DNA from: a virus
Length of the DNA: 64,000 nucleotides
Strand: one strand, 5' to 3'
Virus record (IMG/VR): IMGVR_UViG_3300042731_004976
Coordinates: 64,001 to 128,000 of that record
The notes below the pieces were generated by a model. The model did no database searches. It was not told the DNA's origin and worked only from the letters and a program-made list of their open reading frames with translations. Each line of letters opens with the position of its first letter. Within the stretch, counting starts at the first letter, position 1. Shown one piece after another: positions 1 to 64,000 of the stretch. The position numbers were made by a program, and so were the translations under genes.

Positions 1-177
1 ACGCCTTCGGCGATGACCGGACAGACTGACGGAGGGTTTCCGAAAACTTCCCCTTCGAGGTAGGCGAGGATGCCGAGGACAGAGAATTCTCCGGTGTCCC
101 TGTTGGTCCGTGCGCCGAGTGGAGGAATCGGTACCGAGCCTACCCCAGGTATCTCGATAGAGATCACGCTCCAAGCT

Positions 178-735
178 CTACAGCATCTCGAAGGTACTTG
201 GCACTGTCTGACGAAACGTCAGGTTGATTCGTTCCCCCACAGGACGTGACGTCTTCGGTAACGTGTGCTGGTACTCGCGCTGCACGCCCTTGCCCATCAC
301 GAGGAGCGTTCCGTCGTTCAGGTAGTAGTCCGTCTTCGAGTGACGGTCCGCTTTTCGTCTGAGGACGAACCGACGCGAGGCTCCGTAGCTCAGAGACGCC
401 ACAACCGGGTCCGGCCCGAACAGTTCCTCGTCGTCAGAGTGCCATCCTACGGCGTCCTTCCCGTTCCGGTAGAGGTTGCACAGTACGGAATCGAAGGGCG
501 CTCCTGCGGCCTCTGAGACGCGCTCTCGCAGTTCTTCGAGCCATGGAGGCATCGGGTCTGAAGGGAGCGTGAGACCGCTGTACGTGTACGCTACAGGCCC
601 GTACCAGTGCACGAGACGAGGCTGGAGTACTTCGCGACCGAATACCCTGACGTTGTACTGCGCAAACGGGATCCTATCCCGGAGGTCTTCGAAGCGAACC
701 CAGGCGCAGTGGGGAATGATGCGGCAGTCGATCAT
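178..735 (-). CDS. alkB: AlkB-family Fe(II)/2-oxoglutarate dioxygenase
   Basis: HxD motif (WHSDDE), distal H (QHTLPKT), RINLTFR, and NLYRNGKD. Start moved to ATG 735, which overlaps the stop of the upstream ORF (ATGA). Confidence 0.92.
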   Translation of the reverse strand: MIDCRIIPHCAWVRFEDLRDRIPFAQYNVRVFGREVLQPRLVHWYGPVAYTYSGLTLPSDPMPPWLEELRERVSEAAGAPFDSVLCNLYRNGKDAVGWHSDDEELFGPDPVVASLSYGASRRFVLRRKADRHSKTDYYLNDGTLLVMGKGVQREYQHTLPKTSRPVGERINLTFRQTVPSTFEML

Positions 736-944
736 GCTGTGGGGAAGCGTTGCGATCCCAAGCACACGATGACACCACCCGAGCGCAGGGGACACCATTT
801 CGGAGGCGACAGGGGCTTGGGAACCGTGCGGGTGTCCACTGACAGGGCTCGGTACTCGGCCGCCGCGCAGTGGGCTCTCATCGCTTCACTCTCGTTCTGA
901 CGGAACGGGCATTCGGTGCAGTGCTTGACCTGTAGCTCTTTCAC
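732..944 (-). CDS. small Cys-rich hypothetical protein
   Basis: CTECPF...C...WCPL motif; translationally coupled to alkB. Confidence 0.6.
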   Translation of the reverse strand: MKELQVKHCTECPFRQNESEAMRAHCAAAEYRALSVDTRTVPKPLSPPKWCPLRSGGVIVCLGSQRFPTA

Positions 945-1015
945 GATCCCCTAGCCTACATCACTCAGCAGCCAAACCCGCCATCTGGGCGTCCAGACGC
1001 TCCAAATAGGGATTG

Positions 1016-1261
1016 TCAAGCAGAGATCGGATCCTTCTCTGCCTCGTTCCAGGTCCAACCGGACGCCCGTTCCACCAGGTCTCTGGCCGCTTCGTACGTC
1101 AACTGACCCCCTAGGCGCTGTTGCATGTGCCGCACCGCGAAGGGCTTGAGTGCGGGGGAGAGGCCCCCCTTGGCGATCATAGCGTCCGCGCGCTGATCTA
1201 GGGATTCCCATTCCTCGACGAGTCTCTTGGCCAGTCCGTGTACTTCCTCAGCGCTCTTCAT
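1016..1261 (-). CDS. hypothetical protein
   Basis: ATG 1261 preceded by GAGGGG; fits the minus-strand gene run. Confidence 0.55.
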   Translation of the reverse strand: MKSAEEVHGLAKRLVEEWESLDQRADAMIAKGGLSPALKPFAVRHMQQRLGGQLTYEAARDLVERASGWTWNEAEKDPISA

Positions 1262-1292
1262 TGTGCCCCTCGTAGGTTTTCGCCTTGCGGCG

Positions 1293-1598
1293 TCAAGTCG
1301 GCCGCTTGGAGTGAACGATCCACCCTCGTCGGGCTTCGTACTCCATGTCAACGTCGAGCAGTTCTCGGATGACCTTCTGGATCATCGAGTACTCGCTCTC
1401 ATGCCGATAGCGAGAGTCCGCCAGACGGTTGAACAGCATCCGGTTGTCTGCCGTCGTGATCTCGTGGAGCACATCCTCTGCGAAGAGCCAGGTGCGTCCG
1501 CCTCCACGGATGCTCTCCACGATGATCATTTCTCCTTGGAGTCCTACGAAACGCATGATGTCGCCACCACGCAGTAGGCACAACGCTCCCGTCTTCAC
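1293..1598 (-). CDS. hypothetical protein
   Basis: GTGA overlap with the upstream gene; protein-like composition. Confidence 0.55.
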   Translation of the reverse strand: MKTGALCLLRGGDIMRFVGLQGEMIIVESIRGGGRTWLFAEDVLHEITTADNRMLFNRLADSRYRHESEYSMIQKVIRELLDVDMEYEARRGWIVHSKRPT

Positions 1599-2044
1599 GG
1601 ATCGCTCCTACCCTTGGCGTGCTCCAACTCGGCAGGAGCCTCGACGACCTTGTAGAAGGTACCTCCGGAGAAGCTGGTGATGCGATCCCGGTACTTCTGC
1701 AAGACGTCCCGAATACCGTCTCGCCACGTGGAGTCGTGGTACCAGTAGCGGCGCCACTCCTCAGCCCCCTCGTCGTAGTCCTTCCCGGGCTTGATGCCGA
1801 TGCACTCTCCATCGTCTCCGTATGCCAGATCGTCCGGAGAGATCACGTTCCACCGCTCGCGAGCGTAGACGCCGACGTAGTTGAGCGGACCGTACAGGAG
1901 TAGGTCTAGATAGCGGTACCCTTCCTCCTTATCGAAGTCGATGCGGGTCCGGAAAGTGACCAGAAGAGAATGGCCGTCCTTCTGGAACTTCCCCACCTTC
2001 TCCTCGAAGGTCTGAGCCAGCATGTAGGCAACGAGGTCACGCAT
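1595..2044 (-). CDS. hypothetical protein (leaderless)
   Basis: ATG lies 6 nt downstream of a TTGACA-17-TAGGGT promoter. Confidence 0.7.
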   Translation of the reverse strand: MRDLVAYMLAQTFEEKVGKFQKDGHSLLVTFRTRIDFDKEEGYRYLDLLLYGPLNYVGVYARERWNVISPDDLAYGDDGECIGIKPGKDYDEGAEEWRRYWYHDSTWRDGIRDVLQKYRDRITSFSGGTFYKVVEAPAELEHAKGRSDP

Positions 2045-2050
2045 GCTCAA

Positions 2051-2079
2051 ACCCTACCCCAAAGGATTGGGATTGTCAA
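2051..2079 (-). promoter_or_regulatory. sigma70-type phage promoter
   Basis: TTGACA-atcccaatcctttgggg(17)-TAGGGT-6nt-ATG. Confidence 0.75.
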
Positions 2080-2257
2080 GAGGAGAGCTTGACCTTCTTC
2101 TCTTCGAAGAACTTGAGCAGCTCTTCTAGCTCGGGCTCCGTGAGCACCATGGTTCCCGCAATGCACGCGAGGAACCTGATCTCGTAGGTGTCCATACGCA
2201 GCAGCGAGCTATCGAGCCACGTGAGTAGCTTCCGACGCTCCCGTCGTTCGGCGTCCT

Positions 2258-2665
2258 TCATGCTCCGTCCTTCGCTTCGATGCCGAACTCCTTGAAGAGA
2301 CACGCACGCAGGGCCGCACACTCGTCTTTCGTTAACTCTCCGATGTGTTCGAATCCTAGCGCCTTCCTCATCCACGCATACGCCTGACCTCGCTTCATGG
2401 AAGCTTCCTTGCCCTTCCACAGCTGATCAAAAGCAGCGTGCGCTAAGATACGAGCTGCCTTGGTCTCCCGGTTCGCTGGGATTCCCAAAGGCTTGCCATC
2501 TGCGTGAGCCCCGTGCGTCCCTCGACATGCAGGGAACCGAGAGCACCCGTAGAAGAAGCCATGCCCTGCGAAGCGGTGAGAGCGACGTAGGCGCATAGGC
2601 GCTCTGCACTCTCCGCAGAAGATCTCGTACTCTCGGGCGGGAGGCGGTTCCGCCTCATCTGGCAT
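2258..2665 (-). CDS. zinc-finger protein (topoisomerase Zn-ribbon plus DUF3268-like)
   Basis: CGEC...FYGCSRFPAC, followed by PLGIPA...AHAAFDQLWK...AYAWM...HIG. Confidence 0.7.
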   Translation of the reverse strand: MPDEAEPPPAREYEIFCGECRAPMRLRRSHRFAGHGFFYGCSRFPACRGTHGAHADGKPLGIPANRETKAARILAHAAFDQLWKGKEASMKRGQAYAWMRKALGFEHIGELTKDECAALRACLFKEFGIEAKDGA

Positions 2666-2690
2666 CTCTTCGACGGGAGGTGCGGCCCAA

Positions 2691-3119
2691 CTAGGGCGTT
2701 GCGGACTTTTCTTTGACGTCGTCGAGCCAGTCGTCCGGAAGGAAGTTCTCGATGAAGAAGGTGTGGAGGGTCTGCTCATCGGAGATCTTTTGTCGTAGCT
2801 CCTTGTAGCCACTTATCCCCGGACCCATATCATCAAAGGCCGCCATAGTCAAGGGAGTGAACTCCCAGACCACAGGCTGCCCGTCGTCTCCGATGTTGTT
2901 CTTGTCGACGATTTGAACGCCATCCTCTGTGTCTTTGGGATCTCCGAGGATGTAGTGAGGACGTTCGGTATTCGTGACGAACTGGACACCCTTCGTCATC
3001 TCACCCGTCTCTTCGAGAGGGTACTCGACGGGTTTCACCCCCATCGCTACTGCGCTCCCATAGACGAAGTTGTGGGACTTGTCCCGGTATCGGTAGACGG
3101 CGTACGGATCCAAAGGCAT
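2691..3119 (-). CDS. hypothetical protein
   Basis: 142-aa ORF coupled (TGATG) to the large polyvalent gene. Confidence 0.7.
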   Translation of the reverse strand: MPLDPYAVYRYRDKSHNFVYGSAVAMGVKPVEYPLEETGEMTKGVQFVTNTERPHYILGDPKDTEDGVQIVDKNNIGDDGQPVVWEFTPLTMAAFDDMGPGISGYKELRQKISDEQTLHTFFIENFLPDDWLDDVKEKSATP

Positions 3120-6100
3120 CAGTCAGTCTCCACTACGGGCTTGATGTACTTCTCGTAGATCTTTCCGGCGTTCTTCTCGATGATGAAGAAGTCCTCGACG
3201 GGGACCCCGTTGACTTCTTGAATACCCGAAGCTCTTGCATTCTTGATCATGGCCTTTCGCGCAGACTCTGAGGGGGCAACGATGCGCATCATTCGCTCTG
3301 GGCGAACCCCCTTGCGGAAAGACAGCTCAGTCGTTGTGGCCGCGTTCTTCTGTTGAGCGTCCAAGCGAGCTTCGAGGCTCTTGCGTCCAGTCCAATCAGG
3401 AGAGTCCTCGCGGCACCTACCGTACGTGTCCTTCATGAACATGTACGTATCCATCCGGTCCAGCTCCTCCGGGTGGATCACCACCTGCCACGACTTGGCG
3501 AAGGAGTAACCGTTGATCGAGGTGTTGTCGCCGCTAGCACACACCGTGTGGCATAAAACACCGTCTCCGGAGCCGCTGTTCACGTCCTGCTCGTAGCTCA
3601 CTCCCGTCTTGGCGATGCCATGCTGGTTGCGCTCGTGGATTCCCATCGGGCCTGTCCTCAGGATCGATAGAATGGCGCCTTCGTCAGCACCGTGGAAGGC
3701 GAACCGGAAGTTTCCTCCCGCGAGCTTCTTGTGACGTCCCTTCTGAACGTGAGCCGAGTATCCAGGATAGACCTCTTCGTGAACCGTGGCTTTCATAGCA
3801 TCCTTCCCACCCTTGATCTTCTTGATCATACTGGTGAGGTTCTCCACGGTTCGATCTTCTTCCTTGAGAGCATCGGCTTTTTGAGGGCTCAGTGCCCACA
3901 AGATGCGGCTGAGTCGATGCGTCTCCTTCTCTTCCGGAGTGGGATCCCTGAGCACGTCCTTGGCTAGCCCAGGCTTCATGGTGTCTAGACTCTGCTTCAC
4001 GACGTCCTCGACAGTTTCTCCTTTCTTGGGACGCGCCTTCACGTAGACGCTACCCATATAGGCGTACTTGTGGGCGCCCGTAGCCAAGTGCACCTCGGAG
4101 TCGCCAATCTTCCACGTTCTAGTCGAGACGCTGTCGGAGTAACCGCCCACCTCAACGAACACATCGTTCTCCGAATCGTAGGAAGCGTGCGGGAATTTCC
4201 ACTGACCCTCGTTGCCAGAGTCTTTGAGACTCTCCCATTGGGGCTTTCTGAGCTTGAAGTGAACGTAGTGGTAGTCCTGACCGCTGGCGGTGCGGTATCG
4301 CTTAGCGCGCATGACAGAACCTTCCACCGAGGGACCGTCGGAGCTGAATCCTTTGCCCCACTTGCCCAAGGTCGTACTAGCGACTTGCTTGAACTCCTTC
4401 GCGTTGTCCGTTGCCTTGGGGTTTTCGTGATCGTCCGTGAAGTACCGAGGAGTAGAGGGGGCGTCAGCTATACCTTTGGGCTCTACGATTTCTTCGATCT
4501 CCGTAGAGGCGCTTTCCAAAGCCTTCTTGTCTACGAACATCATCATGTACTGACTACCCTCTATGTGATCCGCTTTACCTGTGAGTGGATTCACCAAGGG
4601 CTTCAGGTTGAGTTCGTCGAATAGCTTCTTCAGCTTGTCTAGACCGTTGAGATCGTCATTCGGGATCTTGATGGTCAGCTTCGAGTCGTCCTTCTCGGTC
4701 GGAGTTTTTGGGTTGTGGTAAGGGCGGATCTTCAACCCTTCGAAGCCTGTAGCCGAAATGTACCAACCCGACGGCTCCTTTTTCAGAGCGGAGTTAGGAG
4801 AATCAGCTTCGGATAGCTTGAACGAGATCTTCTTCTTGACCTTCTTGGGTCCGGATCCTTCGGGGACCCATCCCTTGTCGAAAGTGAAGACGCCCTTATC
4901 TGTATTCTCCTTCGACTGGTAGACGGTCGTAATGAGCTTCTCGAAGTCTTTGCGAAGATCGAGCTTACGCTTACGCATCTTCTTCAGGAGATCGTTCTGC
5001 GCTTGGATCTTTTTTGGGAAGATCGTCTCTGCGTAGGGACGAGTGGCCTTCATGTACGCGGCCGTGCTCATCTTCTCCAGCTTTTCGATAGTCTTCTTGG
5101 TGCCCTCCACCAAGGGCTCGATGGGGTAGTCCCCCTTCGCCGCTCCCTTCCACAAGGCGTTGTAGTACGGGGGCTTCTCTCCGTAGAGCTTTGAGTTGGG
5201 CGCGTACTCCGTACTCAACTCGTCTTCGCCAAAGAAACGGAAGCCCTGTTCCTTATCGACGCTAAGGATCTTACCGTCCTTGCGACGAACGAAGTTGGCT
5301 CCGTGGCTGTCGTGCTGGCTCATGAGCCAGTCGAGCACGTGCTCCTGTGTGATGGATGCGCGGTCCTCGTTAGAAAGCGTCTTGGGGTTGACGTTCGCTA
5401 GGTTGGGTTGATCTGGATCTAGATCGATAAGGGGCTGAAGCGTTCCGAACTTCTTGTTGACCTCGGTTACGCCTACCACCAGGTGCTGGTCGTCCACGGT
5501 ACGAGCGACTTCAGACCACAACTGCTGCGCGGCAGCCGAGTAGGGCTTGGCTTTTCCGCCTCCTTTTTCGTAGGCCGCCTTGTGCATCCACTTCTGACCC
5601 TTGTCGTCTTCGTAGATGACCTTGTCCCCTGCGCCTCCCAGGAAGTTGCCAGATCCAACCATCTTCAAGGAGTCGATTTCTGGAAGACCCTCGGGGGTCT
5701 TCATTTCCAGAGCGGCCTTCTTCTGATCGGAGAGCTTTACAGGTTCCGGTATCGCAGGAGCGACCGGAGGAGGAAGATCCTTCTTCGTCACCTTGCTTGG
5801 GGTGACGAAGATCTCAGGCTCGGGATGTTGGACTTGATCTTCGGGGGGCGCTTTCTTTGCCGCAGGAGTCGTCTTCACCTTACCGAACATCGTTTTTTCG
5901 ACCGTGTTCCCGGTAGGAGTGACCTGCTTGTTCTTTGCCTGCTTCCCTGTACTCGCTACGATGACGAATCCGCCCTTTGGATCCACGTACTCGGTGGGCT
6001 TGAGGTCGAGAACCTTGTAGACTTCATCGTTGGGAAGCACGAACTCGTCTTTGGCTAGCCCCAAAGATTTCTGGAACTCGAAAGCCTCGTCCGGCGATGG

Positions 6101-7099
6101 CGGTTCGTATCCAGCCGGAGCTTTGCCCTTCCAATCGAAAACGAAATCGGGATCGGGTTCGTTGACCTCGGGCGGCGGTGGTACCGGAACGTCAGGTTCC
6201 TTGGGGGCTTCGCCGATCATGGCAAGCGTGTAGCCCTCCAGAGCCTTCTGCCACTTCTGAATGTGTGCGGCGTACGCCGACTTCCCCGCGGGCAGCGTGG
6301 CCCCTTCTGCCTTCTTCTTGTAGTGATCGACTGCAACACTCGCGAGCCCTGCTGCTGTCTTGAAGTCGCCCTCGTCTCCCGCAGTCTCCGCGTAGTAGCC
6401 AAGAGAATCCACCTGCATCGACGTAAGCTTGTTCGCGTTCTTCTTGAAGTAGTCGACGTCCTTCTTGAGGACTGCGTTTGAGAATTCGACAGCAGGCAGA
6501 GCAGGTTGGTCCCCTGCCTTTGGCGAAGGTTCCGGTTCCGGAGTTTTCGTCACGTTCGGTTCTGGCTCTGCCGCAGGTTCTGGCTTTTCCGGTTCCTTGG
6601 GCTTGGGCATCCCGAGGAGATCGAGAAGGCCGTCTACGCCTCCTGCGGACGGCGGTACTTCCTTGGGCAAAGGTTCGCCAGCAGCCAACGCTTTCGAGAA
6701 AGTGTTCTGCGGCTTCACGCCTTGCGCCTTCAGCTTCTTCGCGAGGTTCTTGAGCTTGACACTGGGAATCCATCCGGACAGCTCGGGCACCTGGTTCTGC
6801 CCAGGGAGAGGCTCCAGCTCCCCGCCGCTACCGATGTCTCCTACTGGTGGATACTCATCCGTCGTACCTTCTGGGGGATCGATGAGGTCCGGAAGGTGCT
6901 TCTCCAGATTCTTCTGCTGGATCCACACAGGCTTGGCTCCGGAAGCGTAGTTCTTCCAGACGAGGATCTTTTCGCCTTTCTTGCCGATGATCTTGACCTC
7001 GTCTAGAGTTTCCCCGACGAAGGTTCGCGAATCGAGCAAGCGTCCCTGGGATTGCCAGATACGGAAGCCTGCGGGACGTTCCTTGAGTACGGCTCCCAT
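3119..7099 (-). CDS. large polyvalent protein: Pro/Glu/Lys-rich N-terminus, HipA/PI3-4-kinase-like domain, C-terminal ART-like domain
   Basis: Kinase-like motifs GSGNFLGGAG, WMHK and DWLMSQHDSHGANF...ILSVDKEQGF. C-terminal FHG...ILSILRTG ... TELSFRKGV resembles the H-x-E ART fold. Confidence 0.65.
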   Translation of the reverse strand: MGAVLKERPAGFRIWQSQGRLLDSRTFVGETLDEVKIIGKKGEKILVWKNYASGAKPVWIQQKNLEKHLPDLIDPPEGTTDEYPPVGDIGSGGELEPLPGQNQVPELSGWIPSVKLKNLAKKLKAQGVKPQNTFSKALAAGEPLPKEVPPSAGGVDGLLDLLGMPKPKEPEKPEPAAEPEPNVTKTPEPEPSPKAGDQPALPAVEFSNAVLKKDVDYFKKNANKLTSMQVDSLGYYAETAGDEGDFKTAAGLASVAVDHYKKKAEGATLPAGKSAYAAHIQKWQKALEGYTLAMIGEAPKEPDVPVPPPPEVNEPDPDFVFDWKGKAPAGYEPPSPDEAFEFQKSLGLAKDEFVLPNDEVYKVLDLKPTEYVDPKGGFVIVASTGKQAKNKQVTPTGNTVEKTMFGKVKTTPAAKKAPPEDQVQHPEPEIFVTPSKVTKKDLPPPVAPAIPEPVKLSDQKKAALEMKTPEGLPEIDSLKMVGSGNFLGGAGDKVIYEDDKGQKWMHKAAYEKGGGKAKPYSAAAQQLWSEVARTVDDQHLVVGVTEVNKKFGTLQPLIDLDPDQPNLANVNPKTLSNEDRASITQEHVLDWLMSQHDSHGANFVRRKDGKILSVDKEQGFRFFGEDELSTEYAPNSKLYGEKPPYYNALWKGAAKGDYPIEPLVEGTKKTIEKLEKMSTAAYMKATRPYAETIFPKKIQAQNDLLKKMRKRKLDLRKDFEKLITTVYQSKENTDKGVFTFDKGWVPEGSGPKKVKKKISFKLSEADSPNSALKKEPSGWYISATGFEGLKIRPYHNPKTPTEKDDSKLTIKIPNDDLNGLDKLKKLFDELNLKPLVNPLTGKADHIEGSQYMMMFVDKKALESASTEIEEIVEPKGIADAPSTPRYFTDDHENPKATDNAKEFKQVASTTLGKWGKGFSSDGPSVEGSVMRAKRYRTASGQDYHYVHFKLRKPQWESLKDSGNEGQWKFPHASYDSENDVFVEVGGYSDSVSTRTWKIGDSEVHLATGAHKYAYMGSVYVKARPKKGETVEDVVKQSLDTMKPGLAKDVLRDPTPEEKETHRLSRILWALSPQKADALKEEDRTVENLTSMIKKIKGGKDAMKATVHEEVYPGYSAHVQKGRHKKLAGGNFRFAFHGADEGAILSILRTGPMGIHERNQHGIAKTGVSYEQDVNSGSGDGVLCHTVCASGDNTSINGYSFAKSWQVVIHPEELDRMDTYMFMKDTYGRCREDSPDWTGRKSLEARLDAQQKNAATTTELSFRKGVRPERMMRIVAPSESARKAMIKNARASGIQEVNGVPVEDFFIIEKNAGKIYEKYIKPVVETD

Positions 7100-7112
7100 C
7101 AGATTTCTCTCC

Positions 7113-7823
7113 TCAAACGATCTCGACGTTGCCTAGCTCGGGATCGGAGACCCACGGCGGCTTCCATCCCAGCTTGCTGTCCTCCATCATCATCAGTTCC
7201 CACGAGCGCTTGGACAGCTCTGCGGCACGTCGCATGATCCCGTTGGTTCTAGCGAAGACGTTGATGCTTACCTCGTCTCTGAAGTCGAGTCCGTCCTTCA
7301 CGAGGGCCTCCGCAAACTCCGCGGGTACGTCTTCGTTTTGCTTTGCGGCCATACGAAGAGATCGGGACAAGCCCGCGCCCTTGTTGAGCATGTACTGGAT
7401 GCCCTTGTCCATTCCGGTGGCGCTCTTCTTGAGATCATCTCGAAGTTTCTTGTCGTCGAGCATTTCGAGGGGAGTCGGCTTCTTCCCGTAGCTCGTACCT
7501 CCCGTCTTCGTGGAGATCTCGTAGAGCTTGGCCAGCTCGTAGAGGGCCTCGCGTCCCGTCTTGAAGTGTCCGTATGCTTTGCCCGTGACGCCTACAACGC
7601 TTCTCAGCGAGGAGCTGACATCAGAGACAGCCCTACGGGCGGTCAGCTCGTCTTCGGCCTCAGAAGCACGGTTCGCCGCGTCGACCACTTTGTGGATGCT
7701 CTCCAGGTAGAGATCCCCCAGGCGGATGAAGGCTCTCCACTCGTTGGCAGCATCCAAGAGAGGCTTCCGAGCGTTGTTGGCTTCCAGGAGGTGACGGGCT
7801 TCCTCGATTTGGGTACGCAGCAT
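7113..7823 (-). CDS. helical hypothetical protein, possible internal virion protein
   Basis: GGAGA RBS before ATG 7823; the N-terminus MLRTQIEEARHLLEA contains I/L-x-E motifs. Confidence 0.6.
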   Translation of the reverse strand: MLRTQIEEARHLLEANNARKPLLDAANEWRAFIRLGDLYLESIHKVVDAANRASEAEDELTARRAVSDVSSSLRSVVGVTGKAYGHFKTGREALYELAKLYEISTKTGGTSYGKKPTPLEMLDDKKLRDDLKKSATGMDKGIQYMLNKGAGLSRSLRMAAKQNEDVPAEFAEALVKDGLDFRDEVSINVFARTNGIMRRAAELSKRSWELMMMEDSKLGWKPPWVSDPELGNVEIV

Positions 7824-7881
7824 TGACTTTCTCCCAGGATCTCCGGTGGATACCCCCTGTTCTACCACACGGATTCTGGGC

Positions 7882-8676
7882 TCAGCTAGCCTGCGTCGAA
7901 GCTGACAGCTCCTCTTCTTCCTTCTCTTCTGCCGCTTTGAGCCATTTCTTCGTCACTTCCGGAATGATCTCGTTGATATCCCGGCCCCACTCCTTGCAGT
8001 GCTGGATCAACTTGTCCATCTGGGTCTTCGTTTTCTTGCTCATGGCGATGTAGAGATGTTCCTTCCCCCCGAAGGAAAACACCATGAAGCTGTACTCCAG
8101 CGTATCCCCGTGCTGGTTGAAGATCGTGTTCAGAATCGAGGATAGATCGGATACGCTGTTTGCGTTATCCGCAGCACTGTTGAACTGATCCTGAGCCGTC
8201 TTCGGTAGTCCGGAGGACTGGACCGCTTTCTTCATCGTCTTGACGAGCTTCTTCCAGGCATCCGAGTCGGTGTACGCGAACATGCGCTGCAAGGACTTCT
8301 CGCCGTACTTCTCCTCCATCTCCTTGTAGAGGGAGATCATCTTCTGCGTGTTCGCTTTGCCGTGGAGTTGGTTCAGACGGACCGTGACGAACTTCTGAAG
8401 ATCCTCCTCCTGCCACTTCTCGTCCGACAGCAGGGTGGCCGGGATCTCCTCCATCTCCAGAACCCGGGCTGCACGCCATCGGTGCTCTCCACCGAGTAAC
8501 CTGAAGCCCCCATCCATCATCGGAACTACTTGCACTGGATCAATGAATCCTACCTCACGGATCTCTTGCACGAGAAGGTCGAACTCCTCGGCGTTCATCT
8601 CGTTCGGGTTCCAGGCGTTCGGCTCGATCTCCTCAACAGGAAGGAGGCGAGTCTCTGGTATGTCGATCTCGTTCAT
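7882..8676 (-). CDS. ParB/Srx N-terminal domain protein
   Basis: IEPNAWNPN, L..EIREVGFIDPVQV, LLGGEHRWRAA. Confidence 0.85.
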   Translation of the reverse strand: MNEIDIPETRLLPVEEIEPNAWNPNEMNAEEFDLLVQEIREVGFIDPVQVVPMMDGGFRLLGGEHRWRAARVLEMEEIPATLLSDEKWQEEDLQKFVTVRLNQLHGKANTQKMISLYKEMEEKYGEKSLQRMFAYTDSDAWKKLVKTMKKAVQSSGLPKTAQDQFNSAADNANSVSDLSSILNTIFNQHGDTLEYSFMVFSFGGKEHLYIAMSKKTKTQMDKLIQHCKEWGRDINEIIPEVTKKWLKAAEEKEEEELSASTQAS

Positions 8677-8915
8677 AGATCGTTGACGATAGCAGCACCA
8701 AGGATCTCTGCCAACGTGTCGCACTTTCCAGAGACGACTTGTAGCTCTCCGACTAGCGTACGGAGGAAGCTCTCCAAAGCATCCGGAGAGCCTGGTTGGT
8801 CGACCATGGGGATTCCCTCCCCAACGGCCTTGGTCCACTTCTCCAAGATGCTCCGAGCGGTCTCCAGTTCGTTGTAGAGAACGTTCGGGCTTACGGGGAG
8901 ACCTGCCTGGTTCAT
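8673..8915 (-). CDS. hypothetical protein
   Basis: 80 aa with ATGA overlaps on both sides. Confidence 0.6.
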   Translation of the reverse strand: MNQAGLPVSPNVLYNELETARSILEKWTKAVGEGIPMVDQPGSPDALESFLRTLVGELQVVSGKCDTLAEILGAAIVNDL

Positions 8916-9844
8916 GAGTCTGCCATCGCCTTCACGGCCTTCGCGAACGCGCTCTTGCCGTGCACGATGTCCTTGCTCTTGGTATCGATCGCGACGAGCT
9001 TCACACCTAGGTGCGATTCGAGCTTGGAGAGGAACTTCACGCGCGTCTTCGGGTCCATGGGCTTGCCGAAGTCGTTCGTTGCCAAGAAGTCCATGCAGAT
9101 GAGCGAGAGGAGCTGACTCTTCTTGGCTGCCTCTCCCTCGCCCCCCTTGGCTGTGATCAGCTCTGCGGCGCGTTCCATAGCTTCTCGCACGTTGTCGATC
9201 TGCTCGTTGAAGCACAAGAAGTGAAACGTGTGCGTGCGTTCCAAATCCGGAAGGTCCTCGTCGTCGGGCACGTTCGCCTTCTTTCCACCGTACGAAGCCT
9301 TCTCTGTCTTCGTCTTCGCTTCCTTGTGGGAACCATCGGATAGATTGTCGACAGAGTCGAGGTACTTCCCCACAGCGTGAAGGAACTGCGGGTAGTTGAG
9401 CTGTTCGGCACGCTCTGTCCACTTGAGCACGAACTTCGGATCACTCTTGACCGCGAAGACTCGACGTAGCTCTCTCAGCTTCGACCAACCGACCTTCTTC
9501 AAGCGCTTCCGCAGACTCGGGTCGGTGTCGACGAGCAGAACGTCGAACATCTCACCGATGTTTCGAAGTCGTTCAGCCTTCCGCCGTTGAATGCCCAGCT
9601 CGACCTCTACGTACTCTCCGAAAGTTTTGAACCCCCACGCGGTGTAGGTCGAAGGCTTGTCGGGATCGTTGTCGATGGGGATCTTGTGGATTTCCCAGAG
9701 CAGCTTGCTGAGTTGTAGATACCCGTTGTCCACACCGTTTGCCAGATCCTTAGCTTTCTTCCGGATGCTGTCTCTCCACGACTTTGAACCTGGACCGATC
9801 TTCGTTACCTTCGCGCTAGCTCCCATGTTCTTCTCCTGCTCCAA
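8912..9844 (-). CDS. hypothetical protein with probable HTH (GFKTFGEYVEVELGIQRRKAERL)
   Basis: Long ORF in the operon with an HTH-like segment; the true start may be ATG 9826. Confidence 0.65.
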   Translation of the reverse strand: MEQEKNMGASAKVTKIGPGSKSWRDSIRKKAKDLANGVDNGYLQLSKLLWEIHKIPIDNDPDKPSTYTAWGFKTFGEYVEVELGIQRRKAERLRNIGEMFDVLLVDTDPSLRKRLKKVGWSKLRELRRVFAVKSDPKFVLKWTERAEQLNYPQFLHAVGKYLDSVDNLSDGSHKEAKTKTEKASYGGKKANVPDDEDLPDLERTHTFHFLCFNEQIDNVREAMERAAELITAKGGEGEAAKKSQLLSLICMDFLATNDFGKPMDPKTRVKFLSKLESHLGVKLVAIDTKSKDIVHGKSAFAKAVKAMADS

Positions 9845-10133
9845 AGATCACGTGCTTGGCACGCACTTCGGTTAACTCGCCCATCTGTCCGCTTCGGTTC
9901 ATCAGTTCCCCCGATACGACGATCTCTATGCCCTTCTTCACACGCTCCTCGCAGATGGCTACGAGTGCCTTGTTGTAGACGTTGACCTTTACCCATGCCG
10001 TGATGGTCTTGTCTCGGGCACGCCTATCGGACGCCAGCATAAACGTACACACAGGATCTCCGGAGCCTGTTGTCGAGAACGTAACCCGACCGACGTTGCC
10101 GGAAATCGAAACGTGGTTGATGTGGTCGGTCAC
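9816..10133 (-). CDS. ssb: single-stranded DNA-binding protein (bacterial Ssb OB-fold, no acidic tail)
   Basis: INHVSISGNVG...FMLA...WVKV...IVVSGEL; GTG 10133 overlaps the ruvC stop. Confidence 0.85.
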   Translation of the reverse strand: MTDHINHVSISGNVGRVTFSTTGSGDPVCTFMLASDRRARDKTITAWVKVNVYNKALVAICEERVKKGIEIVVSGELMNRSGQMGELTEVRAKHVIFGAGEEHGS

Positions 10134-10675
10134 TGGAGCCTCCGAGCGATTCTGAGAACCTCGTCGTCCAGGCACGCGACTATAGCCCCTAGGGCATCAT
10201 ACGGGTGCTCGTGAACGGACGCGGGGAACCCATTGTCTAACAGCTCGGCCCCAAAGTCTCGTCCGAACCTCTCGTTGAGCGCTTCAGCCACTTCTTCCTT
10301 GGTTGCGGTCTTCTTTCCGCAGATCTCCCTTTTGAGGGCCATGGGGGAGACCTGAAGGATCGGCACATCTGTCAGTTCTGATATAGAGCAGATCACTCCC
10401 CAGCCCATACCGACTTTGGCGCTGCTCCCTGCGTTCCTGGGCCAGGACTGGGATTCGCTACAGATCGCTACGACTCCTTCCGTAAGGGGGTATAGGGATC
10501 GAAAAAGCTCGCGCCCTCTTCTCACGTTGTCGTCCGAGGCGCGTACTTTCCTTTTCTTGCTACTGGCTGCGGTACGGATACATCCCAAGGTTAGTACCTC
10601 TATGGTGTCCGCGCGGATTTCCGCCAGCGCGTAGCCCAAAGAGGAGAACCCAGGATCTGTACCTAGGACACGCAC
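10130..10675 (-). CDS. ruvC: Holliday junction resolvase RuvC
   Basis: VLGTDPG...GYA, E in ICSES, LKREICG..TATKEEV, H..DALG. Confidence 0.88.
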   Translation of the reverse strand: MRVLGTDPGFSSLGYALAEIRADTIEVLTLGCIRTAASSKKRKVRASDDNVRRGRELFRSLYPLTEGVVAICSESQSWPRNAGSSAKVGMGWGVICSISELTDVPILQVSPMALKREICGKKTATKEEVAEALNERFGRDFGAELLDNGFPASVHEHPYDALGAIVACLDDEVLRIARRLQ

Positions 10676-11080
10676 CTAGTTCTTCTCCGGAGATTCCTGT
10701 GTCGGTTGTCCTGCTTCTGCTGCTCGCGTTGCTTCATCGTGCATCTGAAAGGCGCGTGACGTGAGGGCAATGGAACCCAAGATACGGTCGGCGTCGCTAC
10801 ACGAAGCCAACGTCTGTCCATCCGCAGTACGCAAGAAGGACTCGCCGGTCTCTGTTTCGACGGCTCGAACCAACTCGTGGATGTCGTCCAAACGCTTCTT
10901 CCCCCAATTGGATTCGTAGAGGAAGCAAAGAGAGCATACGACGTGTTGCTCGTCTCCGCTGGGCGGTCCCATCTCCCACATGGCTTGCCTCTTGTCGCAT
11001 CTAGAGCACGCGGACTTGAACAACGCCTTAGGAAGAGGGCGTAGGTAGCGCGTGTCGATGATCACGGGTTTCAGGGTCAC
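10676..11080 (-). CDS. hypothetical Zn-binding protein
   Basis: CSRC...CSLC; GTG 11080 overlaps the upstream TAG. Confidence 0.55.
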   Translation of the reverse strand: MTLKPVIIDTRYLRPLPKALFKSACSRCDKRQAMWEMGPPSGDEQHVVCSLCFLYESNWGKKRLDDIHELVRAVETETGESFLRTADGQTLASCSDADRILGSIALTSRAFQMHDEATRAAEAGQPTQESPEKN

Positions 11081-11931
11081 TAGAGTTCCTCCGTCGTTTT
11101 GAAGCACGGTTCTGCCAGCGAGCACTCCTCCGCCCGATTGCAGTCTGGAGACGAGCATATACGATCGGGTAGTACTCCCTTTTTGATGCCGTACCAGATC
11201 CCAGAGATCATCTCCTTGATCTTCTCGATGGTCTCGTCGTCTCGTTCGACGTAGTGCTCGATGAACGGCGACCTGTAGAGTCCCTTCACCCAGTACAGGA
11301 TCACACCCCACTTGCGTCCGGTAAGCCACATGTACGTTTGAAGCTGAACCACGTGTCCGAAGTCGGGGACGTCCCGTATCTCCTTGGATCGTCTCTCGCT
11401 AACGCTCTTTCCTTCGAGGACTCCTTCTTCGTCAGCATCGGGTAGACGAAGGAAGCCATCAGGGTGCCCTCCGATGCGGTACTCGTTGCTCTTGAAGAAC
11501 TGCTCCTGGTACTCGAAGTCGTTGTCGTCCCCGTCCCGAGGCTCTTTTCGATCCTTGCAGATGTTGCTGGTGCACGTCTTCGGTCGAGCGATGTTCCCTA
11601 CGTCAGTGTCTACCCCGCCGTAACAGGCTCCGCAGATCTTACATCGCCACCTGCCGAACAAGACTTCGATGCGGGAAAGCACTCGGTTCTGTAGCGCCCA
11701 GTGCAACCCGTGTCCGTGGTTGAACGTGAGCAGCAGATCGGTGTCGATGAAGTCATGCCGCTCGATATCCAAGATCGCCGCAAGGACTTCTTCGCGAGCG
11801 CAGAGCGACGATAGTGCAGAGACCCTCAGCCACCCTTGGGAAGTAAGCGGTTTGACCCGTCGCTCTTCCTTGAACTCGTCCTTGACCACCCGAAGAAGCG
11901 ATGGACCAGCACGCGCAATACTCTTCGCCAT
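11080..11931 (-). CDS. Cas4-like PD-(D/E)XK exonuclease
   Basis: GHPDG...EGKS, QLQTY, N-terminal C plus C-terminal C..C..C cluster. Confidence 0.8.
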   Translation of the reverse strand: MAKSIARAGPSLLRVVKDEFKEERRVKPLTSQGWLRVSALSSLCAREEVLAAILDIERHDFIDTDLLLTFNHGHGLHWALQNRVLSRIEVLFGRWRCKICGACYGGVDTDVGNIARPKTCTSNICKDRKEPRDGDDNDFEYQEQFFKSNEYRIGGHPDGFLRLPDADEEGVLEGKSVSERRSKEIRDVPDFGHVVQLQTYMWLTGRKWGVILYWVKGLYRSPFIEHYVERDDETIEKIKEMISGIWYGIKKGVLPDRICSSPDCNRAEECSLAEPCFKTTEEL

Positions 11932-12230
11932 CGTCCGATTCCCTGCTTTCTTCTTACGTCCGTGAGAACGACGTCAAGACGCCGTCTTGCCAACTCTAAC
12001 AGCTCCTCTGCCTCTAGCGGAGTCATCTCGTAACCGCAACTGGGACACTCCCACCACGATTTCTCTGGTGCCCACAGGAGCAACTCTTCGCAGGGCTCGC
12101 ATTCGAAGACAGGGATGCGGTCCTGTCCCTCGAAGACGATGCGTACTTGAGCATCTGGATGTATTACGATAGATGCACGTACCTTCGGGTCCTGGATTGC
12201 AGGTACCCTGAGATCCTCTGGATCTTTCAC
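11826..12230 (-). CDS. hypothetical Zn-ribbon protein
   Basis: CEPC...WECPSCG; overlaps the nuclease 5' end. Confidence 0.5.
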   Translation of the reverse strand: MKDPEDLRVPAIQDPKVRASIVIHPDAQVRIVFEGQDRIPVFECEPCEELLLWAPEKSWWECPSCGYEMTPLEAEELLELARRRLDVVLTDVRRKQGIGRWRRVLRVLVHRFFGWSRTSSRKSDGSNRLLPKGG

Positions 12231-12517
12231 GAGATTTCCTCCTGTTCGGAGGCGAGCTGCGCGGAGTGCTCCCGATCCGCTTCCTTCATCCCTATGCGCA
12301 GACAGCGTTCCCTTAGCTCCGCTACGTCTTCGTGACTCATTCCTAGGATGATCGCTACGCTTTCGACGTAGCCGAGTTGGGTGCTTAGGCACTCCATCAG
12401 GACGAGGAGGATCTCCTCGGAGTCCTCCGGGCGCTCGTCCATCTTCGCCACGATCTTCTTCGTGGCTTGCACCAGGGTGCTCAGCACCTCGCTGCTCAAC
12501 TCCTTCTTGTCGATCAT
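12227..12517 (-). CDS. hypothetical protein
   Basis: Coupled on both sides within the operon. Confidence 0.65.
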   Translation of the reverse strand: MIDKKELSSEVLSTLVQATKKIVAKMDERPEDSEEILLVLMECLSTQLGYVESVAIILGMSHEDVAELRERCLRIGMKEADREHSAQLASEQEEIS

Positions 12518-12936
12518 CCGCCATCGACTCCTGCGCTACGGCATAGCCGCTGAAAAACCTCCAGGGGGAGGATCATGTAGTCGTTGTGTTCTCTACCGTC
12601 CTCAGATTCGAAGGTGAATGCCAACGCTGGATCCTTCACCTGAACCTTGGCACCGTCCTCTACCTTACGTAACCACTCCTTCTTGATAGAGATCGACTTC
12701 TTGTTCGTGGTCCCCTTGTGCTCGACATGGAAGTCCATGGAGCCGATGTCGCCTCTCTTTGTGTTCTTGTCGTATGCCGAGTGCCTCCGGTTCCCCGAAC
12801 CCGAGTAGGTGCGTCCGTGCATAGCCGTAGCGACTCGTTTCTCGTTCTTTCTTGAGCGGCGCACCTTGTCGCGAGCCTCCCCATCATCCTCGAACCAACG
12901 AGGAGACGGTTTACGCGGAGGCTTCGAGTCCGACAC
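12514..12936 (-). CDS. Hjc-like PD-(D/E)XK nuclease
   Basis: E..VA....GSG...GDI.....VEHK-T, typical of phage resolvase-like nucleases. Confidence 0.7.
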   Translation of the reverse strand: MSDSKPPRKPSPRWFEDDGEARDKVRRSRKNEKRVATAMHGRTYSGSGNRRHSAYDKNTKRGDIGSMDFHVEHKGTTNKKSISIKKEWLRKVEDGAKVQVKDPALAFTFESEDGREHNDYMILPLEVFQRLCRSAGVDGG

Positions 12937-12939
12937 TGT

Positions 12940-14022
12940 TCAACCCTGAGAGGAGAGCGTTGCCATGACAGCCTTGTGCATCTTCGTGTAGAACGCTTTG
13001 TCTTCGATCAGGCGCATCTCCACGAGTGACTTTGCCTTGAACGTTTCGTCCAGAGCCGTCCACTTCGAGCCGCCTCCGGAAACCAGGCCGACCTTCTCTG
13101 CGAGCTTGACGAGAGGGCCCTCGTTGAAGATGTCTCCCACCTTACGGTTCTCCGTATCCATGAGGCACATCTTGTACTCGCCCTCCATCTTGGCGGGGGC
13201 GCTCTTGTTCTTCTCGACACGGTACTTGAATTCCGCAGTGAGAGGCATCCCTGTCAGGTCGTCCATCTCGTACTTGCCCGAACCGAGCTTGGTCTCTGTC
13301 GTGGCAGCGAATCCCGGAGCCATTCCTCCTGGTTGAGTCTCGGGAGAGCCGAACATGACACCGACCTTCATGCGGATCTGGTTCGTGAAGAACAGGGTGG
13401 GGCCCCTACCCGTTTCGTTCCGTCGTGCATTGACTGCCGATACGAACTTTCGAATACCCTTGCCCAAGATGCGTGCTTGCAGACCAACCGTCTCCTTGGA
13501 AACGCTCTCCTCGATCTCCTTGGCAGGCGTCATGAATGCGAGCGAGTCGATACACAACACGTCGCAACTATCTCGAACGACCGCTTCGGCAATGTCGAGA
13601 GTTTGCTCTGCGTATTCGGGAATGGACAAGAGCAACCGATCGAGGTTCACGCCCATCTTGGCTGCCCAGGGCAAGTCGAGCGTGCCCTCTACGTCCAGGA
13701 AAGCCACGACAGGCTCTCGTTTGGACCCACAGGTGCACTCCTCCAGGAGACTCCAACAGCTAGCACAGCGTCGTTGTGCTTGTCCGATGGCCTTGAGGAA
13801 GGTGGTGGTCTTTCCGGCGGACTTGTTTCCCCAGAGAACGTTCATGCGGCCAGCGGGAAACCCCCCACCGAGCGCGTAGTCCAGCATCATGATACCGGTG
13901 GGGATCCTCGGGACCTGCACCGCACCGAAGTCTGAGGCACGAGTGAAGATCGCATCACCCCAGTTCTTCTTCATCTTGGCAACAGCTTTGGATGCCAGCA
14001 GCTTGTCGAGGTCGTCAGCCAT
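12940..14022 (-). CDS. recA: RecA/UvsX recombinase
   Basis: PTGIMMLDYALGGG, GNKSAGKTT, FLDVEG, IDSLA, NQIRMKVGVMFGSPETQPGG, KNK; AGGAAGG RBS before ATG 14022. Confidence 0.95.
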   Translation of the reverse strand: MADDLDKLLASKAVAKMKKNWGDAIFTRASDFGAVQVPRIPTGIMMLDYALGGGFPAGRMNVLWGNKSAGKTTTFLKAIGQAQRRCASCWSLLEECTCGSKREPVVAFLDVEGTLDLPWAAKMGVNLDRLLLSIPEYAEQTLDIAEAVVRDSCDVLCIDSLAFMTPAKEIEESVSKETVGLQARILGKGIRKFVSAVNARRNETGRGPTLFFTNQIRMKVGVMFGSPETQPGGMAPGFAATTETKLGSGKYEMDDLTGMPLTAEFKYRVEKNKSAPAKMEGEYKMCLMDTENRKVGDIFNEGPLVKLAEKVGLVSGGGSKWTALDETFKAKSLVEMRLIEDKAFYTKMHKAVMATLSSQG

Positions 14023-14084
14023 AGGGCCCTTCCTTCTTGGAGTTTCCGTTAGACTCGATGAGTCGATCATTCCCGCACTAGCTC

Positions 14085-14471
14085 TCAGAACGGATCATCG
14101 TCGCTTCCGAAGATGCTTTCCTTCTTCGAAGGCGCCCCGCCCTTTGTTTCAAGAGCTTCTTGTTCTTTCGATATGATCTTGCCGGCCCACGAGCGCGCGT
14201 AAGCGTACGCCTCGCTGATCTCTTCTCGGTAGCACGGAACCGTGACTCCTACCGTCACACGAGCAGACTCGTAGTTGCCCATGTTCTTCGTGACTCCTAC
14301 CTCGAAGCGCACCAGCGCCGGTTCGGTCACGAACTTGTGGACCGCTAGAGGTTTTTCTTCCTCCTCGATGTCCCCCTCACCGTCCTTGTCTACGAATTGA
14401 CGGTGAACGAGAACCAACGATTCCACTACCGTGGATCCCTCGTCGAGGGAGCCATTCTCTTCGTCGCCCAT
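14085..14471 (-). CDS. conserved phage hypothetical protein with DDDPF tail
   Basis: GVTKNMGNYESARV motif; acidic C-terminus. Confidence 0.7.
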   Translation of the reverse strand: MGDEENGSLDEGSTVVESLVLVHRQFVDKDGEGDIEEEEKPLAVHKFVTEPALVRFEVGVTKNMGNYESARVTVGVTVPCYREEISEAYAYARSWAGKIISKEQEALETKGGAPSKKESIFGSDDDPF

Positions 14472-14489
14472 GTCTTTCTCCGTCCGTGT

Positions 14490-15317
14490 TCAGCGGACGA
14501 GCTTCGCGCCCATCACGCCGAGCTTCTTCCAACCGTCCAGTACTTCGTCGTGGAAGGACTTCCACGCAGCCTTCCCCCGAATGTGCCCGAGGCGCTTGTC
14601 CATGGCAGCTTTCACGACGTTGATCATCTCTACTGTGTAGAGGCGGTACTTGGTCTTCGATGCGCGAAAGGGAGTTTTCGGCAACCGGCCCAGCTCTTCC
14701 ATCTGGTCGACCGTAACAACGGTGCGGCTGATGGCGCGGGCTAGCTCTCCTACACGAAAGAGGTCAACAGTCTGGGGGTTCTTCTTTCCTTTGAACAGCA
14801 CGCTGCGAGGGAAAGATCGAATCTCTGGGGTTTCCAGGGTTCTATTGGGATCTACTTTTCCCTTAGCCACGAAGAGATCGTGGATGAACGTGACCTGCTC
14901 CTCGGTGTATAGACGATCGCCCTTTGTGTTCTTGAGCGGGGTTTCCGGCAGTAGGCCCCGCTTCTCCCAGATTCGGACAGCCTGTACGGAACATCCGAGG
15001 GTCTTGGCTACCGCACCGATGGAGAACAGGCGTGACGTGGCCTCGCCCACTCCGGCTGTGACCACCTTGTAGGATTGCTTGTCTGTATCCCGCAGCTTCT
15101 GCGCCTGCCGCTCCTTGAACTTCTCCTCGCGTTCCTTCTTACGACGCTTCTCGCGACTCTCTCGGTTGGCGTCGAGGACCCTCTGTCGGTACTCGGGATC
15201 GGTCTGGTAGCGGTTACGCCGGCTCTTGTTCAGAGCCTCACCGTTTTCTTCGTACCACTCCTTGAAGTCAAATCCCTCCTGACTGTCTTGGGAGGAGCGG
15301 GAGCTGGGAGTAGCCAT
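14490..15317 (-). CDS. tandem MerR-like HTH DNA-binding protein
   Basis: FSIGAVAKTLGCSVQAVRIWEKRGLLP...RLYT and FRVGELARAISRTVVTV..ME..GRLP...RLYT. Confidence 0.8.
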   Translation of the reverse strand: MATPSSRSSQDSQEGFDFKEWYEENGEALNKSRRNRYQTDPEYRQRVLDANRESREKRRKKEREEKFKERQAQKLRDTDKQSYKVVTAGVGEATSRLFSIGAVAKTLGCSVQAVRIWEKRGLLPETPLKNTKGDRLYTEEQVTFIHDLFVAKGKVDPNRTLETPEIRSFPRSVLFKGKKNPQTVDLFRVGELARAISRTVVTVDQMEELGRLPKTPFRASKTKYRLYTVEMINVVKAAMDKRLGHIRGKAAWKSFHDEVLDGWKKLGVMGAKLVR

Positions 15318-15323
15318 ACTTGA

Positions 15324-15352
15324 GCAATACAAATAGGTTATAGAATTGTCAA
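15324..15352 (-). promoter_or_regulatory. sigma70-type promoter, leaderless
   Basis: TTGACA-17-TATTGC-6nt-ATG (15317). Confidence 0.7.
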
Positions 15353-16695
15353 GTTACCTTAGCGTAGAGCCGGTCCCGGGACCGGGCCGCCGCTTGGAAG
15401 GGCCTGACGTTGTCATCTCGTATATCGACGATGATGGGGTCCTTTTTGCCCTCATAGGGCCTCTGGATGCGACCTACAGCCTGTTCCACGTCGCTCATGG
15501 GGGTAGCCAAAACGAGGGTGTCCAAAGCCGGTATGTCGAGTCCCTCGGCTGCGTACTGGCTGGTGGCGAAAATCACGGTGGCTTTGGCGTCTTCTGCCAA
15601 CTCCTCCTTGGATCGCCCTCCCACATAGTAGCCTGAGGACGGCGTGGGGGTGTCCGGGTACTCTTGGAGCCACAGGGCTCTATAGTGTTTGTCGATCTCG
15701 TCCAGGTGCTGTAGGCGCTCGCTCAGGACCAGAACTTTACGCCCCGCAGCCACAGCACGAACTATCTGGTTTGCGATCACGCTGTTCCGTTGCTGAGAAG
15801 CTACGAGGAACTTGAGGATGAGGGAGCGAGGAGCCAGCTTGGGATTGAATCTCGGGGTCTTCACCAGACGGAAGGTCGACCACACCCGCTTGACCTTCAC
15901 CTTGAGTCGTTGCTCTTCGCTCGTGAAGATGACGGGCCCGATGTGTTGCAGGAAAACGTTGTCCGCCCCGTCTTTCCTCCTTGGAGTAGCGCTGACACCC
16001 AAACGCCACCTCGCCCAGAATTGAGGAGGGACCGCAGACCAGGTTTCAGCTCCTATTCGATGGCACTCGTCCGTGAGGAGTAGACCGAAGTAGTGATATA
16101 GCGCGTCCGGGTACGTCTTCTGCGCCAGAGAGTGCACCATCGCCATGACGATGTGCTTACCCTCGAAGTCGCACGTATCTTTCTGAACCAGGCCGACCTT
16201 AGCATCCGGAAGGAATTGCTCTATGCGCTCTCGCCACTGGTTCATCAAAAACTCCTTGTGAACGAGTACAAGGGTAGGAACCTTCAACTGAGAGATCGTG
16301 GCACAACTGAAGACCGTTTTGCCCCATCCGGGCTTGGCTCGAACGATACCTCCCGTGTTGTATGGGTCGGACAGCATCGTCGTTACCTGATCAAGTCCCT
16401 TTTGTTGCTCCGAACGAAGGATGCCTTTGAACTCGATGTCTCCTGGCCAAGGGGATCCTTTCGAGTAGCTCAACTCGATCTCGTGGTACGGCTTCCGTCT
16501 CGGCAGGAAGTAGCCTCTGGGAACGCCGATGTGCGTCTCAGTTTCTCGCCACAGCTCGATAGGGGCAGGAGGGTCTCCTGGGTGATCTCCGATCTTACGA
16601 GGAATCACCAAGCACTGCTCTTTGATGGCACGTAGCTGTACCACCGTCAGCTCCTCCTTCGGGAGCCAAGCGTACCTGTCTACGGTGACCTTCAA
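15349..16695 (-). CDS. superfamily II DExH helicase (UvsW/Rad25-like)
   Basis: PGWGKT, DECH, SATP, EGLDIP, QAVGRIQR. Confidence 0.93.
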   Translation of the reverse strand: MKVTVDRYAWLPKEELTVVQLRAIKEQCLVIPRKIGDHPGDPPAPIELWRETETHIGVPRGYFLPRRKPYHEIELSYSKGSPWPGDIEFKGILRSEQQKGLDQVTTMLSDPYNTGGIVRAKPGWGKTVFSCATISQLKVPTLVLVHKEFLMNQWRERIEQFLPDAKVGLVQKDTCDFEGKHIVMAMVHSLAQKTYPDALYHYFGLLLTDECHRIGAETWSAVPPQFWARWRLGVSATPRRKDGADNVFLQHIGPVIFTSEEQRLKVKVKRVWSTFRLVKTPRFNPKLAPRSLILKFLVASQQRNSVIANQIVRAVAAGRKVLVLSERLQHLDEIDKHYRALWLQEYPDTPTPSSGYYVGGRSKEELAEDAKATVIFATSQYAAEGLDIPALDTLVLATPMSDVEQAVGRIQRPYEGKKDPIIVDIRDDNVRPFQAAARSRDRLYAKVT

Positions 16696-16960
16696 GGTTG
16701 CTTGTTCTTCCTCAAAGCTGCCCGGCTCATGCTTTGCACATCGGGAGTCAGCTTCTCACTGTCTTGGAAGGCCATCTCTCGTTCGACCATCGTGGCCCAG
16801 TTAGACGGCGGTTCGTCCCCCTTGTCTTTCGCGTGCCAGGTGATGTTGACCTTGCGCCGTTCCCCCGTCTTGTCCGAAGCGCAAACCTCGATGCCAGACT
16901 TACCCAGGTAGAGAACGGACCAGATCAGTTTCATCGCACGTGTCCTCAAGTAGATCTAAG

Positions 16961-16984
16961 CCCGGAGAGCCGAAACCCTCCGGG
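16961..16984 (-). terminator. GC-rich hairpin downstream of the ssDNA-binding gene (terminator or processing site)
   Basis: Minus strand CCCGGAGGGT-TTCG-GCTCTCCGGG, a 10-bp stem including G-U pairs; only a weak U-tract. Confidence 0.45.
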
Positions 16985-16998
16985 CCCGAAAACTCCGA

Positions 16999-17811
16999 TC
17001 AGAAAGGAACGTCGTCCTCGCCACCGCTTCCGGCCGACACGTCCTTCTTCCCGTTGTCTCCGTCTTCGCTCTGCCCTGTGGCTTCCTCGCGAGTGACTCC
17101 TCCGAGAAGCTGCCGGATGAAGTCGTTCCCTCGGGGCTTCAGGATCTCCATGTAGTTGAATGGAACGACACGGCGGAGGAGCCGCCCCTCGTCGTCGAAG
17201 TCCAACTGGAAAATCTGTTTGAGCAAGTCCATCGACTGCTCGTTCTCCTCGGCCTTGTCCCAAAGCTCGGAAAGCTTCTTGCCCTTGTAGTTGGCGACGG
17301 AGAAGAGCGCGTCGTGGTCTTCGACCGGCTTGACGTACTCCCACTCGTCTCCCGTTGAGGGCTTGTTGTCGTCCTCGCGATGGACCTTGGTCTTCATCAT
17401 GACCAAGGAGCCGCGTTCATCCTTCTTACGGCGCCACTTCTTCAGCATGCCGAGCTTCGCACCGCAGAGCTTCAGCTCGTACTGGTACTTGTTGCCCTTC
17501 TTGCTGACGTACAGAGTGCAGTCGACCACGGTGAGGTAGCCGATGTAGTACCGGCTTCGTTCCCCGAGACGGACGCACGACTCGCAGGGATCTTCCACAC
17601 CCTTCATGCAGGTGTGCTCGTTCTGCCAGTTGCCGTTGATCTTGGCGTTGTGCTCGTAGATGCAGAACGCCTCGTCGTCGACTAGGACCAGATCTCGTCC
17701 AGTCCCCGGAGGAAGCCACAGTCGCTGCGGTCCCGACAGCGATTGAAGCCGCTGCTCCTCCTTGTTGATCCCATCGTATCCCTGGTTGTACCAACTGGGT
17801 GTTTCAGACAT
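16999..17811 (-). CDS. phage-type (gp32-like) ssDNA-binding protein
   Basis: EH...C....C..C zinc-like site, acidic C-terminus EDDVPF, position next to the primase. Confidence 0.65.
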   Translation of the reverse strand: MSETPSWYNQGYDGINKEEQRLQSLSGPQRLWLPPGTGRDLVLVDDEAFCIYEHNAKINGNWQNEHTCMKGVEDPCESCVRLGERSRYYIGYLTVVDCTLYVSKKGNKYQYELKLCGAKLGMLKKWRRKKDERGSLVMMKTKVHREDDNKPSTGDEWEYVKPVEDHDALFSVANYKGKKLSELWDKAEENEQSMDLLKQIFQLDFDDEGRLLRRVVPFNYMEILKPRGNDFIRQLLGGVTREEATGQSEDGDNGKKDVSAGSGGEDDVPF

Positions 17812-17869
17812 GTTGTCTCCTTCTTCGCCTTTACGGCACTTGATTGCCCTATCTCCGGGCAGGACGCGA

Positions 17870-17898
17870 AAGCTATCAAGAGAAGTTCAGATTGTCAA
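17870..17898 (-). promoter_or_regulatory. sigma70-type promoter
   Basis: TTGACA-17-TAGCTT. Confidence 0.7.
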
Positions 17899-18997
17899 AG
17901 GCAAGCATCTCGTCCAACTCGTCCTGTTCGTAGTTGTCTGGATCCTTACCTGGGGTCACATCCGCAACTGCTACGGGAATGCGACCTTTCAACGTATGGG
18001 ACCAGGCTTCGGCTGCTTTGGCTCCAGCCTCGTCTCCGTCCGGTAGAATGATTACACGCTTGAAGAACTGCACGATCTTTGAGGCTTGAACAGCGCTCAT
18101 GTGACTCCCCATGATTCCACACGTGCTCGGGTAGCCCATCTGGTGCAAGTACAGAACATCGAAGTGGCCTTCCACGAGGATGCCCTCATCCGTCTTGTCC
18201 GCTAGGTGCTCTCCAAAGAGGAAGTAGTCCCTCTTGAACCCTTTCGAGTGGAGGAACTTCGGTTCCTGTTCAGGGATCCACTTTATCTCCCCGGTTTCTG
18301 GATCTTTTACCTTCTTGTCGAGAGCGCGCCCCGTGATTGCTACCAGACCTCCCTCGTGGTCTCGGACAGGAATCACTACGCGGCGTCTATGCGGTTGCCA
18401 GCCCAGTTCGAAAACCTCGATGGTGGTGGTCGTTAGCCTCCGGCGGGGACCCATCAGGTAGTCTCGTACCGCGGGAGGTATTTCAGCGAAGGGCTTTAGA
18501 TCCTTCTCGGGGAGGAGACCGTACTCCAGCGAGTCGATGGGGGGTGGTTTTGGCATCTCCAGCGAAGAGGGAGATCCCAACCAGTAAGCCGTACGGGAGA
18601 TCTTGACGGGGCTTGGGTCTTCGGCGAACTTGCTCTTGTACTCGAACTCTGCGGTACTGGGACAGTCTCCGGACACAAGACGACAGGCACGGGCGTACCA
18701 AGGAAGTGGTTTCCAGTATCGCTTGCCATCGTCTCCTTCCTTCCAAACCCCAGAGGAGCGAAAGCGAGCAAGAAGCCAGATCATGTCCCTCGCGCTGCCT
18801 GTGACGCCGCAGGAGTGACAGAACACATGGCTCTCCCCTCCTGCGTTGATGGCGATGCCGAAAGAAGGTCGACGATCACGTCCCTTACTGTGGCGCCATT
18901 GCGCAAACGGGCACGTCCCGTTCACCCAAGCAGCTGTGTGTTTCGTCCGTTCACTGCCGAGAACTGAGAACAGCCTCTCGATCTTTCCAGCGTCCAT
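17876..18997 (-). CDS. dnaG: DNA primase (CHC2 Zn finger plus TOPRIM)
   Basis: CPF...H.....PSF...CHSC, RVVIPVRD, VEGHFD, DGDEAG, KDP. Confidence 0.9.
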   Translation of the reverse strand: MDAGKIERLFSVLGSERTKHTAAWVNGTCPFAQWRHSKGRDRRPSFGIAINAGGESHVFCHSCGVTGSARDMIWLLARFRSSGVWKEGDDGKRYWKPLPWYARACRLVSGDCPSTAEFEYKSKFAEDPSPVKISRTAYWLGSPSSLEMPKPPPIDSLEYGLLPEKDLKPFAEIPPAVRDYLMGPRRRLTTTTIEVFELGWQPHRRRVVIPVRDHEGGLVAITGRALDKKVKDPETGEIKWIPEQEPKFLHSKGFKRDYFLFGEHLADKTDEGILVEGHFDVLYLHQMGYPSTCGIMGSHMSAVQASKIVQFFKRVIILPDGDEAGAKAAEAWSHTLKGRIPVAVADVTPGKDPDNYEQDELDEMLAFDNLNFS

Positions 18998-19006
18998 AGG
19001 TTAGTC

Positions 19007-19312
19007 TCACAGAGTGTCTTCGCGGTCTACTTCGGGAGCCAGGCTTAGTCCGAGCTTATCTCCCTCCTTTCTTAGAAGTCGATCGAACGCCAACACGGCT
19101 CTGGCGGGTTTGCGCATGTGCTCCTGATTGCGCTTCCGCCCCTTGAGTGTGAGACGTATCGTCGGTCCTTTCTCAGATCCTCTCTCCAGGTACCCTTGGT
19201 TTGTCAGGGAACCCCTGGCGATCTCGAACGCGATGGGGAACTGGTGGCCCTTCTTCATGATGGCCATTGTCACATGCTTCAGCATCACGGGTATGTCCCC
19301 AGGAGCAGTCAT
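19007..19312 (-). CDS. hypothetical protein
   Basis: TGATG coupling to dnaB. Confidence 0.6.
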   Translation of the reverse strand: MTAPGDIPVMLKHVTMAIMKKGHQFPIAFEIARGSLTNQGYLERGSEKGPTIRLTLKGRKRNQEHMRKPARAVLAFDRLLRKEGDKLGLSLAPEVDREDTL

Positions 19313-20628
19313 CAGAAAGGCAACTCCGTGTTGCTACCCCCTTCGTCTCCGATTCCGGTTCCGAACGGGTCGTCGTCGTTGTTCTCGTTGCCGCCTACCT
19401 TAGGAAGTTCGGTGAAGTTCATGACATCGAGATCCCAGTTGACCTCGAACTCCTCCCCCACACCCTCTCGAACCTTGAGGGGCTTGAAGATCATCCTCTT
19501 ATCCGCCTTCATGTCTTCTGTTTGAATGAGGCCGTAAATTAGGTCCGCGTTCCAGGCAGCGACGTCGGTCAGAGCGATGCGTTCTGCCGATACGCTGGAA
19601 GAAACGTTGGCCTTCACCTCCCTGTTGAACTGCATCGTCACTAGGTTGGGGACAGAAGTCCGCTTGCAAACGCGCTTCAGCTCGTCAAAGGCATTGGCTG
19701 CGCGCTCGATTCGATTGTGGCCGTCAACCTTGAGGAGGTAGGCACCATCTAGGATGGCCAGAACCTTGTCCTCTTCTCCTGCGTCCTCCGCGGTTGCTTC
19801 GACTGCTGCTTCGTAGCTCTCCACCTTGAAGTCGAAGTCACCACCGATGACCTTCAGACCCTCGGAGTCCATGACCTCCGCGACGCCGTCCTTGAACTTC
19901 TTCTCGTTGAAGGCGTCGAGAGTTCCCATGCGGAGATCTCGATAGGAGATGTTGAAGTGCAACGCAGCGAAGCGCATGGCAATGCGCAGCTTGCTGATCT
20001 CTGTCGTACCAAACAGTACATGACAGCCGCCGGTCCAGGCATGGTGCCCTACCTTTGCAGCCGACCATGTCTTTCCGATACCAACACGGGCTACGATAAG
20101 AGCCAAGTCCTCCGGCCAGAGACCGAGGGTCTCTGCGTTCACCGTAGGCCACGGAGTCTCGATGCCGCGCTCTCCAGACTTGATGCGCTCGTAGTACGCC
20201 TCGACATCCTTGAAGAGCTTGGGAAGTTCTTCGACCTTTCCGGATCCTCCTTGACGATGCGTCTTGCGCATGGCCCGCAACAGAGTCTCCAAGGAGTCAA
20301 GGGCCTCCTGCGGTTTCGCCTGCTCCATGAGCCCCGAGAAGTCGTCGGCCCCTTTCTTCAGATCGAGAAATAGCGCGCGGTTCAGTACCTCTTGCGCGAA
20401 GAAGGCCGCAGGCTCCTGGACAATGTCCAGCGCTATGCCGGTCTTGGCCTGGATGGTTGGTACGGAGGGAAGATCGCCGTACGTTGCGCTGTGATCGACG
20501 ATCAGCTCGAAGAGCGTCTTTCCTTGCCCGTCGAGGTGGTTGGCACTTACTCCCAGGTCTCGAACTTGGTTCAGCGCCTGCTTACCTTCGCTGATGATTG
20601 CCGATACCAGTGCCTTGTCGAGATCCAC
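19312..20628 (-). CDS. dnaB: replicative helicase DnaB-like
   Basis: ARVGIGKT Walker A, ILDGAYL, QFNR, ADLI, KVREG. Confidence 0.92.
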   Translation of the reverse strand: MDLDKALVSAIISEGKQALNQVRDLGVSANHLDGQGKTLFELIVDHSATYGDLPSVPTIQAKTGIALDIVQEPAAFFAQEVLNRALFLDLKKGADDFSGLMEQAKPQEALDSLETLLRAMRKTHRQGGSGKVEELPKLFKDVEAYYERIKSGERGIETPWPTVNAETLGLWPEDLALIVARVGIGKTWSAAKVGHHAWTGGCHVLFGTTEISKLRIAMRFAALHFNISYRDLRMGTLDAFNEKKFKDGVAEVMDSEGLKVIGGDFDFKVESYEAAVEATAEDAGEEDKVLAILDGAYLLKVDGHNRIERAANAFDELKRVCKRTSVPNLVTMQFNREVKANVSSSVSAERIALTDVAAWNADLIYGLIQTEDMKADKRMIFKPLKVREGVGEEFEVNWDLDVMNFTELPKVGGNENNDDDPFGTGIGDEGGSNTELPF

Positions 20629-20671
20629 TCGCCCGCTCCCAGAACCCTCGGTTACGTTGACTGCTAATCAG

Positions 20672-21292
20672 TCACTCTATGCCGAGGACAGCTCTCTTCA
20701 ACTCTTCGCTCTGTGCCCGTCGCAAGTCCTCGCCCGTAACGGGAAGGACCACCATGCACCCTTGCACGGCTTCTAGCAAGCCCGGAAAGAACTTATCGAT
20801 TCCTCGCATATCCAACCGCGAGGTCACTATGGAAACGCGCTTACGTGTTCCCCGGCCGACCAGCAACTCTTCGATGGCTCGGCTTCCGAAGGTGTAGTCC
20901 TTCTGATCTTCTTCTCGGAGACCGTCCAGAACGAGAACATCGACTTCGCGGCATCTGTCGAGAACGCTCGTGGTTTCCTCGAACATCACCTTGGACTTCA
21001 CGCATTCCCTCAGCTCCCATACCGATGTGAAGTAGACGGTGTAGCCCCTAGATCGCGCTTCCTTGCACACGAGGGAGGCGATTCCAGTCTTACCTACTCC
21101 GGCAGGACCTGTGAGGAACATACCGGCGCCTCGATCGAGCATGATGTCCGTGTTCACGAGGTACCGATGGATCGTAGTCCGCATGGACTCCGGCACGCCT
21201 TGCACTTTCGCGGTCCAGTACTCCCGCGGCAGGTTCATGCGCTCGAAATCCGAGCGTGTGTTCGGTCGGCGTAGCCGCTGCACGTTATTCAT
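20672..21292 (-). CDS. DnaC/IstB-like AAA+ helicase loader
   Basis: GPAGVGKT, VLVLDGL, IVTS, GEDLRR. Confidence 0.85.
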   Translation of the reverse strand: MNNVQRLRRPNTRSDFERMNLPREYWTAKVQGVPESMRTTIHRYLVNTDIMLDRGAGMFLTGPAGVGKTGIASLVCKEARSRGYTVYFTSVWELRECVKSKVMFEETTSVLDRCREVDVLVLDGLREEDQKDYTFGSRAIEELLVGRGTRKRVSIVTSRLDMRGIDKFFPGLLEAVQGCMVVLPVTGEDLRRAQSEELKRAVLGIE

Positions 21293-21304
21293 TGCTTCTG
21301 GTCG

Positions 21305-22492
21305 CTAGAGTCCGAGCGCCTCCATGGCTTTCTCCGCCTGGCTGTAGCGAGCCTTCAACTCGGGGGGAGGTAGATCGTGTGGGTGCTCTTTGCACCAGGC
21401 GTCGTACTCGTCTCGAACGGTTCTGACCTTCTCCCACTGCTGCGCTTCTGGGATGAGCGCGTCGTGAAACTTTCGCAGCGTCCCGATTCGAGGAAAGGAG
21501 CCCTTGCCTCGAAAGAACCGGTCGTTGATTTGGTCCCATTGTCTTACCATATAGTGTAGGGCATATTCAACGACGGGGCCAGAATAGAGCTGGATCATCT
21601 CTTTGAGCTGCTTCCGCTCCTTCGGCTCCCAGCGGGCGAAGTCGAACTCCGGCCACCGCGCCTTCAGATCTTCGCGCCACTGGACTTGAAGGTGATCCAG
21701 GAACTTCTTGGTGCTGATGGTCTCCGTCTGTCCTTGGAGATTCTCCTTGAGACGCGCCTTCTTCTCCTTCTTCGCTACCTGCTCGCTTCGATGCTTCAGG
21801 AGACGCTGCTTGCTCGCCGCCGTGATTGCGTCGAGGCGAGACTGGTCCAAGGACGAGGGGGACAATGTGGGAGTTTTCCCCACATCCGGCGGAATTTCTT
21901 TCTTCGATTTCTCGCCGGCCGAGGGTGAAGTGTTTTGGAGGGGAAGACTCTCGGCGAGCGAAGGCTCGCCAAGTGATTCTCCTTTCAATGACTCTTTTCC
22001 ATGACTCTCTTTTTGTCCGGAAATATCCTTCCAGGGGGTGTGGAAGGATAGTTCCGGGGGGTGCGGAACGATACTTCCGGGGGTGACAGATCCGTCACCA
22101 CCCTGTGAGGACTTCTCCTGGGGCGGCGGGGGCTCCTGAACGGCCTCCTGGTCAGTCTCCGTCGGCGCCTGTGCCTCGGTCTCCCCTCCGTGCATCCAGG
22201 GGTGGTCTAGGAAGTAGACGAGGTCTGGAAGGCTCTTGTTGGTCTGCTTGACCTGCTCGATGAGACCCCACTTCGCGAGGTCTGTGAGGTAGTTCCGTAC
22301 CTGTCGGTCTGAGACTCCTAGGGCGCTCGCTATCGTCTTCTGCCGCGGGTAGCACTTGCCGTTGTTTCCGGCGTAGCGGGTGAGGCGCGCGTAGCACATC
22401 TTGGCTCCGGGGCTCAGCTCGGGTCGGGGTTCGAGCCACTCAGGCAGCATGGATCCGTGGAACTTCTTCCAGGGGTTGATTCGCTCGCTCAC
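21305..22492 (-). CDS. replication initiator with N-terminal winged HTH
   Basis: LSPGAK.CY..L...CYP....IA..LGVS.RQV..YL..L...GLI; sits directly upstream of the loader and helicase (lambda O/P-like layout). Confidence 0.8.
   Translation of the reverse strand: MSERINPWKKFHGSMLPEWLEPRPELSPGAKMCYARLTRYAGNNGKCYPRQKTIASALGVSDRQVRNYLTDLAKWGLIEQVKQTNKSLPDLVYFLDHPWMHGGETEAQAPTETDQEAVQEPPPPQEKSSQGGDGSVTPGSIVPHPPELSFHTPWKDISGQKESHGKESLKGESLGEPSLAESLPLQNTSPSAGEKSKKEIPPDVGKTPTLSPSSLDQSRLDAITAASKQRLLKHRSEQVAKKEKKARLKENLQGQTETISTKKFLDHLQVQWREDLKARWPEFDFARWEPKERKQLKEMIQLYSGPVVEYALHYMVRQWDQINDRFFRGKGSFPRIGTLRKFHDALIPEAQQWEKVRTVRDEYDAWCKEHPHDLPPPELKARYSQAEKAMEALGL
22019..22098. repeat. candidate origin iterons inside the initiator gene
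   Basis: Three GGAA-N6-TTCC-RGGGG(G)TG units at a 23-bp period (22019, 22042, 22065), then GTGAC-N6-GTCAC, next to a pyrimidine/AT-richer tract at 21971-22016. Confidence 0.6.
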
Positions 22493-22833
22493 GACGCAAC
22501 CTCCTCGCGCTGCTCTTCCAGGTAGAAGCCCTCGTACATCCAGCCGTGGTCGTAGAACTCGACCTTGTTCGGCTTGTTGCCGGTCTGTGGGATGATGGCG
22601 ATCAGGTTGAAGTTGGATAGCTCCGCAAGGTAGCGCTGTACCTGACGCTCACTCACTCCGAGGTCCGTGGCCATCTCAGCGACGGAGGGCTCGTCGTTTT
22701 CCTCCTCACCGAAGATGGCAGAGAGCAACGAGTAGCAGAGCTTAGCTCCTGGGCTTACTTCCTCACGACGAAGCAGCCACGGGGGAATGCAAATTCCTCC
22801 CTGCCACAACCAGGGGTTGATCCTGTTCTCCAT
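22489..22833 (-). CDS. HTH protein paralogous to the initiator N-terminal domain
   Basis: RINPW...P.WL..R.E.SPGAK.CY..L and LGVS.RQV..YL..L...LI...Q...P..V.F.DH.WM shared with 21305..22492. Confidence 0.8.
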   Translation of the reverse strand: MENRINPWLWQGGICIPPWLLRREEVSPGAKLCYSLLSAIFGEEENDEPSVAEMATDLGVSERQVQRYLAELSNFNLIAIIPQTGNKPNKVEFYDHGWMYEGFYLEEQREEVAS

Positions 22834-23038
22834 GTCCTCTCCTTCACAGCTCTATGGGCACTCGTCGCATCGTTGCATGAGCGCGACTTTTTGGTCTTCG
22901 ATCTTTCCCGCAAACTCCCAAAGCAGGGCGCGAGCGGAATCCCCAGGCTGCAACACTTCGGCCGCCCGGTAAAGAGCATCTCGTGCGATGCTCAGTTCCT
23001 CGTTGATTCTGCTCGATTGCTCGCGGGTAAGCTCGGGC

Positions 23039-23356
23039 TCACTTCTCGACGAAGCCACGACCCTGGCACTTCGGGCAGATCTTTGCCTGGGCGGTGGTCC
23101 ACCGACCGTTGACCACCTTGATCTTGCCCTGCCGCCGCAAACGCTGAAGAGTGCGTCCGAGTACGGAATCGTTGGAGAGGAGTTGGTCCTTCAGCTCACG
23201 GTTCGTCTTCGGTCCGTTCTTCAAGGCAGAGAGCGCTTCCTTCTCGACCTTGAGATCTTCCTCCGAGACACTCCGTTGCCTGCTTGCCTTCTTGGCGACT
23301 CCTACCTTCTTTACGATCTTCTTCTTCGTTCGCGACTTCGTCTTCTTGGCTGCCAT
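23039..23356 (-). CDS. Lys-rich winged-HTH protein with C-terminal CxxC
   Basis: Basic N-terminal tail, GPKT..EL...LGRTLQRL...GKI, CPKCQG. Confidence 0.6.
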   Translation of the reverse strand: MAAKKTKSRTKKKIVKKVGVAKKASRQRSVSEEDLKVEKEALSALKNGPKTNRELKDQLLSNDSVLGRTLQRLRRQGKIKVVNGRWTTAQAKICPKCQGRGFVEK

Positions 23357-23394
23357 CGTCCTTCTCCTTATCCGGCGGTACCCGGATGCGTCCT

Positions 23395-23952
23395 TTAGAA
23401 GAGACCTTCTACCTCATCTGTCCCAGAACCGCCGTGGGTTTCGGGATCCTCGTAGGAAGGTAGGGTCTCCGGTGTGGGTTGATTCGTGAAGATGAGCTGG
23501 ATGTTCTCGAAGCTCGTGATCACGTAGTAGAGGGGGAAATTGAAACCTGCCCCATCCTCGTGCTCGAACTCGGTCTTGTAGATAGGCCAGCAAATACCGC
23601 AGAAGGGGCCGGAGAGCGACTCGTCCATCTCCCCGACTTTCCCCTGGACGGCGACCCAGACGAGCTTCTTGGTGATCAGACCCTCGTGTGCGTGCTTTCG
23701 ACACTTCTTCGTGCGTTGGCACACGACCACTTTGCCGGACTTGTACTTCTTCCCCTCGGCCGTCTTGACGTAGCCTCCTCCGTCCTTCGCGATCTTGCGA
23801 ATGTGCTCATAGATGGCGAAGATCAACTCTTCGGAGGCAACCCACTTCTTCAAGGAAGGCTTGTCTACGAGGGAGCCCAAACGGATGAGGGTTTTCTTGT
23901 CGCAGTGCGCGCAGAATCCAAGAGGTCCGGGATACAGATTCGATCCGGCCAT
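23395..23952 (-). CDS. hypothetical Cys-containing protein
   Basis: CAHC, C....C, CGIC; lies within the operon. Confidence 0.6.
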   Translation of the reverse strand: MAGSNLYPGPLGFCAHCDKKTLIRLGSLVDKPSLKKWVASEELIFAIYEHIRKIAKDGGGYVKTAEGKKYKSGKVVVCQRTKKCRKHAHEGLITKKLVWVAVQGKVGEMDESLSGPFCGICWPIYKTEFEHEDGAGFNFPLYYVITSFENIQLIFTNQPTPETLPSYEDPETHGGSGTDEVEGLF

Positions 23953-23955
23953 CGT

Positions 23956-25929
23956 TCATCGGTGTCGTAGGAAGTTGACGAAGCTTGAAGCCACCAGGTG
24001 CACCAGATCTCGGTCGAAGTGCTCAGGGTCGACGAACCTCCAGTTCTTTGAGGATCCAAACATGAACTGCATCTGTTTGGGAGTGACGTCGAATCTGAGC
24101 TGCGCCTTTCCTGCCCTGCGAGGATCTCTGAAGCGCTCACCCAGCATCACGCAGGTAACGTTGGTTCCGTTCTTTCGCATGGATCGTGATTCGTCCCGAA
24201 CGAATCCCATGAGCTGGTTCGAGTTGAACCACTTGCCGTCGCGGCGGCGGTGAGAAGGAAAACCGTCCGTGAGCAGGAAGCATTGCGTGCTTTCGGTGCC
24301 TTCCGAAAGCCGCCGTCCGGCGACACGTAGAGCGATGTGGATTGGCGTGAGACCTCCGACACCGAGACCCTTTGTGCGCATGATGATATCCTGATGAGGA
24401 TCGAAGCGTGTCAGGACTACTTCTCCTGCTTCCTGCGACGTGAAACCCCAGACCTCTACCGATACGTAGGGGAAGCGCAGCGCACGCTGGATGATGCGTG
24501 CTGCTCTCTCACATTGCACAGTCTTCTGTCCTTCCATCGAGCCTGACCTGTCGATGAGCAAGATTGCTCTAAAGCCTTTGCCAGACCCTTCCGCTTTGAA
24601 GACTGGTACCGGTATTCCGGTGAGCCGTCTCTCGATGAGAGCCCCTACGTCCACTTCTACGCCCGCGTCTTCGAGCGTCGCTTTGCGACGTCCTTCTACC
24701 CGGTGAAAAATGGAACGGAGCCGCATGACCGTGCGTTCGTCCTCCGCGGGGAAGGGCTTGTACTGTCCCGAGGTGTCCTCGTCCAGGAAACGAATTTTTG
24801 CCATGGCGTCCTTTTGGAGCCAGTCGTCTTCCTGGAGTTCTTGGCGCATGTTCTTCCGCGCCTTCTGGACGATCTCGTCCATCTCGTCTTCGGTCGATTC
24901 GAGCAGTTCTTCCATGCTCTGCTCGTCGTTGACGTTGGCCTTGATGGCTTGGTTCGCTTGCGCTTGCGCCTTGGGAGAGGGTCGACCCTTTTGGAACTTG
25001 GAATCTTCGACCGAGTCCTTCACTTGATCGGGAGCGTTGCCGAACTTCTTCAGCAGGTCTTGCAGTGCCTTTGTTCGATCCTGTCCTGACGGCTCTTGCT
25101 TTCCTTCCGGCTTCGGCTTGTTGTCCTTGTTCTTGCCTTGCTGCGGCTGTTTCTTCTCTTGCGGAGGAGCCGCTGCGTTCGGTTGCGGTGGTAGGAGCGG
25201 CGGCAGCTTCTCCTGATCCCGTAGGATCTGGTTCACCATCTGCATGACGAGCCACTTCGATACGACGAGGGTAGAAGCGAAGCCTCGTTGGTTCACTTTG
25301 CGGAACGCTTCCTCGACGAACGGTCGGAACTTGTCCATGTCTCCCGGAGGAATGTTCTCCGGATCGACTTCCAGACACGTGATGAATCCGAGGAGGGTCT
25401 TGTGTGCGTCGGGAAGGAGTTCCTGCACCTTGGTTTTGGCGATCTCCCTCATGTCCTCATAGCTGCCCTGATAGAGTCGACCCCACAGGGATCCGATGCG
25501 GCGCCGTTCGAGGAGCGTGATGATGTGCGTGAGGGCTGTGTGGAGGTAATGGGGTGAGATCTCTTGCCCCATCTTCTTGGAGATTTGCTCGATGCGCCCT
25601 ACATACTCCGAGACGAAGAGCTTCTTCGCTTTGGGATCGGTGCGGAAGAGAATGTGCGCGAGCTGTTCTTCGACCAACCGATAGAAGTTGGGGTCAGAGA
25701 AAGGTACACGGATCTCGTGTCCGTTCGTTGCGGGCTCCGGGCCGTTCTTCAACCACAAGCGCTTGCGTGTGATGCCCGCGAAGGTGTCGACCGTCTTGTA
25801 GGCAACGGTCTTCTTTTGTTGGAAGCGTATGAGGCGGTCGAGGGACTCCAGATCGATCTTCTCGTCCTTCGGTCCTTCGTGCTCCTCTAGAAGCTCCAGG
25901 GGGTCCTGTCCTGGTTGCTGTTGGCTCAT
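23956..25929 (-). CDS. von Willebrand factor A (vWA) domain protein, CobT/NorD-like
   Basis: MIDAS motif DRSGSM, GLTP, LLTDG; ATG 25929 overlaps the MoxR stop. Confidence 0.85.
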   Translation of the reverse strand: MSQQQPGQDPLELLEEHEGPKDEKIDLESLDRLIRFQQKKTVAYKTVDTFAGITRKRLWLKNGPEPATNGHEIRVPFSDPNFYRLVEEQLAHILFRTDPKAKKLFVSEYVGRIEQISKKMGQEISPHYLHTALTHIITLLERRRIGSLWGRLYQGSYEDMREIAKTKVQELLPDAHKTLLGFITCLEVDPENIPPGDMDKFRPFVEEAFRKVNQRGFASTLVVSKWLVMQMVNQILRDQEKLPPLLPPQPNAAAPPQEKKQPQQGKNKDNKPKPEGKQEPSGQDRTKALQDLLKKFGNAPDQVKDSVEDSKFQKGRPSPKAQAQANQAIKANVNDEQSMEELLESTEDEMDEIVQKARKNMRQELQEDDWLQKDAMAKIRFLDEDTSGQYKPFPAEDERTVMRLRSIFHRVEGRRKATLEDAGVEVDVGALIERRLTGIPVPVFKAEGSGKGFRAILLIDRSGSMEGQKTVQCERAARIIQRALRFPYVSVEVWGFTSQEAGEVVLTRFDPHQDIIMRTKGLGVGGLTPIHIALRVAGRRLSEGTESTQCFLLTDGFPSHRRRDGKWFNSNQLMGFVRDESRSMRKNGTNVTCVMLGERFRDPRRAGKAQLRFDVTPKQMQFMFGSSKNWRFVDPEHFDRDLVHLVASSFVNFLRHR

Positions 25930-26780
25930 GCACTCTTCTTCTTGGCTGCGGTGCCGAAGAGAGATCCCAGACGTTCCTCTACGGTATCTCGGTCTGCGCC
26001 CTCGAACTTGCCGAGAACGATCCGACAAGCGTTGGGGATGCCCAAGATTGCCATGTCGTCGAGGATCTGTACCACGTCTCTGGTCGATAGCGCGTACTCC
26101 AGTGCCTTCTGTCTGGTCTCATGCGCTAGAAGAAGTACGCGCTCGACCGTCTTCGGCGGTAGCTTCTTGCTGATCCCCTTTAGAGTCGCTTCGATGATCG
26201 CTTCCTCGTCCTTCGTCTTGGGGTAGTTGAGAGCAATCAGACGAAGACGGGACTTGAGGTCTTCGTTGAGCTGGTGGACTCCTCCGTAGACCGCAGAGTT
26301 CATCGTACCAACGATCCACACCTTGGCACCCTTCTCCAAGGTGAAGACCTTCTGTAGTTCGGGAACCTCGATGCGTGCTCTCCAGTCTGTTGCGGCGTTC
26401 AGCACCTTCTGCATTTGAGGCGTGAGCGCATTGATCTCTTCCATGCAGAGGATGCACTTTCCTACCTCGTTGGCAACCTCGAAAACCGTGGTGAGCGGAC
26501 CGAGAATGAAGGGGGTTTGATCTCCACGGAGTACCTGCATGCCGATGAGATGGGAGCGTCTCACGTCCTCAGAGCAGTCGTAGGTGATGATCGGGCAGTT
26601 GTTGGCATAGGCGAACGATTGGAAGCTCAAGGTCTTCCCGATACCTTTGGGACCCACGGCGACAGTGGGCGCTCGAAAGGACAAGCCCTCGTACAGCGGC
26701 ATCAGCTCGAAAACGTCCACGTACTGGACATCCTTCGGAGCGAAGAGCGATGAGGGCATGCGTTCCGTTGTTTGCTTCAT
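25926..26780 (-). CDS. MoxR/CbbQ/NirQ-family AAA+ ATPase
   Basis: GPKGIGKT, MEEINA, GTMN...YGG...LNEDLKSR, YP...E, STR. Confidence 0.9.
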   Translation of the reverse strand: MKQTTERMPSSLFAPKDVQYVDVFELMPLYEGLSFRAPTVAVGPKGIGKTLSFQSFAYANNCPIITYDCSEDVRRSHLIGMQVLRGDQTPFILGPLTTVFEVANEVGKCILCMEEINALTPQMQKVLNAATDWRARIEVPELQKVFTLEKGAKVWIVGTMNSAVYGGVHQLNEDLKSRLRLIALNYPKTKDEEAIIEATLKGISKKLPPKTVERVLLLAHETRQKALEYALSTRDVVQILDDMAILGIPNACRIVLGKFEGADRDTVEERLGSLFGTAAKKKSA

Positions 26781-26801
26781 GCGAGCGGTCTCCTTGACGG
26801 G

Positions 26802-26830
26802 AAGGTACTAGGTTGGTTTTGGATAGTCAA
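26802..26830 (-). promoter_or_regulatory. sigma70-type promoter
   Basis: TTGACT-17-TACCTT upstream of the MoxR gene. Confidence 0.7.
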
Positions 26831-26840
26831 GAACGCCCCA

Positions 26841-26860
26841 GTGCGTCCATATGGACGCAC
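26841..26860. repeat. 20-bp perfect palindrome, copy 1
   Basis: GTGCGTCCATATGGACGCAC, intergenic. Confidence 0.85.
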
Positions 26861-26869
26861 GGCTTCGGT

Positions 26870-27445
26870 TTAGTTGAAGTGGGTGAGGAGTCCGGCAAAG
26901 GGGCTGTGCTCGTTCACGTCTTCTACCTCGTGAAAGTCCCCTAAGTAGGTCTTGCTGTTCTCATGCAAGACGTCTGCTGCCCAAGCCAAGGGGCGTCCGA
27001 AGCGCAGGTGTTCGAAGGCGAGGAGCACGACGTCCTTGATGCGCTGGTGCTCGTCCTTTTCGAGATCGAATAGTTGGTCGATACTCTCGTTGCCTGTGGT
27101 TCCTTGGGCAGGCTCCACTTCTTCTGCTTGAAACACCATCAGCACTCCTACAGCCTTGTGAATCTTCGCGGAGTGCCTCACAGCTTTTTCGAAGTGCGCA
27201 GAGAGTTCCGGTGTGGAGGTGTCTCCATCGATCCTTCCGATGATGGGTTTCTTGAGCATCTCGTGGGTCTGAGGGTCGACTGTCATGAGCACGAACGCCG
27301 CAGGTGATATGAATCCCACGGCGTCGAACATCTCGCGCACCTTCCCCTTGACCTGCTCAGCGAATATCAAAGCCCCCTCGCGCGTGAGCAGCTCTCGGGG
27401 GTCCCGCTTTTCTTGATCCTTCTCCAAGGTTCGGTAGCCTACCAG
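26870..27445 (-). CDS. hypothetical protein (start uncertain)
   Basis: Protein-like portion of ORF 26870..27574. Confidence 0.55.
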   Translation of the reverse strand: MVGYRTLEKDQEKRDPRELLTREGALIFAEQVKGKVREMFDAVGFISPAAFVLMTVDPQTHEMLKKPIIGRIDGDTSTPELSAHFEKAVRHSAKIHKAVGVLMVFQAEEVEPAQGTTGNESIDQLFDLEKDEHQRIKDVVLLAFEHLRFGRPLAWAADVLHENSKTYLGDFHEVEDVNEHSPFAGLLTHFN

Positions 27446-27456
27446 ATGCTGCTTTC

Positions 27457-27948
27457 CTAGTCGGCTACTTTGCCGTCGACCAGATGCACAGCTGGTACAG
27501 GGACGTCGGCTTCGATGAAGTGTACGGATGCCAGAAGGCTGGGCTTGTTCTCCGGCGCGTCCATGTCCAGCCACTCTCGTGCGAACTCAGCCTTGCTCGT
27601 GTCGTCTCCTCCTGAGGATCCATTACACGCCCACTGCGCATGTTCGTTGACGGCTACCGCGATACGGACACGCACCATTTCTTGAGGAGGGTTCCGAACC
27701 GCATCGAGGGCCCGCTGAGTATCAGCGAGAGCGCCTGCTCGTCCGAGGTTTGGCTTGGCACCTTGCACTTCCTTGCTCAGCAGGGCTCGTCGAATGGCGA
27801 CGAGAAACGCTTCTGGGTGCTTTCGGATAGTGGCGTCGAGCACCTCATCCAAGGCGTCCAGTGGTTGTCCCCCCTCCTTTATCCGCTCCCTTATCCGACG
27901 AGACGCTTCGGCACCGAATTCGATTTTCCAATCAGGCTCGTCGGACAT
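27457..27948 (-). CDS. hypothetical protein
   Basis: 163-aa ORF in the minus-strand run. Confidence 0.6.
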   Translation of the reverse strand: MSDEPDWKIEFGAEASRRIRERIKEGGQPLDALDEVLDATIRKHPEAFLVAIRRALLSKEVQGAKPNLGRAGALADTQRALDAVRNPPQEMVRVRIAVAVNEHAQWACNGSSGGDDTSKAEFAREWLDMDAPENKPSLLASVHFIEADVPVPAVHLVDGKVAD

Positions 27949-27960
27949 GGGAGGAGGTTC

Positions 27961-28500
27961 CTACTTGGTGGGTTTGCACTCGGCAAGGAGAGGCTTCATC
28001 TCCTTGGGCTCGGTTACCTTGAGGGCGTGGGTGACGCCGTGCAGGCTCTCCGCTTCCTTCGCCGTGATCTTCCCGGAGTCCACCAGGTACTTGATCTTCG
28101 ACGGGGACGCCTGGAGGACCTTCACCGTGTCGAACGCCTCCTCCAACGGGATACCGTGCTCTTCGAGGAGCGTCTTCAGCGTTTCGGCGTTGGGAGCCGA
28201 CTCCCGGCGGTGCTCTCGGGTCACACGGAAGCCGTCGATGACCACGTACTCGTTGAGGGACTTCTCCGCCTTGGCACCGTGAGCTTCGACGTGAGCGAGG
28301 AGGGAAGCGCGAAGCGGGCTCTTTCGTTCCTTGGCCTGCTTCTCGACGAAGTCCACAGCCTTGTAGGCTCGGACTTGATCGGCAATCGACATTTCGTCGA
28401 GAGGCGTGCTCATCATGCTGCCCCGGGTGAAGGGGGCCACCTCGGTTTGAAGAGCCTGGTGCTTGGTGGACGGAACGGGGGTCTTGGATTTCTTGGGCAT
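27961..28500 (-). CDS. hypothetical protein
   Basis: GGAG RBS before ATG 28500; promoter upstream. Confidence 0.65.
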   Translation of the reverse strand: MPKKSKTPVPSTKHQALQTEVAPFTRGSMMSTPLDEMSIADQVRAYKAVDFVEKQAKERKSPLRASLLAHVEAHGAKAEKSLNEYVVIDGFRVTREHRRESAPNAETLKTLLEEHGIPLEEAFDTVKVLQASPSKIKYLVDSGKITAKEAESLHGVTHALKVTEPKEMKPLLAECKPTK

Positions 28501-28566
28501 TCTCTTGTCTCCTTGAAGCATCAGCGGCCTTGCGGCGGCGTCTGCCTCACGTTCGAGTTGCTCGGG

Positions 28567-28595
28567 AAGATACAAGTCAGCGTGTGGATTGTCAA
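28567..28595 (-). promoter_or_regulatory. sigma70-type promoter (leftward, at the strand switch)
   Basis: TTGACA-17-TATCTT. Confidence 0.75.
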
Positions 28596-28885
28596 GCACA
28601 GCTAGGACAGGAAACGTCCTTGCTCTATACTTGACCCGGCCTCATGGAGAAGCTCGTTCTCGAAGACCTCAGCGACCTGGAAGAAGAACGCTGTCCCCAC
28701 TCGAAGATCGTTCCCTACGGGGATGGCAAGTGGGGACGCTGTGTTCGTTGCGGGGATGCCTCGTTCCCGCTGGTGGCCGAAGACGATCCCGAAGTACCGT
28801 CCGAAGGTCTCGTGATGGTGCTGTACCCAGAGGACCGGGACGCCCTGCTAGACCGCTTGCGGGCTCGCTTGAAGAAACCTTCCCT

Positions 28886-28914
28886 TTGACAATCGTTCCC
28901 CTGCCTATTACCAT
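28886..28914 (+). promoter_or_regulatory. sigma70-type promoter (rightward)
   Basis: TTGACA-17-TACCAT. Confidence 0.75.
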
Positions 28915-30352
28915 CCGGTTCTCTACGTGGCTGAACCGAGCGAGATCATCGAAGCGATTCAGGAGGTATCGGCAGCAGCCAAGAAGCTGCTGGATTCCAA
29001 GCTCAACGATCGCGCGATCACGCTCTTGATTCAGCAGGCCATCCCTGGGAAGACGAAGCCCACGCAGAAGACCATCCAGATGGTTTTGGAGGCAGCGTCG
29101 AACCTGGACGTGACGTATCTCAAGGCAGAGGAGATCGACACGGAATGAAACTGATCCGCAAGCGTTGTGTGTACTGCGGGACGCCCTACCGCTACCAAGC
29201 TAGCGGGGGTGGTGCCGGTCGGTACAATCATCCGGACCACTGCCCGGCATGTCGCAAGGTGGTGTGCAAGGCGCTGGCTGAGGTCCCCGTCGTCTATCAA
29301 AGCCCTGGGCGGACCGCTTCTGGCCTGGGCGCGAAAGCGAAGCGGAGATCGAGATCGAGATGCAGGAACACGTTCCTACTGGGGAGCTACGTGGTCCGTG
29401 GGTAGAACCATGAGTTGGACTCCGGTAGACCTTACGTTGGAGCAGCTGCGAGCCTCCAAGGACTTCGTGGAGTGTGAAGAGTCCTCGGAGGCGCCTGAGT
29501 TCTCGGGAACCGCTCTGCTCGACGGGCGGTTGTACAAGTATCAGTACGTACACGGGAATCCAGAGAAGCTTCTCCAGGTCCTGGTGTCTGATCAAAAGGT
29601 TGAGGGCAAAGTACGTCGGGTGAACATTCTTCGGCGTGTTGTAGGGAACACCTACCTTCTCGTTCGCGAAACCTGGGAGGCGACTGGCGAGCGTCCAGGG
29701 AAGGACGAGTTGAATCCAGACGCCAAGCGTTTGCTGCTACGCAAGCGACTGGGTCAATATGAGTGGACTCGTCGTGTGCCTCAGGGCCTACCGTACCGAC
29801 TGAATACGGGAGAGCACGTGATCTGTTTCGATCCCTCGTCTTTCGATGCCGTTCTTTTCTCTCGTCTTTCTGGGGACGAGCATGAGGTTCACACTTACTC
29901 TGACGAAACGGAGTGGCCTACATGAGCGAGTTGAAGATCGGCGTCTACTCGGACGACAACATTTGGTACCAAAGCGAAGACGAAGATGGCGAGCTAGGTA
30001 CCGCCGAAGCCTCTTTTCTGGTGGCTTTGCCGGACGGTACGAGGCTTCCTCTGAACGTGAACTACGGGGACAATGGGTGGGAGTTCACCATGAGGTTGCC
30101 CGAGGGGGCGCACCTCATAGAGGTGGAAGACGAGTTGGCTAGCGACGAGGACGACGAGTCCGAGGAGGGGGTATTCTTCGATGAAGACTGAGCTGGAAGC
30201 GCTGTTCGCTTCGCTCGACACCGAGACCCTGTTGAAAGAGGTTCTTTTGGACGGCTACGAGACGCAGCAGGACTACGAGAAGTACGGAGATGCCTTCGTT
30301 CCCTTGAAGCCTTTGGCACCTACGTGTACTGCCCTCGTGAAGGTGTCAAACG

Positions 30353-30667
30353 ATGAGTGATCTGACCTCGTTGGCTCCGTGCCCCTTTCCCCAATGCGGT
30401 TCCTCCCGTGTCGTGATGAAGGGGTCATTCGGTCTGCCGTCTTCCTACTGGGTCCACTGCAAGGACTGCGAAGCGACTGGTCCGAAAACTCCCACAATCG
30501 AGGAGGCGGCGGCTCGTTGGAACGGTGTCTTGGTTCGAGGGCGTGCCGACGGATTAGAGTTAGCTGCGGATTCCGTTAGTGTGGTGAGCATGAACGGCGA
30601 CCAGCGAGCCGTCATTCGAGCACGGAACGCCATCTATGAAACCCGAGATCGATTGGAGTCCGCATGA
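30353..30667 (+). CDS. Lar-family restriction-alleviation-like Zn finger
   Basis: LAPCPF..CG...WVHCKDCEATGP.....EAAARWN. Confidence 0.7.
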   Translation: MSDLTSLAPCPFPQCGSSRVVMKGSFGLPSSYWVHCKDCEATGPKTPTIEEAAARWNGVLVRGRADGLELAADSVSVVSMNGDQRAVIRARNAIYETRDRLESA

Positions 30668-31239
30668 AACGCCGTACGTTCCTCCAAGGCTTGAGTGTTC
30701 TTCCTGCTGTGGGGAGTGTTGCAGAAGCTCCCCGGGCGGCGGAAGTTCCTTTCAATCACGCGCTGACGGACGACGAGGCCAAGATCGTCTCCATGAGCCA
30801 GTTGCTCGTTCAGAACTTTCGCGACTACGTGAAGCAAAAGGGTTGGGATCTCCCTGTAGCCGAGCACTTGTTCATAGAGCAAAACGCGAGGCTCTTCTGC
30901 CAGTACCTCGCTGATTGGACGCTTAGCGACCCTCTATTCGAGGAGCACGACCGTTCCCTGTTCGTTCCCTCGGTGCTATGGGTCACGACTGTTCCCGGAG
31001 TCTCCCGCAAGCTGCGCGTCCCTTGGATTGGAGACGAGGAGGCGGATCCTGAGGAGGTGTGGGCGAAAGAAGCAGCCCTCGATGTTCAGCACGAGATCAG
31101 GAAGGAGGCCGAGGAGGTTGGTCGTCTTCAGGGGTACCTGATTTATCTCCCTCCGTTCTTGCCTCCGTCCTACTTGGATCCCAGGGACTTCTCTGTCCAT
31201 CGGCGGTTCTTGCTCAACTACACGAAGGTGCGTGCGTGA
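30664..31239 (+). CDS. truncated T4 gp23-type major-capsid-like protein with Tat-like N-terminus
   Basis: MKRRTFLQGL; VSRKLRVPW..DVQHEIRKE; YLPPFLP..LDPRDFSVHRRFLLNY versus recalled gp23 DPKNFQPVMGFKTRY. Confidence 0.55.
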   Translation: MKRRTFLQGLSVLPAVGSVAEAPRAAEVPFNHALTDDEAKIVSMSQLLVQNFRDYVKQKGWDLPVAEHLFIEQNARLFCQYLADWTLSDPLFEEHDRSLFVPSVLWVTTVPGVSRKLRVPWIGDEEADPEEVWAKEAALDVQHEIRKEAEEVGRLQGYLIYLPPFLPPSYLDPRDFSVHRRFLLNYTKVRA

Positions 31240-31497
31240 TGCCGATCTGGGGAGCGTCGTTCCACGAACCTGACGAGACTCCTGAGGAGCGCGAAGCGCG
31301 CTTTGCGGAGATACAGAAGCAGATCGAGAAGGTTGTTGCGAAGGTCATCAAAGAGAACGCAGAGCTGTCCGCTTTGTGGGCGCACGCAACGGGCCGTATC
31401 GTCGGAGAGGTCATGGTGCAGGAGCACTTCCCTCCGGAATGGATCGAGCAGGTGCAGCGGGCTGTGTTGTCCTGCCTTGCGAGGGAGTCGGGTATCA

Positions 31498-32010
31498 ATG
31501 AAACGTGACGCGAGGGGGAACTATCACCCTGAGGCGTTCTGCTTGATGCAGTACGCAAGCAAGGACGGGTCTGAACGTGAGTTGATCTGGAACTCTCGCG
31601 ACGGTGTGACTCCCTTCTGCATCCTCTCTCGCAGCAGTGTGGAGATGCAGCACGTCAACTGGAAGCAGGATCGCTACGTTCCGCAGCACCTTCCGCGTGT
31701 AGGGGATCGCATCTTCGTGGATCTCACCTTCGAGCGGGCCATCGAGACGCAGCGTCAGAACGTCGAGCGCTGGTGGGACGAAGAGGAGATGCCCATGAAG
31801 GACGACCCTGAGTTGGGGCCCATGGGCAAGGAGGGTGCTGCACGACACCTGGCTCACGAGGAGATGAAGCAGTTCCAGGTGAACGCGACGGCCGAGGAGC
31901 TGATGGAGTACGGTGCAGGTCCGCCAGATCTCGTCGAGGTGACCGAGGAGCTTTTGAAAAGTCTGAAGACCATGAAGCGCCCAGAGTACCGCCCGAGGCG
32001 TTTCGCGTGA
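31498..32010 (+). CDS. hypothetical protein
   Basis: MKRDARGNYHPEAFCLM...WNSRDGVTPF; coupled to neighbouring genes. Confidence 0.65.
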   Translation: MKRDARGNYHPEAFCLMQYASKDGSERELIWNSRDGVTPFCILSRSSVEMQHVNWKQDRYVPQHLPRVGDRIFVDLTFERAIETQRQNVERWWDEEEMPMKDDPELGPMGKEGAARHLAHEEMKQFQVNATAEELMEYGAGPPDLVEVTEELLKSLKTMKRPEYRPRRFA

Positions 32011-32348
32011 TCCCCGAGGCGCTCCCGTGTCCCTATCCCAAGTGTAGGTCGATCAACGTCGAGTTCGATCCTGACATCGTGGGAGTGTCCTGTCACGATT
32101 GTCTCCTGTCGGGACCGTGTTTCGGGAAGCAGGGATTCGATAGCGACGAAGCCGAGATGGCGGCGGCTATCGATGCTTGGAACCTACTTCCCCGCGGGGG
32201 CTTGCAGATCCTGTGCGACTCCTGCGGTGAGTTGTTAGAGGAACCTGGGGCTCTCCTCTTCGGACCTCCGAACGCATTGGGGGACTCTGCGAAGAGGCAC
32301 ATCTGCAAGACGTGCGTGCTCTCGAAGTACGATCTGAAGAAGCGGTGA
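32007..32348 (+). CDS. second Lar-like Zn-finger protein
   Basis: LPCPYPKC...VSCHDC..SGP...AAIDAWN, plus an extra CDSC...HICKTC. Confidence 0.6.
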   Translation: MIPEALPCPYPKCRSINVEFDPDIVGVSCHDCLLSGPCFGKQGFDSDEAEMAAAIDAWNLLPRGGLQILCDSCGELLEEPGALLFGPPNALGDSAKRHICKTCVLSKYDLKKR

Positions 32349-32733
32349 AGACCTGGCTGGAGGTGACGGATAGGTGCCACTTCGTCAAGCGCGTGCGACG
32401 CGGTAACCTCTACCGCTGGTATCTTCACGGCGGGTCCGAGTTTCGAGAAGCCGTTTTTCGAGAAGACGACATCTATCAAGGCGAGGACGGTGGGCCTCTC
32501 ATCGTGTGCCAGGTAGCAGCAGCAACCCAAGGGATCTACAGTGGCAAGTTCTTCCGACCCCCAGCCAGTACTGCGACCTGAAGTCGGTTCGCAGCTCCTT
32601 CGAGACGGGCGCTTCTACGTAGTGACGCAGGTCATGCCAAGGATGACCCGGTATACCAAGAAGAATCAGGACACACGCATCGAGGGGTACACACTCGGAT
32701 TGCGTCTGGCGCTCCCTACCGATTCGCCTCTCG

Positions 32734-32762
32734 TTGACTATCGGTAGACCACCTGGTACGTT
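32734..32762 (+). promoter_or_regulatory. sigma70-type promoter, leaderless
   Basis: TTGACT-17-TACGTT-6nt-ATG (32769). Confidence 0.75.
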
Positions 32763-32768
32763 CCGGCC

Positions 32769-34220
32769 ATGTGGAGCGCCGAACAGGAAGCCGTCATCGA
32801 CAACAGCGTTAGCGGCAAGGGGCACTCTGTGGCTCTTGCCCGTGCCGGGTCCGGCAAGACGAAAACGCTTGTGGAGGTAGCTTCTCGAATCGAGAAAGCG
32901 CGTCCCCTGATGGTGGCCTTCAACAAGAAGATCGCGGACGAGTTGAAAGACAAGGCTCCGCGGAATGCTCGGGTGTCGACTCTGCACTCCTACGGCTACC
33001 GCCAGGTGCGCAGGGCTCTGGGTAACATCGAGTTGGATCGGAAGGGCAAGCCGAAGATCTATCGCCTGATGAGCGACAACCTTCCGTCGACTCAGAACCT
33101 TTCGTACGACGTGCGTCTGGACTTGGCGAAGGCGGTATCCTTGGCGAAGAGTAGCTTGCTCTTCAAACCTCATGACATCGACGCCTTGATCGATTCCCAC
33201 GACTTGGACTTCGGCACGACTCCCATGGAGCGTGAGGCGTTCGTCAAGTACGTGATCGATCTGCTCACGCTCTCGAAGGACGATCTGACCGAGGTCAACT
33301 TCGACGACATGGTGTGGCTGCCCCTCGTTCTGGAGCTTCCGTGCGAAGCCTTCAAGCGGGTGCTCATCGACGAGACGCAGGATCTCTCCACGGGTCAGAT
33401 CGAGCTAGCAAAGCGGGCGTGCTCTCCCAAGGGACGCATCACGGCTTTCGGTGACGACCGTCAGTGCATCTACCGTTTCAGCGGGGCTTCGTTGACGGGG
33501 TTGGAGGGTTTGATCCAGGGCTTGGATGCCGAGGTCTTTCTCATGTCGCGGACCTACCGCTGTGGGAAGGCTATCGTTGAGGCTGCTCGTGCTTTCGTGC
33601 CGGACTTCGTAGCGGACGAGTCGTGTCCTGACGGGCACGTTCGACGCACGTCTAGAGCGTCTCTGTTGAACGAAGCGCAGCCTGGTGACTTCGTTCTATC
33701 CCGGACGAACGCTCCTCTTGTGGGTCTCTGTTTGAAGATGCTGCTCGCTAGAAAGCCGGCTGCTGTGTTAGGCAAGGCGCTCGGGAAGGGGCTCACGAAG
33801 CTCGTCAAGCAGTCCAAGGCGGAGACGGTTCCTCTCTTGCTCAAGTGGGTCGAAGATTGGGAGCAGTCGGAGATCGAACGGCTTCGTGCCAAGAAGCGGA
33901 GCACGACACTAGCTCGCGACAAGGCCGAGTGCCTCCGGGAGATCATGGCAGGCGCGCAGTCCGTAGGTGAAGTGCATGCTCGCATCGAGAAGTTCTTTGT
34001 CGACGACGAGCGTTACAACTGCGTGCTCTTGTCGACTGTGCACAAGGCCAAGGGGATGGAGCGGGATCGTGTCTTCATGCTGGAGGACTCGTTCAAGCGT
34101 CCGAGCTATCGAACCCTCACTGCTGAAGACGAGGTGGTGGAGCAGAACCTCCGCTACGTGGCCATCACTCGTGCGCGAGAAGAGCTGATCTTCGTGGACG
34201 GCGCGGTTGATGAACGATGA
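32769..34220 (+). CDS. UvrD/Rep-family SF1 helicase
   Basis: ARAGSGKT, IDETQD, GDDRQCIYRF, TYRC, STVHKAKGME, YVAITRA. Confidence 0.95.
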   Translation: MWSAEQEAVIDNSVSGKGHSVALARAGSGKTKTLVEVASRIEKARPLMVAFNKKIADELKDKAPRNARVSTLHSYGYRQVRRALGNIELDRKGKPKIYRLMSDNLPSTQNLSYDVRLDLAKAVSLAKSSLLFKPHDIDALIDSHDLDFGTTPMEREAFVKYVIDLLTLSKDDLTEVNFDDMVWLPLVLELPCEAFKRVLIDETQDLSTGQIELAKRACSPKGRITAFGDDRQCIYRFSGASLTGLEGLIQGLDAEVFLMSRTYRCGKAIVEAARAFVPDFVADESCPDGHVRRTSRASLLNEAQPGDFVLSRTNAPLVGLCLKMLLARKPAAVLGKALGKGLTKLVKQSKAETVPLLLKWVEDWEQSEIERLRAKKRSTTLARDKAECLREIMAGAQSVGEVHARIEKFFVDDERYNCVLLSTVHKAKGMERDRVFMLEDSFKRPSYRTLTAEDEVVEQNLRYVAITRAREELIFVDGAVDER

Positions 34221-34430
34221 CGACTTCCTTGGGTATGCCTGGCTTCATGCCCGCACCCCTCGTGCTCTCTTCGCTGTGGAGGATATCCAGCGTTTGCACA
34301 AGCTAGCTGGTACCGCTTGTCCCGAACTTCCAGAGAAGGGGTTCCTGGCCATGCGCTCGGACTACGCGAATCCGCTCATAGAGCGGGCTCGTGTGCGTAG
34401 GCGTCTCGTGGTATTACCTGGAGGCCGATC

Positions 34431-34601
34431 ATGAAGCGTCGAGCAGTTCTACAGTTCCTGTCCTCGTTGCCCTTGTTGGGATGGCTCGCTCCCGAGAAGG
34501 CTTCTCCTGCACCCGCAGCCGTGCCTTTGGAGGAGGACTACCAGTTCATCATGATCAGTGTAGTGGACGACCCTGTAGATCCTCGTACGAGGCTTCAGTG
34601 A
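34431..34601 (+). CDS. small peptide with Tat-like signal (56 aa, below the ORF-track cutoff)
   Basis: Read by hand: MKRRAVLQFLSSLPLLGWLAPEKA...; GGAGG RBS; ATGA/GTGA coupling. Confidence 0.55.
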   Translation: MKRRAVLQFLSSLPLLGWLAPEKASPAPAAVPLEEDYQFIMISVVDDPVDPRTRLQ

Positions 34602-34797
34602 TCTACGCGCCCGAGTACAAGCCGGAGAACCCGAACAAGTGGGAACACCTCAACCACTTCCTTGGTTCCTCTCAGTCGCACGAAGATCTGAAGCAGCGAA
34701 CGATGCTCTGTCTCATGGACATGTCGTTTCCGCGGCCTGACATCCTGGTGGTTCTGGAACGAACCAAGTGCAAGAACGGTTGGGAGGACTGAGGGGC

Positions 34798-35289
34798 ATG
34801 ATGAAGATCGTCGAGGGGTTGGAGCTGAAGCCTCAGGAGTTTTCTGCGGACGTGCGGGCTTTGCGTTACGTGCCGCTGAGCGAAGCCAAAGGAGTGGTAG
34901 TTCGCCCGGAGGGGTGGAACGCTGCCAACGACGTACCTCGTTCATGGACTCGTCCAGGGCATCTCTATCGAGGGATCACGGACGACGAGTTCCGCTTCAT
35001 CAAATCGCATGGTGTGGTCCGCAGCAACGAGAAGTGGTCGATCCGTGGCGAAGGTACGAACTTCGCTGAGGACGCAGATGAGGCCGAGAGCTACGTGAAC
35101 TACGGACGCACCGATCCTCGCAAGACCGGGAAGCCGACGTACGTCATCGAGGTGAAGAAGGACGAGAGCTTCAAGCGATGGCCAGACGGCTACTGGAAAA
35201 CTCCCGAGGTCTCCAAGAGCGCAATCACCCGCGCGTGGAAGATGGTGGGCGAGGGCGGTGAGGTCGTAGCCTACCTGATTCGGATCTGA
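34798..35289 (+). CDS. ADP-ribosyltransferase-like protein with shared N-terminal leader
   Basis: LYRG..., GTNFAEDADEAESY, YVIEV resemble ART fold strands; leader MKIVEGLELKPQEF..VRALRYVPLSE. Confidence 0.55.
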   Translation: MMKIVEGLELKPQEFSADVRALRYVPLSEAKGVVVRPEGWNAANDVPRSWTRPGHLYRGITDDEFRFIKSHGVVRSNEKWSIRGEGTNFAEDADEAESYVNYGRTDPRKTGKPTYVIEVKKDESFKRWPDGYWKTPEVSKSAITRAWKMVGEGGEVVAYLIRI

Positions 35290-35822
35290 TGATCTTCATT
35301 GCTGAGGTGAAGACCCGGAGTCCCTTTGGGTGGTGCTCGCCCTATTCGTGGGCGACTCTGTTCGAGATCGCAAACGAGGTTGGGGACTGGGTGGCGGTCC
35401 ACACCGAAGCCCCGTGGGGCGGCAGTCTGGACCTGCTCCGTACAGCCCGCCGATTGACGGACAAGCCCCTCCTCGCGAAGGGCCTCCATTCCAGCGACAT
35501 TGAGGTAAGAGAGGCTTTCGAGGCGGGGGCGGACCATGTGCTCGTCGTTGGTAGAATCCCCTCTGTGAGGCCCACAGACTGCCTCATCGAGCCGATCTCG
35601 ATACGCGACCTGCATCGGATTCCCGTGGGGTTTCGAGCGGTGTGGAATTCTCGGGATCTTCGGACAGGGGGCAGGAAATCCGAGCTGTTCGCGGACGCGC
35701 GTCGCTGGAGCGGCTGGCTGTGCCAAGCCTCGAACATCGAGGATCCTCGGGGTATCGATCCCGGGGCTGATGCTGTCCTGGTAGGAACCCATCTCCCGGC
35801 CTTTGCTGATCGAGCGAGGTAG
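35289..35822 (+). CDS. indole-3-glycerol-phosphate synthase (TrpC)-like TIM barrel, N-terminally short
   Basis: IAEVK..SP..G, VHTE..WGGS, PLLAK, GAD, LIE, NSRDL, DAVLVGT. Confidence 0.75.
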   Translation: MIFIAEVKTRSPFGWCSPYSWATLFEIANEVGDWVAVHTEAPWGGSLDLLRTARRLTDKPLLAKGLHSSDIEVREAFEAGADHVLVVGRIPSVRPTDCLIEPISIRDLHRIPVGFRAVWNSRDLRTGGRKSELFADARRWSGWLCQASNIEDPRGIDPGADAVLVGTHLPAFADRAR

Positions 35823-35836
35823 GGTAGCCTCAGGAC

Positions 35837-36649
35837 ATGAACCTGACCGAAGAGTTCCGCGAGCTTGCTGGCCTCAAGTCCCGTCTTCCGAGTCTTCAGG
35901 AGGCGCGTAGGCTTCGTGAGGCCGATGAGATCAAAGTCAACCGTTTGGAGCGGTTTGTCGATGCGACAGAGAGGGAGCTTCGGCAGTTGAAGCACTCGCT
36001 CGATCTCTACAAGAAGAACCCGCAGAAGTACGCGCCCCAGCTCAAGAACTTCAAATCTTCGGTGAACACCATCATGGGCGTAGGCCGCATGGTCATGCGA
36101 ATGATGGGGGAGGCGTCCCCAGTCTCTGAGGGGGTCAGCTCGATGTCCGTGGGGACCTGGTACAAGCAGGTGTTCCGCGGGGGTGAGGAGATCTACTTCA
36201 AGGCGAAAGAGCAGCAGAAGAACGGTGGCTGGAAGGGAATGATCGTTCAGTACGCAGACAGCGGACATCCCAAGAAGGCCAAGCAGACATCCGTTCGCTC
36301 GAACGAGTTCCGTCTCTGGACGGAGGTGCCCGCTTCCAACGTCCCCAAGGACGTGAGAGCCCGTTTGGGCGAGAGCCTGGGGGAAGCCATCGTCCAACCC
36401 TCGAAGCTGTTCAAAGCCATGCAGGACGCCGACAAAGCCCTGGTCGATGCCCGCGTCAAGGTGCGCAAGGTTCACGAGATGTTGACCGACGTCTACAACG
36501 ATGCCTCGGGAACGTCGTGGACAGATAACTATCAGGACTCAGACGTCAAGCACACGCGCGACGAGTTGTACGACTTGGATCGTTCATTCGGCTCCGCGAT
36601 GGACAGCATCGCTCGTACGAGCAAGGATCTCAAGAAGAAGACCGTCTGA
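35837..36649 (+). CDS. probable internal head protein or polyprotein
   Basis: MNLTEEFRELAGL N-terminus; domains separated by x-x-E-rich linkers (LQE, LRE, VSE, LGESLGE). Confidence 0.5.
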   Translation: MNLTEEFRELAGLKSRLPSLQEARRLREADEIKVNRLERFVDATERELRQLKHSLDLYKKNPQKYAPQLKNFKSSVNTIMGVGRMVMRMMGEASPVSEGVSSMSVGTWYKQVFRGGEEIYFKAKEQQKNGGWKGMIVQYADSGHPKKAKQTSVRSNEFRLWTEVPASNVPKDVRARLGESLGEAIVQPSKLFKAMQDADKALVDARVKVRKVHEMLTDVYNDASGTSWTDNYQDSDVKHTRDELYDLDRSFGSAMDSIARTSKDLKKKTV

Positions 36650-36653
36650 GCCC

Positions 36654-37463
36654 ATGCTCATCGTCGAAGGTTTGGAGCTACGCCCTGAGGCGTTCCGACG
36701 CCAGGTGCGGTCGCTTCGGTATCTTCCAGAGGACCGTGAGCTGAACCTTGCCCAGTGGGGGTTGGAAGGGCTCATGATGGGGAAGCCGACGAAGCTCTAT
36801 CACGGCACCACGCGCCTGTTCCGGAAGTTCGATCTGAAGCAGAGCCGAGACGAGCTGGTCAAGGACTACTACGGTAGCGGGATCTTCCTGACTCCTTCAC
36901 GTCGTGTGGCTGCCGACTACGCCTACGCGAATCGGAACAAGGGGTTCCCGAAGGACGTCATCGACAAGCTAAAGCGCAAGAACAAGAACGCGGGGGCGTT
37001 CCTGCAAGCGCTGTACGACGAGGGGGATAGAGCTTGGGACACCTATGGGGAGAAGCACGGGATCGTGACCGCTGTTGAATGGGATCAGCATCTTGGGGGG
37101 TTGGATGCGAACACTATCGGAGACGTCGCGGGGTACATTCTAGGAAGCAAGGTGAAACCCCTATCTAGCGGCGGCGGTGACTTCAGCCTGTTCAATTACA
37201 CAGCTATAGGACTGCCGGATTACGTTTACGACAACCTGGAAGAGTTGGGCATCGACTCGAAGCCATATCGTCCCAAGGTCTACACAGTGATGGCCACGGT
37301 GCGTAATCCGCTGGTCACGCAAAGCCAGGCCAAGGCACGAGGGGCGCGGGCTTCAGGCTACGATAGCGTTATCTACTACGGTCCTTTCTTGGTGCAGGAC
37401 GTTCCTGAGGTAGCCGTGTTCGATCCCAAGAAGGTTCGGATCACCAAAATCGACGTGCTGTGA
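36654..37463 (+). CDS. ART-PolyVal-type ADP-ribosyltransferase with shared leader
   Basis: LYHGT...FD...GSGIFLT....A..YA, VY.V...NPL, GYDSVI, EVAVFDP; leader MLIVEGLELRPEAF..VRSLRYLPE. Confidence 0.75.
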   Translation: MLIVEGLELRPEAFRRQVRSLRYLPEDRELNLAQWGLEGLMMGKPTKLYHGTTRLFRKFDLKQSRDELVKDYYGSGIFLTPSRRVAADYAYANRNKGFPKDVIDKLKRKNKNAGAFLQALYDEGDRAWDTYGEKHGIVTAVEWDQHLGGLDANTIGDVAGYILGSKVKPLSSGGGDFSLFNYTAIGLPDYVYDNLEELGIDSKPYRPKVYTVMATVRNPLVTQSQAKARGARASGYDSVIYYGPFLVQDVPEVAVFDPKKVRITKIDVL

Positions 37464-37464
37464 C

Positions 37465-37484
37465 ATGCGTCCATATGGACGCAT
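37465..37484. repeat. 20-bp perfect palindrome, copy 2
   Basis: ATGCGTCCATATGGACGCAT, immediately after the ART stop codon. Confidence 0.85.
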
Positions 37485-37562
37485 CGTCCCCTTCCTACCT
37501 TGTAGTACGGTGTAGGCGTTCGGTTGAAAGTCGTGTGATCTCCGGGGCCTGGAGAAAAGATG

Positions 37563-37610
37563 AAAAAGATCCGATCTCCTCTTGACCATGCCGTTTCTAT
37601 GCGATAGCTT
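37563..37610 (+). promoter_or_regulatory. promoter subclass with AAAAAGATCCG box and CTATGCGATA extended -10
   Basis: AAAAAGATCCG...TTGACC-17-TAGCTT-6nt-ATG (37617). Confidence 0.75.
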
Positions 37611-37616
37611 CTAAGC

Positions 37617-37787
37617 ATGGAAAACGTCAGCACGGAATGCCCCGAAGTGAACGGCGCGATTGCCGCTCTCGAAGAGAACGTCGAGGAGGAGACCATGACT
37701 CAGGAGGAGGCCGAGGCGGCCTTCGAAGCCTGGGCCAAGGATCACCTCGCCGATGGGTGCCCCGTGTGTTGCAAGGAGGAATCATGA
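37617..37787 (+). CDS. small acidic leaderless protein (56 aa)
   Basis: Read by hand: MENVSTECPEVNG...GCPVCCKEES; ATG lies 6 nt after the -10. Confidence 0.55.
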   Translation: MENVSTECPEVNGAIAALEENVEEETMTQEEAEAAFEAWAKDHLADGCPVCCKEES

Positions 37788-38601
37788 ACGCATTCGCATA
37801 CGACCCAGAGGAAGACGCCCGCCAGGACGCAGGTGACGAGGACAACTTTTTCGGTTTCGATGAGGACATCCTGTTCTTCGGCGCTCCCGAGGAAGTCGAC
37901 GACACCTCAGATCTGGAGCACTTCCGAACGCTCGCGCGTCGGGGTTGATCATGGCCTGGCACTGGTACTGCAACGGAGAGGACTCTCGGCGAGGCTCGTT
38001 TCACCCGGACTACGAAGGTCGGTGTGGAGCGCATAGTCGGAAAGGATTCTCCTCCGAGGAGGGTGCTCGGGAGGCTGGTCGACGACACGCGCACAAGTGT
38101 GACTTCGGAGCGCGTGTACGTGTCTTCGAGTCTCGCAAGTCGCCAGCCAAGCTGTGGGGTTGAGATGAGCCTGAGCTTCGTTCACGGCGGCTACATGGCA
38201 GGGCTTCGCGGGGAGGACCCGGATCCCCGCCTGGAGGGCTTCCCCGACTACGACACTGCGTGGCTCAAGGGCTGCGAGGATCGAGAGTCTGGAGCCTGCA
38301 AGCCCGAGGACTTCGAGGAGGTACCGGAGTGGTTGAAGAGGGGTGTAGAGATCACGGTGCCCAAGGGCACGCCTCTGACGTCGACCCACCCTCAGAGGAG
38401 CGGGGTGTTCAAGGCGGGGCGCACGTACAGGGTGAAGATCCACGACGTGTACCACGTGACCCCGGCGTACCGAGGCTACAACGGATTCGAGCGGCCGAAG
38501 CCTGCGCAGGTTGTGTGGGCGGGCGCCGGAGGATACTGGACACACGCATACATCACGGACCTACCGTGGGACTGTGCGAAGCAAGAGGAAGCAACAGGCT
38601 A

Positions 38602-38794
38602 GAGTATCGAGAGAGTGGGCGGAGTGCATTCGCCAGGTCTGCCCGAGAGCCGAGTACGCTCGGAGGTTAGGCTGTCGACGCTTCGGAGGTACGCCTCCGG
38701 GGATTGGGTCGGGCGGGAGTCGGGTAGTGCAACCGTCGTGAGCTGATCACTCGCGGATTCCGTTAGGCGCCGTCCACTCACTCTCTCGGCACTT
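38602..38794 (+). ncRNA. candidate multibranched structured ncRNA
   Basis: Intergenic; closing stem GAGTGGGCGG/CCGTCCACTC plus CGAGA/TCTCG; nested stems; two UACG-loop hairpins. Confidence 0.55.
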
Positions 38795-38821
38795 CAGCCG
38801 ATACAACGGACGAAGGTAAGG

Positions 38822-39379
38822 ATGTTCACGGACGAGGAACTGTTGGCAAAGGTTGCACCCATGGTGCTGGCTGGGTTGAAGGAGAAGGGGCACAAGGTCT
38901 CCTTTTTGGAACCAGCGAAGCAACATAGGACTTCTAGGATTGTCGTGGACGGCGTTCGTGTACCATTCGACGTACAGCGTCAGGCTGGTTCTTGGGGGCG
39001 TTTCACTGGAAAGAAGACTGTGCGCATCGATTGGCTCTGGATGAGCAACGACCACCTGAACGGGGCGGTGCAGATGAAGGCGCGGTCCTTTCAGCAGTCC
39101 AAGAACCGCCCGGACACTGAGGGCTTCGACATCCCAAAGATCGTCGAACACATCGAGAAGTGGGCGTCTGAGTGGACGCGCCTGAAGGAGATCTGCGATC
39201 AAAAGGAAGACCACCAAGAACAGTGGACCCGCGTCGTCAAGCTGTTGCGGCAGTCCTTTCCTGAGGCGAGCGATCGGCTCAAGTTGAAGGCGACCACCAA
39301 GGGCATCGAGGTACGAGGGCTCTTCGGACACAAGGACGTCGAGGCCATGCTCAAGGTGCTCGGGAAAGGTGCGCCGTGA
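38822..39379 (+). CDS. hypothetical protein, paralog of the downstream gene
   Basis: KARSF....TEGFDIPKIVEHIE..ASEW shared with 39376..40296. Confidence 0.7.
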   Translation: MFTDEELLAKVAPMVLAGLKEKGHKVSFLEPAKQHRTSRIVVDGVRVPFDVQRQAGSWGRFTGKKTVRIDWLWMSNDHLNGAVQMKARSFQQSKNRPDTEGFDIPKIVEHIEKWASEWTRLKEICDQKEDHQEQWTRVVKLLRQSFPEASDRLKLKATTKGIEVRGLFGHKDVEAMLKVLGKGAP

Positions 39380-40296
39380 ACGCTCCGCAGAAGATGGCGA
39401 AGCCCTGGCACGCTCGTGAGATGCTGATCGAGGTGTTGAAGGATCGTGGCCACGAGGCGGACGTCTACAGCTTCGATGCCCTCCTCTTCAACGGCATGAA
39501 GGTCCCCGTGCAGGCTGTCACTAGTCGCCTTGGGGTGAACATCAACGAGTTCGTAGCCTTCAATGTCGTCCGCTTGGAAAAGCGGTTCATCTCCTTCGCG
39601 TCGGATGCTGACATTGCGAAGGCTGCCGATCACGTGGAGCTGTGGGCCTCGATGCGCTTGGAGTACGAGACCCTGAGAGCGGGTGGCAAACACAAAGACT
39701 ACACGAGGGAAGAGCGCGCCGTTGTGGAGGCGGAGACGGAACTCATCTTCGAGCGGACGCTCAAGCGTCTTGTGGAGGCTTTGGCAGCCAAAGGGATCAA
39801 GGCGCAGGTGAAGGATTCGCGGCTCATTGTTCGTGGGGTCTACATCGACGTAGTCCTCAACGATCGCTACGTTCTAGGGATCTGGTCCCCGGCTCGTAGG
39901 GGTAAGCGTAACCTACACTTCAAGGCCGCGTCAGGTGTGAAGGCTCGTAACTTCTTCGAGGCGGCGTCTCGCAAGGAGACCGACGGTTTCGACATCGAGA
40001 AGATCGCTGAGTACGTGGACGCTCGTTCGAAGGAATGGATCAGGTTGTACGGTCCGGAGATGGTCAGGCGTCAGCGCCGGGCCAAGTGGGGCGTGGTTGC
40101 CAAGACGCTTCGGGAGAAGCACCCTGAGGCAGCGAAGCGCGCTACGACCTTCGAGGGATGCTCCAAGGGGATCCGTGCGCACTTCGTGCTCGACCGCAAG
40201 GAGGCCGATGCGGTGCTCGTCCTGTTGGAGACCTTCGCCAAACAGAAGGAGAAGGCGGCCAAGAAGGCGAAGCCCTCACCCGCTCCTGTAGCTTGA
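39376..40296 (+). CDS. hypothetical protein with duplicated domain
   Basis: DIAKAADHVELWAS and KARNFF...TDGFDIEKIAEYV..RSKEW. Confidence 0.7.
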   Translation: MNAPQKMAKPWHAREMLIEVLKDRGHEADVYSFDALLFNGMKVPVQAVTSRLGVNINEFVAFNVVRLEKRFISFASDADIAKAADHVELWASMRLEYETLRAGGKHKDYTREERAVVEAETELIFERTLKRLVEALAAKGIKAQVKDSRLIVRGVYIDVVLNDRYVLGIWSPARRGKRNLHFKAASGVKARNFFEAASRKETDGFDIEKIAEYVDARSKEWIRLYGPEMVRRQRRAKWGVVAKTLREKHPEAAKRATTFEGCSKGIRAHFVLDRKEADAVLVLLETFAKQKEKAAKKAKPSPAPVA

Positions 40297-40329
40297 CTAT
40301 CGCCCGGCTTACTGATAGGTAGCTCAGGC

Positions 40330-40860
40330 ATGAATGAACTACTAGAGAAAGCAAGAGCCTTCGCGGAGAAGGCGCATGGTGACCAGAAGTACGGTAAGCA
40401 GCCGTACATGGTTCACGTAGACGCGGTGGCAGGTGTTCTGCTTCAGCGTTTTCAGGGACCGGAGGCGGATAAGGAGGAGATCCAGGAACTGATCGCGGCT
40501 GCTTATCTGCACGACACCCTGGAGGACACGGACACCACGAGGGAAGACCTCGTGCGTGAGTTCGGCGACGCCGTCGCCATGCTCGTGGACGCTGTGACTG
40601 ATGGTAAGGGGAAGAATCGAAAGGAGCGCAAGCAGCGTCCCTACAAGTTGATCCCAATGGTCCGTTGGTCCCTCTTCCTCAAGCTGGCGGACCGCGTAGC
40701 GAATGTGGAGGCCGCGAAGGCCGAGGGTCGTGAAGACCTCGTGGCCATGTACCGCAAAGAGCAGCCGGAGTTCCAGTTTCGGCTGTTGGACTCAGCCAAT
40801 TCGATTGGAGAGCAGGCGCTGTTCAGTCGCTTGAATCGCCTTCTGGAGACGGAGGAGTGA
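40330..40860 (+). CDS. HD-domain small alarmone hydrolase (RelA/SpoT/Mesh1-like)
   Basis: FAEKAH.DQ....PY..H, AAYLHDTLEDT, FG..VA.LV..VT, LKLADR..N; own promoter TTGACT at 40293. Confidence 0.88.
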   Translation: MNELLEKARAFAEKAHGDQKYGKQPYMVHVDAVAGVLLQRFQGPEADKEEIQELIAAAYLHDTLEDTDTTREDLVREFGDAVAMLVDAVTDGKGKNRKERKQRPYKLIPMVRWSLFLKLADRVANVEAAKAEGREDLVAMYRKEQPEFQFRLLDSANSIGEQALFSRLNRLLETEE

Positions 40861-41624
40861 CGAACGCTGAGTTGGGCCTGGCACGTTGGTTCGCCGACAA
40901 GGTAGCAACCGAAGCGAGGCTGCCGAAGTACGTTCAGCGCGAGGTGCTTGGCATGGGCTTTGAGCCTGAGACCGGTGCCCTGCGCGTCAAGCTACGTCAG
41001 GTGTCGGAGGACGGAACCGAGAAGGAAACGTCCTTCCGTTTCGTCCCCGAGCTGGATTGGAGGAAAGGGTAGTGAACTTCGTGATCTTCGGTGTGCCGGT
41101 GCACTTCTGTCAGCAAGAGCTAGCAGCGATGATGGCCGCTCTTCCTTTTGCGGGTGTGATCGTGGCTCGGGTTCGTACGTGGTGGAGGAGTCGGTGGGAA
41201 CGAACCTGAACCTGTGCAAAGAATGGGGCGCGCCTGTGGAGGTGGAATGCCCTTCCTGCCATGCGCTGACGTACACCCCGTTCGAGGAGTACGATGTGGA
41301 GGTCGCGCGACAGGTAGGGGACAACTTGTACGAGCTACCCACGCTGTGCATGCACTGCGAGCACGAGTGGAACTTCGTATGGGCTCCCATCCAAAAAGAC
41401 TCTTTGATGATGGACGAGGACACCAAGCGTCGAGCGATTTACGGACTCGGTCTGCGTGCGATTCGGTACTACGTAGACACCGGGATCTGTGTGTTCTGTG
41501 AACCTGAGGGCGATACGCACGAAGAGCACTGCAATCTCGGTGAGCTGGTAGACGCTCTCCCGAGTGAGGAGCGCATTTGGGCGAAGGCGGAGCAGCACGC
41601 GAACGAGCGGTCGGAAGAGGACTG

Positions 41625-41903
41625 ATGCGTAACCCGTTCGAATTCAATCCGGTCCGGCTTCCTCCTGGAAGCCTGCGCCACGTCGGTTCCTACAAGGGGC
41701 GGGACGGCAAGGTGCTCAAGATCATGCGGTACCCGACCGCGTGGGATCCGAACGACGACGGTCCCGTGGGTTGGGAGCAAGACTGGAGCCCCCTCCCTAT
41801 GGGAGAGATCAAACGTGAGCCCATGAAGGTGCCGACCGGCGGCCTCTTCTACCTGGACTACAAGTACGAAAAGGACTCCCGTGGAAAAGCAGATACTGAA
41901 TAG
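41625..41903 (+). CDS. small protein carrying a gp23-type capsid motif
   Basis: EPMKVPTGGLFYLDYKY versus recalled T4 gp23 QPMNSPTGQVFALRAVY. Confidence 0.5.
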   Translation: MRNPFEFNPVRLPPGSLRHVGSYKGRDGKVLKIMRYPTAWDPNDDGPVGWEQDWSPLPMGEIKREPMKVPTGGLFYLDYKYEKDSRGKADTE

Positions 41904-42544
41904 AACCGAAACCCTGGCCCTCATGCGCGTTCTCCAAGTGGGGCTCGACACCCCGGGGGCTCCGCCTCTGTCGGATCACGAGCGTCGAACAGCAGAAGCG
42001 GCGGGCGGTAAGATCGCTCAGCTCTTCATGGTGGCGAACAGCGTGGAGATCTCCGAGGGCTTGTGATGGAGGACGGTCGGCACGACCCTCCTTCCGAACG
42101 GGAGCTGCGGGAGTGGGAGACGCTGCGTTCCTACAGCGATCCGGGTCCGGAGGTGGTTCGAAGGATCGTGCGTACTGCCTTCCCTGTTCTCTTGGACAAC
42201 CGCAACCGCTTGGCCGAAGAGGTCGAGCGCTTGAAGGAGACCTATGTTCCGCAGGACGTAGCGGCGGAGTGCATCGAGCGTTTGAAGAAAGCTCTAGACG
42301 GTCCTCCCGAGGAGCAAGCCAATACGCTCTGGGACATGGTACACGAGGTCTGCGAGCGCTACGAACGGATGTTCGGGTTTTTCGCTCATCAGTCTTTCGA
42401 TCTCGACGACGACCCGAACATCACTTGCGTGTTCTGCGGCAAGGAGGGTTGCGACGCTTCTTTCGTTACTCGGGCTGGAGGAGTGACCGCGGGCCACGGG
42501 CTTCACATCGACTGCCGCAAGGCTGCTAGGAAGCTGCTGAGGTT

Positions 42545-42823
42545 GTGGTGATAGGTCCCTGCGTAGGCTCTGGATACTGCTGCAAGAAGGCGCCCTGCGG
42601 ATACGGGGAGCCAGACGAGACGGGAGGCTGCCGGTTCCTCGTGGTGTGGGATCAAAACGAGACGAAGACAGAGCGCTATCGCTGTGGGAAGTACGAGGAG
42701 ATCCAAGATCTCCCCGGGGCTGACCTCATGCCTGCCTTTGGTGCGGGTTGTTGCTCCTCGTTTTTCAACGAGCGGCGAGATGCTGTTCTCATCGAGCTTC
42801 GAACACCGCGAAAGGTTGGCTGA
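42545..42823 (+). CDS. Cys-rich (YkgJ-like) metal-binding protein
   Basis: CVGSGYCC...PC...C.FL......YRC..Y...GCC. Confidence 0.55.
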   Translation: MVIGPCVGSGYCCKKAPCGYGEPDETGGCRFLVVWDQNETKTERYRCGKYEEIQDLPGADLMPAFGAGCCSSFFNERRDAVLIELRTPRKVG

Positions 42824-42985
42824 ATGGTTCGGGTTACTTGTGAACGTTGTGGGGTCCGTTGGGATGTGGACACGAGCCGCTTCGGCGCGGAACCTGTGGA
42901 ACACACTTGCCCTGCTTGTTCGAGAGCCCTCGACACGCTCCCTGTGTTCCTTTTCTACATCGTCCTCGGTATCGCGTTTTTCGCC

Positions 42986-43948
42986 CTATGCGCGGCTCTC
43001 TAGCAAGCTCTCCGGAGCTTCGACGTGTTGCAAAGTCCTAGCGTCGTCCTTGTTGATCAGGTCCGGACGCTTCTTCTCGTACATCGCTCGGAGTTGCGGG
43101 GGTAGCCACGTCATTGCCGTGAATCCTTGGGCGTCGAACCAGGGGAAGGGCTTCTTCGATTCACGGAGGCGATGCTCGATTCCTACCGGGAGTTTTCCGT
43201 TATCCCGCATGTTGAGCGGCTGTCCGCTCGCGACGATGAAGCCCCATGTACTCATGAAGCTGCTGATGCCGACTCGATACGGCATCGTGTGAGGGAACAC
43301 GCTGCGCACGGTTTCGTAGAGCGTGTGGAAATTGTCCCCTTCCTTGCCCATGAACTCGCCAGCCTGCATGGCGAAAACTCCCCCGTCTGCTAGGCGCCTT
43401 CGGACGAGCCAGAAGAACTCCTGCGTGTACCCTCGTTGCGACTCGGCGCATGAAGCAGGGTCTCCCAGGTCTAGGATGATCACGTCGAACTGATACTCGC
43501 CCTCGTAGTCCAAGGCCGTTCGAATGTCGTGGTGCAGTACCGTCACCCGTGGATCCTCGAAGGCGCCCTGATGCCACTCCGGAAGATGCTCCTTGCACGC
43601 AGCGACTACGCGCGCGTCTATGTCGATCATTGCTACGTGTCTGATGTCCGAATGCTTCAAGACCTCGCGCAGCGTAGCTCCTTCAGCGCCTCCGCCGATG
43701 AGCACTCGCTCGGGACGCATGTGTAGAAACATGCCAGGATGCACCAAGGCCGAATGATACAAGCCCTCGTCCACAGCTGCGCTGTTCAACACCTGGTCCA
43801 GGAAGAGTGCCTTGCCGAACGCTTTCGTCTCAACGATGAGCACATGCTGGTAGGGCGTCTGCTCTACGTGGCGAACGACGTCCCCTATTTCGATGATGGT
43901 CTCCACTCCCGTAAGGGCCCCCGTCGGGTCCGTCACATGCCTTGCCAT
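42986..43948 (-). CDS. speE: spermidine synthase / polyamine aminopropyltransferase
   Basis: TPYQ, GKALFLD, DE..YH..LVHP, LIGGGAEG..LRE, IDID, DVIILD..DP; start ATG 43948. Confidence 0.93.
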   Translation of the reverse strand: MARHVTDPTGALTGVETIIEIGDVVRHVEQTPYQHVLIVETKAFGKALFLDQVLNSAAVDEGLYHSALVHPGMFLHMRPERVLIGGGAEGATLREVLKHSDIRHVAMIDIDARVVAACKEHLPEWHQGAFEDPRVTVLHHDIRTALDYEGEYQFDVIILDLGDPASCAESQRGYTQEFFWLVRRRLADGGVFAMQAGEFMGKEGDNFHTLYETVRSVFPHTMPYRVGISSFMSTWGFIVASGQPLNMRDNGKLPVGIEHRLRESKKPFPWFDAQGFTAMTWLPPQLRAMYEKKRPDLINKDDARTLQHVEAPESLLESRA

Positions 43949-44016
43949 TCCCCTATGGTCTAGCCGTCCGCCGCAGGCGACAACCCCTTCTGTGCAATGT
44001 AGGTGAAGGTAGGGAA

Positions 44017-44068
44017 CGGATCTTTTTTCTCTCCTCTTCTTGACTATCCCTAATCTATGCGATAGGGT
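44017..44068 (+). promoter_or_regulatory. promoter subclass (inverted AAAAAGATCCG box plus CTATGCGATA)
   Basis: CGGATCTTTTT...TTGACT-17-TAGGGT-6nt-ATG (44075). Confidence 0.75.
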
Positions 44069-44074
44069 TAGAGC

Positions 44075-44443
44075 ATGAAGGAAGAGCAAGGCCCCAAGGC
44101 CACGAAGAAACAGGGACAATCCTCCAAGCACTCCGCTGCGAGCATTCGCGATCTTCTTCTGAAGAGCGACAAGGCCGTGGAGCGGGCGCTGGTGGCGATC
44201 TACGCTCGCCAGACTGCGGACGAGAAGCAATCGCACGTGACCAAGCACACGAACAACGTCGGCTTCAACAAGCCGGACTCGAACTACTGCACCTATCTCG
44301 CGAAGTGGTGCCTCAAGGGCAAGTCCCTCTCAGGCAAGCACCTTCAGCAGGGCCGTGCTCGGGTGCTCAAATACGCGGGGCAGCTCGCGGCCATCGCCAA
44401 CGCCAAGGAAGCGGCCAAGGTCGCTCAGAAGGTGGCTGCGTGA
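44075..44443 (+). CDS. conserved phage hypothetical protein
   Basis: AVERALVAIYARQTADEK...NNVGF..D...KY..QL; leaderless. Confidence 0.75.
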   Translation: MKEEQGPKATKKQGQSSKHSAASIRDLLLKSDKAVERALVAIYARQTADEKQSHVTKHTNNVGFNKPDSNYCTYLAKWCLKGKSLSGKHLQQGRARVLKYAGQLAAIANAKEAAKVAQKVAA

Positions 44444-44782
44444 GCTTCGATTCTGACCTCCCTCCGAACGTCGTTCTCGTGCGCATCATCTTCGAGGAAG
44501 AGTACTTCCTTGGCGGTGCCTACGAGGTGACCGAGGACGAGTGGTCCAAGCTGATTGTTTCGGCAGTCCAGCGCAAGGATGGTGCCTACGAGGGGCGGAC
44601 GGTGAACAGTCGATTGCTCGACATGATCACGGATCGCGAAGACGTTGGTCCCCTCTACACTTCAGGAGACGTGATCGCCATCGAGCGCTGCGTGTCCTTC
44701 ATCGACTTGAACAGAAACGTATACTGAAAACAATTCCCATACGTGCGGCAGAGCCGCTGACGTCGGAAAGGTTGAAAAGGAA

Positions 44783-45748
44783 ATGTGGGTATTCACTACG
44801 ATCGGGTTCTTTAGCATTGTCGCGGACCGCTACGACAAGGAAGGGCGTCGTCTCATGGTCCGAGCGCGCGCCAAGAAGGATTTGGAGCGACTCCAGAAGC
44901 AGTACCTACACGATCTCACCATCGTGGACAGTACGAGAGAGCAGTTCCAAGTCAAGGACGGCAAGGGAGGTCACTACTACCGAAGCTCGGACTATCCCTA
45001 CCGGGCGTTTGTCACTCGGCGTGCGTTGGCCAATGCGATGCGCCGCATGGTCATGGACCTGGTGTACACGAACTTCAAGAGCGAGGTGATGAAGATCGAC
45101 GGCTCCGTTCGTGAGGGCGTCTACATGGACGTGTGGAGCACGATGCGTGCGGCGGAGGACAAGGGGAAGCTCAACGGCACCTACAAGCCCCGTCCCTTCA
45201 AGAGTTACAGCGGCGGTAGGAGCAGCAGCCAGCTCTCCTTCGGCGACACGCGCTACGACCTTCCTCCGTCTCTCATGGATCACTTCATGGGCGGGGGCAA
45301 CGAGCCGGAGCTAGATCCCGAGGAGGAAGAAGCGTTCCTTGCCGAGCACCCGGAGATGGCTGACCCTTTCTTCTGGAGGGACGGCGAGGGGCACACAAGC
45401 GACGACGCCGATCCCGACGACGAAGACGAGGAACGAAGGGCCATCGAGGAGGAAGCGGCATCTGACGCTCCCATGGAGTTCGATTCGATCGAAGACGTGC
45501 TTGCTCACTTCCGCACCGAAGGTCTGGACGATGGAGAGTCCCTCTTGCCCTCCAAGGCGGCCGAGCTTCCCACGGACGGACGTTCGTCCTGGATCGATAC
45601 CACCGGAGGTTTGGTGCCCCTGGTGGACCTATCCGAACCCAAGGAGCCTGAAACATCGGAGCCTCCCCCGAGCCCCAAGAAGCCGAACCCCAAGAGCAAG
45701 AAGACGGGTAGGAAGGCGAAGAACAAGGGCAAGGGGAAGAAGAAGTAG
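44783..45748 (+). CDS. hypothetical protein with acidic/basic disordered tail
   Basis: MWVFTTIGFFSIV...VRAR...DYPYR...YTNFK conserved-looking N-terminal domain. Confidence 0.7.
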   Translation: MWVFTTIGFFSIVADRYDKEGRRLMVRARAKKDLERLQKQYLHDLTIVDSTREQFQVKDGKGGHYYRSSDYPYRAFVTRRALANAMRRMVMDLVYTNFKSEVMKIDGSVREGVYMDVWSTMRAAEDKGKLNGTYKPRPFKSYSGGRSSSQLSFGDTRYDLPPSLMDHFMGGGNEPELDPEEEEAFLAEHPEMADPFFWRDGEGHTSDDADPDDEDEERRAIEEEAASDAPMEFDSIEDVLAHFRTEGLDDGESLLPSKAAELPTDGRSSWIDTTGGLVPLVDLSEPKEPETSEPPPSPKKPNPKSKKTGRKAKNKGKGKKK

Positions 45749-45793
45749 CGCCGGTTTTTTGGCCATCCTCTTTCTGACTGGTAAGGTTGAAAC

Positions 45794-46450
45794 ATGCAGA
45801 CCTACGTGATTTATGCAAACCACGATGCTATGACCGAAGAGCAGCGCGCTCTTGCTTCCTCGGGGAGAACGTTCGTCGACCCAGATCTATACGACGTCGT
45901 CTTCTCCGAGGAGGACTCGGGAGGGCTCACCCCACCCTTCTACGGCGCTCAGGTGTTGGCCGCCTTCAATGTGCACGGTGGTATGCACGAGCGCTTGGGG
46001 CTTCGGAAGCTCGGCCCCGGAGACTGTGTGGGTGTGGGGGCTCATCTACTAGCTTGTGACGAGGACCTACTCTGGTTCCCAGTTCCCAACGGAGACACCC
46101 TGCTCCATCTGATCAAGAAGAAGTGCATTCGGGTGGTGCGTAAGGCCCCGGGAAAGGATCCGGAGGTCATCCATACGTTTCGAACGCTTGCGAACCTCCA
46201 AGCCCTGGTTGACGGTCCCATCGAGATGTATCGCTTTGGCGATCAGTACCGAGTCGTGGTGTCTGAAATGGGGAACGCGCTCCCTGCGAACTACTCCGAG
46301 AACATAGTGCTGTCCTCCGTGGCTCCTTATCCCCTTCGAGGTACGATCATCGTTGCCCGAGAAGGGGGTTGTGAGCTGGTCGACATGACCGAGGATGAAG
46401 CAGCACATGTCGTGGAGGTCCTCACTCGCTCAGGAAGGAAGGCATCATGA
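45794..46450 (+). CDS. YodL-like plus DUF3846-like fusion protein
   Basis: FN....RKLGPGDCV; TLANLQALVDGPIE...VSE.G...LRGTII...DMTED; promoter TTGGCC-17-TAAGGT-6-ATG. Confidence 0.55.
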   Translation: MQTYVIYANHDAMTEEQRALASSGRTFVDPDLYDVVFSEEDSGGLTPPFYGAQVLAAFNVHGGMHERLGLRKLGPGDCVGVGAHLLACDEDLLWFPVPNGDTLLHLIKKKCIRVVRKAPGKDPEVIHTFRTLANLQALVDGPIEMYRFGDQYRVVVSEMGNALPANYSENIVLSSVAPYPLRGTIIVAREGGCELVDMTEDEAAHVVEVLTRSGRKAS

Positions 46451-46619
46451 AAGATCGAACCTTGTTGGTTCTGGGGGTCCTTGCGGTTTGGGCTTTTCAC
46501 CAGACCGCGGAAGTACAGGCGGCCCCCAACCCGCCTCCGTCGAGTTTCGCTTCGCGGCAGACGAGGGCGTTGGAAGAGATCGCCACACAGCTCAAGAAGC
46601 TGAACACGGAGATGGGCAA

Positions 46620-47843
46620 ATGCAGACGCTGATCCTTTTGTTGGGGCTGCTGTTCCTCGGGGCTTGCGGAAGCGCCGACCAACCGAGCCCATTTTCTGAC
46701 CTCTCAGCTCCCGACAGTTCCTTTGGGGGCTCCCCGGGAGTCAGCGGTGGGGCTCAAGGAGAAAGTGGCTCTGGAGGCATCTCAGGGGCCGGAACAGGGG
46801 GTTCGGCCGGAGCCCTCGCGGAGCCCCTCGATGCAGGCGCTGATGCCCCGGTCTTTTGGGATGCTACGGTTGTGGATGGTTCCTCTTCGGATGGGGCTGT
46901 AGACGGCTCCCTAGGCGGCTTTGGAAGCTTCGGAGGCGGAGGGTCGTCTGGTTCCGCAGGAGCGCTCTCGGGCGGTTCTGGGGGCTCTGGAGGGGACTCT
47001 GGCGCGGGTGCTGGGGGTCTGGGAGGGTCTGCTGGTTCTGGAGGGCTTGGGGCTTCTGGGGCTTCTGGGGGTACCGGGGGTGTAGCCGGAACCGGAGGCG
47101 GCGGGTCCGGAGGTCTTGGGGGCTCCGGAGGTCAGGCACCGAACTGCGTCCAGGACCAGTTCAACAACCAGTGCCGGGATTCTGCGGAGAACGACGGTTG
47201 GCTCCAGACCGACAAGCTGGGCAAGTGCTTCCAAGATCGATGCTGTAGCGGCTGTACGGAGGGCGGGGTCGTGAACGGCACATCGTGCGAGCCAGGAACC
47301 TCGTTGCGAGCGTGCGGGTATGGGGGGCTTGCGTGCGAGGACTGCGAGGACTTCAACGAGTGCACCGACGATGCATGCGTTGGAGGAACCCTCTGCTCGA
47401 ACCAGGGCAAGATCGATGTGGCTTGCACGAGCATCAGTTCCACGGGCAAAGGCGTGTGCAAAGCGCAGATAGGAGGAAGTTACGGATGCATCCCATGCGG
47501 AGGCATCGCCGAGCTGTGCTGCGTCGGAGACACGTGTGACAGCGGCCTGAGTTGTGTCAACGATCGATGCAAGGCGCCTTGTGGCAACAGTGGTGAGGTG
47601 TGCTGCTCTGGCAGCTACTGCAACACGGGACTGTTCTGTCAGAGCGGGACGTGCGAGGCCCCGCCGTCGTGCGGGGGACTCAACGAAGCATGCTGCGCTA
47701 CGGGATCCCAGTGCAAGAGTTCGCTGAGCGCCTGTGTCAACGGCGTGTGTATCTCTTGCGGCAATCCCAATGGTCCCTGTTGTCCGGGCGCGGTCTGTAC
47801 TAGTGGGTACTTTTGCATCGGAGGCTCGTGCGGTACGAGGTGA
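46620..47843 (+). CDS. Cys-rich surface lipoprotein of myxobacterial type
   Basis: Lipobox LFLGA-C after a hydrophobic stretch; long Gly/Ser linker; repeated CG..G..CC....C..G..C....C modules. Confidence 0.8.
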   Translation: MQTLILLLGLLFLGACGSADQPSPFSDLSAPDSSFGGSPGVSGGAQGESGSGGISGAGTGGSAGALAEPLDAGADAPVFWDATVVDGSSSDGAVDGSLGGFGSFGGGGSSGSAGALSGGSGGSGGDSGAGAGGLGGSAGSGGLGASGASGGTGGVAGTGGGGSGGLGGSGGQAPNCVQDQFNNQCRDSAENDGWLQTDKLGKCFQDRCCSGCTEGGVVNGTSCEPGTSLRACGYGGLACEDCEDFNECTDDACVGGTLCSNQGKIDVACTSISSTGKGVCKAQIGGSYGCIPCGGIAELCCVGDTCDSGLSCVNDRCKAPCGNSGEVCCSGSYCNTGLFCQSGTCEAPPSCGGLNEACCATGSQCKSSLSACVNGVCISCGNPNGPCCPGAVCTSGYFCIGGSCGTR

Positions 47844-48083
47844 TGTCATGTCCCGCTGCCCCGTCTGTTTGAATCCCCAGGCATCATCCAAGAGCAAGTC
47901 CTCAGAGAGGGAACGCATGGAGCGCAACCTTGCTGCATTGAAACGCGAAGAGGAAGCGCTCCAGAAGAAGTTGCACGACAACTTGGTCAGGCAGCATCGG
48001 CTCGAAGCGGTGCTGAAGGACGCTTGACTATCCGTTCTCTTAGAGGTATAGCAACGACTTTATGAACGAGAAAAGGATTTCGA

Positions 48084-48716
48084 ATGTCGCAGCATCGACG
48101 AGTACGTGACTTTGGCACCGATCCCAAGGCAAACCTCTTCCAGGCGGCTATTCCCGGAGGCCGAGGCATCGAGGCATCAGAGGCGCGAGGTCAGGTCGAG
48201 TTGGTGAACAGCACCCAATTGCCTTTTCAAGGCAGCGATGACCCGGCTTTGGCGGCTGCTGGTGTGGTGGTCGGGGGAGAGACGAACGGGAATGACATGC
48301 GGAATGCGGGGAAGCCGCTCTTCATCGACGCAACGCTTCCCGCGGGTTGGAAGAAGGTCGGTACGGATCACGACATGTGGTCCAAGCTCGTAGACGAGAA
48401 GGGGCGTACTCGCGCCACAATGTTCTACAAGGCGGCGTTCTACGATCAGAGCGCGTTCATGGGTACGGTGGGCCGCTTCAACATTCAGCGGAAGTACATC
48501 GAGGGCAACGACAACACCTACGTGTTGGAGGTACGTGACTGCGAGGAGCCGATCTTCTCCGTCACCCGCGAGCTTCCAGGCAAGCAGAAGGAGCGCACTC
48601 GCGAGCAGTGGTCGGAGTGCGACGCGATCGAGAAGGAAGCGGCGGCTGTCTGTGAGAAGTGGCTCGTGGATCAGGGCTATCCCGAGTGGAAGGACCACTC
48701 GAAGTACTGGGACTGA
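48084..48716 (+). CDS. hypothetical protein
   Basis: LPAGWK..T.HDMWS.LVDEKGR.R..FYKAAFYD; upstream promoter TTGACT at 48024. Confidence 0.7.
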   Translation: MSQHRRVRDFGTDPKANLFQAAIPGGRGIEASEARGQVELVNSTQLPFQGSDDPALAAAGVVVGGETNGNDMRNAGKPLFIDATLPAGWKKVGTDHDMWSKLVDEKGRTRATMFYKAAFYDQSAFMGTVGRFNIQRKYIEGNDNTYVLEVRDCEEPIFSVTRELPGKQKERTREQWSECDAIEKEAAAVCEKWLVDQGYPEWKDHSKYWD

Positions 48717-48719
48717 GAC

Positions 48720-49235
48720 GTGCTCAAGTACTTGGTAGGCGACGCGACGCGGCCCGTGGGTGGTGGTGAGAAGATCATCACCCATTGTTGCAACGACCTC
48801 GGGCGTTGGGGATCGGGCTTCGTCGTGCCTCTCGGTCGGCTCTACCCGAGTGCGAAGTTCGCCTACCACCGCTGGTGTGAGGGGTTGGACGATCCTTCCT
48901 ACTCCGCGACGGGTCTCATGGGTTTGGGAGAGATCCAGTTCGTTCAGGTCGAACCGCACCTGTGGGTGGTCAACATCATCGGGCAGCATGGAGTGATCGA
49001 TCGCACCCCTGCGGGAGAGGGGCCTCCCATTCGATACGAAGCGATTCGGCAGGGGTTCGCCAAGCTACGGGGTTTCGCAACGCTGCGGAGTGCGAGCGTC
49101 CACATGCCTCGGATGGGTGCGGGACTCGCGGGAGGGCAGTGGGAAGAGATCGAGAAGCTCATCAACGCGGAGCTACTTAGCGGGGGCTTGGACGTCTTCG
49201 TTTACGACTTGCCTACGAAGGAGGCGAGCTTCTGA
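48720..49235 (+). CDS. macrodomain protein (Poa1p/DarG-like ADP-ribose processing)
   Basis: GDAT, I.HCCN..G.WG.GF, VVN..GQ, VHMPR.GAGLAGG.W. Confidence 0.9.
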   Translation: MLKYLVGDATRPVGGGEKIITHCCNDLGRWGSGFVVPLGRLYPSAKFAYHRWCEGLDDPSYSATGLMGLGEIQFVQVEPHLWVVNIIGQHGVIDRTPAGEGPPIRYEAIRQGFAKLRGFATLRSASVHMPRMGAGLAGGQWEEIEKLINAELLSGGLDVFVYDLPTKEASF

Positions 49236-49709
49236 CATGGGCTACTTCAGTAACAACGATGAAGGTTCGGCATACGAGGAACGCTACTGCTCTCGGTGCA
49301 TCCACGGCGGGGAGGACTTGGAGTGTCCTGTGATCTTCGTTCACGCGATGTACGCCTACAAGGAGTGCGGCAAGGGTTCGAACGCGGAGCGCATCCTCAA
49401 CATACTGATCCCTCGTGCGAAGAACGGTGTGGGCAACGAGCAGTGCAAGATGTTTGTCGCGCGCACGGGTTCTGAGGAGGACGAAAGCGAAGATGCTGCT
49501 GTGCTCCGGATCATCGAAACGGACAAGAGCATCGCCGAAGCGTTCGCTCGCTTCGTTGCGGAGCCTATGTCCGTCAAGGCGCATCTCACGGATTGGGAGT
49601 TCAAGCTCGCATGCGAAGCTCCGATCGTCTTCGAGAAGTACAAGGGCTTCACGTGGAAGCAGCGCCGCAGTCTTCGTCAGATCGTGCAGAAGATCATTAA
49701 AGGACAAGG

Positions 49710-50225
49710 GTGATGGTTACGGACGGTCGCGAACTGGTCGAGATTCTAGACCGAGCCTTCAAGGGTTCTGTCTCGATTCCTTCTGGGGCGGGGTTGCCGC
49801 CGCGGCACTGGAAGTTGCGTCTCGAAGCGTACATGCACGAGATCGGTCACGGGGCCGTCCTCGGTTGGAAGCGCATTCCTCGGAAGCAAGAGAACCGCTT
49901 CCAGGACTTCGAGATGTTCGGTACGGAGATCGAACAGGCCTTATGGAACCTCACGGTACGTACAGCAAACATGCATGAGGTGAGGACTATTGCCACGGTG
50001 CTCGGGCTCAACCGCAAGTACGGTTGGGGGTTGCCTGAAGCACACTCGGTCTCTGTGGGCTTGGACAGCCTGTACAAGGGAGACGACAAGGGCTCGGTCA
50101 AAAAGCTCACCAGGAGGCAGCTACAGGCTCTCGTGGAGGCGGTGCCTCAACGTTCCGTGGCGAAGTACGTGAAGCGCTCTGAGACGATCATCTCGAACGT
50201 CGTCCAGCGGATGGCGCGTCTTTGA
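49710..50225 (+). CDS. HExxH-motif protein
   Basis: MHEIGH with a downstream HE. Confidence 0.5.
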   Translation: MMVTDGRELVEILDRAFKGSVSIPSGAGLPPRHWKLRLEAYMHEIGHGAVLGWKRIPRKQENRFQDFEMFGTEIEQALWNLTVRTANMHEVRTIATVLGLNRKYGWGLPEAHSVSVGLDSLYKGDDKGSVKKLTRRQLQALVEAVPQRSVAKYVKRSETIISNVVQRMARL

Positions 50226-50426
50226 GGTACTTGTAGGCGGCGTGTAGGCGTGCGTCGCTTCGGTACTTGCGGAAGGCTCGAACCGCAGGCCACAGCTCAT
50301 CGGGGATCTCTGCATAGGGGAGCTGCTCGACACGGAGGGACTCGGCCAGCTCGTGTGCGGAGGGAGTTTTCCGCATCTGGGCTGCTCGCCAAGCTAGGGC
50401 TGGGAAAACTTCCGAATAGCGAGGCA

Positions 50427-50879
50427 TCAGAAGTCGTTCGGGCGAAGATCGCTCTCACCCGTCAGGTATTCCAGGAGATCTACTCGTCCGCCGAACCCTG
50501 CGCGGATGGTCTTCCTCTTGAGTGCGTGGTGTGCGAAGTATCGATGCCAGCCGTCGAGGATGACTGGGATTGCGTAGACACGACCGCCTCCGCAGATGCA
50601 GTCGATCGAGATGGGAGCCTCCAGGTCTTCGGGGCTTTGCATGAGGTAGCGGATGCGCGCAGCATGCGTTTCCGCAGTCCACTTCTTGGGAGCGCTGTGT
50701 CCATCCGGAGTGTAGCGGGAAGGTTCCAGGGAGGTGCCTTCTTCCACCATACTCGGGTAAAAGCCAACGCCCCAGATGTCGTCCTCATCACAAGGACCGG
50801 CGCCGAAGCATTCGTCGAGGCGAGCAAGGATGATGTCGTAGACTGGATCTACTTCACGGTCGCTTGCGGTTGGATCCAA
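50427..50879 (-). CDS. ParB/Srx-like domain protein (start uncertain)
   Basis: PISID......VILDGWHRYFA. Confidence 0.5.
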   Translation of the reverse strand: MDPTASDREVDPVYDIILARLDECFGAGPCDEDDIWGVGFYPSMVEEGTSLEPSRYTPDGHSAPKKWTAETHAARIRYLMQSPEDLEAPISIDCICGGGRVYAIPVILDGWHRYFAHHALKRKTIRAGFGGRVDLLEYLTGESDLRPNDF

Positions 50880-51115
50880 AACATCGTCGCTACCAGATAC
50901 GCTCCCTTGAAGGGCGTTGGTTTGACGATCACTAAGCGCAGTCCGTTGTGCTCTCGCCATGTCGAGTCCGTGTCGAACGTATCCTTGCCCTTCTCCAGGG
51001 CTTCCGCAACGTGGAAGTCGGTGATGCTCTGTTCCTCCGCCTTGGCTTGCGCGTGACGGGTGAGTACGATTTTGTGCCTCCCGTAGCCCGGTACGTCCTC
51101 GTAGAGGTACTTCAC
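50849..51115 (-). CDS. DUF4258-like small protein
   Basis: LTRHAQAK.....IT...V..AL..G; GTGA-coupled to the NMNAT fusion gene. Confidence 0.5.
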   Translation of the reverse strand: MKYLYEDVPGYGRHKIVLTRHAQAKAEEQSITDFHVAEALEKGKDTFDTDSTWREHNGLRLVIVKPTPFKGAYLVATMFWIQPQATVK

Positions 51116-52215
51116 GCACGCCCCTCGCGAACGTCCGTGGAGCTGATGTCCCATCGGCCTTTGACGGGGTAGAATAGGAAGTCCGAGTTCAAGGAGAGCG
51201 TCTCGTCGTTCAAGAGGTCTCGCATCGTGGTGTACCCCCGGTCCGGGATCTCTCGTCCTACGACGTAGAACCGTACTCTCTCTTCGACGAAGGGGGCCAG
51301 GTTCTCCTCGGGGGTCTTGTTGTCCCACGTCATGAGACGCAGCAGGGCGTCTGCACCGATGACGATGTGCTTCACGCCGGAGGCGATCTTGTCCTCATAG
51401 AGGGGTTGCCCTCTGGTGAAGATCACACTGTGTCCCTTGAGCATCTTCGCCCGCTGCAACATCTCGGGGACGGTGAGCGCTGGCTTGTGCGGAGGCTCTG
51501 CCTCGATGCTGAATAGCACCGGACGTCTGTGCTCTTCTTCGATCTGCTCGGCGATGCCGAAGTGCCCTTCGTGTGGCGGGTTGAACGCTCCGGGGAAGTG
51601 TGCGTACTCCGAAGCACGCCTGTGGCTCAGGTTGGTGAAGGGACGCAAGAAGAAGACGTCTCGAATGTCGATGGGGTCGCTCAGTTCGTACCAGTCGAAG
51701 ATCTCTTGGGTGATGGGCACGAGAGGAAGACCAAGGGCGTTGCGTAGCGCGTTGAGTCCTAGAAGATCGCAGGTCTCTCCCTCGTCCTCACGTCCTGTGC
51801 TCTTGCTTTTGTTCAGCACGGCGTAGAGCAAAGTGCACTTGTCTTCGCTTACCGTTGCGATGTAGACCCGGTGATCCCCCTTGTGCTCCCGGGTGGTGCC
51901 GACGACGGCCGTCATGCCTACACCGATCGTCCTCTTGTTTCCCGGTTTCCACGCACGGCTGTATGCCTCCATGGCGAGCTGGATAGCCGTGGTCTCGGTG
52001 CATGCTCGTTCGGGCTCGAACCCTAGGAAGTCCGCTGTGTCCTCCGCCGCGTAGGGGAATGCTGCGCCCACGAGGAACTTGGAGCACCCGGGGACGTCCC
52101 ACAGCAGCTTCTGGAGGCCTGCCCCGGCCCCCGTACAGACCACGTAGACCTGCGGGGGCTCGGGGAGGTCACGGATCTCCGTGACTGCGTCGATGGTGTT
52201 CACTGGACCGCTCAC
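51112..52215 (-). CDS. CinA/PncC-like domain fused to a nucleotidyltransferase (NMNAT-like)
   Basis: N-terminal TGAG....VPGCS.F...PY; C-terminal PGAFNPPHEGH (HxGH), IGAD..RL, DISSTDVR. Confidence 0.8.
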   Translation of the reverse strand: MSGPVNTIDAVTEIRDLPEPPQVYVVCTGAGAGLQKLLWDVPGCSKFLVGAAFPYAAEDTADFLGFEPERACTETTAIQLAMEAYSRAWKPGNKRTIGVGMTAVVGTTREHKGDHRVYIATVSEDKCTLLYAVLNKSKSTGREDEGETCDLLGLNALRNALGLPLVPITQEIFDWYELSDPIDIRDVFFLRPFTNLSHRRASEYAHFPGAFNPPHEGHFGIAEQIEEEHRRPVLFSIEAEPPHKPALTVPEMLQRAKMLKGHSVIFTRGQPLYEDKIASGVKHIVIGADALLRLMTWDNKTPEENLAPFVEERVRFYVVGREIPDRGYTTMRDLLNDETLSLNSDFLFYPVKGRWDISSTDVREGRA

Positions 52216-53585
52216 GCGGTCTCCTTTGCCCTCTTGCGGACGTCGTCGAAGGTGAGGGTTCGGAGGATCTTGCCGTTCTCGTAGACGACCTCCAGTAGAT
52301 CCCCGTGCTTGACCTCGGGAACGGTGCGGAGCTGCCCGCCCTCGCGAACGAGAGACATGCGACCCTTCTTGCTGACCTTGCCGTGGTCAGTAGCAGGATC
52401 CTTGAAGACCTCCACATCCTTGCCGGCAACGCGCGCCCAGGAGCACTTGAATGCGAACTTCTGGGTGTCCCGATCCATTTTCTGGAGCAGAGCCCCGCCG
52501 CATCCGAAGGCGATGTTCGAGGCCGAGTAGCCGTTGCTGAGCACGACTCGAAGGATCTCCTGGATCGAGTCCTCGTTCACGCCGTCGCCTTGGATGAGCC
52601 GGAACTCGGGAGGGAGCACCTTGTAGCCTTTGGTGTTCTTGGTCATGCCCACCTTGCGCTCCAAGATCTGAAGGCACTTGAGCACGACGTCCGGCGGGTT
52701 GCCCGAGTCCGGACGGATGATGAGCGTACCGCCCGACTCCTTGACCAGCTCACGCAGCTCTTCGCCCCAGAGATTTTCCACAGCGCTGAAGATGTCCCAC
52801 GAGTCGGACACGCAGGCGTACAGCTTACCCTCGCCTGCGTACTGCTTGACCATGTTCCGGTAGGCGTCGGCCTCGTGAGCCTTGCCCCACATGGTCATCG
52901 TGGAGTGCTCGGCCGCGGGAATCGAGAAGCCTGCCATCTCACAGTCGTAGAAGTGGTTGGCGTAGCGCACTCCTTCGACCGTGTCCGATCCCATGAAGTT
53001 CACGAGGTGGGCCATGCCTCCGATACCCGCAGCTTCCCGGGACGTCACGCCACGACCACCGAAGTCGTGCAGCTTGAAGTCGATCTCCGCGGCGGGATCG
53101 TCTGCGGACTCCACGAGAGCCTCCCAGATGATCCTTCGGATGTTGTGACTCTGCGTCGCAACCGTGATCGGGTACCAGAGGCGCACCATTTGGGTTTCGA
53201 GCCAGGACACGACCCAGAACAGCTCTGGGTCCGTGCTCTCGACGCTGAGCAGGATGTTCCGCGTGGGCACCACCAGCCCCTCGGGAACGGCGCGGATGCG
53301 TACGGGCAAGTAGCCGTTGTGCTTGGTGACGACTTTCATCCAACCCTCGCGATTGAAAGGCTCCCCGTGAGCCGCGAAGAACTCGGCCGCCTCGTTCACG
53401 TCCGCTGCGGTGATCGGCTTCGAGAGGTACTCGCGCATGAACCACTGGAGGCCGAAGAAGACGGTCTGCCCGTAGCGCCCGCCACGCGACTCGAAGTACG
53501 AGTACATCGCTTCGGTCTCCGGAGGGTACTGAAGCCAGTGGCTGGCCTTGTAGCTGTCGGTGTCGAGAATGAGGTTGAAGTCCAT
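52212..53585 (-). CDS. nadV: nicotinamide phosphoribosyltransferase
   Basis: LDTDSYKASH, LHDFG.RG, GSDT, SIPAAEHS, VSDS, IRPDSG, IQGDG, FG.GG.LLQ..DRDT..FAFK, SKKG. Confidence 0.96.
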   Translation of the reverse strand: MDFNLILDTDSYKASHWLQYPPETEAMYSYFESRGGRYGQTVFFGLQWFMREYLSKPITAADVNEAAEFFAAHGEPFNREGWMKVVTKHNGYLPVRIRAVPEGLVVPTRNILLSVESTDPELFWVVSWLETQMVRLWYPITVATQSHNIRRIIWEALVESADDPAAEIDFKLHDFGGRGVTSREAAGIGGMAHLVNFMGSDTVEGVRYANHFYDCEMAGFSIPAAEHSTMTMWGKAHEADAYRNMVKQYAGEGKLYACVSDSWDIFSAVENLWGEELRELVKESGGTLIIRPDSGNPPDVVLKCLQILERKVGMTKNTKGYKVLPPEFRLIQGDGVNEDSIQEILRVVLSNGYSASNIAFGCGGALLQKMDRDTQKFAFKCSWARVAGKDVEVFKDPATDHGKVSKKGRMSLVREGGQLRTVPEVKHGDLLEVVYENGKILRTLTFDDVRKRAKETA

Positions 53586-53598
53586 GATTCGGTTCCTT

Positions 53599-54303
53599 TC
53601 AGATCTCGAAGACGAGCCCGTTCTTCACGGCCTTGTCGTAGGCCCGCTTGTCGAAGCGGTAGAGTTGAGCGGGACGGTGACTCGTCCCCTGTTGCATCCC
53701 GTTCTCCACGAGGATGTTCATGGCGAGGATCTTCTTGCGGAAGTTCCGCTTGTCGATCTCACGCCCCAGGATCGTTTCGTACAGCTTGCGGAGCTGCCCG
53801 AGCGAGAATTCCTTCGGCAGGAGGTTGAAGCCGATCGGTTCGTACGTCAGCTTCCCCCTCAAGCGCTGTACGGCCGTGCTGAGGATCTTGTTGTGGTCGA
53901 AGGCCAGCTCGGCTTTCATCGCTTCGTCGAGGGGCATCCACTTTGCTTCGGCGGCGTCGCTGGCTCCTTCCACGAGCATGGAACGCACCAGCCCGAAGTG
54001 GGCCACGGTGATGACACGCCCCCGAGGATCTCGGTCCTTGTCGCTGAACGTGTAGAGCTGCTCCAAGTAGTCGACCGTGGCGCCGGTCTCCTCCTCCAGC
54101 TCACGACGTGCTGCGGCTTCGATGTCCGGGTCTTCGTCGATGTCTAGGAATCCGCCAGGTAGTGCCCACTGACCCTTGAAGGGCTCGCCGCCCCTCTGGA
54201 TCAACAGCACGTTCAGCGAGGGCTCTAAGTAGGACTGGTGGAGACCGAAGAGCACGATATCGGCTGTTACGCTCGGTCGCGGGTACTTGTAGGTGTGAGC
54301 CAT
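53599..54303 (-). CDS. nrtR: NrtR Nudix-related transcriptional regulator
   Basis: Nudix box WALPGG...AARRELEEETG, RDPRGR, LAFDH; C-terminal wHTH LPKEF...LYE.ILG..IDKRNFRKK...RPA.LY. Confidence 0.93.
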   Translation of the reverse strand: MAHTYKYPRPSVTADIVLFGLHQSYLEPSLNVLLIQRGGEPFKGQWALPGGFLDIDEDPDIEAAARRELEEETGATVDYLEQLYTFSDKDRDPRGRVITVAHFGLVRSMLVEGASDAAEAKWMPLDEAMKAELAFDHNKILSTAVQRLRGKLTYEPIGFNLLPKEFSLGQLRKLYETILGREIDKRNFRKKILAMNILVENGMQQGTSHRPAQLYRFDKRAYDKAVKNGLVFEI

Positions 54304-54344
54304 GGGGTAATAATCACACTAACTTAGTGTTCTGTCAACACAAA
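54302..54344 (-). promoter_or_regulatory. nrtR operon promoter overlapped by two tandem 21-bp NrtR-like boxes
   Basis: Minus strand TTTGTGT-TGACAGA-ACACTAA, G, TTAGTGT-GATTATT-ACCCCAT (both GT-N7-AC); TTGACA-17-GATTAT-6nt-ATG. Confidence 0.75.
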
Positions 54345-54469
54345 AGTTCGTGTGCTCCTAACCCTAAGTAATCATGGGTCTCTTTCGCCTCTTCCCCCAG
54401 GCAGGTCCTTCCGATACGCTCGCTGCTTCCAGGGCCCGAGAGGGCCCCCTAGAGACGAAGGAGCTGAGA

Positions 54470-55519
54470 ATGGAACAACGGACGCTGCGCCCCACGGTCC
54501 CGGCCGCGGAGGCGATTTTGGGCAAGTACTTCCCCGTGCTCGACAACGGGTTCATCGCCCTGAAGGACTACATGGGGTGCGATGAGGGGATCGAGGAGGC
54601 GGCTCGCCTCTCGTACCAAGGAGGCACGAGACAGACGAGCGAGACACGGGGGCTGGTTCGATACCTACGCCGCTTGAGGCATACGAGTCCGAGCGAGATG
54701 GCGGAGCTGAAGTTCCACGTATCTATGCCGATCTTCGTGGCGCGCCAGTGGGTCAGGCATCGTACGGCCTCCCTCAATGAAGTCAGCGCGAGGTACTCGC
54801 TGCTTCCCATGATCTTCTACACGCCGAAGAAGGAAAACTTCCTGCCGCAAGCGAAGAACAACAAGCAGGGTCGAGAGGACGGCGCCTCGTTCGAAGACGA
54901 GGGGTTGTACGAGCGTACGGTCATCGAGTGGAACAACGAGAGGAAGCGTTCGAGCGGTCTCTACGAGAACCTTGCTGCGGACGGGGTTGCGCGTGAGCTG
55001 GCTCGCATCGACTTGCCCTTGTCGACGTACACCCAGTGGTACTGGAAGGTCGACCTGCACAACCTGCTGCACTTCCTAACGTTGCGAGCCGACGAGCACG
55101 CTCAGTGGGAGATCCGTCAATACGCCAACGTCATCGTGGGCATGGTGAAGCGCCTCGCTCCCCTGACGTACCAGGCGTGGATCGACTACGAGCACATGAG
55201 CGCTCGTTTCTCCCGCATGGAGATGGAGGTGCTTCAGGAGCTGGTGTCAGTTCTCACACAGGAAGAGGATGGGCAAGCGGGTGTGGACACGGCTGCGGGG
55301 TCCCCAACGTCGGGGAACTTCATCTCGCACGAAGAACTCGTGAAGCGCATCGGTTCGAAGCGTGAAGTTCAGGAGTTTTACGCGAAGCTGACGAAGCGCT
55401 ACGTGCGTCCCGGCTTCGACATTTCGGAAGCGGATGCCAAGCCTCCGGAGTGGTTCGAGGAACGCATGGCCAACGCGACTCCGAAGATCGATGCAGCTCC
55501 CAAGGGTGTTGCTACGTGA
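54470..55519 (+). CDS. thyX: flavin-dependent thymidylate synthase
   Basis: AARLSY, HTSP.E, PIFVARQWVRHRTASLNEVSARY, ELARIDLP, LHFL.LR...HAQWEIR. Confidence 0.96.
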   Translation: MEQRTLRPTVPAAEAILGKYFPVLDNGFIALKDYMGCDEGIEEAARLSYQGGTRQTSETRGLVRYLRRLRHTSPSEMAELKFHVSMPIFVARQWVRHRTASLNEVSARYSLLPMIFYTPKKENFLPQAKNNKQGREDGASFEDEGLYERTVIEWNNERKRSSGLYENLAADGVARELARIDLPLSTYTQWYWKVDLHNLLHFLTLRADEHAQWEIRQYANVIVGMVKRLAPLTYQAWIDYEHMSARFSRMEMEVLQELVSVLTQEEDGQAGVDTAAGSPTSGNFISHEELVKRIGSKREVQEFYAKLTKRYVRPGFDISEADAKPPEWFEERMANATPKIDAAPKGVAT

Positions 55520-56028
55520 ACCCGGTTCCTACGGTGGACCTCGATATTGAGATCGTGCACATCGATGCACGCTCTCGTCAGATCACGTCGGTTCTGGCAG
55601 TCCCGCTCTACAGGAACCTTCGAGCTTTTGTGGAGCGGCAGGGCTGGCGTTTGGCGAAAGAGCAGTGGGAGGCGTACCGAGTGCTCACGGAGCACTTCTG
55701 CCTGGAACTGAATCGTACGGACGAGGGGTTCTTGTTTACAGGCGCTCCTTCTTTCACGGTGCCCGAGTTGGGGGAGGCGTTCTTCAACTACCATACGGAC
55801 AAAGCGTTCTTGGAGAGTTTCGACCCCGTGTACCTCGCTGGTGTAGGTAAGGGTATCGCGAGAGAGGTTCAGAGGGAGATCGAGCGCGTGCAGCGCACGC
55901 TCAGTCCTATCAAGGAGTACCGCCTCTTCCTGCCCCCGTTCCAGCCTCCTCTCTTGGCAGGGGACTCGTTGGACGGGCTCTGGTTGGGGAGGGAGCTGAT
56001 ACTCCAGCGAAGCCGCGAGTCCTCGTGA
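55516..56028 (+). CDS. truncated T4 gp23-type major-capsid-like protein
   Basis: IDARSRQITSVLAVPLYRNLRA...LTEHFCLELNR versus recalled gp23 IEAKSRQLKAAYSIELAQDLRA...LATEIMLEINR. Confidence 0.6.
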   Translation: MNPVPTVDLDIEIVHIDARSRQITSVLAVPLYRNLRAFVERQGWRLAKEQWEAYRVLTEHFCLELNRTDEGFLFTGAPSFTVPELGEAFFNYHTDKAFLESFDPVYLAGVGKGIAREVQREIERVQRTLSPIKEYRLFLPPFQPPLLAGDSLDGLWLGRELILQRSRESS

Positions 56029-56067
56029 TTCCTTGACAATCGCAGCCCTACCTAATAGGGTTGCCGG

Positions 56068-56373
56068 ATGGCTAAGCTGTCCGCAGAGGTTCTGGAAGAG
56101 GGTCGTGCCCTGATTCGGCAGAAGAACTTGGATGGGTTCTTGGCTTGGGTCGATCGTCAAAGGGTGGCTATCGACATGGAGGTCGTACGAGATGCGTACG
56201 AGAAGTGCTTCGAGTACGACGACGTGGATAAGGCGCTGCGCCTGTTCGAAGCCATCTTCCCGAAGGCGGATCCTGCCGCAGATCTGCTCTTAGGCTTTTC
56301 CCGTTTGGCTCTTCGGATTCTCCTGGTCTTGGGAGTAATCGGGGGTCTCATCTATTTGATCCGGAATCTCTGA
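56068..56373 (+). CDS. membrane protein (C-terminal TM), leaderless
   Basis: TTGACA-17-TAGGGT-6-ATG; hydrophobic C-terminus. Confidence 0.65.
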   Translation: MAKLSAEVLEEGRALIRQKNLDGFLAWVDRQRVAIDMEVVRDAYEKCFEYDDVDKALRLFEAIFPKADPAADLLLGFSRLALRILLVLGVIGGLIYLIRNL

Positions 56374-56502
56374 TGTCTCGTAACCTGGGTCGCCGAGACT
56401 GCTACTTCTGCGGCGGGGAAGTGATCCTCGTCGAGACTTGGCGTACGCTCGGTGAGCGGGAAGCGAACGAGCGTTACGGACACCTGCTGGAGGCTGCCGC
56501 CG

Positions 56503-57240
56503 ATGCCTCTTAGTCGCGTCACTCTTACCGGGGTCGACGAGAAGACGAGCCCCGAGGAGCTGCTCAAGCTTTCTGCGCGCTACCCGTTCGCTGAGTGGGG
56601 CGTGCTGTTCTCCCCGAAGAGACAGGGAGAGGAGCCGCGCTACCCACCGAAGTGGTGGCTGGAGCAGCTCTACGAAGTGGTCGTGCTCAAGGGAGTCAAG
56701 GGCTACTCGTTCGCCGCGCATCTGTGTGGAAAGCACACGCGCGACGTCGTGCAGTACGGCAACCTGAATTGGGTCCACCCGATCTTCGAGCGTGTTCAGC
56801 TCAATGGCGTGAGTGCTTACTCCACCTTGATGGAGAACATGAGGTGGCCCGCAAGCGGCTTGGAGGTCATTCTCCAGATCGGGAAAAAGGCTAGCTTGGA
56901 AGAGGTAGCCAAGTTCTATCGGATGCTGCCCTTTATGGACCTGGCAGGCTTGTGGGATCCTTCGGGAGGTAAGGGCATCCGCACCAAGAAGTTCCCCGAC
57001 GCCCCTACGCTTCCGCGAGGACCGAACGAAACGGTTACGCTGCGCATCGGTTATGCGGGAGGGATCTCTCCGGAGAACATCGAAGAGGTGTTGGGCGCGC
57101 TCAAGGATAAGCAGCACGTCTACTGGATCGACATGGAAACGGGTGTACGTACCGACGACTGGTTCGACGTGGAGAAAGTGGAGGAGGTCTTGCAGAAGGC
57201 CGAGCCCTTCGTCGACTCCCGATTCCGGAGGAGCGCGTGA
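56503..57240 (+). CDS. phosphoribosylanthranilate isomerase (TrpF)-like TIM barrel
   Basis: TLTG.D, RVQLN, LWDPSGG.G, GYAGGISPENI, WIDMETGVR. Confidence 0.7.
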   Translation: MPLSRVTLTGVDEKTSPEELLKLSARYPFAEWGVLFSPKRQGEEPRYPPKWWLEQLYEVVVLKGVKGYSFAAHLCGKHTRDVVQYGNLNWVHPIFERVQLNGVSAYSTLMENMRWPASGLEVILQIGKKASLEEVAKFYRMLPFMDLAGLWDPSGGKGIRTKKFPDAPTLPRGPNETVTLRIGYAGGISPENIEEVLGALKDKQHVYWIDMETGVRTDDWFDVEKVEEVLQKAEPFVDSRFRRSA

Positions 57241-57499
57241 CCATCATCAATCTCGACTACGGCGGTTGGTCCCGAGAGGATTGGGAGCGCTCCCTCCCCA
57301 AGCTGACTCCAGGCAAAGTCTGCGTTGTTCCGATGCGGCACCCCGACAACGACGATACGTGGGGTGTGGGTATCTACGACCCGTACAAGATCGAAGGTAC
57401 CCGTGGAAAGGGACATCGCCTTCGAGGCATGCTCAAGGGGGTCAAGGTTACGACCTTCGGGGAAGCCGAAGCCGCAGTAGCTGCGTTGCGAGGAGAAGC

Positions 57500-58111
57500 A
57501 TGAGCGTCACAGGAGACATGCTGGCTACGGCGGATGCGGAAGCCTCGTACTACAAGGCGGTCGCTATTGATCTTCAGCGTCGCTTGACGGTTCTTCTAGC
57601 TGTTACCCGAGATGCGAGACAAGCCGCGGATCTTCCCTTGGACCTGGGTCCTCGGTTGCAGGACGCTATTCAGAAGGCCGAAGAGAGCTACACGGAGCCC
57701 GACGGCCCGGCGCGCTCGTACTTGAGAGGCACGCGCTTCACCGTCGAGCAGCTCATAGCCGAGATGGACTTGGGAGGGTCTCTCGGTCTGGGTCAGTCCT
57801 TCGTCGAAGTGTGCAACGAGTTCGACCTGGACGCACAGGTCGCTGCCGGAGCCCTCGTGGAGCACTACGCTTCAATGGAGGAGTTGAAGGCTGCGCGTCA
57901 GAAGCGGCTTGCGCTCCTGAACGATAGGATCGACGAGGAGTATGCCAAAGAGCCCAGGGACGAGGCCAAGATCGATTCACTACGGCGCGAAGCAGCCGAC
58001 CTCATTCGAGTGCTTTCGGAGGACGAGTTGGCTCCTATGAAGGAGCGCTTTGCTCGTCTCAAGCAGATCCTCGATGAGGGGCTTCCCAAGGAGCACCTCG
58101 CTGGAGACTAG
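57500..58111 (+). CDS. DUF433-like domain protein
   Basis: LRGTRFTVEQLI......EV..EF.L. Confidence 0.5.
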   Translation: MSVTGDMLATADAEASYYKAVAIDLQRRLTVLLAVTRDARQAADLPLDLGPRLQDAIQKAEESYTEPDGPARSYLRGTRFTVEQLIAEMDLGGSLGLGQSFVEVCNEFDLDAQVAAGALVEHYASMEELKAARQKRLALLNDRIDEEYAKEPRDEAKIDSLRREAADLIRVLSEDELAPMKERFARLKQILDEGLPKEHLAGD

Positions 58112-58497
58112 TGATGGAGATCTGCAAGAAGTGCGGCAAGCGTCCGGTAGGTTTAGGTTTGGCTTCCCTCGCGAAGCGCTGTGCCGAGTGCTATGCGGGA
58201 GCGAAGGAGGGCCTCGTCATGGTTTGCTTCGAGGGCGACGTGTCCGTACTCGATCAGATTCGTTCGAGCGGGCGGCGAGGTATCCTTCGATGACGACCGC
58301 GGAGATACGAGGGTTCTTCGATAGGATTCGGAAGAAGTGGCCTCCCGAAGAATTCGATCTGACAATCATCGGTCCTCGTACCGATGGTGGCTACGTCGTC
58401 ACTATCCGGCGTACGCGCAGTTTCGCAGATATACATCGATTGGAGGCTTCTAGCTATCGGGGCGTCTTGCTGAAAGCGCTGGGTGCTTCTGGAGGGT

Positions 58498-59322
58498 ATG
58501 ATCGTGCCTAAGCGGGTCGTTGTAGTCGTCAAACGCAGCTCGTGGTCTCAGCGTGTGTCCTCCGGGGAACCACTTCCGGCCGGTTGGAAGCGTAAGGCGT
58601 TAGCAAGCCACAAGCAGCAGCAGAGGATCAGAGATCGAGTCCTTGACCTGATCCGTGGCTTTGGTGTGAAGCCTTGGATCGTTGAAGGCGCAGAGACTGC
58701 TTTCAACGCGCGAGGTGCGGACCTTGTGGTGTCTGTTGGAGGTGACGGTACTTTGCTTTCAGCGAGCCACTACGTTGGCAAGGAACCATTGCTCGGCATC
58801 AACAACGACCCGGGACGGAGCGAGGGACACTTCTGTGTCGATACCAGCGATGACCTCAGCCGCACGTTGGAGCAGGCGTTGAAAGATCCTTGCACGCACA
58901 GTGTGACTCGCATGCGTGTCTCCGTAGGAAGACGGGTGGTGGCAGATCGAGTTCTCAATGAAGCTCTCTTCAGCCACACGTGTCCCGCAGCCATGACGCG
59001 CTTCCAACTCGGGAGCTACAAGTACGCTTGTTCTGGGGTGTGGGTAGGAACGGGTGCCGGCTCTACGGGTGCGCTGGCCTCTGCCGGGGGCGAGGCGATG
59101 CCGTTGTCTGCACACAAGCTGCAAGCCGTCATTCGAGAACCCTTCAAGGAATACGATGGCAACGTCATCCGCTACCAGAGTCGATCGATTCGTCTCACGA
59201 GCCTTACTGACGATGCGACACTCTACCTGGACGGACCGTTCCTCCGCGTACCTGTGGGTCTGGAAGACGTCGTCGTGTTCGATCGATCTCCGTCTCCTCT
59301 GAACCTGGTGATGAACCCATGA
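58498..59322 (+). CDS. nadK: NAD(+) kinase
   Basis: VSVGGDGTLL, LGIN..P..S.G.F, LNE, GV.VGTG.GST..LASAGG, LDG. Confidence 0.9.
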   Translation: MIVPKRVVVVVKRSSWSQRVSSGEPLPAGWKRKALASHKQQQRIRDRVLDLIRGFGVKPWIVEGAETAFNARGADLVVSVGGDGTLLSASHYVGKEPLLGINNDPGRSEGHFCVDTSDDLSRTLEQALKDPCTHSVTRMRVSVGRRVVADRVLNEALFSHTCPAAMTRFQLGSYKYACSGVWVGTGAGSTGALASAGGEAMPLSAHKLQAVIREPFKEYDGNVIRYQSRSIRLTSLTDDATLYLDGPFLRVPVGLEDVVVFDRSPSPLNLVMNP

Positions 59323-59620
59323 CTCCCGAGGAAGGCGTCGAGTTTCAGGTGGGTTCGGAGCCTGAGCTGGCTCCAGGAGTGCGGGGTGTCGTGTTCGACA
59401 CGGAGAAGGGCATCTACGTTCCTCTCATTTTGGCCGAGGAACCCGGTAGCGGAGCGGTTTCCGCTTGGCTCGACACCTTACCCGCAGATCGCCGCGTTGT
59501 TTTTCCCAACGTGCTAAATGGTAAGCTACGCACGATGCTACAGCGTCGAGGATTTCACGAATCCCGAGAGCTGGATCCGATGAGCGGTGATCTGGTAGAG
59601 ATCATGGAGCGCTTAGGCTC

Positions 59621-59995
59621 ATGACGCACGGTAGTACGCCAAGAGCGCGAGGAAACGCGCTTACTCCGCAGCAAAGCTACTTGCTGAACCTAGCTTGTCG
59701 GGGTCTTGTAGATGCTTTCGGTCCCAACATCTTCCAGGTAGGCTCCTCGATGAGCCGACGGGACTACCGAGACGTAGACGTTCGGTGCATTCTGGATGAT
59801 GCGGAGTTCGAGCACCTGTTTCCCTCTTGCTCGGAGCGCCCGCACGCCAACGCCTTGTGGAAGGTGCTCTGCGCTGCGATTTCCGACCATCTCTCTCGAA
59901 TCACGGGCCTGCTCATCGACTTTCAGTTCCAGCAGCGGACGCAGGCCAACACAGAGTACCCGGGACAGATCAGAAGCGCGCTGGGAGTCAGATGA
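59621..59995 (+). CDS. minimal nucleotidyltransferase-like protein
   Basis: VGSS....YRDVDVR (GS..DxD), IDFQ. Confidence 0.6.
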   Translation: MTHGSTPRARGNALTPQQSYLLNLACRGLVDAFGPNIFQVGSSMSRRDYRDVDVRCILDDAEFEHLFPSCSERPHANALWKVLCAAISDHLSRITGLLIDFQFQQRTQANTEYPGQIRSALGVR

Positions 59996-60082
59996 TGCCG
60001 ATGAAGCTGCGTGGATCTTTAACGGCGCCCCTCCTTCCGGGCGATGGACGTACAACTGGTTCTGGGAACTGAAAGAGAGACA

Positions 60083-60568
60083 ATGCAAAACCTACTGCCC
60101 TACCGCGAGCTTCTGCTGAAGAACATCGAGAGCGTGGTGAAGCTCGCCGGAAACGATGCCTACGTGCTGCGAACCTCTACGGAGGTCACCGCTACGCTGT
60201 GCGAGCTGATTCAGATCCCTGATGAAGTGCTCATCCAACCACTAGAGGCTCCCCTCGGAGTCGTCACTACGGCCGAGCACTACAAGCCGGGTTGGTTCCA
60301 AGACTACGATCCGTGGGAAGGAGAAGGCATCCCTCACAAGTTGATTCAGGCCGAAAGAACACATCTTCCTTGGCAACCTGCCCAGGAACCGAGCTGGGAG
60401 GAGGTAGCCCGCGGAATCGAAGAGTCGATCAAGAAGGTTCTGAAAGGCACTCCACCCGCGTCGGGGCAGAGTGCGGCGCTGGTCTACTCCCCGTACATGC
60501 TTCTTCTTTGGACTACGGATTCGCATCGGCCCTACTACACGCGGCACGCTCTGACGTGGATCGCGTGA
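60083..60568 (+). CDS. miniaturised T4 gp23-type major-capsid-like protein
   Basis: IQPLEAPLGVV, IQAERTHL, AALVYSPY, YYTRH in the same order as gp23 VQPMNSPTG, IEAKSRQL, AGIYYAPY, FKTRY. Confidence 0.5.
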   Translation: MQNLLPYRELLLKNIESVVKLAGNDAYVLRTSTEVTATLCELIQIPDEVLIQPLEAPLGVVTTAEHYKPGWFQDYDPWEGEGIPHKLIQAERTHLPWQPAQEPSWEEVARGIEESIKKVLKGTPPASGQSAALVYSPYMLLLWTTDSHRPYYTRHALTWIA

Positions 60569-62212
60569 ACGTATGGGTATTCGCAGCGTCGAGGACATGA
60601 AGAACGACAACCGTCCTGAGGACAGCAAGTTCGACAAGGATCGAGTGTGATGAGTGCTGAGAACCTACTAGCTCGCTTGGTCTTCGACTCAGAAGAGATG
60701 TGCGGCCGTCCGTTGCCGGACATCCAGGAGAAGGACTCTCGGGTGACCTTTACCTTTCGCATCGAGGGTTCGGACATGGTCTGGTCTGGCTTCGCGTGGC
60801 TAGGACCTGGGTATGCTCCTGGTCCTACGCTCGCGAAGATTCACCCCCTAGCGAAGGAGGCTCGTGAGCTTCTGGTGCCGGGTACGCGCATCTCGTTCTG
60901 TTACGCCGGACCGTACTTCACGGGAGCGGGAGAGATCCTCCCGATCCACATCGCGACAGGGATTATCGAGCACGGGCGTCCGGTGTACTGGTGTGATGCG
61001 AAGCCTATCGCAGGAGAGTTGGACAAGGAGGAGTACTCGTTGACGATCCTAAACGGAACCGACAAACCGGGTAATTCGACATGCTCCGAGTGCTGGGTGC
61101 GCTTCGAGGAAGCGATGAAGGCGCATTCTTCTGGAGGTCACCCGTGAGACGCGAGCCACCTCCCGATCCTATCGAGCTAGAACCTCGTACGACAGGGGAC
61201 GCGGTTTGGGGTGTCGTACTTGTCGTGTTTGCTGTTCTCGGCGTGCTTGCTCTCATAGGCATGGTTGCGGTGGCCGCCTTTCTTCCGACTCCGTGATGCT
61301 TACCGGAACGCCTTGCCCCGAGTGCCTGAGCGGAGATCTCGTCTTCGTCGTGGTGTGGGGCGACACGGCTTGCCGGCGTTGCGGTCAGAAGGTCTCAGAA
61401 CGTTTGACCCGCAAGGAGATCCGGGCGTGCATGAAGGAACGTCGTAGGTTGGCTGCGGAGGAAGCTGCGAAGGAAGAGGACTCTTGACCATCGCTTTTCT
61501 TTACGGTAGCATTCTGTTCCTATGTATCGGTACGGGTTACGTTCCGGTTTTGACTCTGACGGTTCGGGAGCTGCACACGTGAAGAAAGAGGTGGGGATCG
61601 AAGAGAGTGCCGAAATCCAGATCGATGGCCCCCTCTTCGTGGCGTTTCTCTTTATCTTGATCTTTTCTTTCGGGGCGCTGCTGTTTTCCGTGTTCACCCT
61701 GTGGCAGATAGGGAAGGTCGAGAAGATGCTGGAAGAGCATCACGTACAGGGACGCTGTCCGTGATCCGTTGGCGTCCAGACGTACCTTACTGCGAGTGCG
61801 TCCGTCGACACTTTGAAAGCTGCGGCGCGTACCGCAGAAGGGATATACCATGAATGACGACCTGCAAGATACTGGGGAGATCAACACTCTGGACGAGGCG
61901 TATTTTCACCTGAGCAACTCGGGCATCAACGTGTGCCTTGTCGAGGAACGCATGGAACGGACGCGACAAGACCTGGTTCGCGTTCGAGAGCACACCTTCT
62001 ACGTCGACTTTCAGATGCACGCCTTCAACACCAAGCTGTCGCTGCGTCTTCCCCTGGAGACCTCGGCCTTTGCTCACTGGCTTGGGTGGGCTTTGGTACG
62101 TGCTTCGAAGAAGATGCGTGTCGTCGAGCAGGAGGAGCAGATGAAGTACACCTCGATGGAGGAGCCTCAAGTGAAGTACTCCTCGGGGGCTGTCGAGTCC
62201 GGTTGAACTTCC

Positions 62213-62232
62213 ATGCGTCCATGTGGACGCAT
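62213..62232. repeat. 20-bp palindrome, copy 3 (one mismatch)
   Basis: ATGCGTCCATGTGGACGCAT, 7 nt after a stop codon. Confidence 0.8.
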
Positions 62233-62670
62233 CAGGATTCCCGTGGCGTGGCCGACCATGAGGTCGGTTGGGGACCCACTTCGGATCGCGTGTGGGACAC
62301 GCCACCTTTCAGGAGATGCGCATGAGCAAGTGGAAGAACGTGGTTTGGCGCCATCCGGACGGGGACCTGGTTCGCTTGATTCCCCAGACTGAGCAGGCAG
62401 CTGAGGACCTCGAACGCTGTGGACCGAAGATCTTCGAAGGTCTGAAGAAGCTGGGCTACGAGCCGGTGTCGGTGGAGCTGTCGAAAACTCCCGACGGGGT
62501 TCCAATTCACTAGCAGGGACTCCCAGTGATCACTGTGGGGGAGCTGATGGTCGACCCACAAGCAACCCGGCGCTTGGCTCAGTGGCTTCGGTTGAAGACC
62601 GAAGGCATGAGCGACCGTCAGGTAGCAAAGCTAGTACGCTGGAGAATCACTCGTCGGCAGATGCGCTGGT

Positions 62671-63168
62671 TCACCTACGAGGAGGTCGCTCGGAGCGCGC
62701 CCAAGCGATGATCTTGGAGTCGACGCACTCTCTTGCTTCGGCGTCCCATGCTTGAAGCTCGTCCCACAGCTCGTTGAACCCGGAGAGTTGCCCTGGGGGT
62801 AGGCCTCGTTCAAGCGCAGCTTTCTGGAGCATGAGAAACGCGCTCTCGATGTCCTCCCGGCGGTGGAGGGAGAAGACCATTTGGCTGCTGTCCGGGTCTG
62901 AGGCCCGCACCCAGCACAGGGGTAGGGTCTCCAGCTCCTTGCGGTAGGCAGCCACCAGGGCCTCCAGGAGCCTTGTAGGGACGCGCTGGTGGAACTTCCG
63001 GAGCCCTGGGTTGCCGTAGTCCTCCCAGCGCAGCAGCTCGCCCCTAGCCTCGAAGACGAGGCCCACGGTGAGCAAATGCTCGGGGTCCGGTTCCTTCTCA
63101 GAGAGGGCGGTTCCCTGGAGCAGGAGGTTCAACATGTGGATGCGCTCGGTACGGATTGCGTCGTTCAT
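62671..63168 (-). CDS. hypothetical protein
   Basis: 165-aa isolated minus-strand ORF with protein-like composition. Confidence 0.55.
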   Translation of the reverse strand: MNDAIRTERIHMLNLLLQGTALSEKEPDPEHLLTVGLVFEARGELLRWEDYGNPGLRKFHQRVPTRLLEALVAAYRKELETLPLCWVRASDPDSSQMVFSLHRREDIESAFLMLQKAALERGLPPGQLSGFNELWDELQAWDAEARECVDSKIIAWARSERPPRR

Positions 63169-63208
63169 GCCCCCAAGGACGCAGAGGGGTCTCGGAATCT
63201 GACGAAGA

Positions 63209-63266
63209 AAAAAGATCCGTTTTCTAGATCCAACCCCTTGACCATCCCGATTCTATGCGATACCTT
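63209..63266 (+). promoter_or_regulatory. promoter subclass (AAAAAGATCCG plus CTATGCGATA)
   Basis: AAAAAGATCCG...TTGACC-17-TACCTT. Confidence 0.72.
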
Positions 63267-63541
63267 GGTGTTGGAAGGAAGAAGGAACCGATGGAAACAC
63301 TGGAGTTCGTACAGAACGTGAGCAAGCATGCAGGGGAAGAGGGGCTGGTCCTGAGCCTCTGCGGTTCGGACGGGTTCGAGATCGGCGTGCAGTTGCCTCA
63401 GGGTTTCGGTGTCGGGCGGGAGACCCCTGAGTACCGGGACCTTCGGGCTTGCCGTGCGGTGGACCAGGAGTGGACGGTGGAGGCTCAGACGGAGCTGGGC
63501 GTGCTGTTCCTCGACATGCTTCGGGACGGGGAGCTGGGCTG

Positions 63542-63916
63542 ATGGCACGGGCAGGCAGTAGCGATCTTCGCTTCGAGGACTACGAGTACGAGTTGGAGCG
63601 CGAGTCCCCGATCTTGGACGAGAACGGAGAGATCGAGGACTACGACTACGAGTGCATCACGCTATTCATCAGCGGCAACTACGACCCGGGCGAGGCTCCT
63701 AGCTGGGGCTACTACGGGGGTTGCCCGGGGGCTCCGGCAGACGTCGAGATCTTCACCATCGAGGTGGAGGACGAGGACGGCAAGCGGGTCAAGTGGGACG
63801 GCACGCTGGACAAGGACGAGGAGCGTCAGGTGTGTGCCTCTCTGCGAGAGCAGGCTGAGGACGAGATCCGGATGTGGAAAGAGGACGCTGCTGCGGCACG
63901 CGCGGGGCTCGACTGA
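63542..63916 (+). CDS. acidic hypothetical protein
   Basis: TGATG coupling to the upstream gene 63291..63542. Confidence 0.6.
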   Translation: MARAGSSDLRFEDYEYELERESPILDENGEIEDYDYECITLFISGNYDPGEAPSWGYYGGCPGAPADVEIFTIEVEDEDGKRVKWDGTLDKDEERQVCASLREQAEDEIRMWKEDAAAARAGLD

Positions 63917-64000
63917 TGGTTTCGAACGAGCGTGTCTCGTTGAGGCCCCAGCGCTTCCGTTTTCGGGTCGGTGCTGTCGTGGCTCTGTCTCAGGAGGGGT

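What the first reader, a model, noticed from the sequence alone, without database searches (positions are those of the whole stretch)
30664..60568. Dispersed family of miniature major-capsid-protein (T4 gp23-type) fragments: candidate capsid decoys or mimics
Seen in sequence: four small ORFs scattered among early/accessory genes carry the most conserved gp23 motifs. They are 30664..31239, 41625..41903, 55516..56028 and 60083..60568 (92-191 aa). Against T4 gp23 recalled from memory: 55516 IDARSRQITSVLAVPLYRNLRA...LELNR aligns without gaps to IEAKSRQLKAAYSIELAQDLRA...LEINR. 30664 has SRKLR and DPRDFSVHRRFLLNY (gp23 DPKNFQPVMGFKTRY). 41625 has EPMKVPTGGLFYLDYKY (gp23 QPMNSPTGQVFALRAVY). 60083 has QPL..P.G, IQAE...L, VYSPY and TRH in gp23 order. 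30664 and 55516 also resemble each other (NFRDYVKQKGWDL vs NLRAFVERQGWRL; YLPPFLPP vs FLPPFQPP). All four are intact, most are translationally coupled to neighbours, and each is far too short to build a capsid. Established: major capsid proteins trigger defences (T4 Gol peptide, which includes the QPM..PTG segment, activates Lit; CapRel senses a capsid protein). Inference: these are early-expressed capsid-epitope decoys that jam capsid sensors, or dominant-negative inhibitors of competing T4-like phages. I am not aware of such a multi-gene family being described.
Basis: partly seen in the sequence, partly recalled or inferred. Interest (0 to 1): 0.92.

Follow-up and report, generated by a model that had tools for sequence, protein, structure and literature searches.

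The report
Stripped-down capsid-protein copies in a phage
Two of the four small genes, plus a third outside the window, are real cut-down descendants of this T4-like phage's major capsid protein; most relatives carry an export-type leader. A third gene carries one short capsid peptide, the fourth is a chance resemblance, and the proposed "decoy" role is untested.

Summary
The window is part of a 168-kb uncultivated phage with a T4-type (Gp23) major capsid protein (MCP) encoded outside the window.

**Capsid-derived family (real).** ORFs 30664-31239 and 55516-56028, plus a paralogue at genome 143112-143852, belong to a rare, unnamed family of 180-280 aa.
- The family keeps the MCP E-loop strands, spine helix and C-terminal P-domain strands.
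- It lacks the insertion domain and the A domain.
- Support: hhalign probability 99.2%, E 1e-19. 13 of 17 members hit Pfam Gp23. The module profile hits T4 gp23 in the PDB at E 2e-8. The AF2 model matches only HK97-fold capsid proteins.
- Most members, including 30664, start with a twin-arginine-type leader. That fits export better than a cytoplasmic decoy role.

**ORF 41625 (probably real, separate case).** It holds a 20-aa copy of the MCP "QPM..P.G" strand. An orthologue in one relative keeps the motif. Another relative has an independent, recent copy: 98 nt, 85% identical to its own MCP gene.

**ORF 60083.** No support anywhere.

**Function.** It is not shown. The decoy and dominant-negative ideas remain untested rivals. 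No member was found in 50,697 deposited phage genomes. An overlapping-window note in this scan had already flagged ORF 30664.

The parts
30664..31239 (+). Class A mini-MCP (191 aa, P0001). Residues 1-22 are a twin-arginine-type leader with an AxA site. Residues ~114-188 are the MCP-derived strand, shortened spine helix and C-terminal P-domain strands.
   Evidence: Full-length paralogue of genome 143112-143852 (E 8e-13). 36% identical over 200 aa to metagenomic member P0009 (E 1e-27). Family alignment. blastp to own MCP 459-486 at E 1.5e-4. Pfam TAT_signal 17 bits on residues 1-35, below the 22.7-bit cutoff.
30664..30729 (+). Twin-arginine-type leader of P0001: M-K-R-R-T-F-L, a short hydrophobic stretch, then A-E-A.
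   Evidence: Read directly from the sequence. Sub-threshold TAT_signal hits. The same leader type occurs on most family members and on two unrelated proteins of this genome.
55516..56028 (+). Divergent, leader-less class A member (170 aa, P0003). N-terminal helix pair and spine helix are retained. The C-terminal strand motif is degenerate.
   Evidence: A family HMM built without it scores it at E 2.5e-8 in the six-frame ORFs of the genome. blastp to P0009 at E 1.3e-5 and to P0001 at E 2e-5. AF2 pLDDT 67 with confident helices and low-confidence strands. Its GTG start overlaps the thyX stop codon.
41625..41903 (+). Class B small protein (92 aa, P0002) whose C-terminal end carries a copy of the MCP first E-loop strand motif.
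   Evidence: blastp to own MCP 98-117: 45% over 20 aa, pairwise E 2.7e-5 and proteome-wide E 0.014. An orthologue in related phage G001 keeps the motif. Strong RBS. No homologue in the 5.8-billion-protein search.
41805..41870 (+). The MCP-like peptide inside P0002 (residues 61-82).
   Evidence: Alignment A4 with the MCPs and with the G001 and G002 small proteins. The equivalent own-MCP segment aligns to T4 gp23 97-133.
60083..60568 (+). ORF named in the finding but not MCP-related: an orphan of unknown function.
   Evidence: blastp to MCP E 0.039, rank 16 of 259, within the shuffle range. No hit to the MCP or family HMMs at E 10. No match in five related phages. Atlas: low-confidence model and no informative neighbours.

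Best explanation
Shown. ORFs 30664 and 55516, together with a third paralogue outside the window (genome 143112-143852), belong to a rare, unnamed family of 180-280-aa accessory proteins. The family occurs in uncultivated phages with a T4-type capsid protein and descends from that major capsid protein. It retains, in capsid-protein order, the two E-loop strands, the spine helix and the C-terminal P-domain strands. The ~135-aa insertion domain and the ~130-aa A domain are replaced by short loops. The proteins therefore cannot build capsomers in the normal way.

Inferred. Most members, including 30664, carry an N-terminal twin-arginine-type signal peptide. The folded half-capsid domain is therefore most likely exported to, or anchored at, the cell envelope. 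Tat is the route that accepts domains which fold in the cytoplasm. There it would act as a non-assembling binding module. My best guess is a role in superinfection exclusion or in sensing material released by superinfecting relatives. Leader-less members such as 55516 would stay in the cytoplasm.

Separately, ORF 41625 carries a 20-aa copy of the first E-loop strand of the MCP, in the neighbourhood of the T4 Gol region. MCP segments have been captured by accessory genes repeatedly in this phage clade. ORF 60083 is a chance resemblance.

My estimates: capsid descent about 0.9, export about 0.6, the specific envelope role about 0.2.
For: Enrichment: five gene products match the own MCP at pairwise E < 1e-3, against 0.2 expected from shuffles.

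Family: phmmer of the paralogue against 1.84 billion representatives finds about 15 proteins of 180-280 aa sharing the C-terminal module (sequences; alignment).

Homology to the MCP:
- hhalign of family against MCP alignment: probability 99.2%, E 1.2e-19 over 52 columns.
- At lower stringency the alignment skips MCP ~319-445 and resumes at the C-terminal strands.
- The family HMM hits the own MCP at E 1.6e-25 in two collinear pieces.
- The module profile hits only the MCP in 10 related phage records. It matches in two blocks about 500 nt apart, at E 1e-16 and E 1e-7.
- 13 of 17 members hit Pfam Gp23, best E 1.5e-12.
- The module profile hits T4 gp23 266-319 in the PDB at E 1.6e-8.

Structure:
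- AF2 model: pLDDT 81, pTM 0.70.
- An exhaustive structural search of 48,161 chains gives only HK97-fold capsid proteins and encapsulins in the top 50. The best is T4 gp24: Z 6.9, rmsd 3.5, 121 residues.
- The ESM Atlas shape search gives only a Gp23 cluster: TM 0.50 over residues 53-246.

ORF 55516: E 2.5e-8 to a family HMM built without it.

Leader: an M-x-R-R-x-(F/V/L)-L motif, a short hydrophobic stretch and small residues at -3/-1 occur in 13 of 17 members. TAT_signal is the recurrent but sub-threshold HMM hit on the leaders, seen in 5 of 10. The same leader sits on two unrelated proteins of this genome, which indicates a modular targeting signal.

Context: helicase, ThyX, NAD salvage, ADP-ribosyltransferase and Lar-like genes surround the ORFs in the window. 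Homologues sit in long runs of small unannotated ORFs. None lies in a head module.

Class B.
Against: - Export is inferred from sequence only. Every Tat HMM score is below the curated cutoff, and the host is unknown.
- No member was found in ten related but incomplete phage records. The genes are therefore dispensable and sporadic, and no conserved partner gene exists.
- Structural Z-scores are modest (< 8), and Foldseek against the PDB found nothing significant.
- The envelope role is a guess with no direct evidence.
- Some members (55516, P0011) lack the leader, so one mechanism may not fit all.
- No expression data and no dN/dS could be obtained.
Confidence: 0.55

Rival explanations
1. First reader's reading. 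The proteins are cytoplasmic capsid-epitope decoys. They display conserved MCP surfaces or peptides early in infection and occupy capsid-sensing defences (Lit with Gol and EF-Tu, CapRel, MCP-binding Avs) without activating them.
For: - The copied segments are the most conserved parts of the MCP.
- The 41625 motif lies in the stretch that aligns to T4 gp23 97-133.
- The Gol region is described as a 29-residue, EF-Tu-binding stretch and the most conserved part of gp23 (PMC3014915).
- Lit and CapRel are said to sense MCP through short motifs (bioRxiv 10.64898/2026.01.04.697583).
- MCP segments were captured independently at least twice more in the clade.
- Neighbours include a Lar-like anti-restriction gene and NAD-salvage genes.
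- Leader-less members exist.
Against: - 13 of 17 class A members carry an export-type leader.
- The A domain is missing, so sensors that wrap the whole HK97 fold would not see a normal target.
- By the published Lit mechanism, a faithful Gol mimic should activate Lit rather than block it.
- The genes are not conserved among close relatives.
- Two literature searches found no described phage-encoded capsid decoy.
Confidence: 0.15
2. Assembly modulators. The mini-MCPs and MCP peptides bind full-length MCP, either the phage's own or that of a co-infecting relative, through retained strand and P-domain interfaces. They would act as dominant-negative inhibitors, folding or assembly chaperones, or membrane tethers for prohead assembly.
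For: - The retained elements (E-loop, P domain) make inter-subunit contacts in HK97-fold shells. This is established knowledge of the fold.
- Residues invariant in the MCP block are largely kept in the family.
- An MCP homologue that redirects capsid assembly is known: SaPIbov5 Ccm, entry 7rwz, which appears among the structural hits.
Against: - An export-type leader would remove most members from the assembly compartment.
- The genes lie far from the head module and are absent from close relatives.
- Acting on the phage's own MCP would be self-harming unless tightly timed.
Confidence: 0.12
3. Evolutionary by-product. Pieces of the highly conserved MCP gene are scattered by illegitimate recombination in the plastic accessory regions and are kept simply as convenient folding units. 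Present functions have nothing to do with capsids or capsid recognition.
For: - The G002 case is a bare 98-nt patch, 85% identical at the DNA level to that phage's own MCP gene, with 18 of 20 identical-residue codons unchanged. It is embedded in an otherwise unrelated 177-aa ORF.
- Distribution is sporadic.
- There is no conserved neighbour.
- ORF 55516 looks partly degenerate.
Against: - The class A family is old and diverse: 25-50% identity, intact in about 15 clusters, with MCP-invariant residues retained.
- The 41625 motif is the best-conserved part between two orthologues that are otherwise 34% identical.
- Among this genome's large proteins, only the MCP shows several such copies in the all-against-all comparison.
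Confidence: 0.15
4. Nothing real: the resemblances are chance matches picked by eye from many ORFs.
For: This holds for ORF 60083. None of the four ORFs passes Pfam Gp23 alone.
Against: Shuffle control, profile-profile E 1e-19, the Pfam, PHROG and PDB hits of family members, and the structural searches.
Confidence: 0.03

Closest known systems
T4 gp23 / Pfam PF07068 (T4-type HK97-fold major capsid protein)
   Same: Homologous strand, spine helix and C-terminal P-domain strands in the same order. MCP-invariant residues are largely kept.
   Different: No insertion domain and no A domain, and less than half the length. It has an export-type leader, lies in accessory regions and is present in several divergent copies.
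T4 gp24 vertex protein (a capsid-protein paralogue kept beside gp23)
   Same: A second gp23-derived gene in the same genome. It is the best structural match: 1yue, Z 6.9.
   Different: gp24 is a complete HK97-fold shell subunit encoded in the head module. These proteins are truncated and non-structural by context. This genome shows only one Gp23 match above the Pfam cutoff.
SaPIbov5 Ccm (island-encoded MCP homologue that redirects helper capsid size)
   Same: A capsid-protein homologue used for something other than being the main shell protein. It is among the structural hits: 7rwz, Z 5.4.
   Different: Ccm is a complete HK97-fold protein that co-assembles into the shell. No binding to MCP is shown here, and the A domain is absent.
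T4 Gol peptide (segment of gp23 that binds EF-Tu and activates the Lit protease)
   Same: The ORF 41625 motif and the G002 177-aa protein copy the MCP stretch that aligns to T4 gp23 97-133. Gol is described as the most conserved gp23 region (PMC3014915).
   Different: Gol is part of gp23 itself, not a separate gene. The exact Gol residue range is from my memory only (about 93-122). On that range ORF 41625 would overlap only its end. EF-Tu binding is untested.
Encapsulins
   Same: HK97-fold proteins exapted for a non-viral role. Several are among the top structural hits, at Z 6.5-6.8.
   Different: Encapsulins keep the A domain and form closed shells. No sequence relation to them is shown here.

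Membership tests
T4-type major capsid protein (Pfam PF07068 Gp23) | Each ORF alone gives a significant match to the Gp23 profile | tested here: not met
   None of the four ORFs, nor the outside paralogue, hits PF07068 even at E 10. PHROG gives no head-protein hit for them.
T4-type major capsid protein (Pfam PF07068 Gp23) | Homology to gp23-type MCPs at the family (profile) level | tested here: met
   hhalign probability 99.2%, E 1.2e-19. 13 of 17 members hit PF07068, best E 1.5e-12. T4 gp23 in the PDB at E 1.6e-8. PHROG 138 major head protein for P0013 at E 8e-13. This applies to 30664 and 55516 as family members, not to 60083.
T4-type major capsid protein (Pfam PF07068 Gp23) | Complete HK97 fold, including the A domain and the T4-type insertion domain | tested here: not met
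   The alignment skips MCP ~319-445, and the region between the two E-loop strands. The two blocks lie ~500 nt apart in ten MCP genes but are adjacent in the family. Proteins are 170-280 aa, against 502.
HK97-fold proteins (structural class) | Spine helix, P-domain sheet and E-loop hairpin arrangement | tested here: met
   AF2 pLDDT 81. All top-50 hits of the exhaustive search are HK97-fold proteins, but Z is at most 6.9. Atlas: only a Gp23 cluster, TM 0.50. Foldseek against the PDB was not significant.
Twin-arginine (Tat) signal peptides | RR consensus motif, moderately hydrophobic h-region, small residues at -3/-1 | tested here: met
   Read from the sequences of 30664, the outside paralogue and 11 metagenomic members. 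Absent from 55516.
Twin-arginine (Tat) signal peptides | Score above the curated cutoff of PF10518 or TIGR01409 | tested here: inconclusive
   Best score is 17 bits against a 22.7-bit cutoff. TAT_signal hits 5 of 10 isolated leaders (E 0.006 to 2.7) and recurs among them, but all scores are sub-threshold.
Twin-arginine (Tat) signal peptides | Tat-dependent export | not testable with these tools
   Needs reporter fusions in wild-type and tat-deficient cells.
Gol-type Lit activators / EF-Tu-binding gp23 peptide | Sequence correspondence to the Gol segment of gp23 | tested here: inconclusive
   The ORF 41625 motif matches own MCP 98-117. This lies within the stretch that aligns to T4 gp23 97-133. 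The Gol residue range was not verified from a paper.
Gol-type Lit activators / EF-Tu-binding gp23 peptide | Binding to EF-Tu domains II/III and an effect on Lit cleavage | not testable with these tools
   Biochemical assay needed.

The most novel reading that the evidence does not exclude
This phage clade repeatedly converts pieces of its own major capsid protein into stand-alone accessory proteins: an exported half-capsid domain and cytoplasmic Gol-like peptides. These would act on machinery that recognises capsid proteins. They would serve as antagonists of capsid-sensing immunity (Lit/EF-Tu, CapRel or Avs type) or as exclusion factors against related phages. That would be a capsid-mimicry counter-defence class not yet described.
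Probability: 0.17. Interest if true: 0.9.

Novelty: new variant of a known kind. Interest (0 to 1): 0.62.

Why it matters
HK97-fold capsid proteins are known as shell builders (capsids, encapsulins, vertex paralogues, size-redirecting homologues). A family that keeps only the E-loop, spine helix and P-domain core, loses both large domains, gains an export-type leader and sits among host-takeover genes would be a new kind of exaptation of the most abundant viral fold.

It also gives a natural minimal P-domain construct for folding and interface studies.

If the short MCP peptides prove to bind EF-Tu or capsid sensors, they would make the idea of phage-encoded capsid mimicry directly testable with existing Lit, CapRel and Avs assays.

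The limits are real. The family is rare (about 15 clusters among 1.84 billion representatives), the phage is uncultivated, and no function is shown.

Tried and rejected
- **MCP binding:** Complex prediction of own MCP with the mature mini-MCP gave no verdict (score 0.00). This is neither for nor against binding.
- **Foldseek:** the search against the PDB found nothing significant. The exhaustive aligner was needed instead.
- **Relatives in IMG/VR:** The search for related loci with the family alignments failed because no stretch was conserved enough. Single members found no relatives there.
- **Word-based homologue searches:** P0001 and P0002 returned only themselves.
- **Megablast of the window against GenBank phages:** no match.
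- **dN/dS:** the only retrievable variant pair encodes identical protein. Other pairs are too diverged.
- **Internal duplication:** I tested whether the family's N-terminal half is a second copy of the strand-plus-spine-helix unit. It is not supported (E 0.022 to the MCP, E 0.14 to the family's C-terminal half).
- **T4 late promoter:** TATAAATA is absent from the whole genome, so it gives no timing information.
- **Three long proteins in the representative search** (P0015, P0020, P0024): these are repeat or WD40-type spurious matches to the non-MCP part.
- **The 99-aa protein at genome 57456-57755:** it has an MCP-like C-terminal peptide with pairwise E 1.5e-4 and Pfam Gp23 E 0.079. It has no orthologue in relatives, and the relatives show no further C-terminal MCP copies. 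I leave it as possible only.
- **Conserved neighbour genes:** none found across six loci.

Full report
**What the window is.** The window is bases 64001-128000 of a 167,992-bp IMG/VR virus record. The record has one gene above the Pfam Gp23 cutoff. It is a 502-aa T4-type major capsid protein (MCP) at genome 30181-31689, outside the window. Related uncultivated phages have MCPs 69-88% identical. The nearest deposited phage MCP is only 35% identical. The part of the window holding the finding is a plus-strand block of accessory genes. These include a UvrD-type helicase, an ART-PolyVal ADP-ribosyltransferase, ThyX, NAMPT, an NMN adenylyltransferase-like gene and Lar-like restriction-alleviation genes.

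**Checking the observation.**
- All four ORFs exist and are intact. ORFs 30664 and 55516 overlap the stop codon of the gene before them. ORFs 30664, 41625 and 60083 have Shine-Dalgarno-like sequences.
- None of the four hits Pfam Gp23 or a PHROG head family on its own.
- I then asked whether the resemblance to the phage's own MCP exceeds chance. Of about 259 crude gene calls, five matched the MCP at pairwise E < 1e-3. Thirty shuffled MCPs gave 0-2 such hits, mean 0.2.
- The five are a 246-aa protein outside the window (E 7.5e-8), ORF 41625 (3e-5), ORF 30664 (1.5e-4), a 99-aa protein at genome 57456 (1.5e-4) and ORF 55516 (7e-4).
- ORF 60083 ranked 16th at E 0.04, inside the shuffle range.
- In the all-against-all comparison, the MCP is the only large protein with several such small partners.

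**A real family.**
- ORF 30664 is a full-length paralogue of the 246-aa protein at genome 143112-143852 (E 8e-13).
- A full HMMER scan of that protein against 1.84 billion representatives found about 15 proteins of 180-280 aa.
- They share a leader of the form M-x-R-R-x-(F/V/L)-L, a pair of helices, a short strand, and a strongly conserved C-terminal module.
- None carries a functional name.
- A family HMM built without ORF 55516 scores that ORF at E 2.5e-8, and the own MCP at E 1.6e-25 in two collinear pieces. Member P0009 matches ORF 30664 at E 1e-27 and ORF 55516 at E 1e-5.
- So 30664 and 55516 are members. ORF 55516 is the most divergent and lacks the leader. Its model keeps the helices but not confident strands.

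**Descent from the capsid protein.**
- Profile-profile comparison of family and MCP alignments gives probability 99.2%, E 1.2e-19 over 52 columns. These cover the second E-loop strand and the spine helix, MCP 264-315.
- With a looser setting, the same alignment jumps over MCP ~319-445 and resumes on the C-terminal P-domain strands, MCP ~453-487.
- In ten related phage records, the 88-position module profile finds only the MCP. It always matches as two blocks about 500 nt apart, at E 1e-16 and E 1e-7.
- Thirteen of 17 members hit Pfam Gp23, best E 1.5e-12. Two tested members hit PHROG 138, major head protein.
- The module profile hits T4 gp23 residues 266-319 in the PDB at E 1.6e-8, with a weak collinear match to the gp23 C-terminal strand.
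- tblastn of member P0013 against 50,697 deposited phages hits 1,725 MCP genes. No full-length family member appears.

**Structure.**
- The AF2 model of the 246-aa paralogue has pLDDT 81 and pTM 0.70. It shows a hairpin, two helices, a second hairpin, a long helix and three C-terminal strands.
- Foldseek against the PDB was not significant.
- The exhaustive aligner over 48,161 chains returned only HK97-fold capsid proteins and encapsulins in its top 50. T4 gp24 led with Z 6.9, rmsd 3.5, 121 residues. The Z-scores are modest. The homogeneity of the list is the argument.
- The ESM Atlas shape search returned only a Gp23 cluster, with TM 0.50 over residues 53-246.
- Taken together, the family is an MCP from which the insertion domain (between the two E-loop strands) and the A domain have been removed.

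**The leader.**
- Thirteen of 17 members start with a twin-arginine motif, a short Pro/Gly-containing hydrophobic stretch, often a basic residue, and small residues at -3/-1.
- Ribosome-binding sites place the start codon directly before the RR motif.
- TAT_signal is the HMM that recurs on the isolated leaders (5 of 10), but always below threshold.
- The same leader is on an unrelated 247-aa protein (genome 141063-141806) and on a short ORF at window 34431-34598. It therefore behaves as a portable targeting signal.
- Export is inferred, not shown.

**ORF 41625 and recurrent capture of MCP pieces.**
- Residues 61-82 of ORF 41625 match own MCP 98-117, the first E-loop strand. The match has 9 identities over 20 aligned residues, at a proteome-wide E of 0.014. 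That is borderline alone.
- Related phage G001 (MCP 88% identical) has a 106-aa orthologue. It is 34% identical overall and keeps the motif at its C-terminal end.
- Related phage G002 has an unrelated 177-aa protein with a much closer copy. Its match to the MCP segment has E 2e-10 and its Pfam Gp23 hit has E 5.5e-5.
- At the DNA level the G002 copy is a 98-nt patch, 84.7% identical to that phage's own MCP gene (E 4e-26). Eighteen of 20 identical-residue codons are unchanged. It is therefore a recent copy.
- The own-MCP stretch aligns to T4 gp23 97-133. A review describes Gol as a 29-residue, EF-Tu-binding segment and the most conserved region of gp23 (PMC3014915). Its exact residue range is from my memory only.

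**How it most likely works.**
- Shown: descent from the MCP, loss of the two large domains, non-structural gene context, sporadic distribution and several copies per genome.
- Inferred: the leader sends the pre-folded domain through Tat to the envelope. Tat would make sense for a domain that evolved to fold in the cytoplasm.
- A protein lacking the A domain cannot form normal capsomers, so I read it as a binding module rather than a shell part.
- My best guess for its role is envelope-level exclusion or sensing of related phages. This has no direct support.
- The decoy reading stays possible for leader-less members and for the short peptides. It is weakened by the leaders and by the published Lit mechanism, in which a Gol-like peptide activates rather than blocks. 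The assembly-modulator and by-product readings are also open.

**Comparison with what is known.** The nearest known things are gp23 itself, the gp24 vertex paralogue, the SaPIbov5 Ccm size-redirecting MCP homologue, encapsulins and the Gol peptide. None of them combines a truncated fold, an export-type leader and an accessory-region location. Four literature searches found no description of such proteins or of phage-encoded capsid decoys. Those searches cover only open-access text.

**Verdict.** The capsid descent is well supported. The decoy interpretation is untested and, for most members, disfavoured by the leader. I rate this a new variant of a known kind, of moderate-to-high interest. The rating is limited by rarity, lack of a cultured host and lack of functional evidence.

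Noticed in passing
window 34768-35289 and 35837-36649; also genome 46604, 129928, 130953, 134462, 153443, 154599: At least eight otherwise unrelated proteins share a ~30-aa N-terminal leader (M-K-I-x-E-G-x-E-L-D-P...). It has L/I-x-E motifs like the cleavage sites of T4 head-targeted proteins. This may be a portable capsid-targeting or delivery leader.
   Followed up: partly
window 34431-34598: A 55-codon ORF with a good RBS and the same twin-arginine-type leader as the mini-MCPs stops early. An overlapping frame (34391-34792) stays open, so this may be a frameshifted or very short leader-bearing gene.
   Followed up: partly
genome 141063-141806 (outside the window; L002:1063-1803): A 247-aa protein with the same leader type but an unrelated Cys-containing body. 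No Pfam or PHROG hit.
   Followed up: partly
window 30353-30667 and 32007-32348: Two paralogous small genes flank ORF 30664. The first matches Lar-like restriction alleviation proteins (PHROG 599 at E 1.3e-9; Pfam PF14354 just below cutoff).
   Followed up: partly
L052:1237-1770 (-), related phage G002: A 177-aa accessory protein contains a 98-nt patch 85% identical to that phage's own capsid gene. This is direct evidence of a recent copy of an MCP segment into another gene.
   Followed up: yes
genome 57456-57755 and 47276-47581 (outside the window; L004, L003): Two ~100-aa proteins carry a short peptide resembling the MCP C-terminal strand (P-Y-I/V-P-L-Q-V type). Pairwise E values are 1.5e-4 and 0.008. 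No orthologues were found in five relatives.
   Followed up: partly
whole genome: The T4 late-promoter box TATAAATA is absent from all 168 kb. Late transcription signals must differ from T4.
   Followed up: no
window 50427-55519: A compact NAD-related cluster (NAMPT and an NMNAT/CinA-like gene on the minus strand) lies next to thyX. An ART-PolyVal ADP-ribosyltransferase lies at 36501-37463.
   Followed up: no

What the first reader, a model, noticed from the sequence alone, without database searches (positions are those of the whole stretch)
38602..38794. Unannotated ~190-nt multibranched structured RNA
Seen in sequence: an intergenic gap between coupled genes folds almost completely. The outer stem is 38613-22 GAGTGGGCGG with 38770-79 CCGTCCACTC, extended by CGAGA/TCTCG. 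Nested stems are CGCC/GGCG and CTGCCCGA/TCGGGCGG, the latter enclosing two hairpins with identical UACG loops (CCGAG-TACG-CTCGG; CTTCGGAGG-TACG-CCTCCGGGG). A further stem GGAGTC/GATTCC encloses CGTGAG..CTCGCG. Mismatches are G-U on the + strand (A-C on the - strand), which points to a + strand RNA. It does not resemble a tRNA or a terminator. Inference: a novel phage ncRNA (decoy, antitoxin mimic or regulatory element) or a single-strand origin.
Basis: seen in the sequence. Interest (0 to 1): 0.75.

Follow-up and report, generated by a model that had tools for sequence, protein, structure and literature searches.

The report
New folded RNA in phage operon
The 219-base gap between two early genes of an uncultured T4-like phage holds a real, conserved folded RNA of about 190 bases that matches no catalogued RNA family; it recurs in front of the same gene family in two related phage lineages, and its job is still unknown.

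Summary
Window 38602-38794 (+) folds into a long closing stem topped by a four-way junction. On its own the fold is only modestly better than chance (z -2.5; 218th of 5594 genome windows after GC correction).

The comparative evidence is strong. Homologous elements lie in two other uncultured phage lineages (L002, L025), always just upstream of a homologue of the downstream 185-aa gene.
- 97-98% of aligned pairs stay paired, against 41-49% when partners are slid.
- 16-18 pairs change on both sides.
- 14 of 58 pairs here are G-U, which marks a + strand RNA.
- A structure-blind alignment gives alifold z -8.2.

Its CTGCCCGA/TCGGGCGG and GGAGTC/GATTCC stems are not.

There is no Rfam, tRNA, T4 rnaC/rnaD or Ro/Y-RNA match, no second copy, and no promoter or terminator of its own. 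The ribosome site stays open.

My best guess, which is inferred, is a co-transcribed leader and processing module: a roughly 20-bp double-stranded stem suited to RNase III, plus a factor-binding junction. A released, possibly dimerising small RNA remains open. Only three lineages exist and there are no informative transcript data. This scan has found comparable uncatalogued phage RNAs on other DNA.

The parts
37579..37608 (+). Nearest copy of the phage's repeated promoter-like motif (TTGACC ... TATGCGATAGC). It is the likely start of the transcript that carries the element.
   Evidence: Four-copy direct-repeat family D1/D2. No sigma-70-like site lies closer to the element. Promoter function is inferred.
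38165..38602 (+). Upstream gene (145 aa counted from Met 38165). Its TAG stop at 38600-02 abuts the first pair of the RNA.
   Evidence: 91% identical to the L002 upstream protein, which starts at the equivalent Met. Third-codon identity is 84%. The only metatranscriptome contigs found lie here.
38602..38612 (+). 5' strand of the basal closing stem (P0 38602-05, then U38607 and CGAGA 38608-12). It pairs with 38784-38794.
   Evidence: 100% paired in 4 sequences, with A-U to G-C at the top pair. P0 shows U-A to C-G between the window and L002.
38613..38622 (+). P1b 5' strand, GAGUGGGCGG. It pairs with 38770-38779.
   Evidence: 10 of 10 pairs are kept in all sequences and 3 pairs change on both sides. 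The L025 version is GAACGAACGG/CCGUUCGUUC.
38623..38630 (+). Conserved-size 8-nt 5' bulge (AGUGCAUU here, pattern A-N-Y-G-Y-A-W-Y) between P1b and P2.
   Evidence: Alignment A7. Same length in three lineages, with A1, G4 and A6 invariant. Its role is unknown.
38631..38634 (+). P2 5' strand, CGCC. It pairs with GGCG 38766-69.
   Evidence: CGCC/GGCG becomes CGCU/AGCG in L002, a compensatory change.
38636..38673 (+). P3 hairpin: GGUCUG/UAGGCU base with the inner UACG-capped hairpin 38650-63.
   Evidence: The base helix is kept, with 2 double changes and 91% of cells paired. The distal part varies in length: it is 11 nt shorter in L002.
38676..38711 (+). P4 hairpin: CGAC/GUCG base with the UACG-capped hairpin 38681-38702.
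   Evidence: All four base pairs change on both sides across lineages. In L025 the distal part is replaced by a roughly 60-nt multi-hairpin insert. A salt-marsh variant has A38691G, turning the loop UACG into UGCG.
38712..38764 (+). P5 domain: GGCGGG/UCCGUU, enclosing the weak P5a (38723-34) and P5b.
   Evidence: P5 is nearly invariant, so it shows conservation without covariation. The window has 3 G-U pairs here.
38736..38756 (+). P5b hairpin: 7-bp stem with the 7-nt loop C-UGAUCA (38743-49).
   Evidence: 4 of 7 pairs change on both sides. The loop is C-UGAUCA in the window and L002 and C-UAGCUA in L025, so both carry a 6-nt palindrome.
38765..38794 (+). 3' strands: J5/2 A, P2 GGCG, P1b CCGUCCACUC, 4-nt bulge ACUC (38780-83), then UCUCGG and P0.
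   Evidence: This is the most conserved block. GCGCCGU is invariant although the DNA just downstream is unalignable.
38822..39379 (+). Downstream gene (185 aa, P0001 family). It is the only neighbour shared by all RNA-bearing loci.
   Evidence: Homologues follow the RNA in L002 (53% identity) and L025 (35%). No Pfam, PHROG or PADLOC hit. The AF2 model has pLDDT 93 but no clear fold match. Its SD is predicted unpaired.

Best explanation
Shown: this is a genuine, evolutionarily conserved structured RNA on the + strand, of about 190 nt here and 180-230 nt in relatives. It belongs to a previously uncatalogued and rare family.

Its fold has these parts:
- a roughly 20-bp closing duplex (P0/P1a/P1b) interrupted by a fixed 4-nt 3' bulge;
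- an 8-nt 5' bulge;
- a 4-bp P2;
- a compact four-way junction (P2/P3/P4/P5) with conserved junction nucleotides;
- variable, UNCG-capped distal hairpins.

It has no promoter or terminator of its own. It sits inside an early polycistronic unit, starts at the stop codon of the upstream gene, and ends 28 nt before the start codon of a 185-aa gene, about 15 nt before its ribosome-binding site. Homologues of that gene follow the RNA in every lineage that has it.

Inferred mechanism: the element acts in cis as a leader and processing module of the operon mRNA. The long duplex is the kind of substrate that host RNase III cuts. Cleavage would uncouple the downstream cistron from the upstream message and leave stable structure at the new ends. 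The ribosome-binding site remains single-stranded. The conserved junction and bulges would be the docking site for an unidentified factor, possibly the downstream protein or its paralogue, that tunes this step. The same cut would release the junction domain as a small RNA, so a trans role is not excluded.
For: Reality and strand
- CM R1, built from the window and L002, finds the L025 lineage at 55 bits, E 1e-14.
- 97-98% of cells are paired, against 41-49% with slid partners. 16-18 pairs carry double changes, and 0 of 500 shuffles reach that.
- A structure-blind MAFFT alignment gives alifold z -8.2.
- Single-sequence z scores are -2.5, -3.4 and -5.9 in the three lineages.
- There are 14, 10 and 7 G-U pairs, which would be mismatches on the - strand.
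- No conserved ORF exists, and the indels of 11, 4, 3 and 1 nt break any frame.

Cis context
- No promoter or terminator flanks the element.
- The upstream gene differs in L025, while the downstream gene family is the same.
- The SD is predicted unpaired in all three lineages.

Duplex
- P0+P1a+P1b give 20 bp, 24 bp with P2. They are maintained by covariation and not by sequence.

Selection
- The 3' half is about 91% identical between the window and L002.
- The adjacent downstream DNA is unalignable and the downstream protein is only 53% identical.
Against: - Only three lineages (four distinct sequences) exist, so no R-scape-grade statistics are possible.
- The three loci share partial synteny. 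The link to the downstream gene may therefore be inheritance and not function.
- Seven other members of the downstream protein family carry no such RNA.
- An elaborate conserved junction is more than an RNase III site needs.
- No RNase III gene is in the phage, the host is unknown, and no cleavage or transcript ends could be observed.
- The one metatranscriptome holder covers only the upstream gene.
- In L025 a second structured element lies between the RNA and the gene.
Confidence: 0.4

Rival explanations
1. A trans-acting stable small RNA. It would be excised from the early transcript, as T4 rnaC/rnaD are from the tRNA cluster. It would act by binding a host or phage protein, perhaps as a homodimer joined through the palindromic P5b loop (a kissing-loop contact).
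For: - The long terminal duplex joining the 5' and 3' ends, the UNCG caps and the compact junction are typical of stable RNAs.
- The P5b loop is C-UGAUCA in two lineages and C-UAGCUA in the third. Both hexamers are self-complementary, and two internal positions changed in a coordinated way.
- The RNA is not needed by most homologues of the downstream gene.
Against: - There is no promoter or terminator and no evidence of accumulation.
- The palindrome argument rests on two loop variants and was noticed after the fact.
- There is no homology to T4 rnaC/rnaD, no Ro60 gene and no tRNA cluster.
Confidence: 0.25
2. A riboswitch or protein-binding translational or transcriptional regulator of the downstream 185-aa gene. 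This would make it an orphan cis-regulatory leader like manA, wcaG or PhotoRC-II of T4-like cyanophages.
For: - It always lies immediately 5' of the same gene family on the same strand.
- Conserved nucleotides are concentrated at the junction.
- Precedent exists for gene-associated structured leaders in T4-like phages (PMC2864571; PMC10690425).
Against: - No expression platform is present: there is no terminator and the SD is unpaired in the folded state in all three lineages.
- A 20-bp closing stem is too stable to switch.
- In L025 another 130-nt structure separates the RNA from the gene.
- Most family members lack the leader.
Confidence: 0.12
3. A new self-cleaving ribozyme that processes the polycistronic mRNA.
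For: - A multi-helix junction with invariant junction and bulge nucleotides sits between phage genes. From my own knowledge, several self-cleaving classes sit in such intergenic phage contexts.
Against: - No match to any Rfam ribozyme, even at E up to 10.
- Nothing in the data points to a cleavage site.
Confidence: 0.05
4. A DNA-level element, such as a single-strand origin, a recombination or MITE-like cassette with terminal inverted repeats, or simply GC-driven chance folding.
For: - The arms 38608-22 and 38770-88 form an inverted repeat.
- The - strand also folds with z -2.3 and alifold z -6.6.
- The GC-adjusted genome rank is only 218 of 5594.
Against: - There is a single copy in the genome.
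- It sits at the corresponding position, directly upstream of the same gene, in all three lineages.
- 17-24% of pairs are G-U and would be A-C in the other strand.
- Compensatory changes occur in five helices.
- + strand energies are 11-18 kcal/mol better than - strand energies.
Confidence: 0.04

Closest known systems
Phage T4 stable RNAs rnaC (species 1) and rnaD (species 2)
   Same: - They are structured RNAs of 119-139 nt and unknown function in a T4-type phage.
- They are made by processing of a longer transcript and not from their own transcription unit (annotation in AF158101; the processing is from my own knowledge).
   Different: - There is no sequence or structure homology: R1 scores 6 bits or less on the T4 region.
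- The T4 RNAs lie in the tRNA cluster, and rnaC ends in a tRNA-like T arm.
- This phage record has no tRNA genes and no T-arm motif.
- The element here sits between protein genes.
RNase III processing stems (phage T7 early-mRNA sites; stems flanking 16S/23S rRNA in precursors)
   Same: - A duplex of about 20 bp or more is formed by sequences inside a polycistronic transcript, between cistrons.
- In the rRNA case the stem encloses a large structured RNA that is released (own knowledge).
- The duplex here is kept by covariation.
   Different: - T7 sites are simple hairpins of about 60 nt.
- Here the stem closes a conserved four-way junction, and the bulges are of fixed size.
- Cleavage is untested.
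Orphan gene-associated leader motifs of T4-like phages (manA, wcaG, PhotoRC-II; candidate RNAs upstream of gp20/gp32)
   Same: They are conserved structured RNAs in the 5' region of particular genes of T4-like phages. They are known only from comparative genomics, and their ligand or function is unknown (PMC2864571; PMC10690425).
   Different: - There is no Rfam match to any of them.
- The associated gene is different and uncharacterised.
- The closing stem is much longer and there is no expression platform.
- Only three lineages are known.
Bacterial Y RNAs (YrlA) bound by Ro60/Rsr
   Same: The 5' and 3' ends pair into a long stem with conserved bulges, topped by a multi-helix module. They are also found in some phages (own knowledge).
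   Different: - There is no TROVE/Ro60 gene in the genome.
- There is no Y-RNA or tRNA-like hit.
- There is no T-loop motif.

Membership tests
Any Rfam 15 family (riboswitches, ribozymes, sRNAs, Y RNA, 6S, group I/II introns) | Covariance-model score at or above the family's gathering threshold | tested here: not met
   There are 0 hits in the whole window at gathering thresholds. At E up to 10 on 38450-38950 the only hit is an irrelevant 15.8-bit Prion_pknot match inside the downstream gene. Nothing relevant was found on the L025 copy.
tRNA / tmRNA | Cloverleaf or tmRNA recognised by ARAGORN; T-arm GGUUCRAWUCC | tested here: not met
   ARAGORN finds 0 genes in the window, in the whole 168-kb record and in the relatives. 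There is no T-arm motif in the genome.
T4 rnaC / rnaD stable RNAs | Homology in sequence and structure to T4 rnaC or rnaD | tested here: not met
   cmsearch with filters off over T4 68.5-73.5 kb gives a best score of 6.2 bits, and not on rnaC or rnaD.
T4 rnaC / rnaD stable RNAs | Location within the phage tRNA gene cluster | tested here: not met
   There are no tRNA genes in this record. The element lies between protein genes.
T4 rnaC / rnaD stable RNAs | Accumulates as a discrete stable RNA during infection | not testable with these tools
   The only RNA run holding the locus has two 151-nt contigs, both in the upstream gene.
Ro60-associated Y RNA (YrlA) | Ro60/TROVE protein encoded with it | tested here: not met
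   PF05731 gives no match in the record, while the positive controls do hit. The record is about 80% complete.
RNase III processing site | About two turns (20 bp or more) of mostly regular dsRNA formed inside a longer transcript | tested here: met
   P0 (4 bp), P1a (6 bp) and P1b (10 bp), with P2 (4 bp) stacked on top, are 100% paired in 4 sequences. No promoter or terminator flanks the element.
RNase III processing site | Cleavage by RNase III in vitro or in vivo | not testable with these tools
   No raw RNA reads cover the element.
Riboswitch / cis-regulatory leader | Consistent position in the 5' region of one gene family | tested here: met
   The RNA lies upstream, on the same strand, of a P0001-family gene in all three RNA-bearing lineages. 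Seven other loci of the family lack it.
Riboswitch / cis-regulatory leader | Expression platform (terminator or RBS-sequestering helix that competes with the aptamer) | tested here: not met
   There is no terminator-like site after the element. The SD is predicted unpaired in all three lineages.
Type III toxin-antitoxin RNA (ToxI-like) | Tandem direct repeats of the antitoxin unit upstream of a ToxN/AbiQ-type toxin | tested here: not met
   There is no repeat family at the locus. The downstream protein has no Pfam or PADLOC hit.
MITE / PeSL-type mobile intergenic cassette | Several copies per genome at different places | tested here: not met
   There is one copy by BLAST and by CM in the 168-kb record. 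It lies directly upstream of the same gene family in all three lineages.

The most novel reading that the evidence does not exclude
The RNA is a functional trans-acting molecule of a new class. One possibility is a small RNA-only homodimer or oligomer held together by the covarying palindromic P5b loop, a miniature relative in kind of the self-assembling ROOL/GOLLD/raiA RNAs. Another is a new ribozyme or ligand-sensing fold built on its conserved four-way junction. Either would be used by a T4-like phage during host takeover.
Probability: 0.12. Interest if true: 0.75.

Novelty: new variant of a known kind. Interest (0 to 1): 0.45.

Why it matters
T4-type phages are the best-studied large phages, yet even the function of T4's own rnaC and rnaD is still unknown. 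Large screens suggest thousands of uncharacterised structured RNAs in viruses (PMC10690425).

This element is a clean, medium-sized example. It has five covariation-supported helices, conserved bulges and a compact four-way junction. It is small enough for direct biochemistry: RNase III mapping, SHAPE, dimerisation tests and binding to the neighbouring protein.

If it proves to be a processing or stability module, it shows how an uncultured T4-like lineage sets expression of one early gene within an operon. If it acts in trans or self-associates, it is a new phage RNA class. Its rarity (three lineages) limits its general impact.

Tried and rejected
- Rfam at gathering and at E up to 10: nothing.
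- ARAGORN on the window, the genome and the relatives: nothing.
- BLAST of the locus against INPHARED phages: no match.
- Close-relative scans of IMG/VR with either flanking protein: none found.
- DNA-pattern scans:
  - IMG/VR: searches gave 0 hits. One search gave 5 hits, all rejected by the CM.
  - JGI metagenomes: protein patterns gave nothing. A DNA pattern gave 10 hits, all chance by CM.
  - GTDB genomes: 9 hits, all chance.
- HD-domain neighbour used as bait in IMG/VR: 5 distant loci, none with the RNA.
- Distant homologues of the upstream protein (P0005 loci): no RNA.
- Seven further loci of the downstream protein family: no RNA.
- Sequencing runs: three wetland DNA runs and one salt-marsh DNA run hold the locus. 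The single metatranscriptome has only two 151-nt contigs, both in the upstream gene, so nothing can be said about expression, ends or abundance of the element.
- Function of the downstream protein:
  - No Pfam, PHROG, PADLOC or PDB-sequence hit.
  - Foldseek gave nothing at E 0.001 or better.
  - VIA-align's best Z was 7.3, to generic alpha/beta folds.
  - ESM Atlas returned only unnamed clusters.
- Small-ORF reading of the gap: rejected, because translations are unrelated between lineages and indels break the frames.
- Intramolecular pseudoknot partners for the P5b loop or the bulges, sought by eye: none conserved.
- Phage-encoded RNase III and Ro60: absent.

Full report
**Setting.** The window is bases 64001-128000 of a 167,992-base IMG/VR virus record. 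Earlier notes of this scan describe it as an uncultured T4-like phage (I did not test this). GC content is about 58-60%.

The finding lies in a 219-base gap. The upstream + strand gene ends with TAG at 38600-02. The next + strand gene starts at 38822. Neighbouring genes overlap or abut, so the gap is unusual for this region.

The upstream ORF is listed from 38024. The homologue in a relative starts at the Met equivalent to 38165, which is probably the true start.

The single-sequence evidence is modest:
- The + strand folds to -90.5 kcal/mol with z -2.49; 3 of 200 shuffles fold as well.
- The - strand folds to -72.6 kcal/mol with z -2.31.
- In a 193-nt sliding scan of the whole genome, the element ranks 33rd of 5594 by raw energy. 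It ranks only 218th after correcting for GC and G content.
- The stronger outliers are simple long hairpins of another kind.

On thermodynamics alone the finding would be weak.

**Relatives.**
- No phage in INPHARED matches the locus, and no IMG/VR contig encodes a close relative of either flanking protein.
- The 185-aa downstream protein has one close homologue (53% identity) on ENA wetland contigs L002-L004.
- Those contigs carry a 199-nt gap at the same place, and the gap aligns with the element.
- A Logan contig, L010, is identical to the window.
- A profile search of 1.8 billion representative proteins gave 30 members of the downstream protein family.
- Of ten family loci fetched, one further lineage (L025-L028, protein P0010, 35% identical) has the RNA directly upstream. 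CM R1 scores it at 52-55 bits, E about 1e-14.
- The other seven loci have no comparable gap or hit.
- Pattern scans of IMG/VR, JGI metagenomes and GTDB genomes gave only chance matches, all rejected by the CM.

The family is therefore rare. It has three lineages and four distinct sequences. In addition, a salt-marsh variant differs by one loop base: A38691G, which turns UACG into UGCG, still a UNCG loop.

**Conserved structure.**
- On the CM alignment A7, 97.2% of cells are standard pairs. With partners slid by 1-3 columns the figure is 42-49%.
- 18 of 58 pairs change on both sides, and no shuffle out of 500 reaches the observed values.
- This alignment is fitted to the model, so I repeated the test on a structure-blind MAFFT alignment of the three lineages. 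RNAalifold energy was -68.6, against -36.1 +/- 4.0 for column shuffles. That gives z -8.2 on the + strand and -6.6 on the - strand.
- The relatives also fold better than their own shuffles: z -3.4 for L002 and z -5.9 for L025.

- P1b is GAGUGGGCGG/CCGUCCACUC in the window.
- It is GAGUGGACGG/CCGUCCAUUC in L002.
- It is GAACGAACGG/CCGUUCGUUC in L025.

With that register, P1a, P1b and P2 are 100% paired in all sequences.

The conserved fold, from the outside in:
- P0: 38602-05 with 38791-94.
- P1a: 38607-12 with 38784-89.
- A fixed 4-nt 3' bulge: ACUC or AUUC.
- P1b: 38613-22 with 38770-79.
- A fixed 8-nt 5' bulge.
- P2: CGCC/GGCG, which becomes CGCU/AGCG in L002.
- A four-way junction whose other three arms, besides P2, are:
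  - P3 (38636-73);
  - P4 (38676-38711, with all four base pairs covarying);
  - P5 (38712-64), which encloses a weak P5a and the hairpin P5b (38736-56, with four of seven pairs covarying).

The distal parts of P3 and P4 vary freely in length. In L025, P4 carries a roughly 60-nt multi-hairpin insert. This is the usual behaviour of peripheral elements in functional RNAs.

I replace them with P3/P4/P5.

**Strand and coding.**
- 14 of 58 pairs in the window are G-U, as are 10 in L002 and 7-8 in L025/L026. On the other strand these would be A-C mismatches.
- + strand energies are 11-18 kcal/mol better than - strand energies.
- The strand is that of the flanking genes.
- No ORF is conserved across the gap, and indels of 11, 4, 3 and 1 nt separate the window from L002.

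**Selection.**
- The upstream gene is 91% identical in protein and 84% identical at synonymous third positions between the window and L002.
- The downstream protein is only 53% identical, and the DNA just 3' of the element is unalignable.
- The 3' half of the element lies next to this diverged DNA, yet it is about 91% identical and contains the invariant GCGCCGU.

**What it is not.**
- It matches no Rfam family and is not a tRNA or tmRNA.
- It is not homologous to T4 rnaC or rnaD.
- It is not accompanied by Ro60.
- It is neither repeated nor multi-copy.
- It is not followed by a terminator or preceded by a promoter.
- The nearest copy of the phage's repeated promoter-like motif is at 37579, three small genes upstream.
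- The Shine-Dalgarno sequence of the downstream gene is predicted single-stranded in all three lineages when the element is folded. There is therefore no obvious translational switch.

**Context.**
- In L025 the upstream neighbour is unrelated, while the downstream gene is of the same family. The one constant neighbour is thus the 185-aa gene.
- The L025 contig shares a few other genes with this part of the genome in the same order. The linkage may therefore be inherited synteny and not a functional unit.
- The 185-aa protein gives a confident model (pLDDT 93). It shows no convincing fold or family match.
- The C-terminal half of the next gene (306 aa) is a paralogue of it.
- An HD_4 (small-alarmone-hydrolase-like) gene follows, and an ART-PolyVal gene lies upstream. 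All this fits an early, host-takeover region.

**Mechanism.** Shown: a conserved + strand RNA fold, embedded in an operon, in front of one gene family. The rest is inferred.
- The closing duplex of about 20 bp (24 bp with P2) is maintained by covariation. It is the feature that dsRNA-specific RNase III recognises in T7 early mRNA and in rRNA precursors (established knowledge).
- I therefore rate a processing and stability module as most likely. Cleavage would uncouple the downstream cistron and leave structured ends while the ribosome site stays open.
- The conserved bulges and junction imply a specific ligand, most simply a protein.
- The same cleavage would free the junction domain, so a trans-acting stable RNA is the main rival.
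- One detail favours a self-association reading. The 7-nt P5b loop is C-UGAUCA in two lineages and C-UAGCUA in the third. Both hexamers are palindromes, and positions 2/5 and 3/4 changed together. This rests on two variants and was noticed after the fact.
- Riboswitch, ribozyme and DNA-element readings are less likely, for the reasons given under the rival explanations.

**Novelty and score.** The family is uncatalogued, and it is unlikely to be in the IMG/VR-based catalogue of candidate viral RNAs, because I found no relative in IMG/VR. That catalogue could not be searched by sequence.

The kind of thing, however, is familiar: a conserved structured RNA of unknown function in a phage operon. 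This scan has already reported several such families on other DNA. I rate it a real, well-defined but rare new RNA of moderate interest.

Noticed in passing
L025:2199-2325 (+), between the RNA homologue and the P0010 gene: A second stem-closed structured element (MFE -61.7 kcal/mol, z -3.2). Its 3' part reads like a tRNA T arm plus acceptor strand (UGGGUUCAAUUCCCA followed by GCCCCC). This is reminiscent of the 3' end of T4 rnaC (CCGGGUUCGAAUCCCGG). ARAGORN and Rfam do not call it, and the window has no counterpart.
   Followed up: partly
window 39376-40296 (+): The C-terminal half of the 306-aa protein (about 39769-40173) is a paralogue of the 185-aa downstream protein. It hits the L002 and L025 homologues at 26-30% identity, E 5e-11 and 2e-6, so the family is tandemly duplicated here.
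   Followed up: partly
window 37579-37608, 44037-44066, 61481-61510, 63235-63264: A repeated 30-44-nt promoter-like motif (CTTGACCAT...TCTATGCGATAGC), on the + strand ahead of gene blocks. Two further inverted copies lie near 1009-1056 and 2042-2086.
   Followed up: no
window 37464-37485, 62212-62233, 26840-26861: A repeated 22-nt perfect or near-perfect palindrome, CATGCGTCCATATGGACGCAT(C). At 37464 it lies immediately after the ART-PolyVal gene and just upstream of the promoter-like motif. It may be a terminator hairpin or an operator.
   Followed up: no
whole record G000 (168 kb): ARAGORN finds no tRNA or tmRNA gene anywhere in this T4-like phage record, which is estimated to be about 80% complete.
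   Followed up: partly
genome 41761-41953 (+), 149881-150070, 17641-17890 (+), 31681-31870 (+), 135241-135430 (+); window 21861-22113: These regions fold much more strongly than the element after GC correction (-3.5 to -5.7 sd). They contain long, near-perfect hairpins, for example a stem of about 24 bp at genome ~149.9 kb. They are of a different kind from the element studied.
   Followed up: partly
window 38024-38602 (+): The ORF finder's 192-aa reading of the upstream gene is probably 47 codons too long. The relative's protein begins at the Met equivalent to 38165.
   Followed up: partly
window 36501-37463 and 40330-40860 (+): An ART-PolyVal ADP-ribosyltransferase-like gene and an HD_4 (RelA/SpoT-type hydrolase-like) gene bracket the locus. 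The HD gene is 81% identical in L002.
   Followed up: no

Follow-up and report, generated by a model that had tools for sequence, protein, structure and literature searches.

The closest described phage system is NARP2, exemplified by NadV/NatV of KVP40, in which a phage NAMPT is followed by an NMN adenylyltransferase, so that nicotinamide and PRPP are expected to give NMN and then NAD+. The genes of this pathway counter Thoeris, DSR and SIR2-HerA, and in the work of Osterman et al. NARP2 overproduces NAD+, consumes PRPP and is toxic in E. coli (bioRxiv 10.1101/2024.02.11.579819). These costs offer a selective reason to gate NARP2, which in its KVP40-type form is described as running whatever the defence state. 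Its adenylyltransferase is of the NadM-Nudix type in KVP40 (NatV) and NadR in others, and a 2022 survey of viral NAD systems recorded NadV with NadM or NadR only (PMC9503650). The regulatory counterpart is bacterial: in NrtR regulons (S. oneidensis nrtR-prs-nadV, Synechocystis nadM-nadV; Rodionov 2008, PMC2330246; structure 3gz5), a repressor made of Nudix and winged-helix domains is encoded beside nadV, and its operators, palindromic with a GT-N7-AC core (PMC2330246), stand in tandem over the promoter. Within the family the ligand can be ADP-ribose (ADPR), NAD (NdnR) or arabinose (AraR) (PMC4666351).

In this study, we analysed a 64,000-nt stretch of DNA (hereafter the window) from a viral IMG/VR contig of 167,992 bp that bears a Gp23-type capsid gene; the host of the operon described below is a large, lytic-type T4-like phage of 168 kb with a T4-type capsid. 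We read the locus, with a probability of roughly 0.6, as a bacterial-type, NrtR-controlled nicotinamide-salvage operon of predicted function, that is, an autoregulated variant of NARP2. As in NARP2, a phage NAMPT is paired with an adenylyltransferase, although here this enzyme is NadD-like and fused to a PncC fold, and the operon has its own NrtR and operators. As in the bacterial regulons, the repressor lies beside nadV and its predicted operators are tandem palindromes, although the carrier is a T4-like phage of the lytic type, its NrtR has an intact Nudix box and the partners of nrtR are NAMPT and a CinA-like/NadD-like fusion instead of prs or nadM. A cultured jumbo phage, Bacillus phage G, likewise has a full-length NrtR homologue beside NAD-salvage genes (gp273-gp277; 38% identity, annotated merely as a NUDIX hydrolase), but its route is that of PncA/PncB (nicotinate) and not of NAMPT, and we did not find the GTGT-N7-ACAC site in the gp273-gp277 locus. 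Our literature search found no description of a phage NrtR gating NARP2. What was computed directly is the identity of the genes, the structure of the operon, the match to a promoter and the conservation and placement of the operators; we infer that NrtR binds the operators, which ligand it answers to, when the operon is active, that the transferase prefers NMN and that the operon serves against host defences.

The three-gene operon and its enzymes

The first-pass annotation had proposed an operon of nrtR, nadV (NAMPT) and a CinA/NMNAT gene, and matches in Pfam, NCBIfam, PDB and Foldseek bear this out as a tight three-gene operon on the minus strand. Its first gene, nrtR (53599..54303), is followed by NAMPT (nicotinamide phosphoribosyltransferase, NadV/Nampt; 52212..53585), with a Shine-Dalgarno-like AAGGAA 13 nt past the nrtR stop, and then by the fusion gene (51112..52215), whose start codon, GTG, shares bases with the stop of NAMPT (GTGA). 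The same three-gene operon was found on a bacterial contig of 2.75 Mb (L047, ENA ERZ26871378) and on four phage contigs (L005, L011, L048 and L054). In L047 the order of the genes is unchanged, and identity to the copies in the window is 70% for NAMPT, 55% for NrtR and 41% for the fusion; what sets this locus apart is its cellular context and its two operator sites (GTGT-N7-ACAC at -39 and -16), as against three in the phage.

The NAMPT assignment is based on Pfam NAMPT_N and NAPRTase domains and on a score of 622 bits with the NCBIfam model PRK09198 (cut-off 405), and the protein is 56% identical to the NAMPT of Myxococcus phage Mx1. The last gene encodes a fusion of a CinA/PncC-like domain with a NadD-like NMN/NaMN adenylyltransferase (Pfam CinA 1.3e-5, 25.3 bits, cut-off 23.5; CTP_transf_like 4.6e-9). 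Its AF2 model (pLDDT 90.6) was resolved by Foldseek into a CinA/PncC fold and a NadD fold. The C-terminal domain has PHEGH and ISSTDVR motifs together with NadD profile and fold matches, and the N-terminal domain matches the CinA C-terminal domain structures 6mr3, 2a9s, 5kvk and 4ct8 (E-values of about 1e-5 to 1e-6, target TM-scores up to 0.74). Thus the phage encodes both a Nampt and an Nmnat in one genome, and since no Prs/Adps-like gene is present in the phage genome, its pathway is not NARP1.

The N-terminal domain shares its fold with the NMN deamidase represented by the PncC/CinA C-terminal domain (PF02464; A. tumefaciens 2A9S, E. coli PncC), whose catalytic dyad is Ser31/Lys63 in AtCinA (PMC5384747). 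In hhalign alignments with E. coli PncC, which have a probability below 10%, the ESCTGG block of PncC is replaced by (V/A)-TGAGAG and YSNEAK by YAAEDT; the dyad therefore appears to be missing from the fusion, and neither Ser nor Lys occurs at these positions in the consensus built from 32 homologues. G43, S45 and Y55 are invariant, and where the alignment places the phosphate-binding Gly/Ser and Tyr, the motifs look kept. We predict that the fusion is a previously uncatalogued NMNAT, in which a NadD-like domain is joined to a catalytically disarmed PncC-like domain; such fusions were found mostly on large viral-size metagenomic contigs.

Repressor, promoter and operators

The nrtR product combines an N-terminal Nudix-like domain (Pfam NUDIX 2.6e-22, 79.7 bits) with a C-terminal NrtR-type winged helix (NrtR_WHD 3e-27, 95 bits, cut-off 27), the domain architecture of the NrtR family. 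It aligns over its full length with S. oneidensis NrtR (SoNrtR; 3gz5, 8e-37), to which it is about 37% identical, and with BtAraR (5bs6, 1e-39), and it scores 188 bits with the NCBIfam NtrR model, under the equivalog cut-off of 400.

Upstream of nrtR, a 70-bp leader contains a strong sigma70-like promoter (54310..54338, minus strand) made of TTGACA, a 17-nt spacer and TG-n-GATTAT (an extended -10, and 10 of 12 positions matched). Between the end of the -10 element and the nrtR ATG there are 6-7 nt, and the nrtR-NAMPT-NMNAT transcript is probably leaderless. Over this promoter lie three predicted operators of the form G(T/G)GT-N7-AC(A/C)C, in tandem and 22-23 bp apart, which share the NrtR core GT-N7-AC and together cover the start and both promoter elements, -35 and -10. 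Site A (GGGTAATAATCACAC in plus-strand letters, 54305..54319; position -16 relative to the nrtR start) overlaps both the -10 and the transcription start, and its register is the same in L047, L052 and L054. Site B (GTGTTCTGTCAACAC, 54327..54341; -38 from the nrtR start) overlaps the -35 and is the core of a 21-bp palindrome (54324-54344) that agrees with the NrtR core GT-N7-AC, as expected of an NrtR operator of about 21 bp upstream of NAD-metabolism genes. Site C (GTGTGCTCCTAACCC, 54350..54364) lies 10 nt ahead of the thyX start codon. The operator region first placed at 54302-54344 is therefore real and runs on to 54364.

The sites are not a peculiarity of this genome. In 211 kb of loci there are 10 exact copies of GTGT-N7-ACAC. 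Six of them lie in the 90 nt that precede an nrtR gene, where 0.03 would be expected (Poisson P about 1e-12), a count that falls to five when the window, on which the motif was first defined, is excluded. Sites upstream of nrtR are kept in L004, L016, L047, L052 and L054, and their positions, -38/-39 and -16/-17, are shared by the window, the bacterial contig L047 and the phage contigs L054 and L052; no GTGT-N7-ACAC was found upstream of nrtR in the related phage loci L005-L008, L011 and L048. In the 168-kb genome, the sole tandem cluster is the one at nrtR. We consider the conserved positions good comparative evidence that NrtR would bind its own promoter.

With an NrtR-type repressor of its own and three operator sites over the promoter, NAD+ rebuilding looks switchable and not always on, and the operon can be described as a putatively captured, autoregulated and NrtR-gated variant of NARP2, a known phage counter-defence. 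The cascade might run as follows. Host sigma70 RNA polymerase would initiate at the strong early-type promoter; NAMPT would convert nicotinamide and PRPP into NMN, which the NadD-like domain of the fusion would adenylylate to NAD+, and the PncC-like domain, with its fold kept and its deamidase dyad lost, would more likely bind or pass on the mononucleotide than deamidate it. As NrtR builds up, its dimers would occupy the three operators and turn the operon off. Because the repressor is encoded inside its own operon, in a host without NrtR the operon would fire at infection whatever the defence, and a host NrtR with the same specificity could repress it from the first minute. A ligand that signals NAD+ breakdown, most likely ADP-ribose, would then free NrtR, and NAD+ would be rebuilt during its cleavage; such gating would spare the PRPP cost and the NAD+ overproduction reported for constitutive NARP2. 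We put at somewhat less than even odds the proposal that a lytic phage senses the output of host immunity in this way: ADP-ribose from a NADase (TIR/SIR2-type) would lift the phage NrtR, or a cross-acting host NrtR, off the three operators, and costly NAD+ rebuilding, through an NMNAT that fuses a NadD-like to a disarmed PncC domain, would be on only when the defence fires. If true, this would be a defence-induced counter-defence carried by a phage.

Accessory genes and other readings

Three further types of gene for NAD or ADP-ribose had been noted in the window. The macrodomain gene (48720..49235, plus strand; SCO6735/BT1257-like class, PHROG 335) is real, being homologous by phmmer over its full length to solved macrodomains in the PDB (2afc 6e-42, 2fg1 1.4e-41, 5e3b 6.8e-41; the ALC1 macro domain at about 1e-12), with no Pfam match at E up to 1. 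The annotated NAD kinase is likewise real as a divergent NAD-kinase-like gene (58483..59322, plus strand), for which NAD+ phosphorylation is predicted. Pfam (29 bits) and 16 NCBIfam NAD-kinase models match it, every equivalog score being far under its cut-off. Its GGDG, NE and GSTxxxxSAGG motifs are present, with VGGDGT, LNEALF and GTGAGSTGALASAGG invariant in four homologues. A structure model with a pLDDT of only 65 has the two-domain fold, and the top Foldseek matches listed (ranks to 50; E down to 2e-14) are NAD/NADH kinases save for a "putative kinase", 2an1. No homologue was found among GenBank phages. Three ART-like domains had also been reported; one stands, an ART-PolyVal ADP-ribosyltransferase-like protein (36501..37463, plus strand; 9.6e-10) whose match is unique in the genome, while sequence searches of Pfam, PHROGs and the PDB showed no sign of an ART in the ORFs at 3119-7099 and 34768-35289.

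ADPR is the best-known ligand of the NrtR family and a direct product of NADases, and it is the most likely inducer that we infer for the phage protein. The phage NrtR might, less probably, respond to NAD+ as a co-repressor, like NdnR of C. glutamicum, or to another NAD metabolite, so that ADPR would not be an inducer at all. The family does have an NAD-responsive member, and of the residues that contact ADPR in SoNrtR (R41, N43, K76 and R98; PMC4666351) two are changed in the phage protein (N43 to G, K76 to E; alignment to 3gz5, chain offset +3); but R41 and R98 are kept, and the intact Nudix box resembles that of ADPR pyrophosphatases such as NadM-Nudix (NCBIfam matches). The top PDB match is AraR, and the pocket-filling substitutions of this arabinose-sensing protein are absent from the phage NrtR (alignment, with PMC4666351). 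The same Nudix box, G-x5-E-x9-RELEEETG with every glutamate present, prompts another view, in which, as with the Nudix half of KVP40 NatV, ADP-ribose pyrophosphatase activity is the main role of the protein, ribose-5-phosphate is returned towards PRPP and DNA binding is vestigial. Characterised NrtRs mostly have degenerate boxes (PMC4666351), but the x9 spacing (not x7) is of the NrtR type and is also seen in the inactive SoNrtR, the winged helix scores above its cut-off, and the operator positions are conserved between bacterial and phage copies; we regard this view as very improbable. Since the box is intact, the phage NrtR may nevertheless also hydrolyse ADPR, and the sequence suggests a repressor that may destroy its putative inducer.

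Two broader readings concern what the operon is for. The first-pass annotation had joined all these genes in one coordinated system, with ARTs as writers of ADP-ribose, the macrodomain as its eraser, NrtR as a sensor of the ADPR set free, the operon for recycling NAD+ and the NAD kinase to carry the pathway on to NADP. Every gene type except two of the ARTs is indeed present in one genome, NrtR is there wherever the NADK-like gene occurs on another viral contig (three cases), and in Myxococcus phage Mx1 a stretch of about 8 kb contains NAMPT, NMNAT and a macrodomain. Against this, our scan of the 168-kb genome found no operator-like site upstream of the macrodomain, NADK-like or ART genes, their flanks show no synteny in related loci, and the NADK-like gene is missing from 10 other NrtR-bearing viral records (four of them complete), so that common descent seems to explain why it is found together with NrtR. 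Without operators or conserved operon linkage of these genes, the larger circuit is speculation, and we think it quite improbable: they are separate NAD/ADPR accessory genes, not demonstrably one circuit. The regulated NARP2 of the annotation hence survives as the NAMPT/NMNAT pair with its NrtR-family regulator and conserved operator sites, and loses its tie-in of the macrodomain, NAD kinase and ARTs. The gated operon could also be plain housekeeping, taken whole from a bacterium to top up NAD+ for the phage (for ARTs, an NAD-dependent ligase and the NAD(P)H of ThyX), with NrtR as ordinary negative feedback unrelated to NADase defences. We find this unlikely, if less so than the circuit or NAD+ sensing, given the known action of NARP2 genes against such defences and the standing of ADPR as NADase product, and the housekeeping and anti-defence roles are compatible, not exclusive. 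KVP40-type salvage was reportedly first interpreted as metabolic support, and the operon and its operators are the same in the cellular context of L047. Housekeeping also has in its favour that thyX (flavin-dependent thymidylate synthase; 54374..55519, plus strand; Pfam Thy1 6.5e-51) adjoins the operon in both the window and L054; this neighbour, at most a putative member of the NrtR regulon, is divergent from nrtR in both.

The NAD salvage operon and its fusion enzyme

The first-pass annotation proposed an nrtR-nadV-CinA/NMNAT operon, and both the domain matches and the compact arrangement of three minus-strand ORFs (nrtR, NAMPT and fusion gene) bear this out. The nrtR gene (53599-54303, minus strand) encodes NUDIX and NrtR winged-helix domains, both over the Pfam cut-offs, and its product aligns over its full length with NrtR of S. 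oneidensis (3gz5, 8e-37) and AraR of B. thetaiotaomicron (5bs6, 1e-39). The NAMPT gene (52212-53585, minus strand), of the NadV type, is preceded by AAGGAA and encodes NAMPT_N and NAPRTase domains (NCBIfam, 622 bits). The third gene (51112-52215, minus strand; 367 residues), a CinA-like/NadD-like fusion, has AAGGAG upstream and a GTG start codon overlapping the stop codon of NAMPT (GTGA). The source record (167,992 bp, an IMG/VR virus about 80% complete by CheckV) carries a gene for a major capsid protein of the T4 type (Pfam Gp23, 241 bits). The window has a G+C content of 57-62% and no tRNA genes; no close DNA-level relative was found among 50,697 GenBank phage records, and the operon itself had no megablast match in GenBank phages. 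A second NUDIX-domain gene lies outside the window (G000:C1:50175-50522 of the whole-genome record, plus strand, 60 bits). Weak Pfam matches to tryptophan-pathway TIM-barrel families, odd for a phage, were seen at 56452-57240 (plus strand; PRAI, 27.1 bits, cut-off 22.7) and 35289-35822 (plus strand; IGPS, 24.9 bits, under the cut-off of 27).

The two halves of the fusion protein were recognised by profile and fold searches only, as phmmer searches of the PDB with the whole protein, or with just its N-terminal domain, returned nothing or noise. The C-terminal half contains the NadD/NMNAT signatures PHEGH and ISSTDVR, and the N-terminal half has a weak Pfam CinA match. Foldseek of the AF2 model (pLDDT 90.6, from a 32-sequence alignment) places the N-terminal half in the CinA/PncC fold (6mr3, 2a9s, 5kvk) and the C-terminal half in the NadD fold. 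Homologues number more than 350 in metagenomes and one in GenBank phages, with two to three full-length relatives in GTDB genomes among the matches listed. A possible route would run through NaMN, with the CinA-like domain deamidating NMN before the NadD half acts. PncC-type deamidation requires a Ser/Lys dyad (PMC5384747). At low alignment probability, hhalign paired the ESCTGG block of E. coli PncC with (V/A)-TGAGAG and its YSNEAK block with YAAEDT, and in the family consensus of the 32-sequence alignment both Ser and Lys are absent from the catalytic blocks. The dyad thus appears not to be kept in the N-terminal domain, and the NaMN route is judged less likely because these blocks are absent. 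Residues W39, H111, G113, K136 and R142 are invariant within the PncC-like domain family, which also shows an EHRGDHRV motif (residues 98-116 and 136-142). They are not the catalytic residues of PncC and may point to another activity or ligand site.

Candidate operators and their conservation

The nrtR gene is divergent from thyX (54374-55519, plus strand; Thy1, 6.5e-51), and the 70-bp gap between them holds the sole strong sigma70-like promoter match near the operon (minus strand; TTGACA, 17 nt, TG-n-GATTAT). The operon transcript is probably leaderless, since 6-7 nt separate the end of the -10 element from the nrtR ATG and no Shine-Dalgarno sequence precedes the gene. Using a script to locate palindromes in the gap, we found a perfect 7+1+7 palindrome at 54316-54330 and a 21-bp palindrome, TTAGTGTT-N5-AACACAAA, at 54324-54344, whose core is the GT-N7-AC common to most NrtR operators (PMC2330246). 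At no more than one mismatch, three tandem sites (54305-54319, 54327-54341 and 54350-54364) are spaced by 22-23 bp. The first spans the -10 and the start site, the second the -35, and the third the flank upstream; two neighbouring candidate operators contribute the adjacent half-sites that form the perfect palindrome. The operator region initially placed at 54302-54344 is real, and its three sites reach 54364. This tandem cluster, at nrtR, is the only one in the 168-kb genome, and a lone exact site at 56724 falls within an ORF and is no more than expected by chance. The third operator is 10 nt away from the thyX ATG and could also serve thyX, whose product consumes NAD(P)H. The divergent thyX-nrtR pair is also present in the closest related contig (L054:2764-3783, minus strand), where, unlike the third site of the window, the sites adjoin nrtR and lie more than 100 nt from thyX.

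For comparison, NrtR homologues were taken from 14 IMG/VR contigs, mostly of 100-500 kb. In 8 of them NAMPT follows nrtR at a distance of a few kb at most, the full three-gene order is kept in L005 and L011, and the phage-like contigs L048 and L054 carry the same operon. An identical nrtR-NAMPT-fusion operon is found amid non-phage genes in a 2.75-Mb bacterial contig (L047), whose NAMPT is 70% identical to that of the window and closer to it than any phage copy. Two exact GTGT-N7-ACAC sites stand there at -39 and -16 from nrtR, L054 has GGGT-N7-ACAC at -38 and -16, and further sites lie upstream of nrtR at -17 (L052), -25 (L004) and -80 (L016). Overall, 211 kb of loci contain 10 exact sites, 6 of which fall within the 90 nt upstream of nrtR starts (1,673 nt) against 0.03 expected (Poisson P about 1e-12); 5 of these upstream sites remain when the window is excluded. 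L014 and L012 (which is the LR756504 locus) have a site between nrtR and the Nudix/NAMPT genes that follow it. This phylogenetic footprint strongly supports a role of the sites as operator for this clade of NrtR proteins, and it indicates that the phage operon, with its regulator and operators, was inherited as one unit from bacteria, or is shared with them. No GTGT-N7-ACAC site was found upstream of nrtR in L005-L008, L011 and L048, so some clades probably use another motif or read-through from upstream genes. Two other large contigs, examined as contexts of fusion homologues, carry variant modules (L052:36-5110 and L053:1-5128) in which nrtR or NAMPT is followed by a gene of no known function, an adenylosuccinate synthetase gene, a protein-kinase-like gene and then the fusion gene.

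The NrtR ligand and the extent of the regulon

Relative to the ADP-ribose contacts listed for S. oneidensis NrtR (PMC4666351), R41 and R98 are kept in the window NrtR, N43 is replaced by Gly and K76 by Glu. AraR, which senses arabinose, carries substitutions that fill its nucleotide pocket; the window NrtR lacks them. On this pattern, ADP-ribose would be a plausible inducer. Alternatively, NAD could act as a co-repressor, as in NdnR, instead of ADP-ribose acting as inducer. The protein may both sense ADP-ribose and break it down, because its Nudix box (RELEEETG) is complete; in most characterised NrtRs the box is incomplete (PMC4666351).

The first-pass annotation went further and proposed a circuit in which ARTs write, a macrodomain erases, NrtR senses, the operon recycles NAD+ and an NAD kinase extends the pathway to NADP. 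Several of these parts exist. The macrodomain gene (48720-49235, plus strand) matched no Pfam model and is confirmed by matches of 6e-42 to 7e-41 to solved macrodomains, including SCO6735. A 210-aa ORF (48084-48716, plus strand) ends 4 nt before it and is probably co-transcribed; it had no match in Pfam, PHROGs or the ESM Atlas, and its Atlas model is poor (pLDDT 0.52). The ORF at 57053-58111 and other neighbours likewise gave nothing in PHROGs or the ESM Atlas. The gene at 58483-59322 (plus strand) convincingly encodes a divergent NAD-kinase-like protein, with GGDG, NE and GSTxxxxSAGG motifs, matches to 16 NCBIfam NAD-kinase models, and a predicted structure (pLDDT 65) whose top Foldseek matches are essentially all NAD kinases; the claimed kinase stands in this form. 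As for the three ARTs, only the ORF at 36501-37463 (plus strand), an ART-PolyVal-like protein, matched an ART model, and sequence searches gave no ART signal for 3119-7099 and 34768-35289.

The links between these parts fared differently. A regulon tying the macrodomain, NAD-kinase-like, ART or other genes to NrtR was considered and rejected, as no further sites were found; at up to one mismatch, none lies upstream of the macrodomain, NAD-kinase-like or ART genes. Across more than 30 related loci, there was no synteny of the macrodomain gene, the NAD-kinase-like gene or the neighbouring ORFs, and the flanks held no homologues of these ORFs. No homologue of the NAD-kinase-like gene was found in about 50,000 GenBank phage records. 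It occurs in 3 IMG/VR contigs, all of which also carry NrtR, and is missing from 10 other NrtR-bearing viral records (4 of them complete), a distribution that fits a lineage-specific gene. With no operators, no synteny and a patchy kinase gene, the multi-gene circuit is unsupported; what survives of the interpretation is a regulated NAD+ reconstitution pathway of the NARP2 type, which is likely in this phage.

Relation to known NAD+ reconstitution systems

In its chemistry (Nampt plus Nmnat) the operon resembles NARP2, and in its regulatory logic the bacterial NrtR regulons (PMC2330246). NARP2 broadly counters immune systems that deplete NAD (Thoeris, DSR, SIR2-HerA); its authors report that it makes excess NAD+ even when no defence system is present, that it consumes PRPP, and that toxicity prevented its cloning in E. 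coli (bioRxiv 10.1101/2024.02.11.579819). NARP2 under a metabolite-sensing repressor would show how phages pay this cost only when needed and, if true, counter-defence would be regulated by the defence's own product. The 70-bp operator region and one repressor make a compact, testable part. A survey of viral NAD and ADP-ribose genes describes NadV with NadM or NadR and mentions NrtR for bacterial systems only (PMC9503650), our full-text literature search for NrtR and phage returned no paper describing a phage NrtR, and the NARP3 paper describes none. What is new is the combination of NARP2 and NrtR regulation on a phage, along with the use of a NadD-like/PncC-like fusion for the adenylyltransferase step.

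The cultured Bacillus phage G (JN638751.1, 200123-204125) encodes a full-length NrtR homologue, gp273 (38% identity, 91% coverage), annotated as a NUDIX hydrolase, its NrtR homology unrecognised. Because gp273 closely precedes gp275 (isochorismatase/PncA-like) and gp277 (nicotinate phosphoribosyltransferase, PncB-like), repressor-linked NAD salvage in large phages is recurrent but unannotated. Jumbo-phage NrtR homologues beside NAD-salvage genes, the fusion family and the phage NAD-kinase-like gene are gaps in current viral NAD surveys. Myxococcus phage Mx1 (OR576727.2, 118-135 kb) has no annotated NrtR and no GTGT-N7-ACAC site at the locus; it provides the best phage NAMPT match (56%), and its NAMPT, a separate NMNAT and a macrodomain gene lie within about 8 kb, between baseplate genes.
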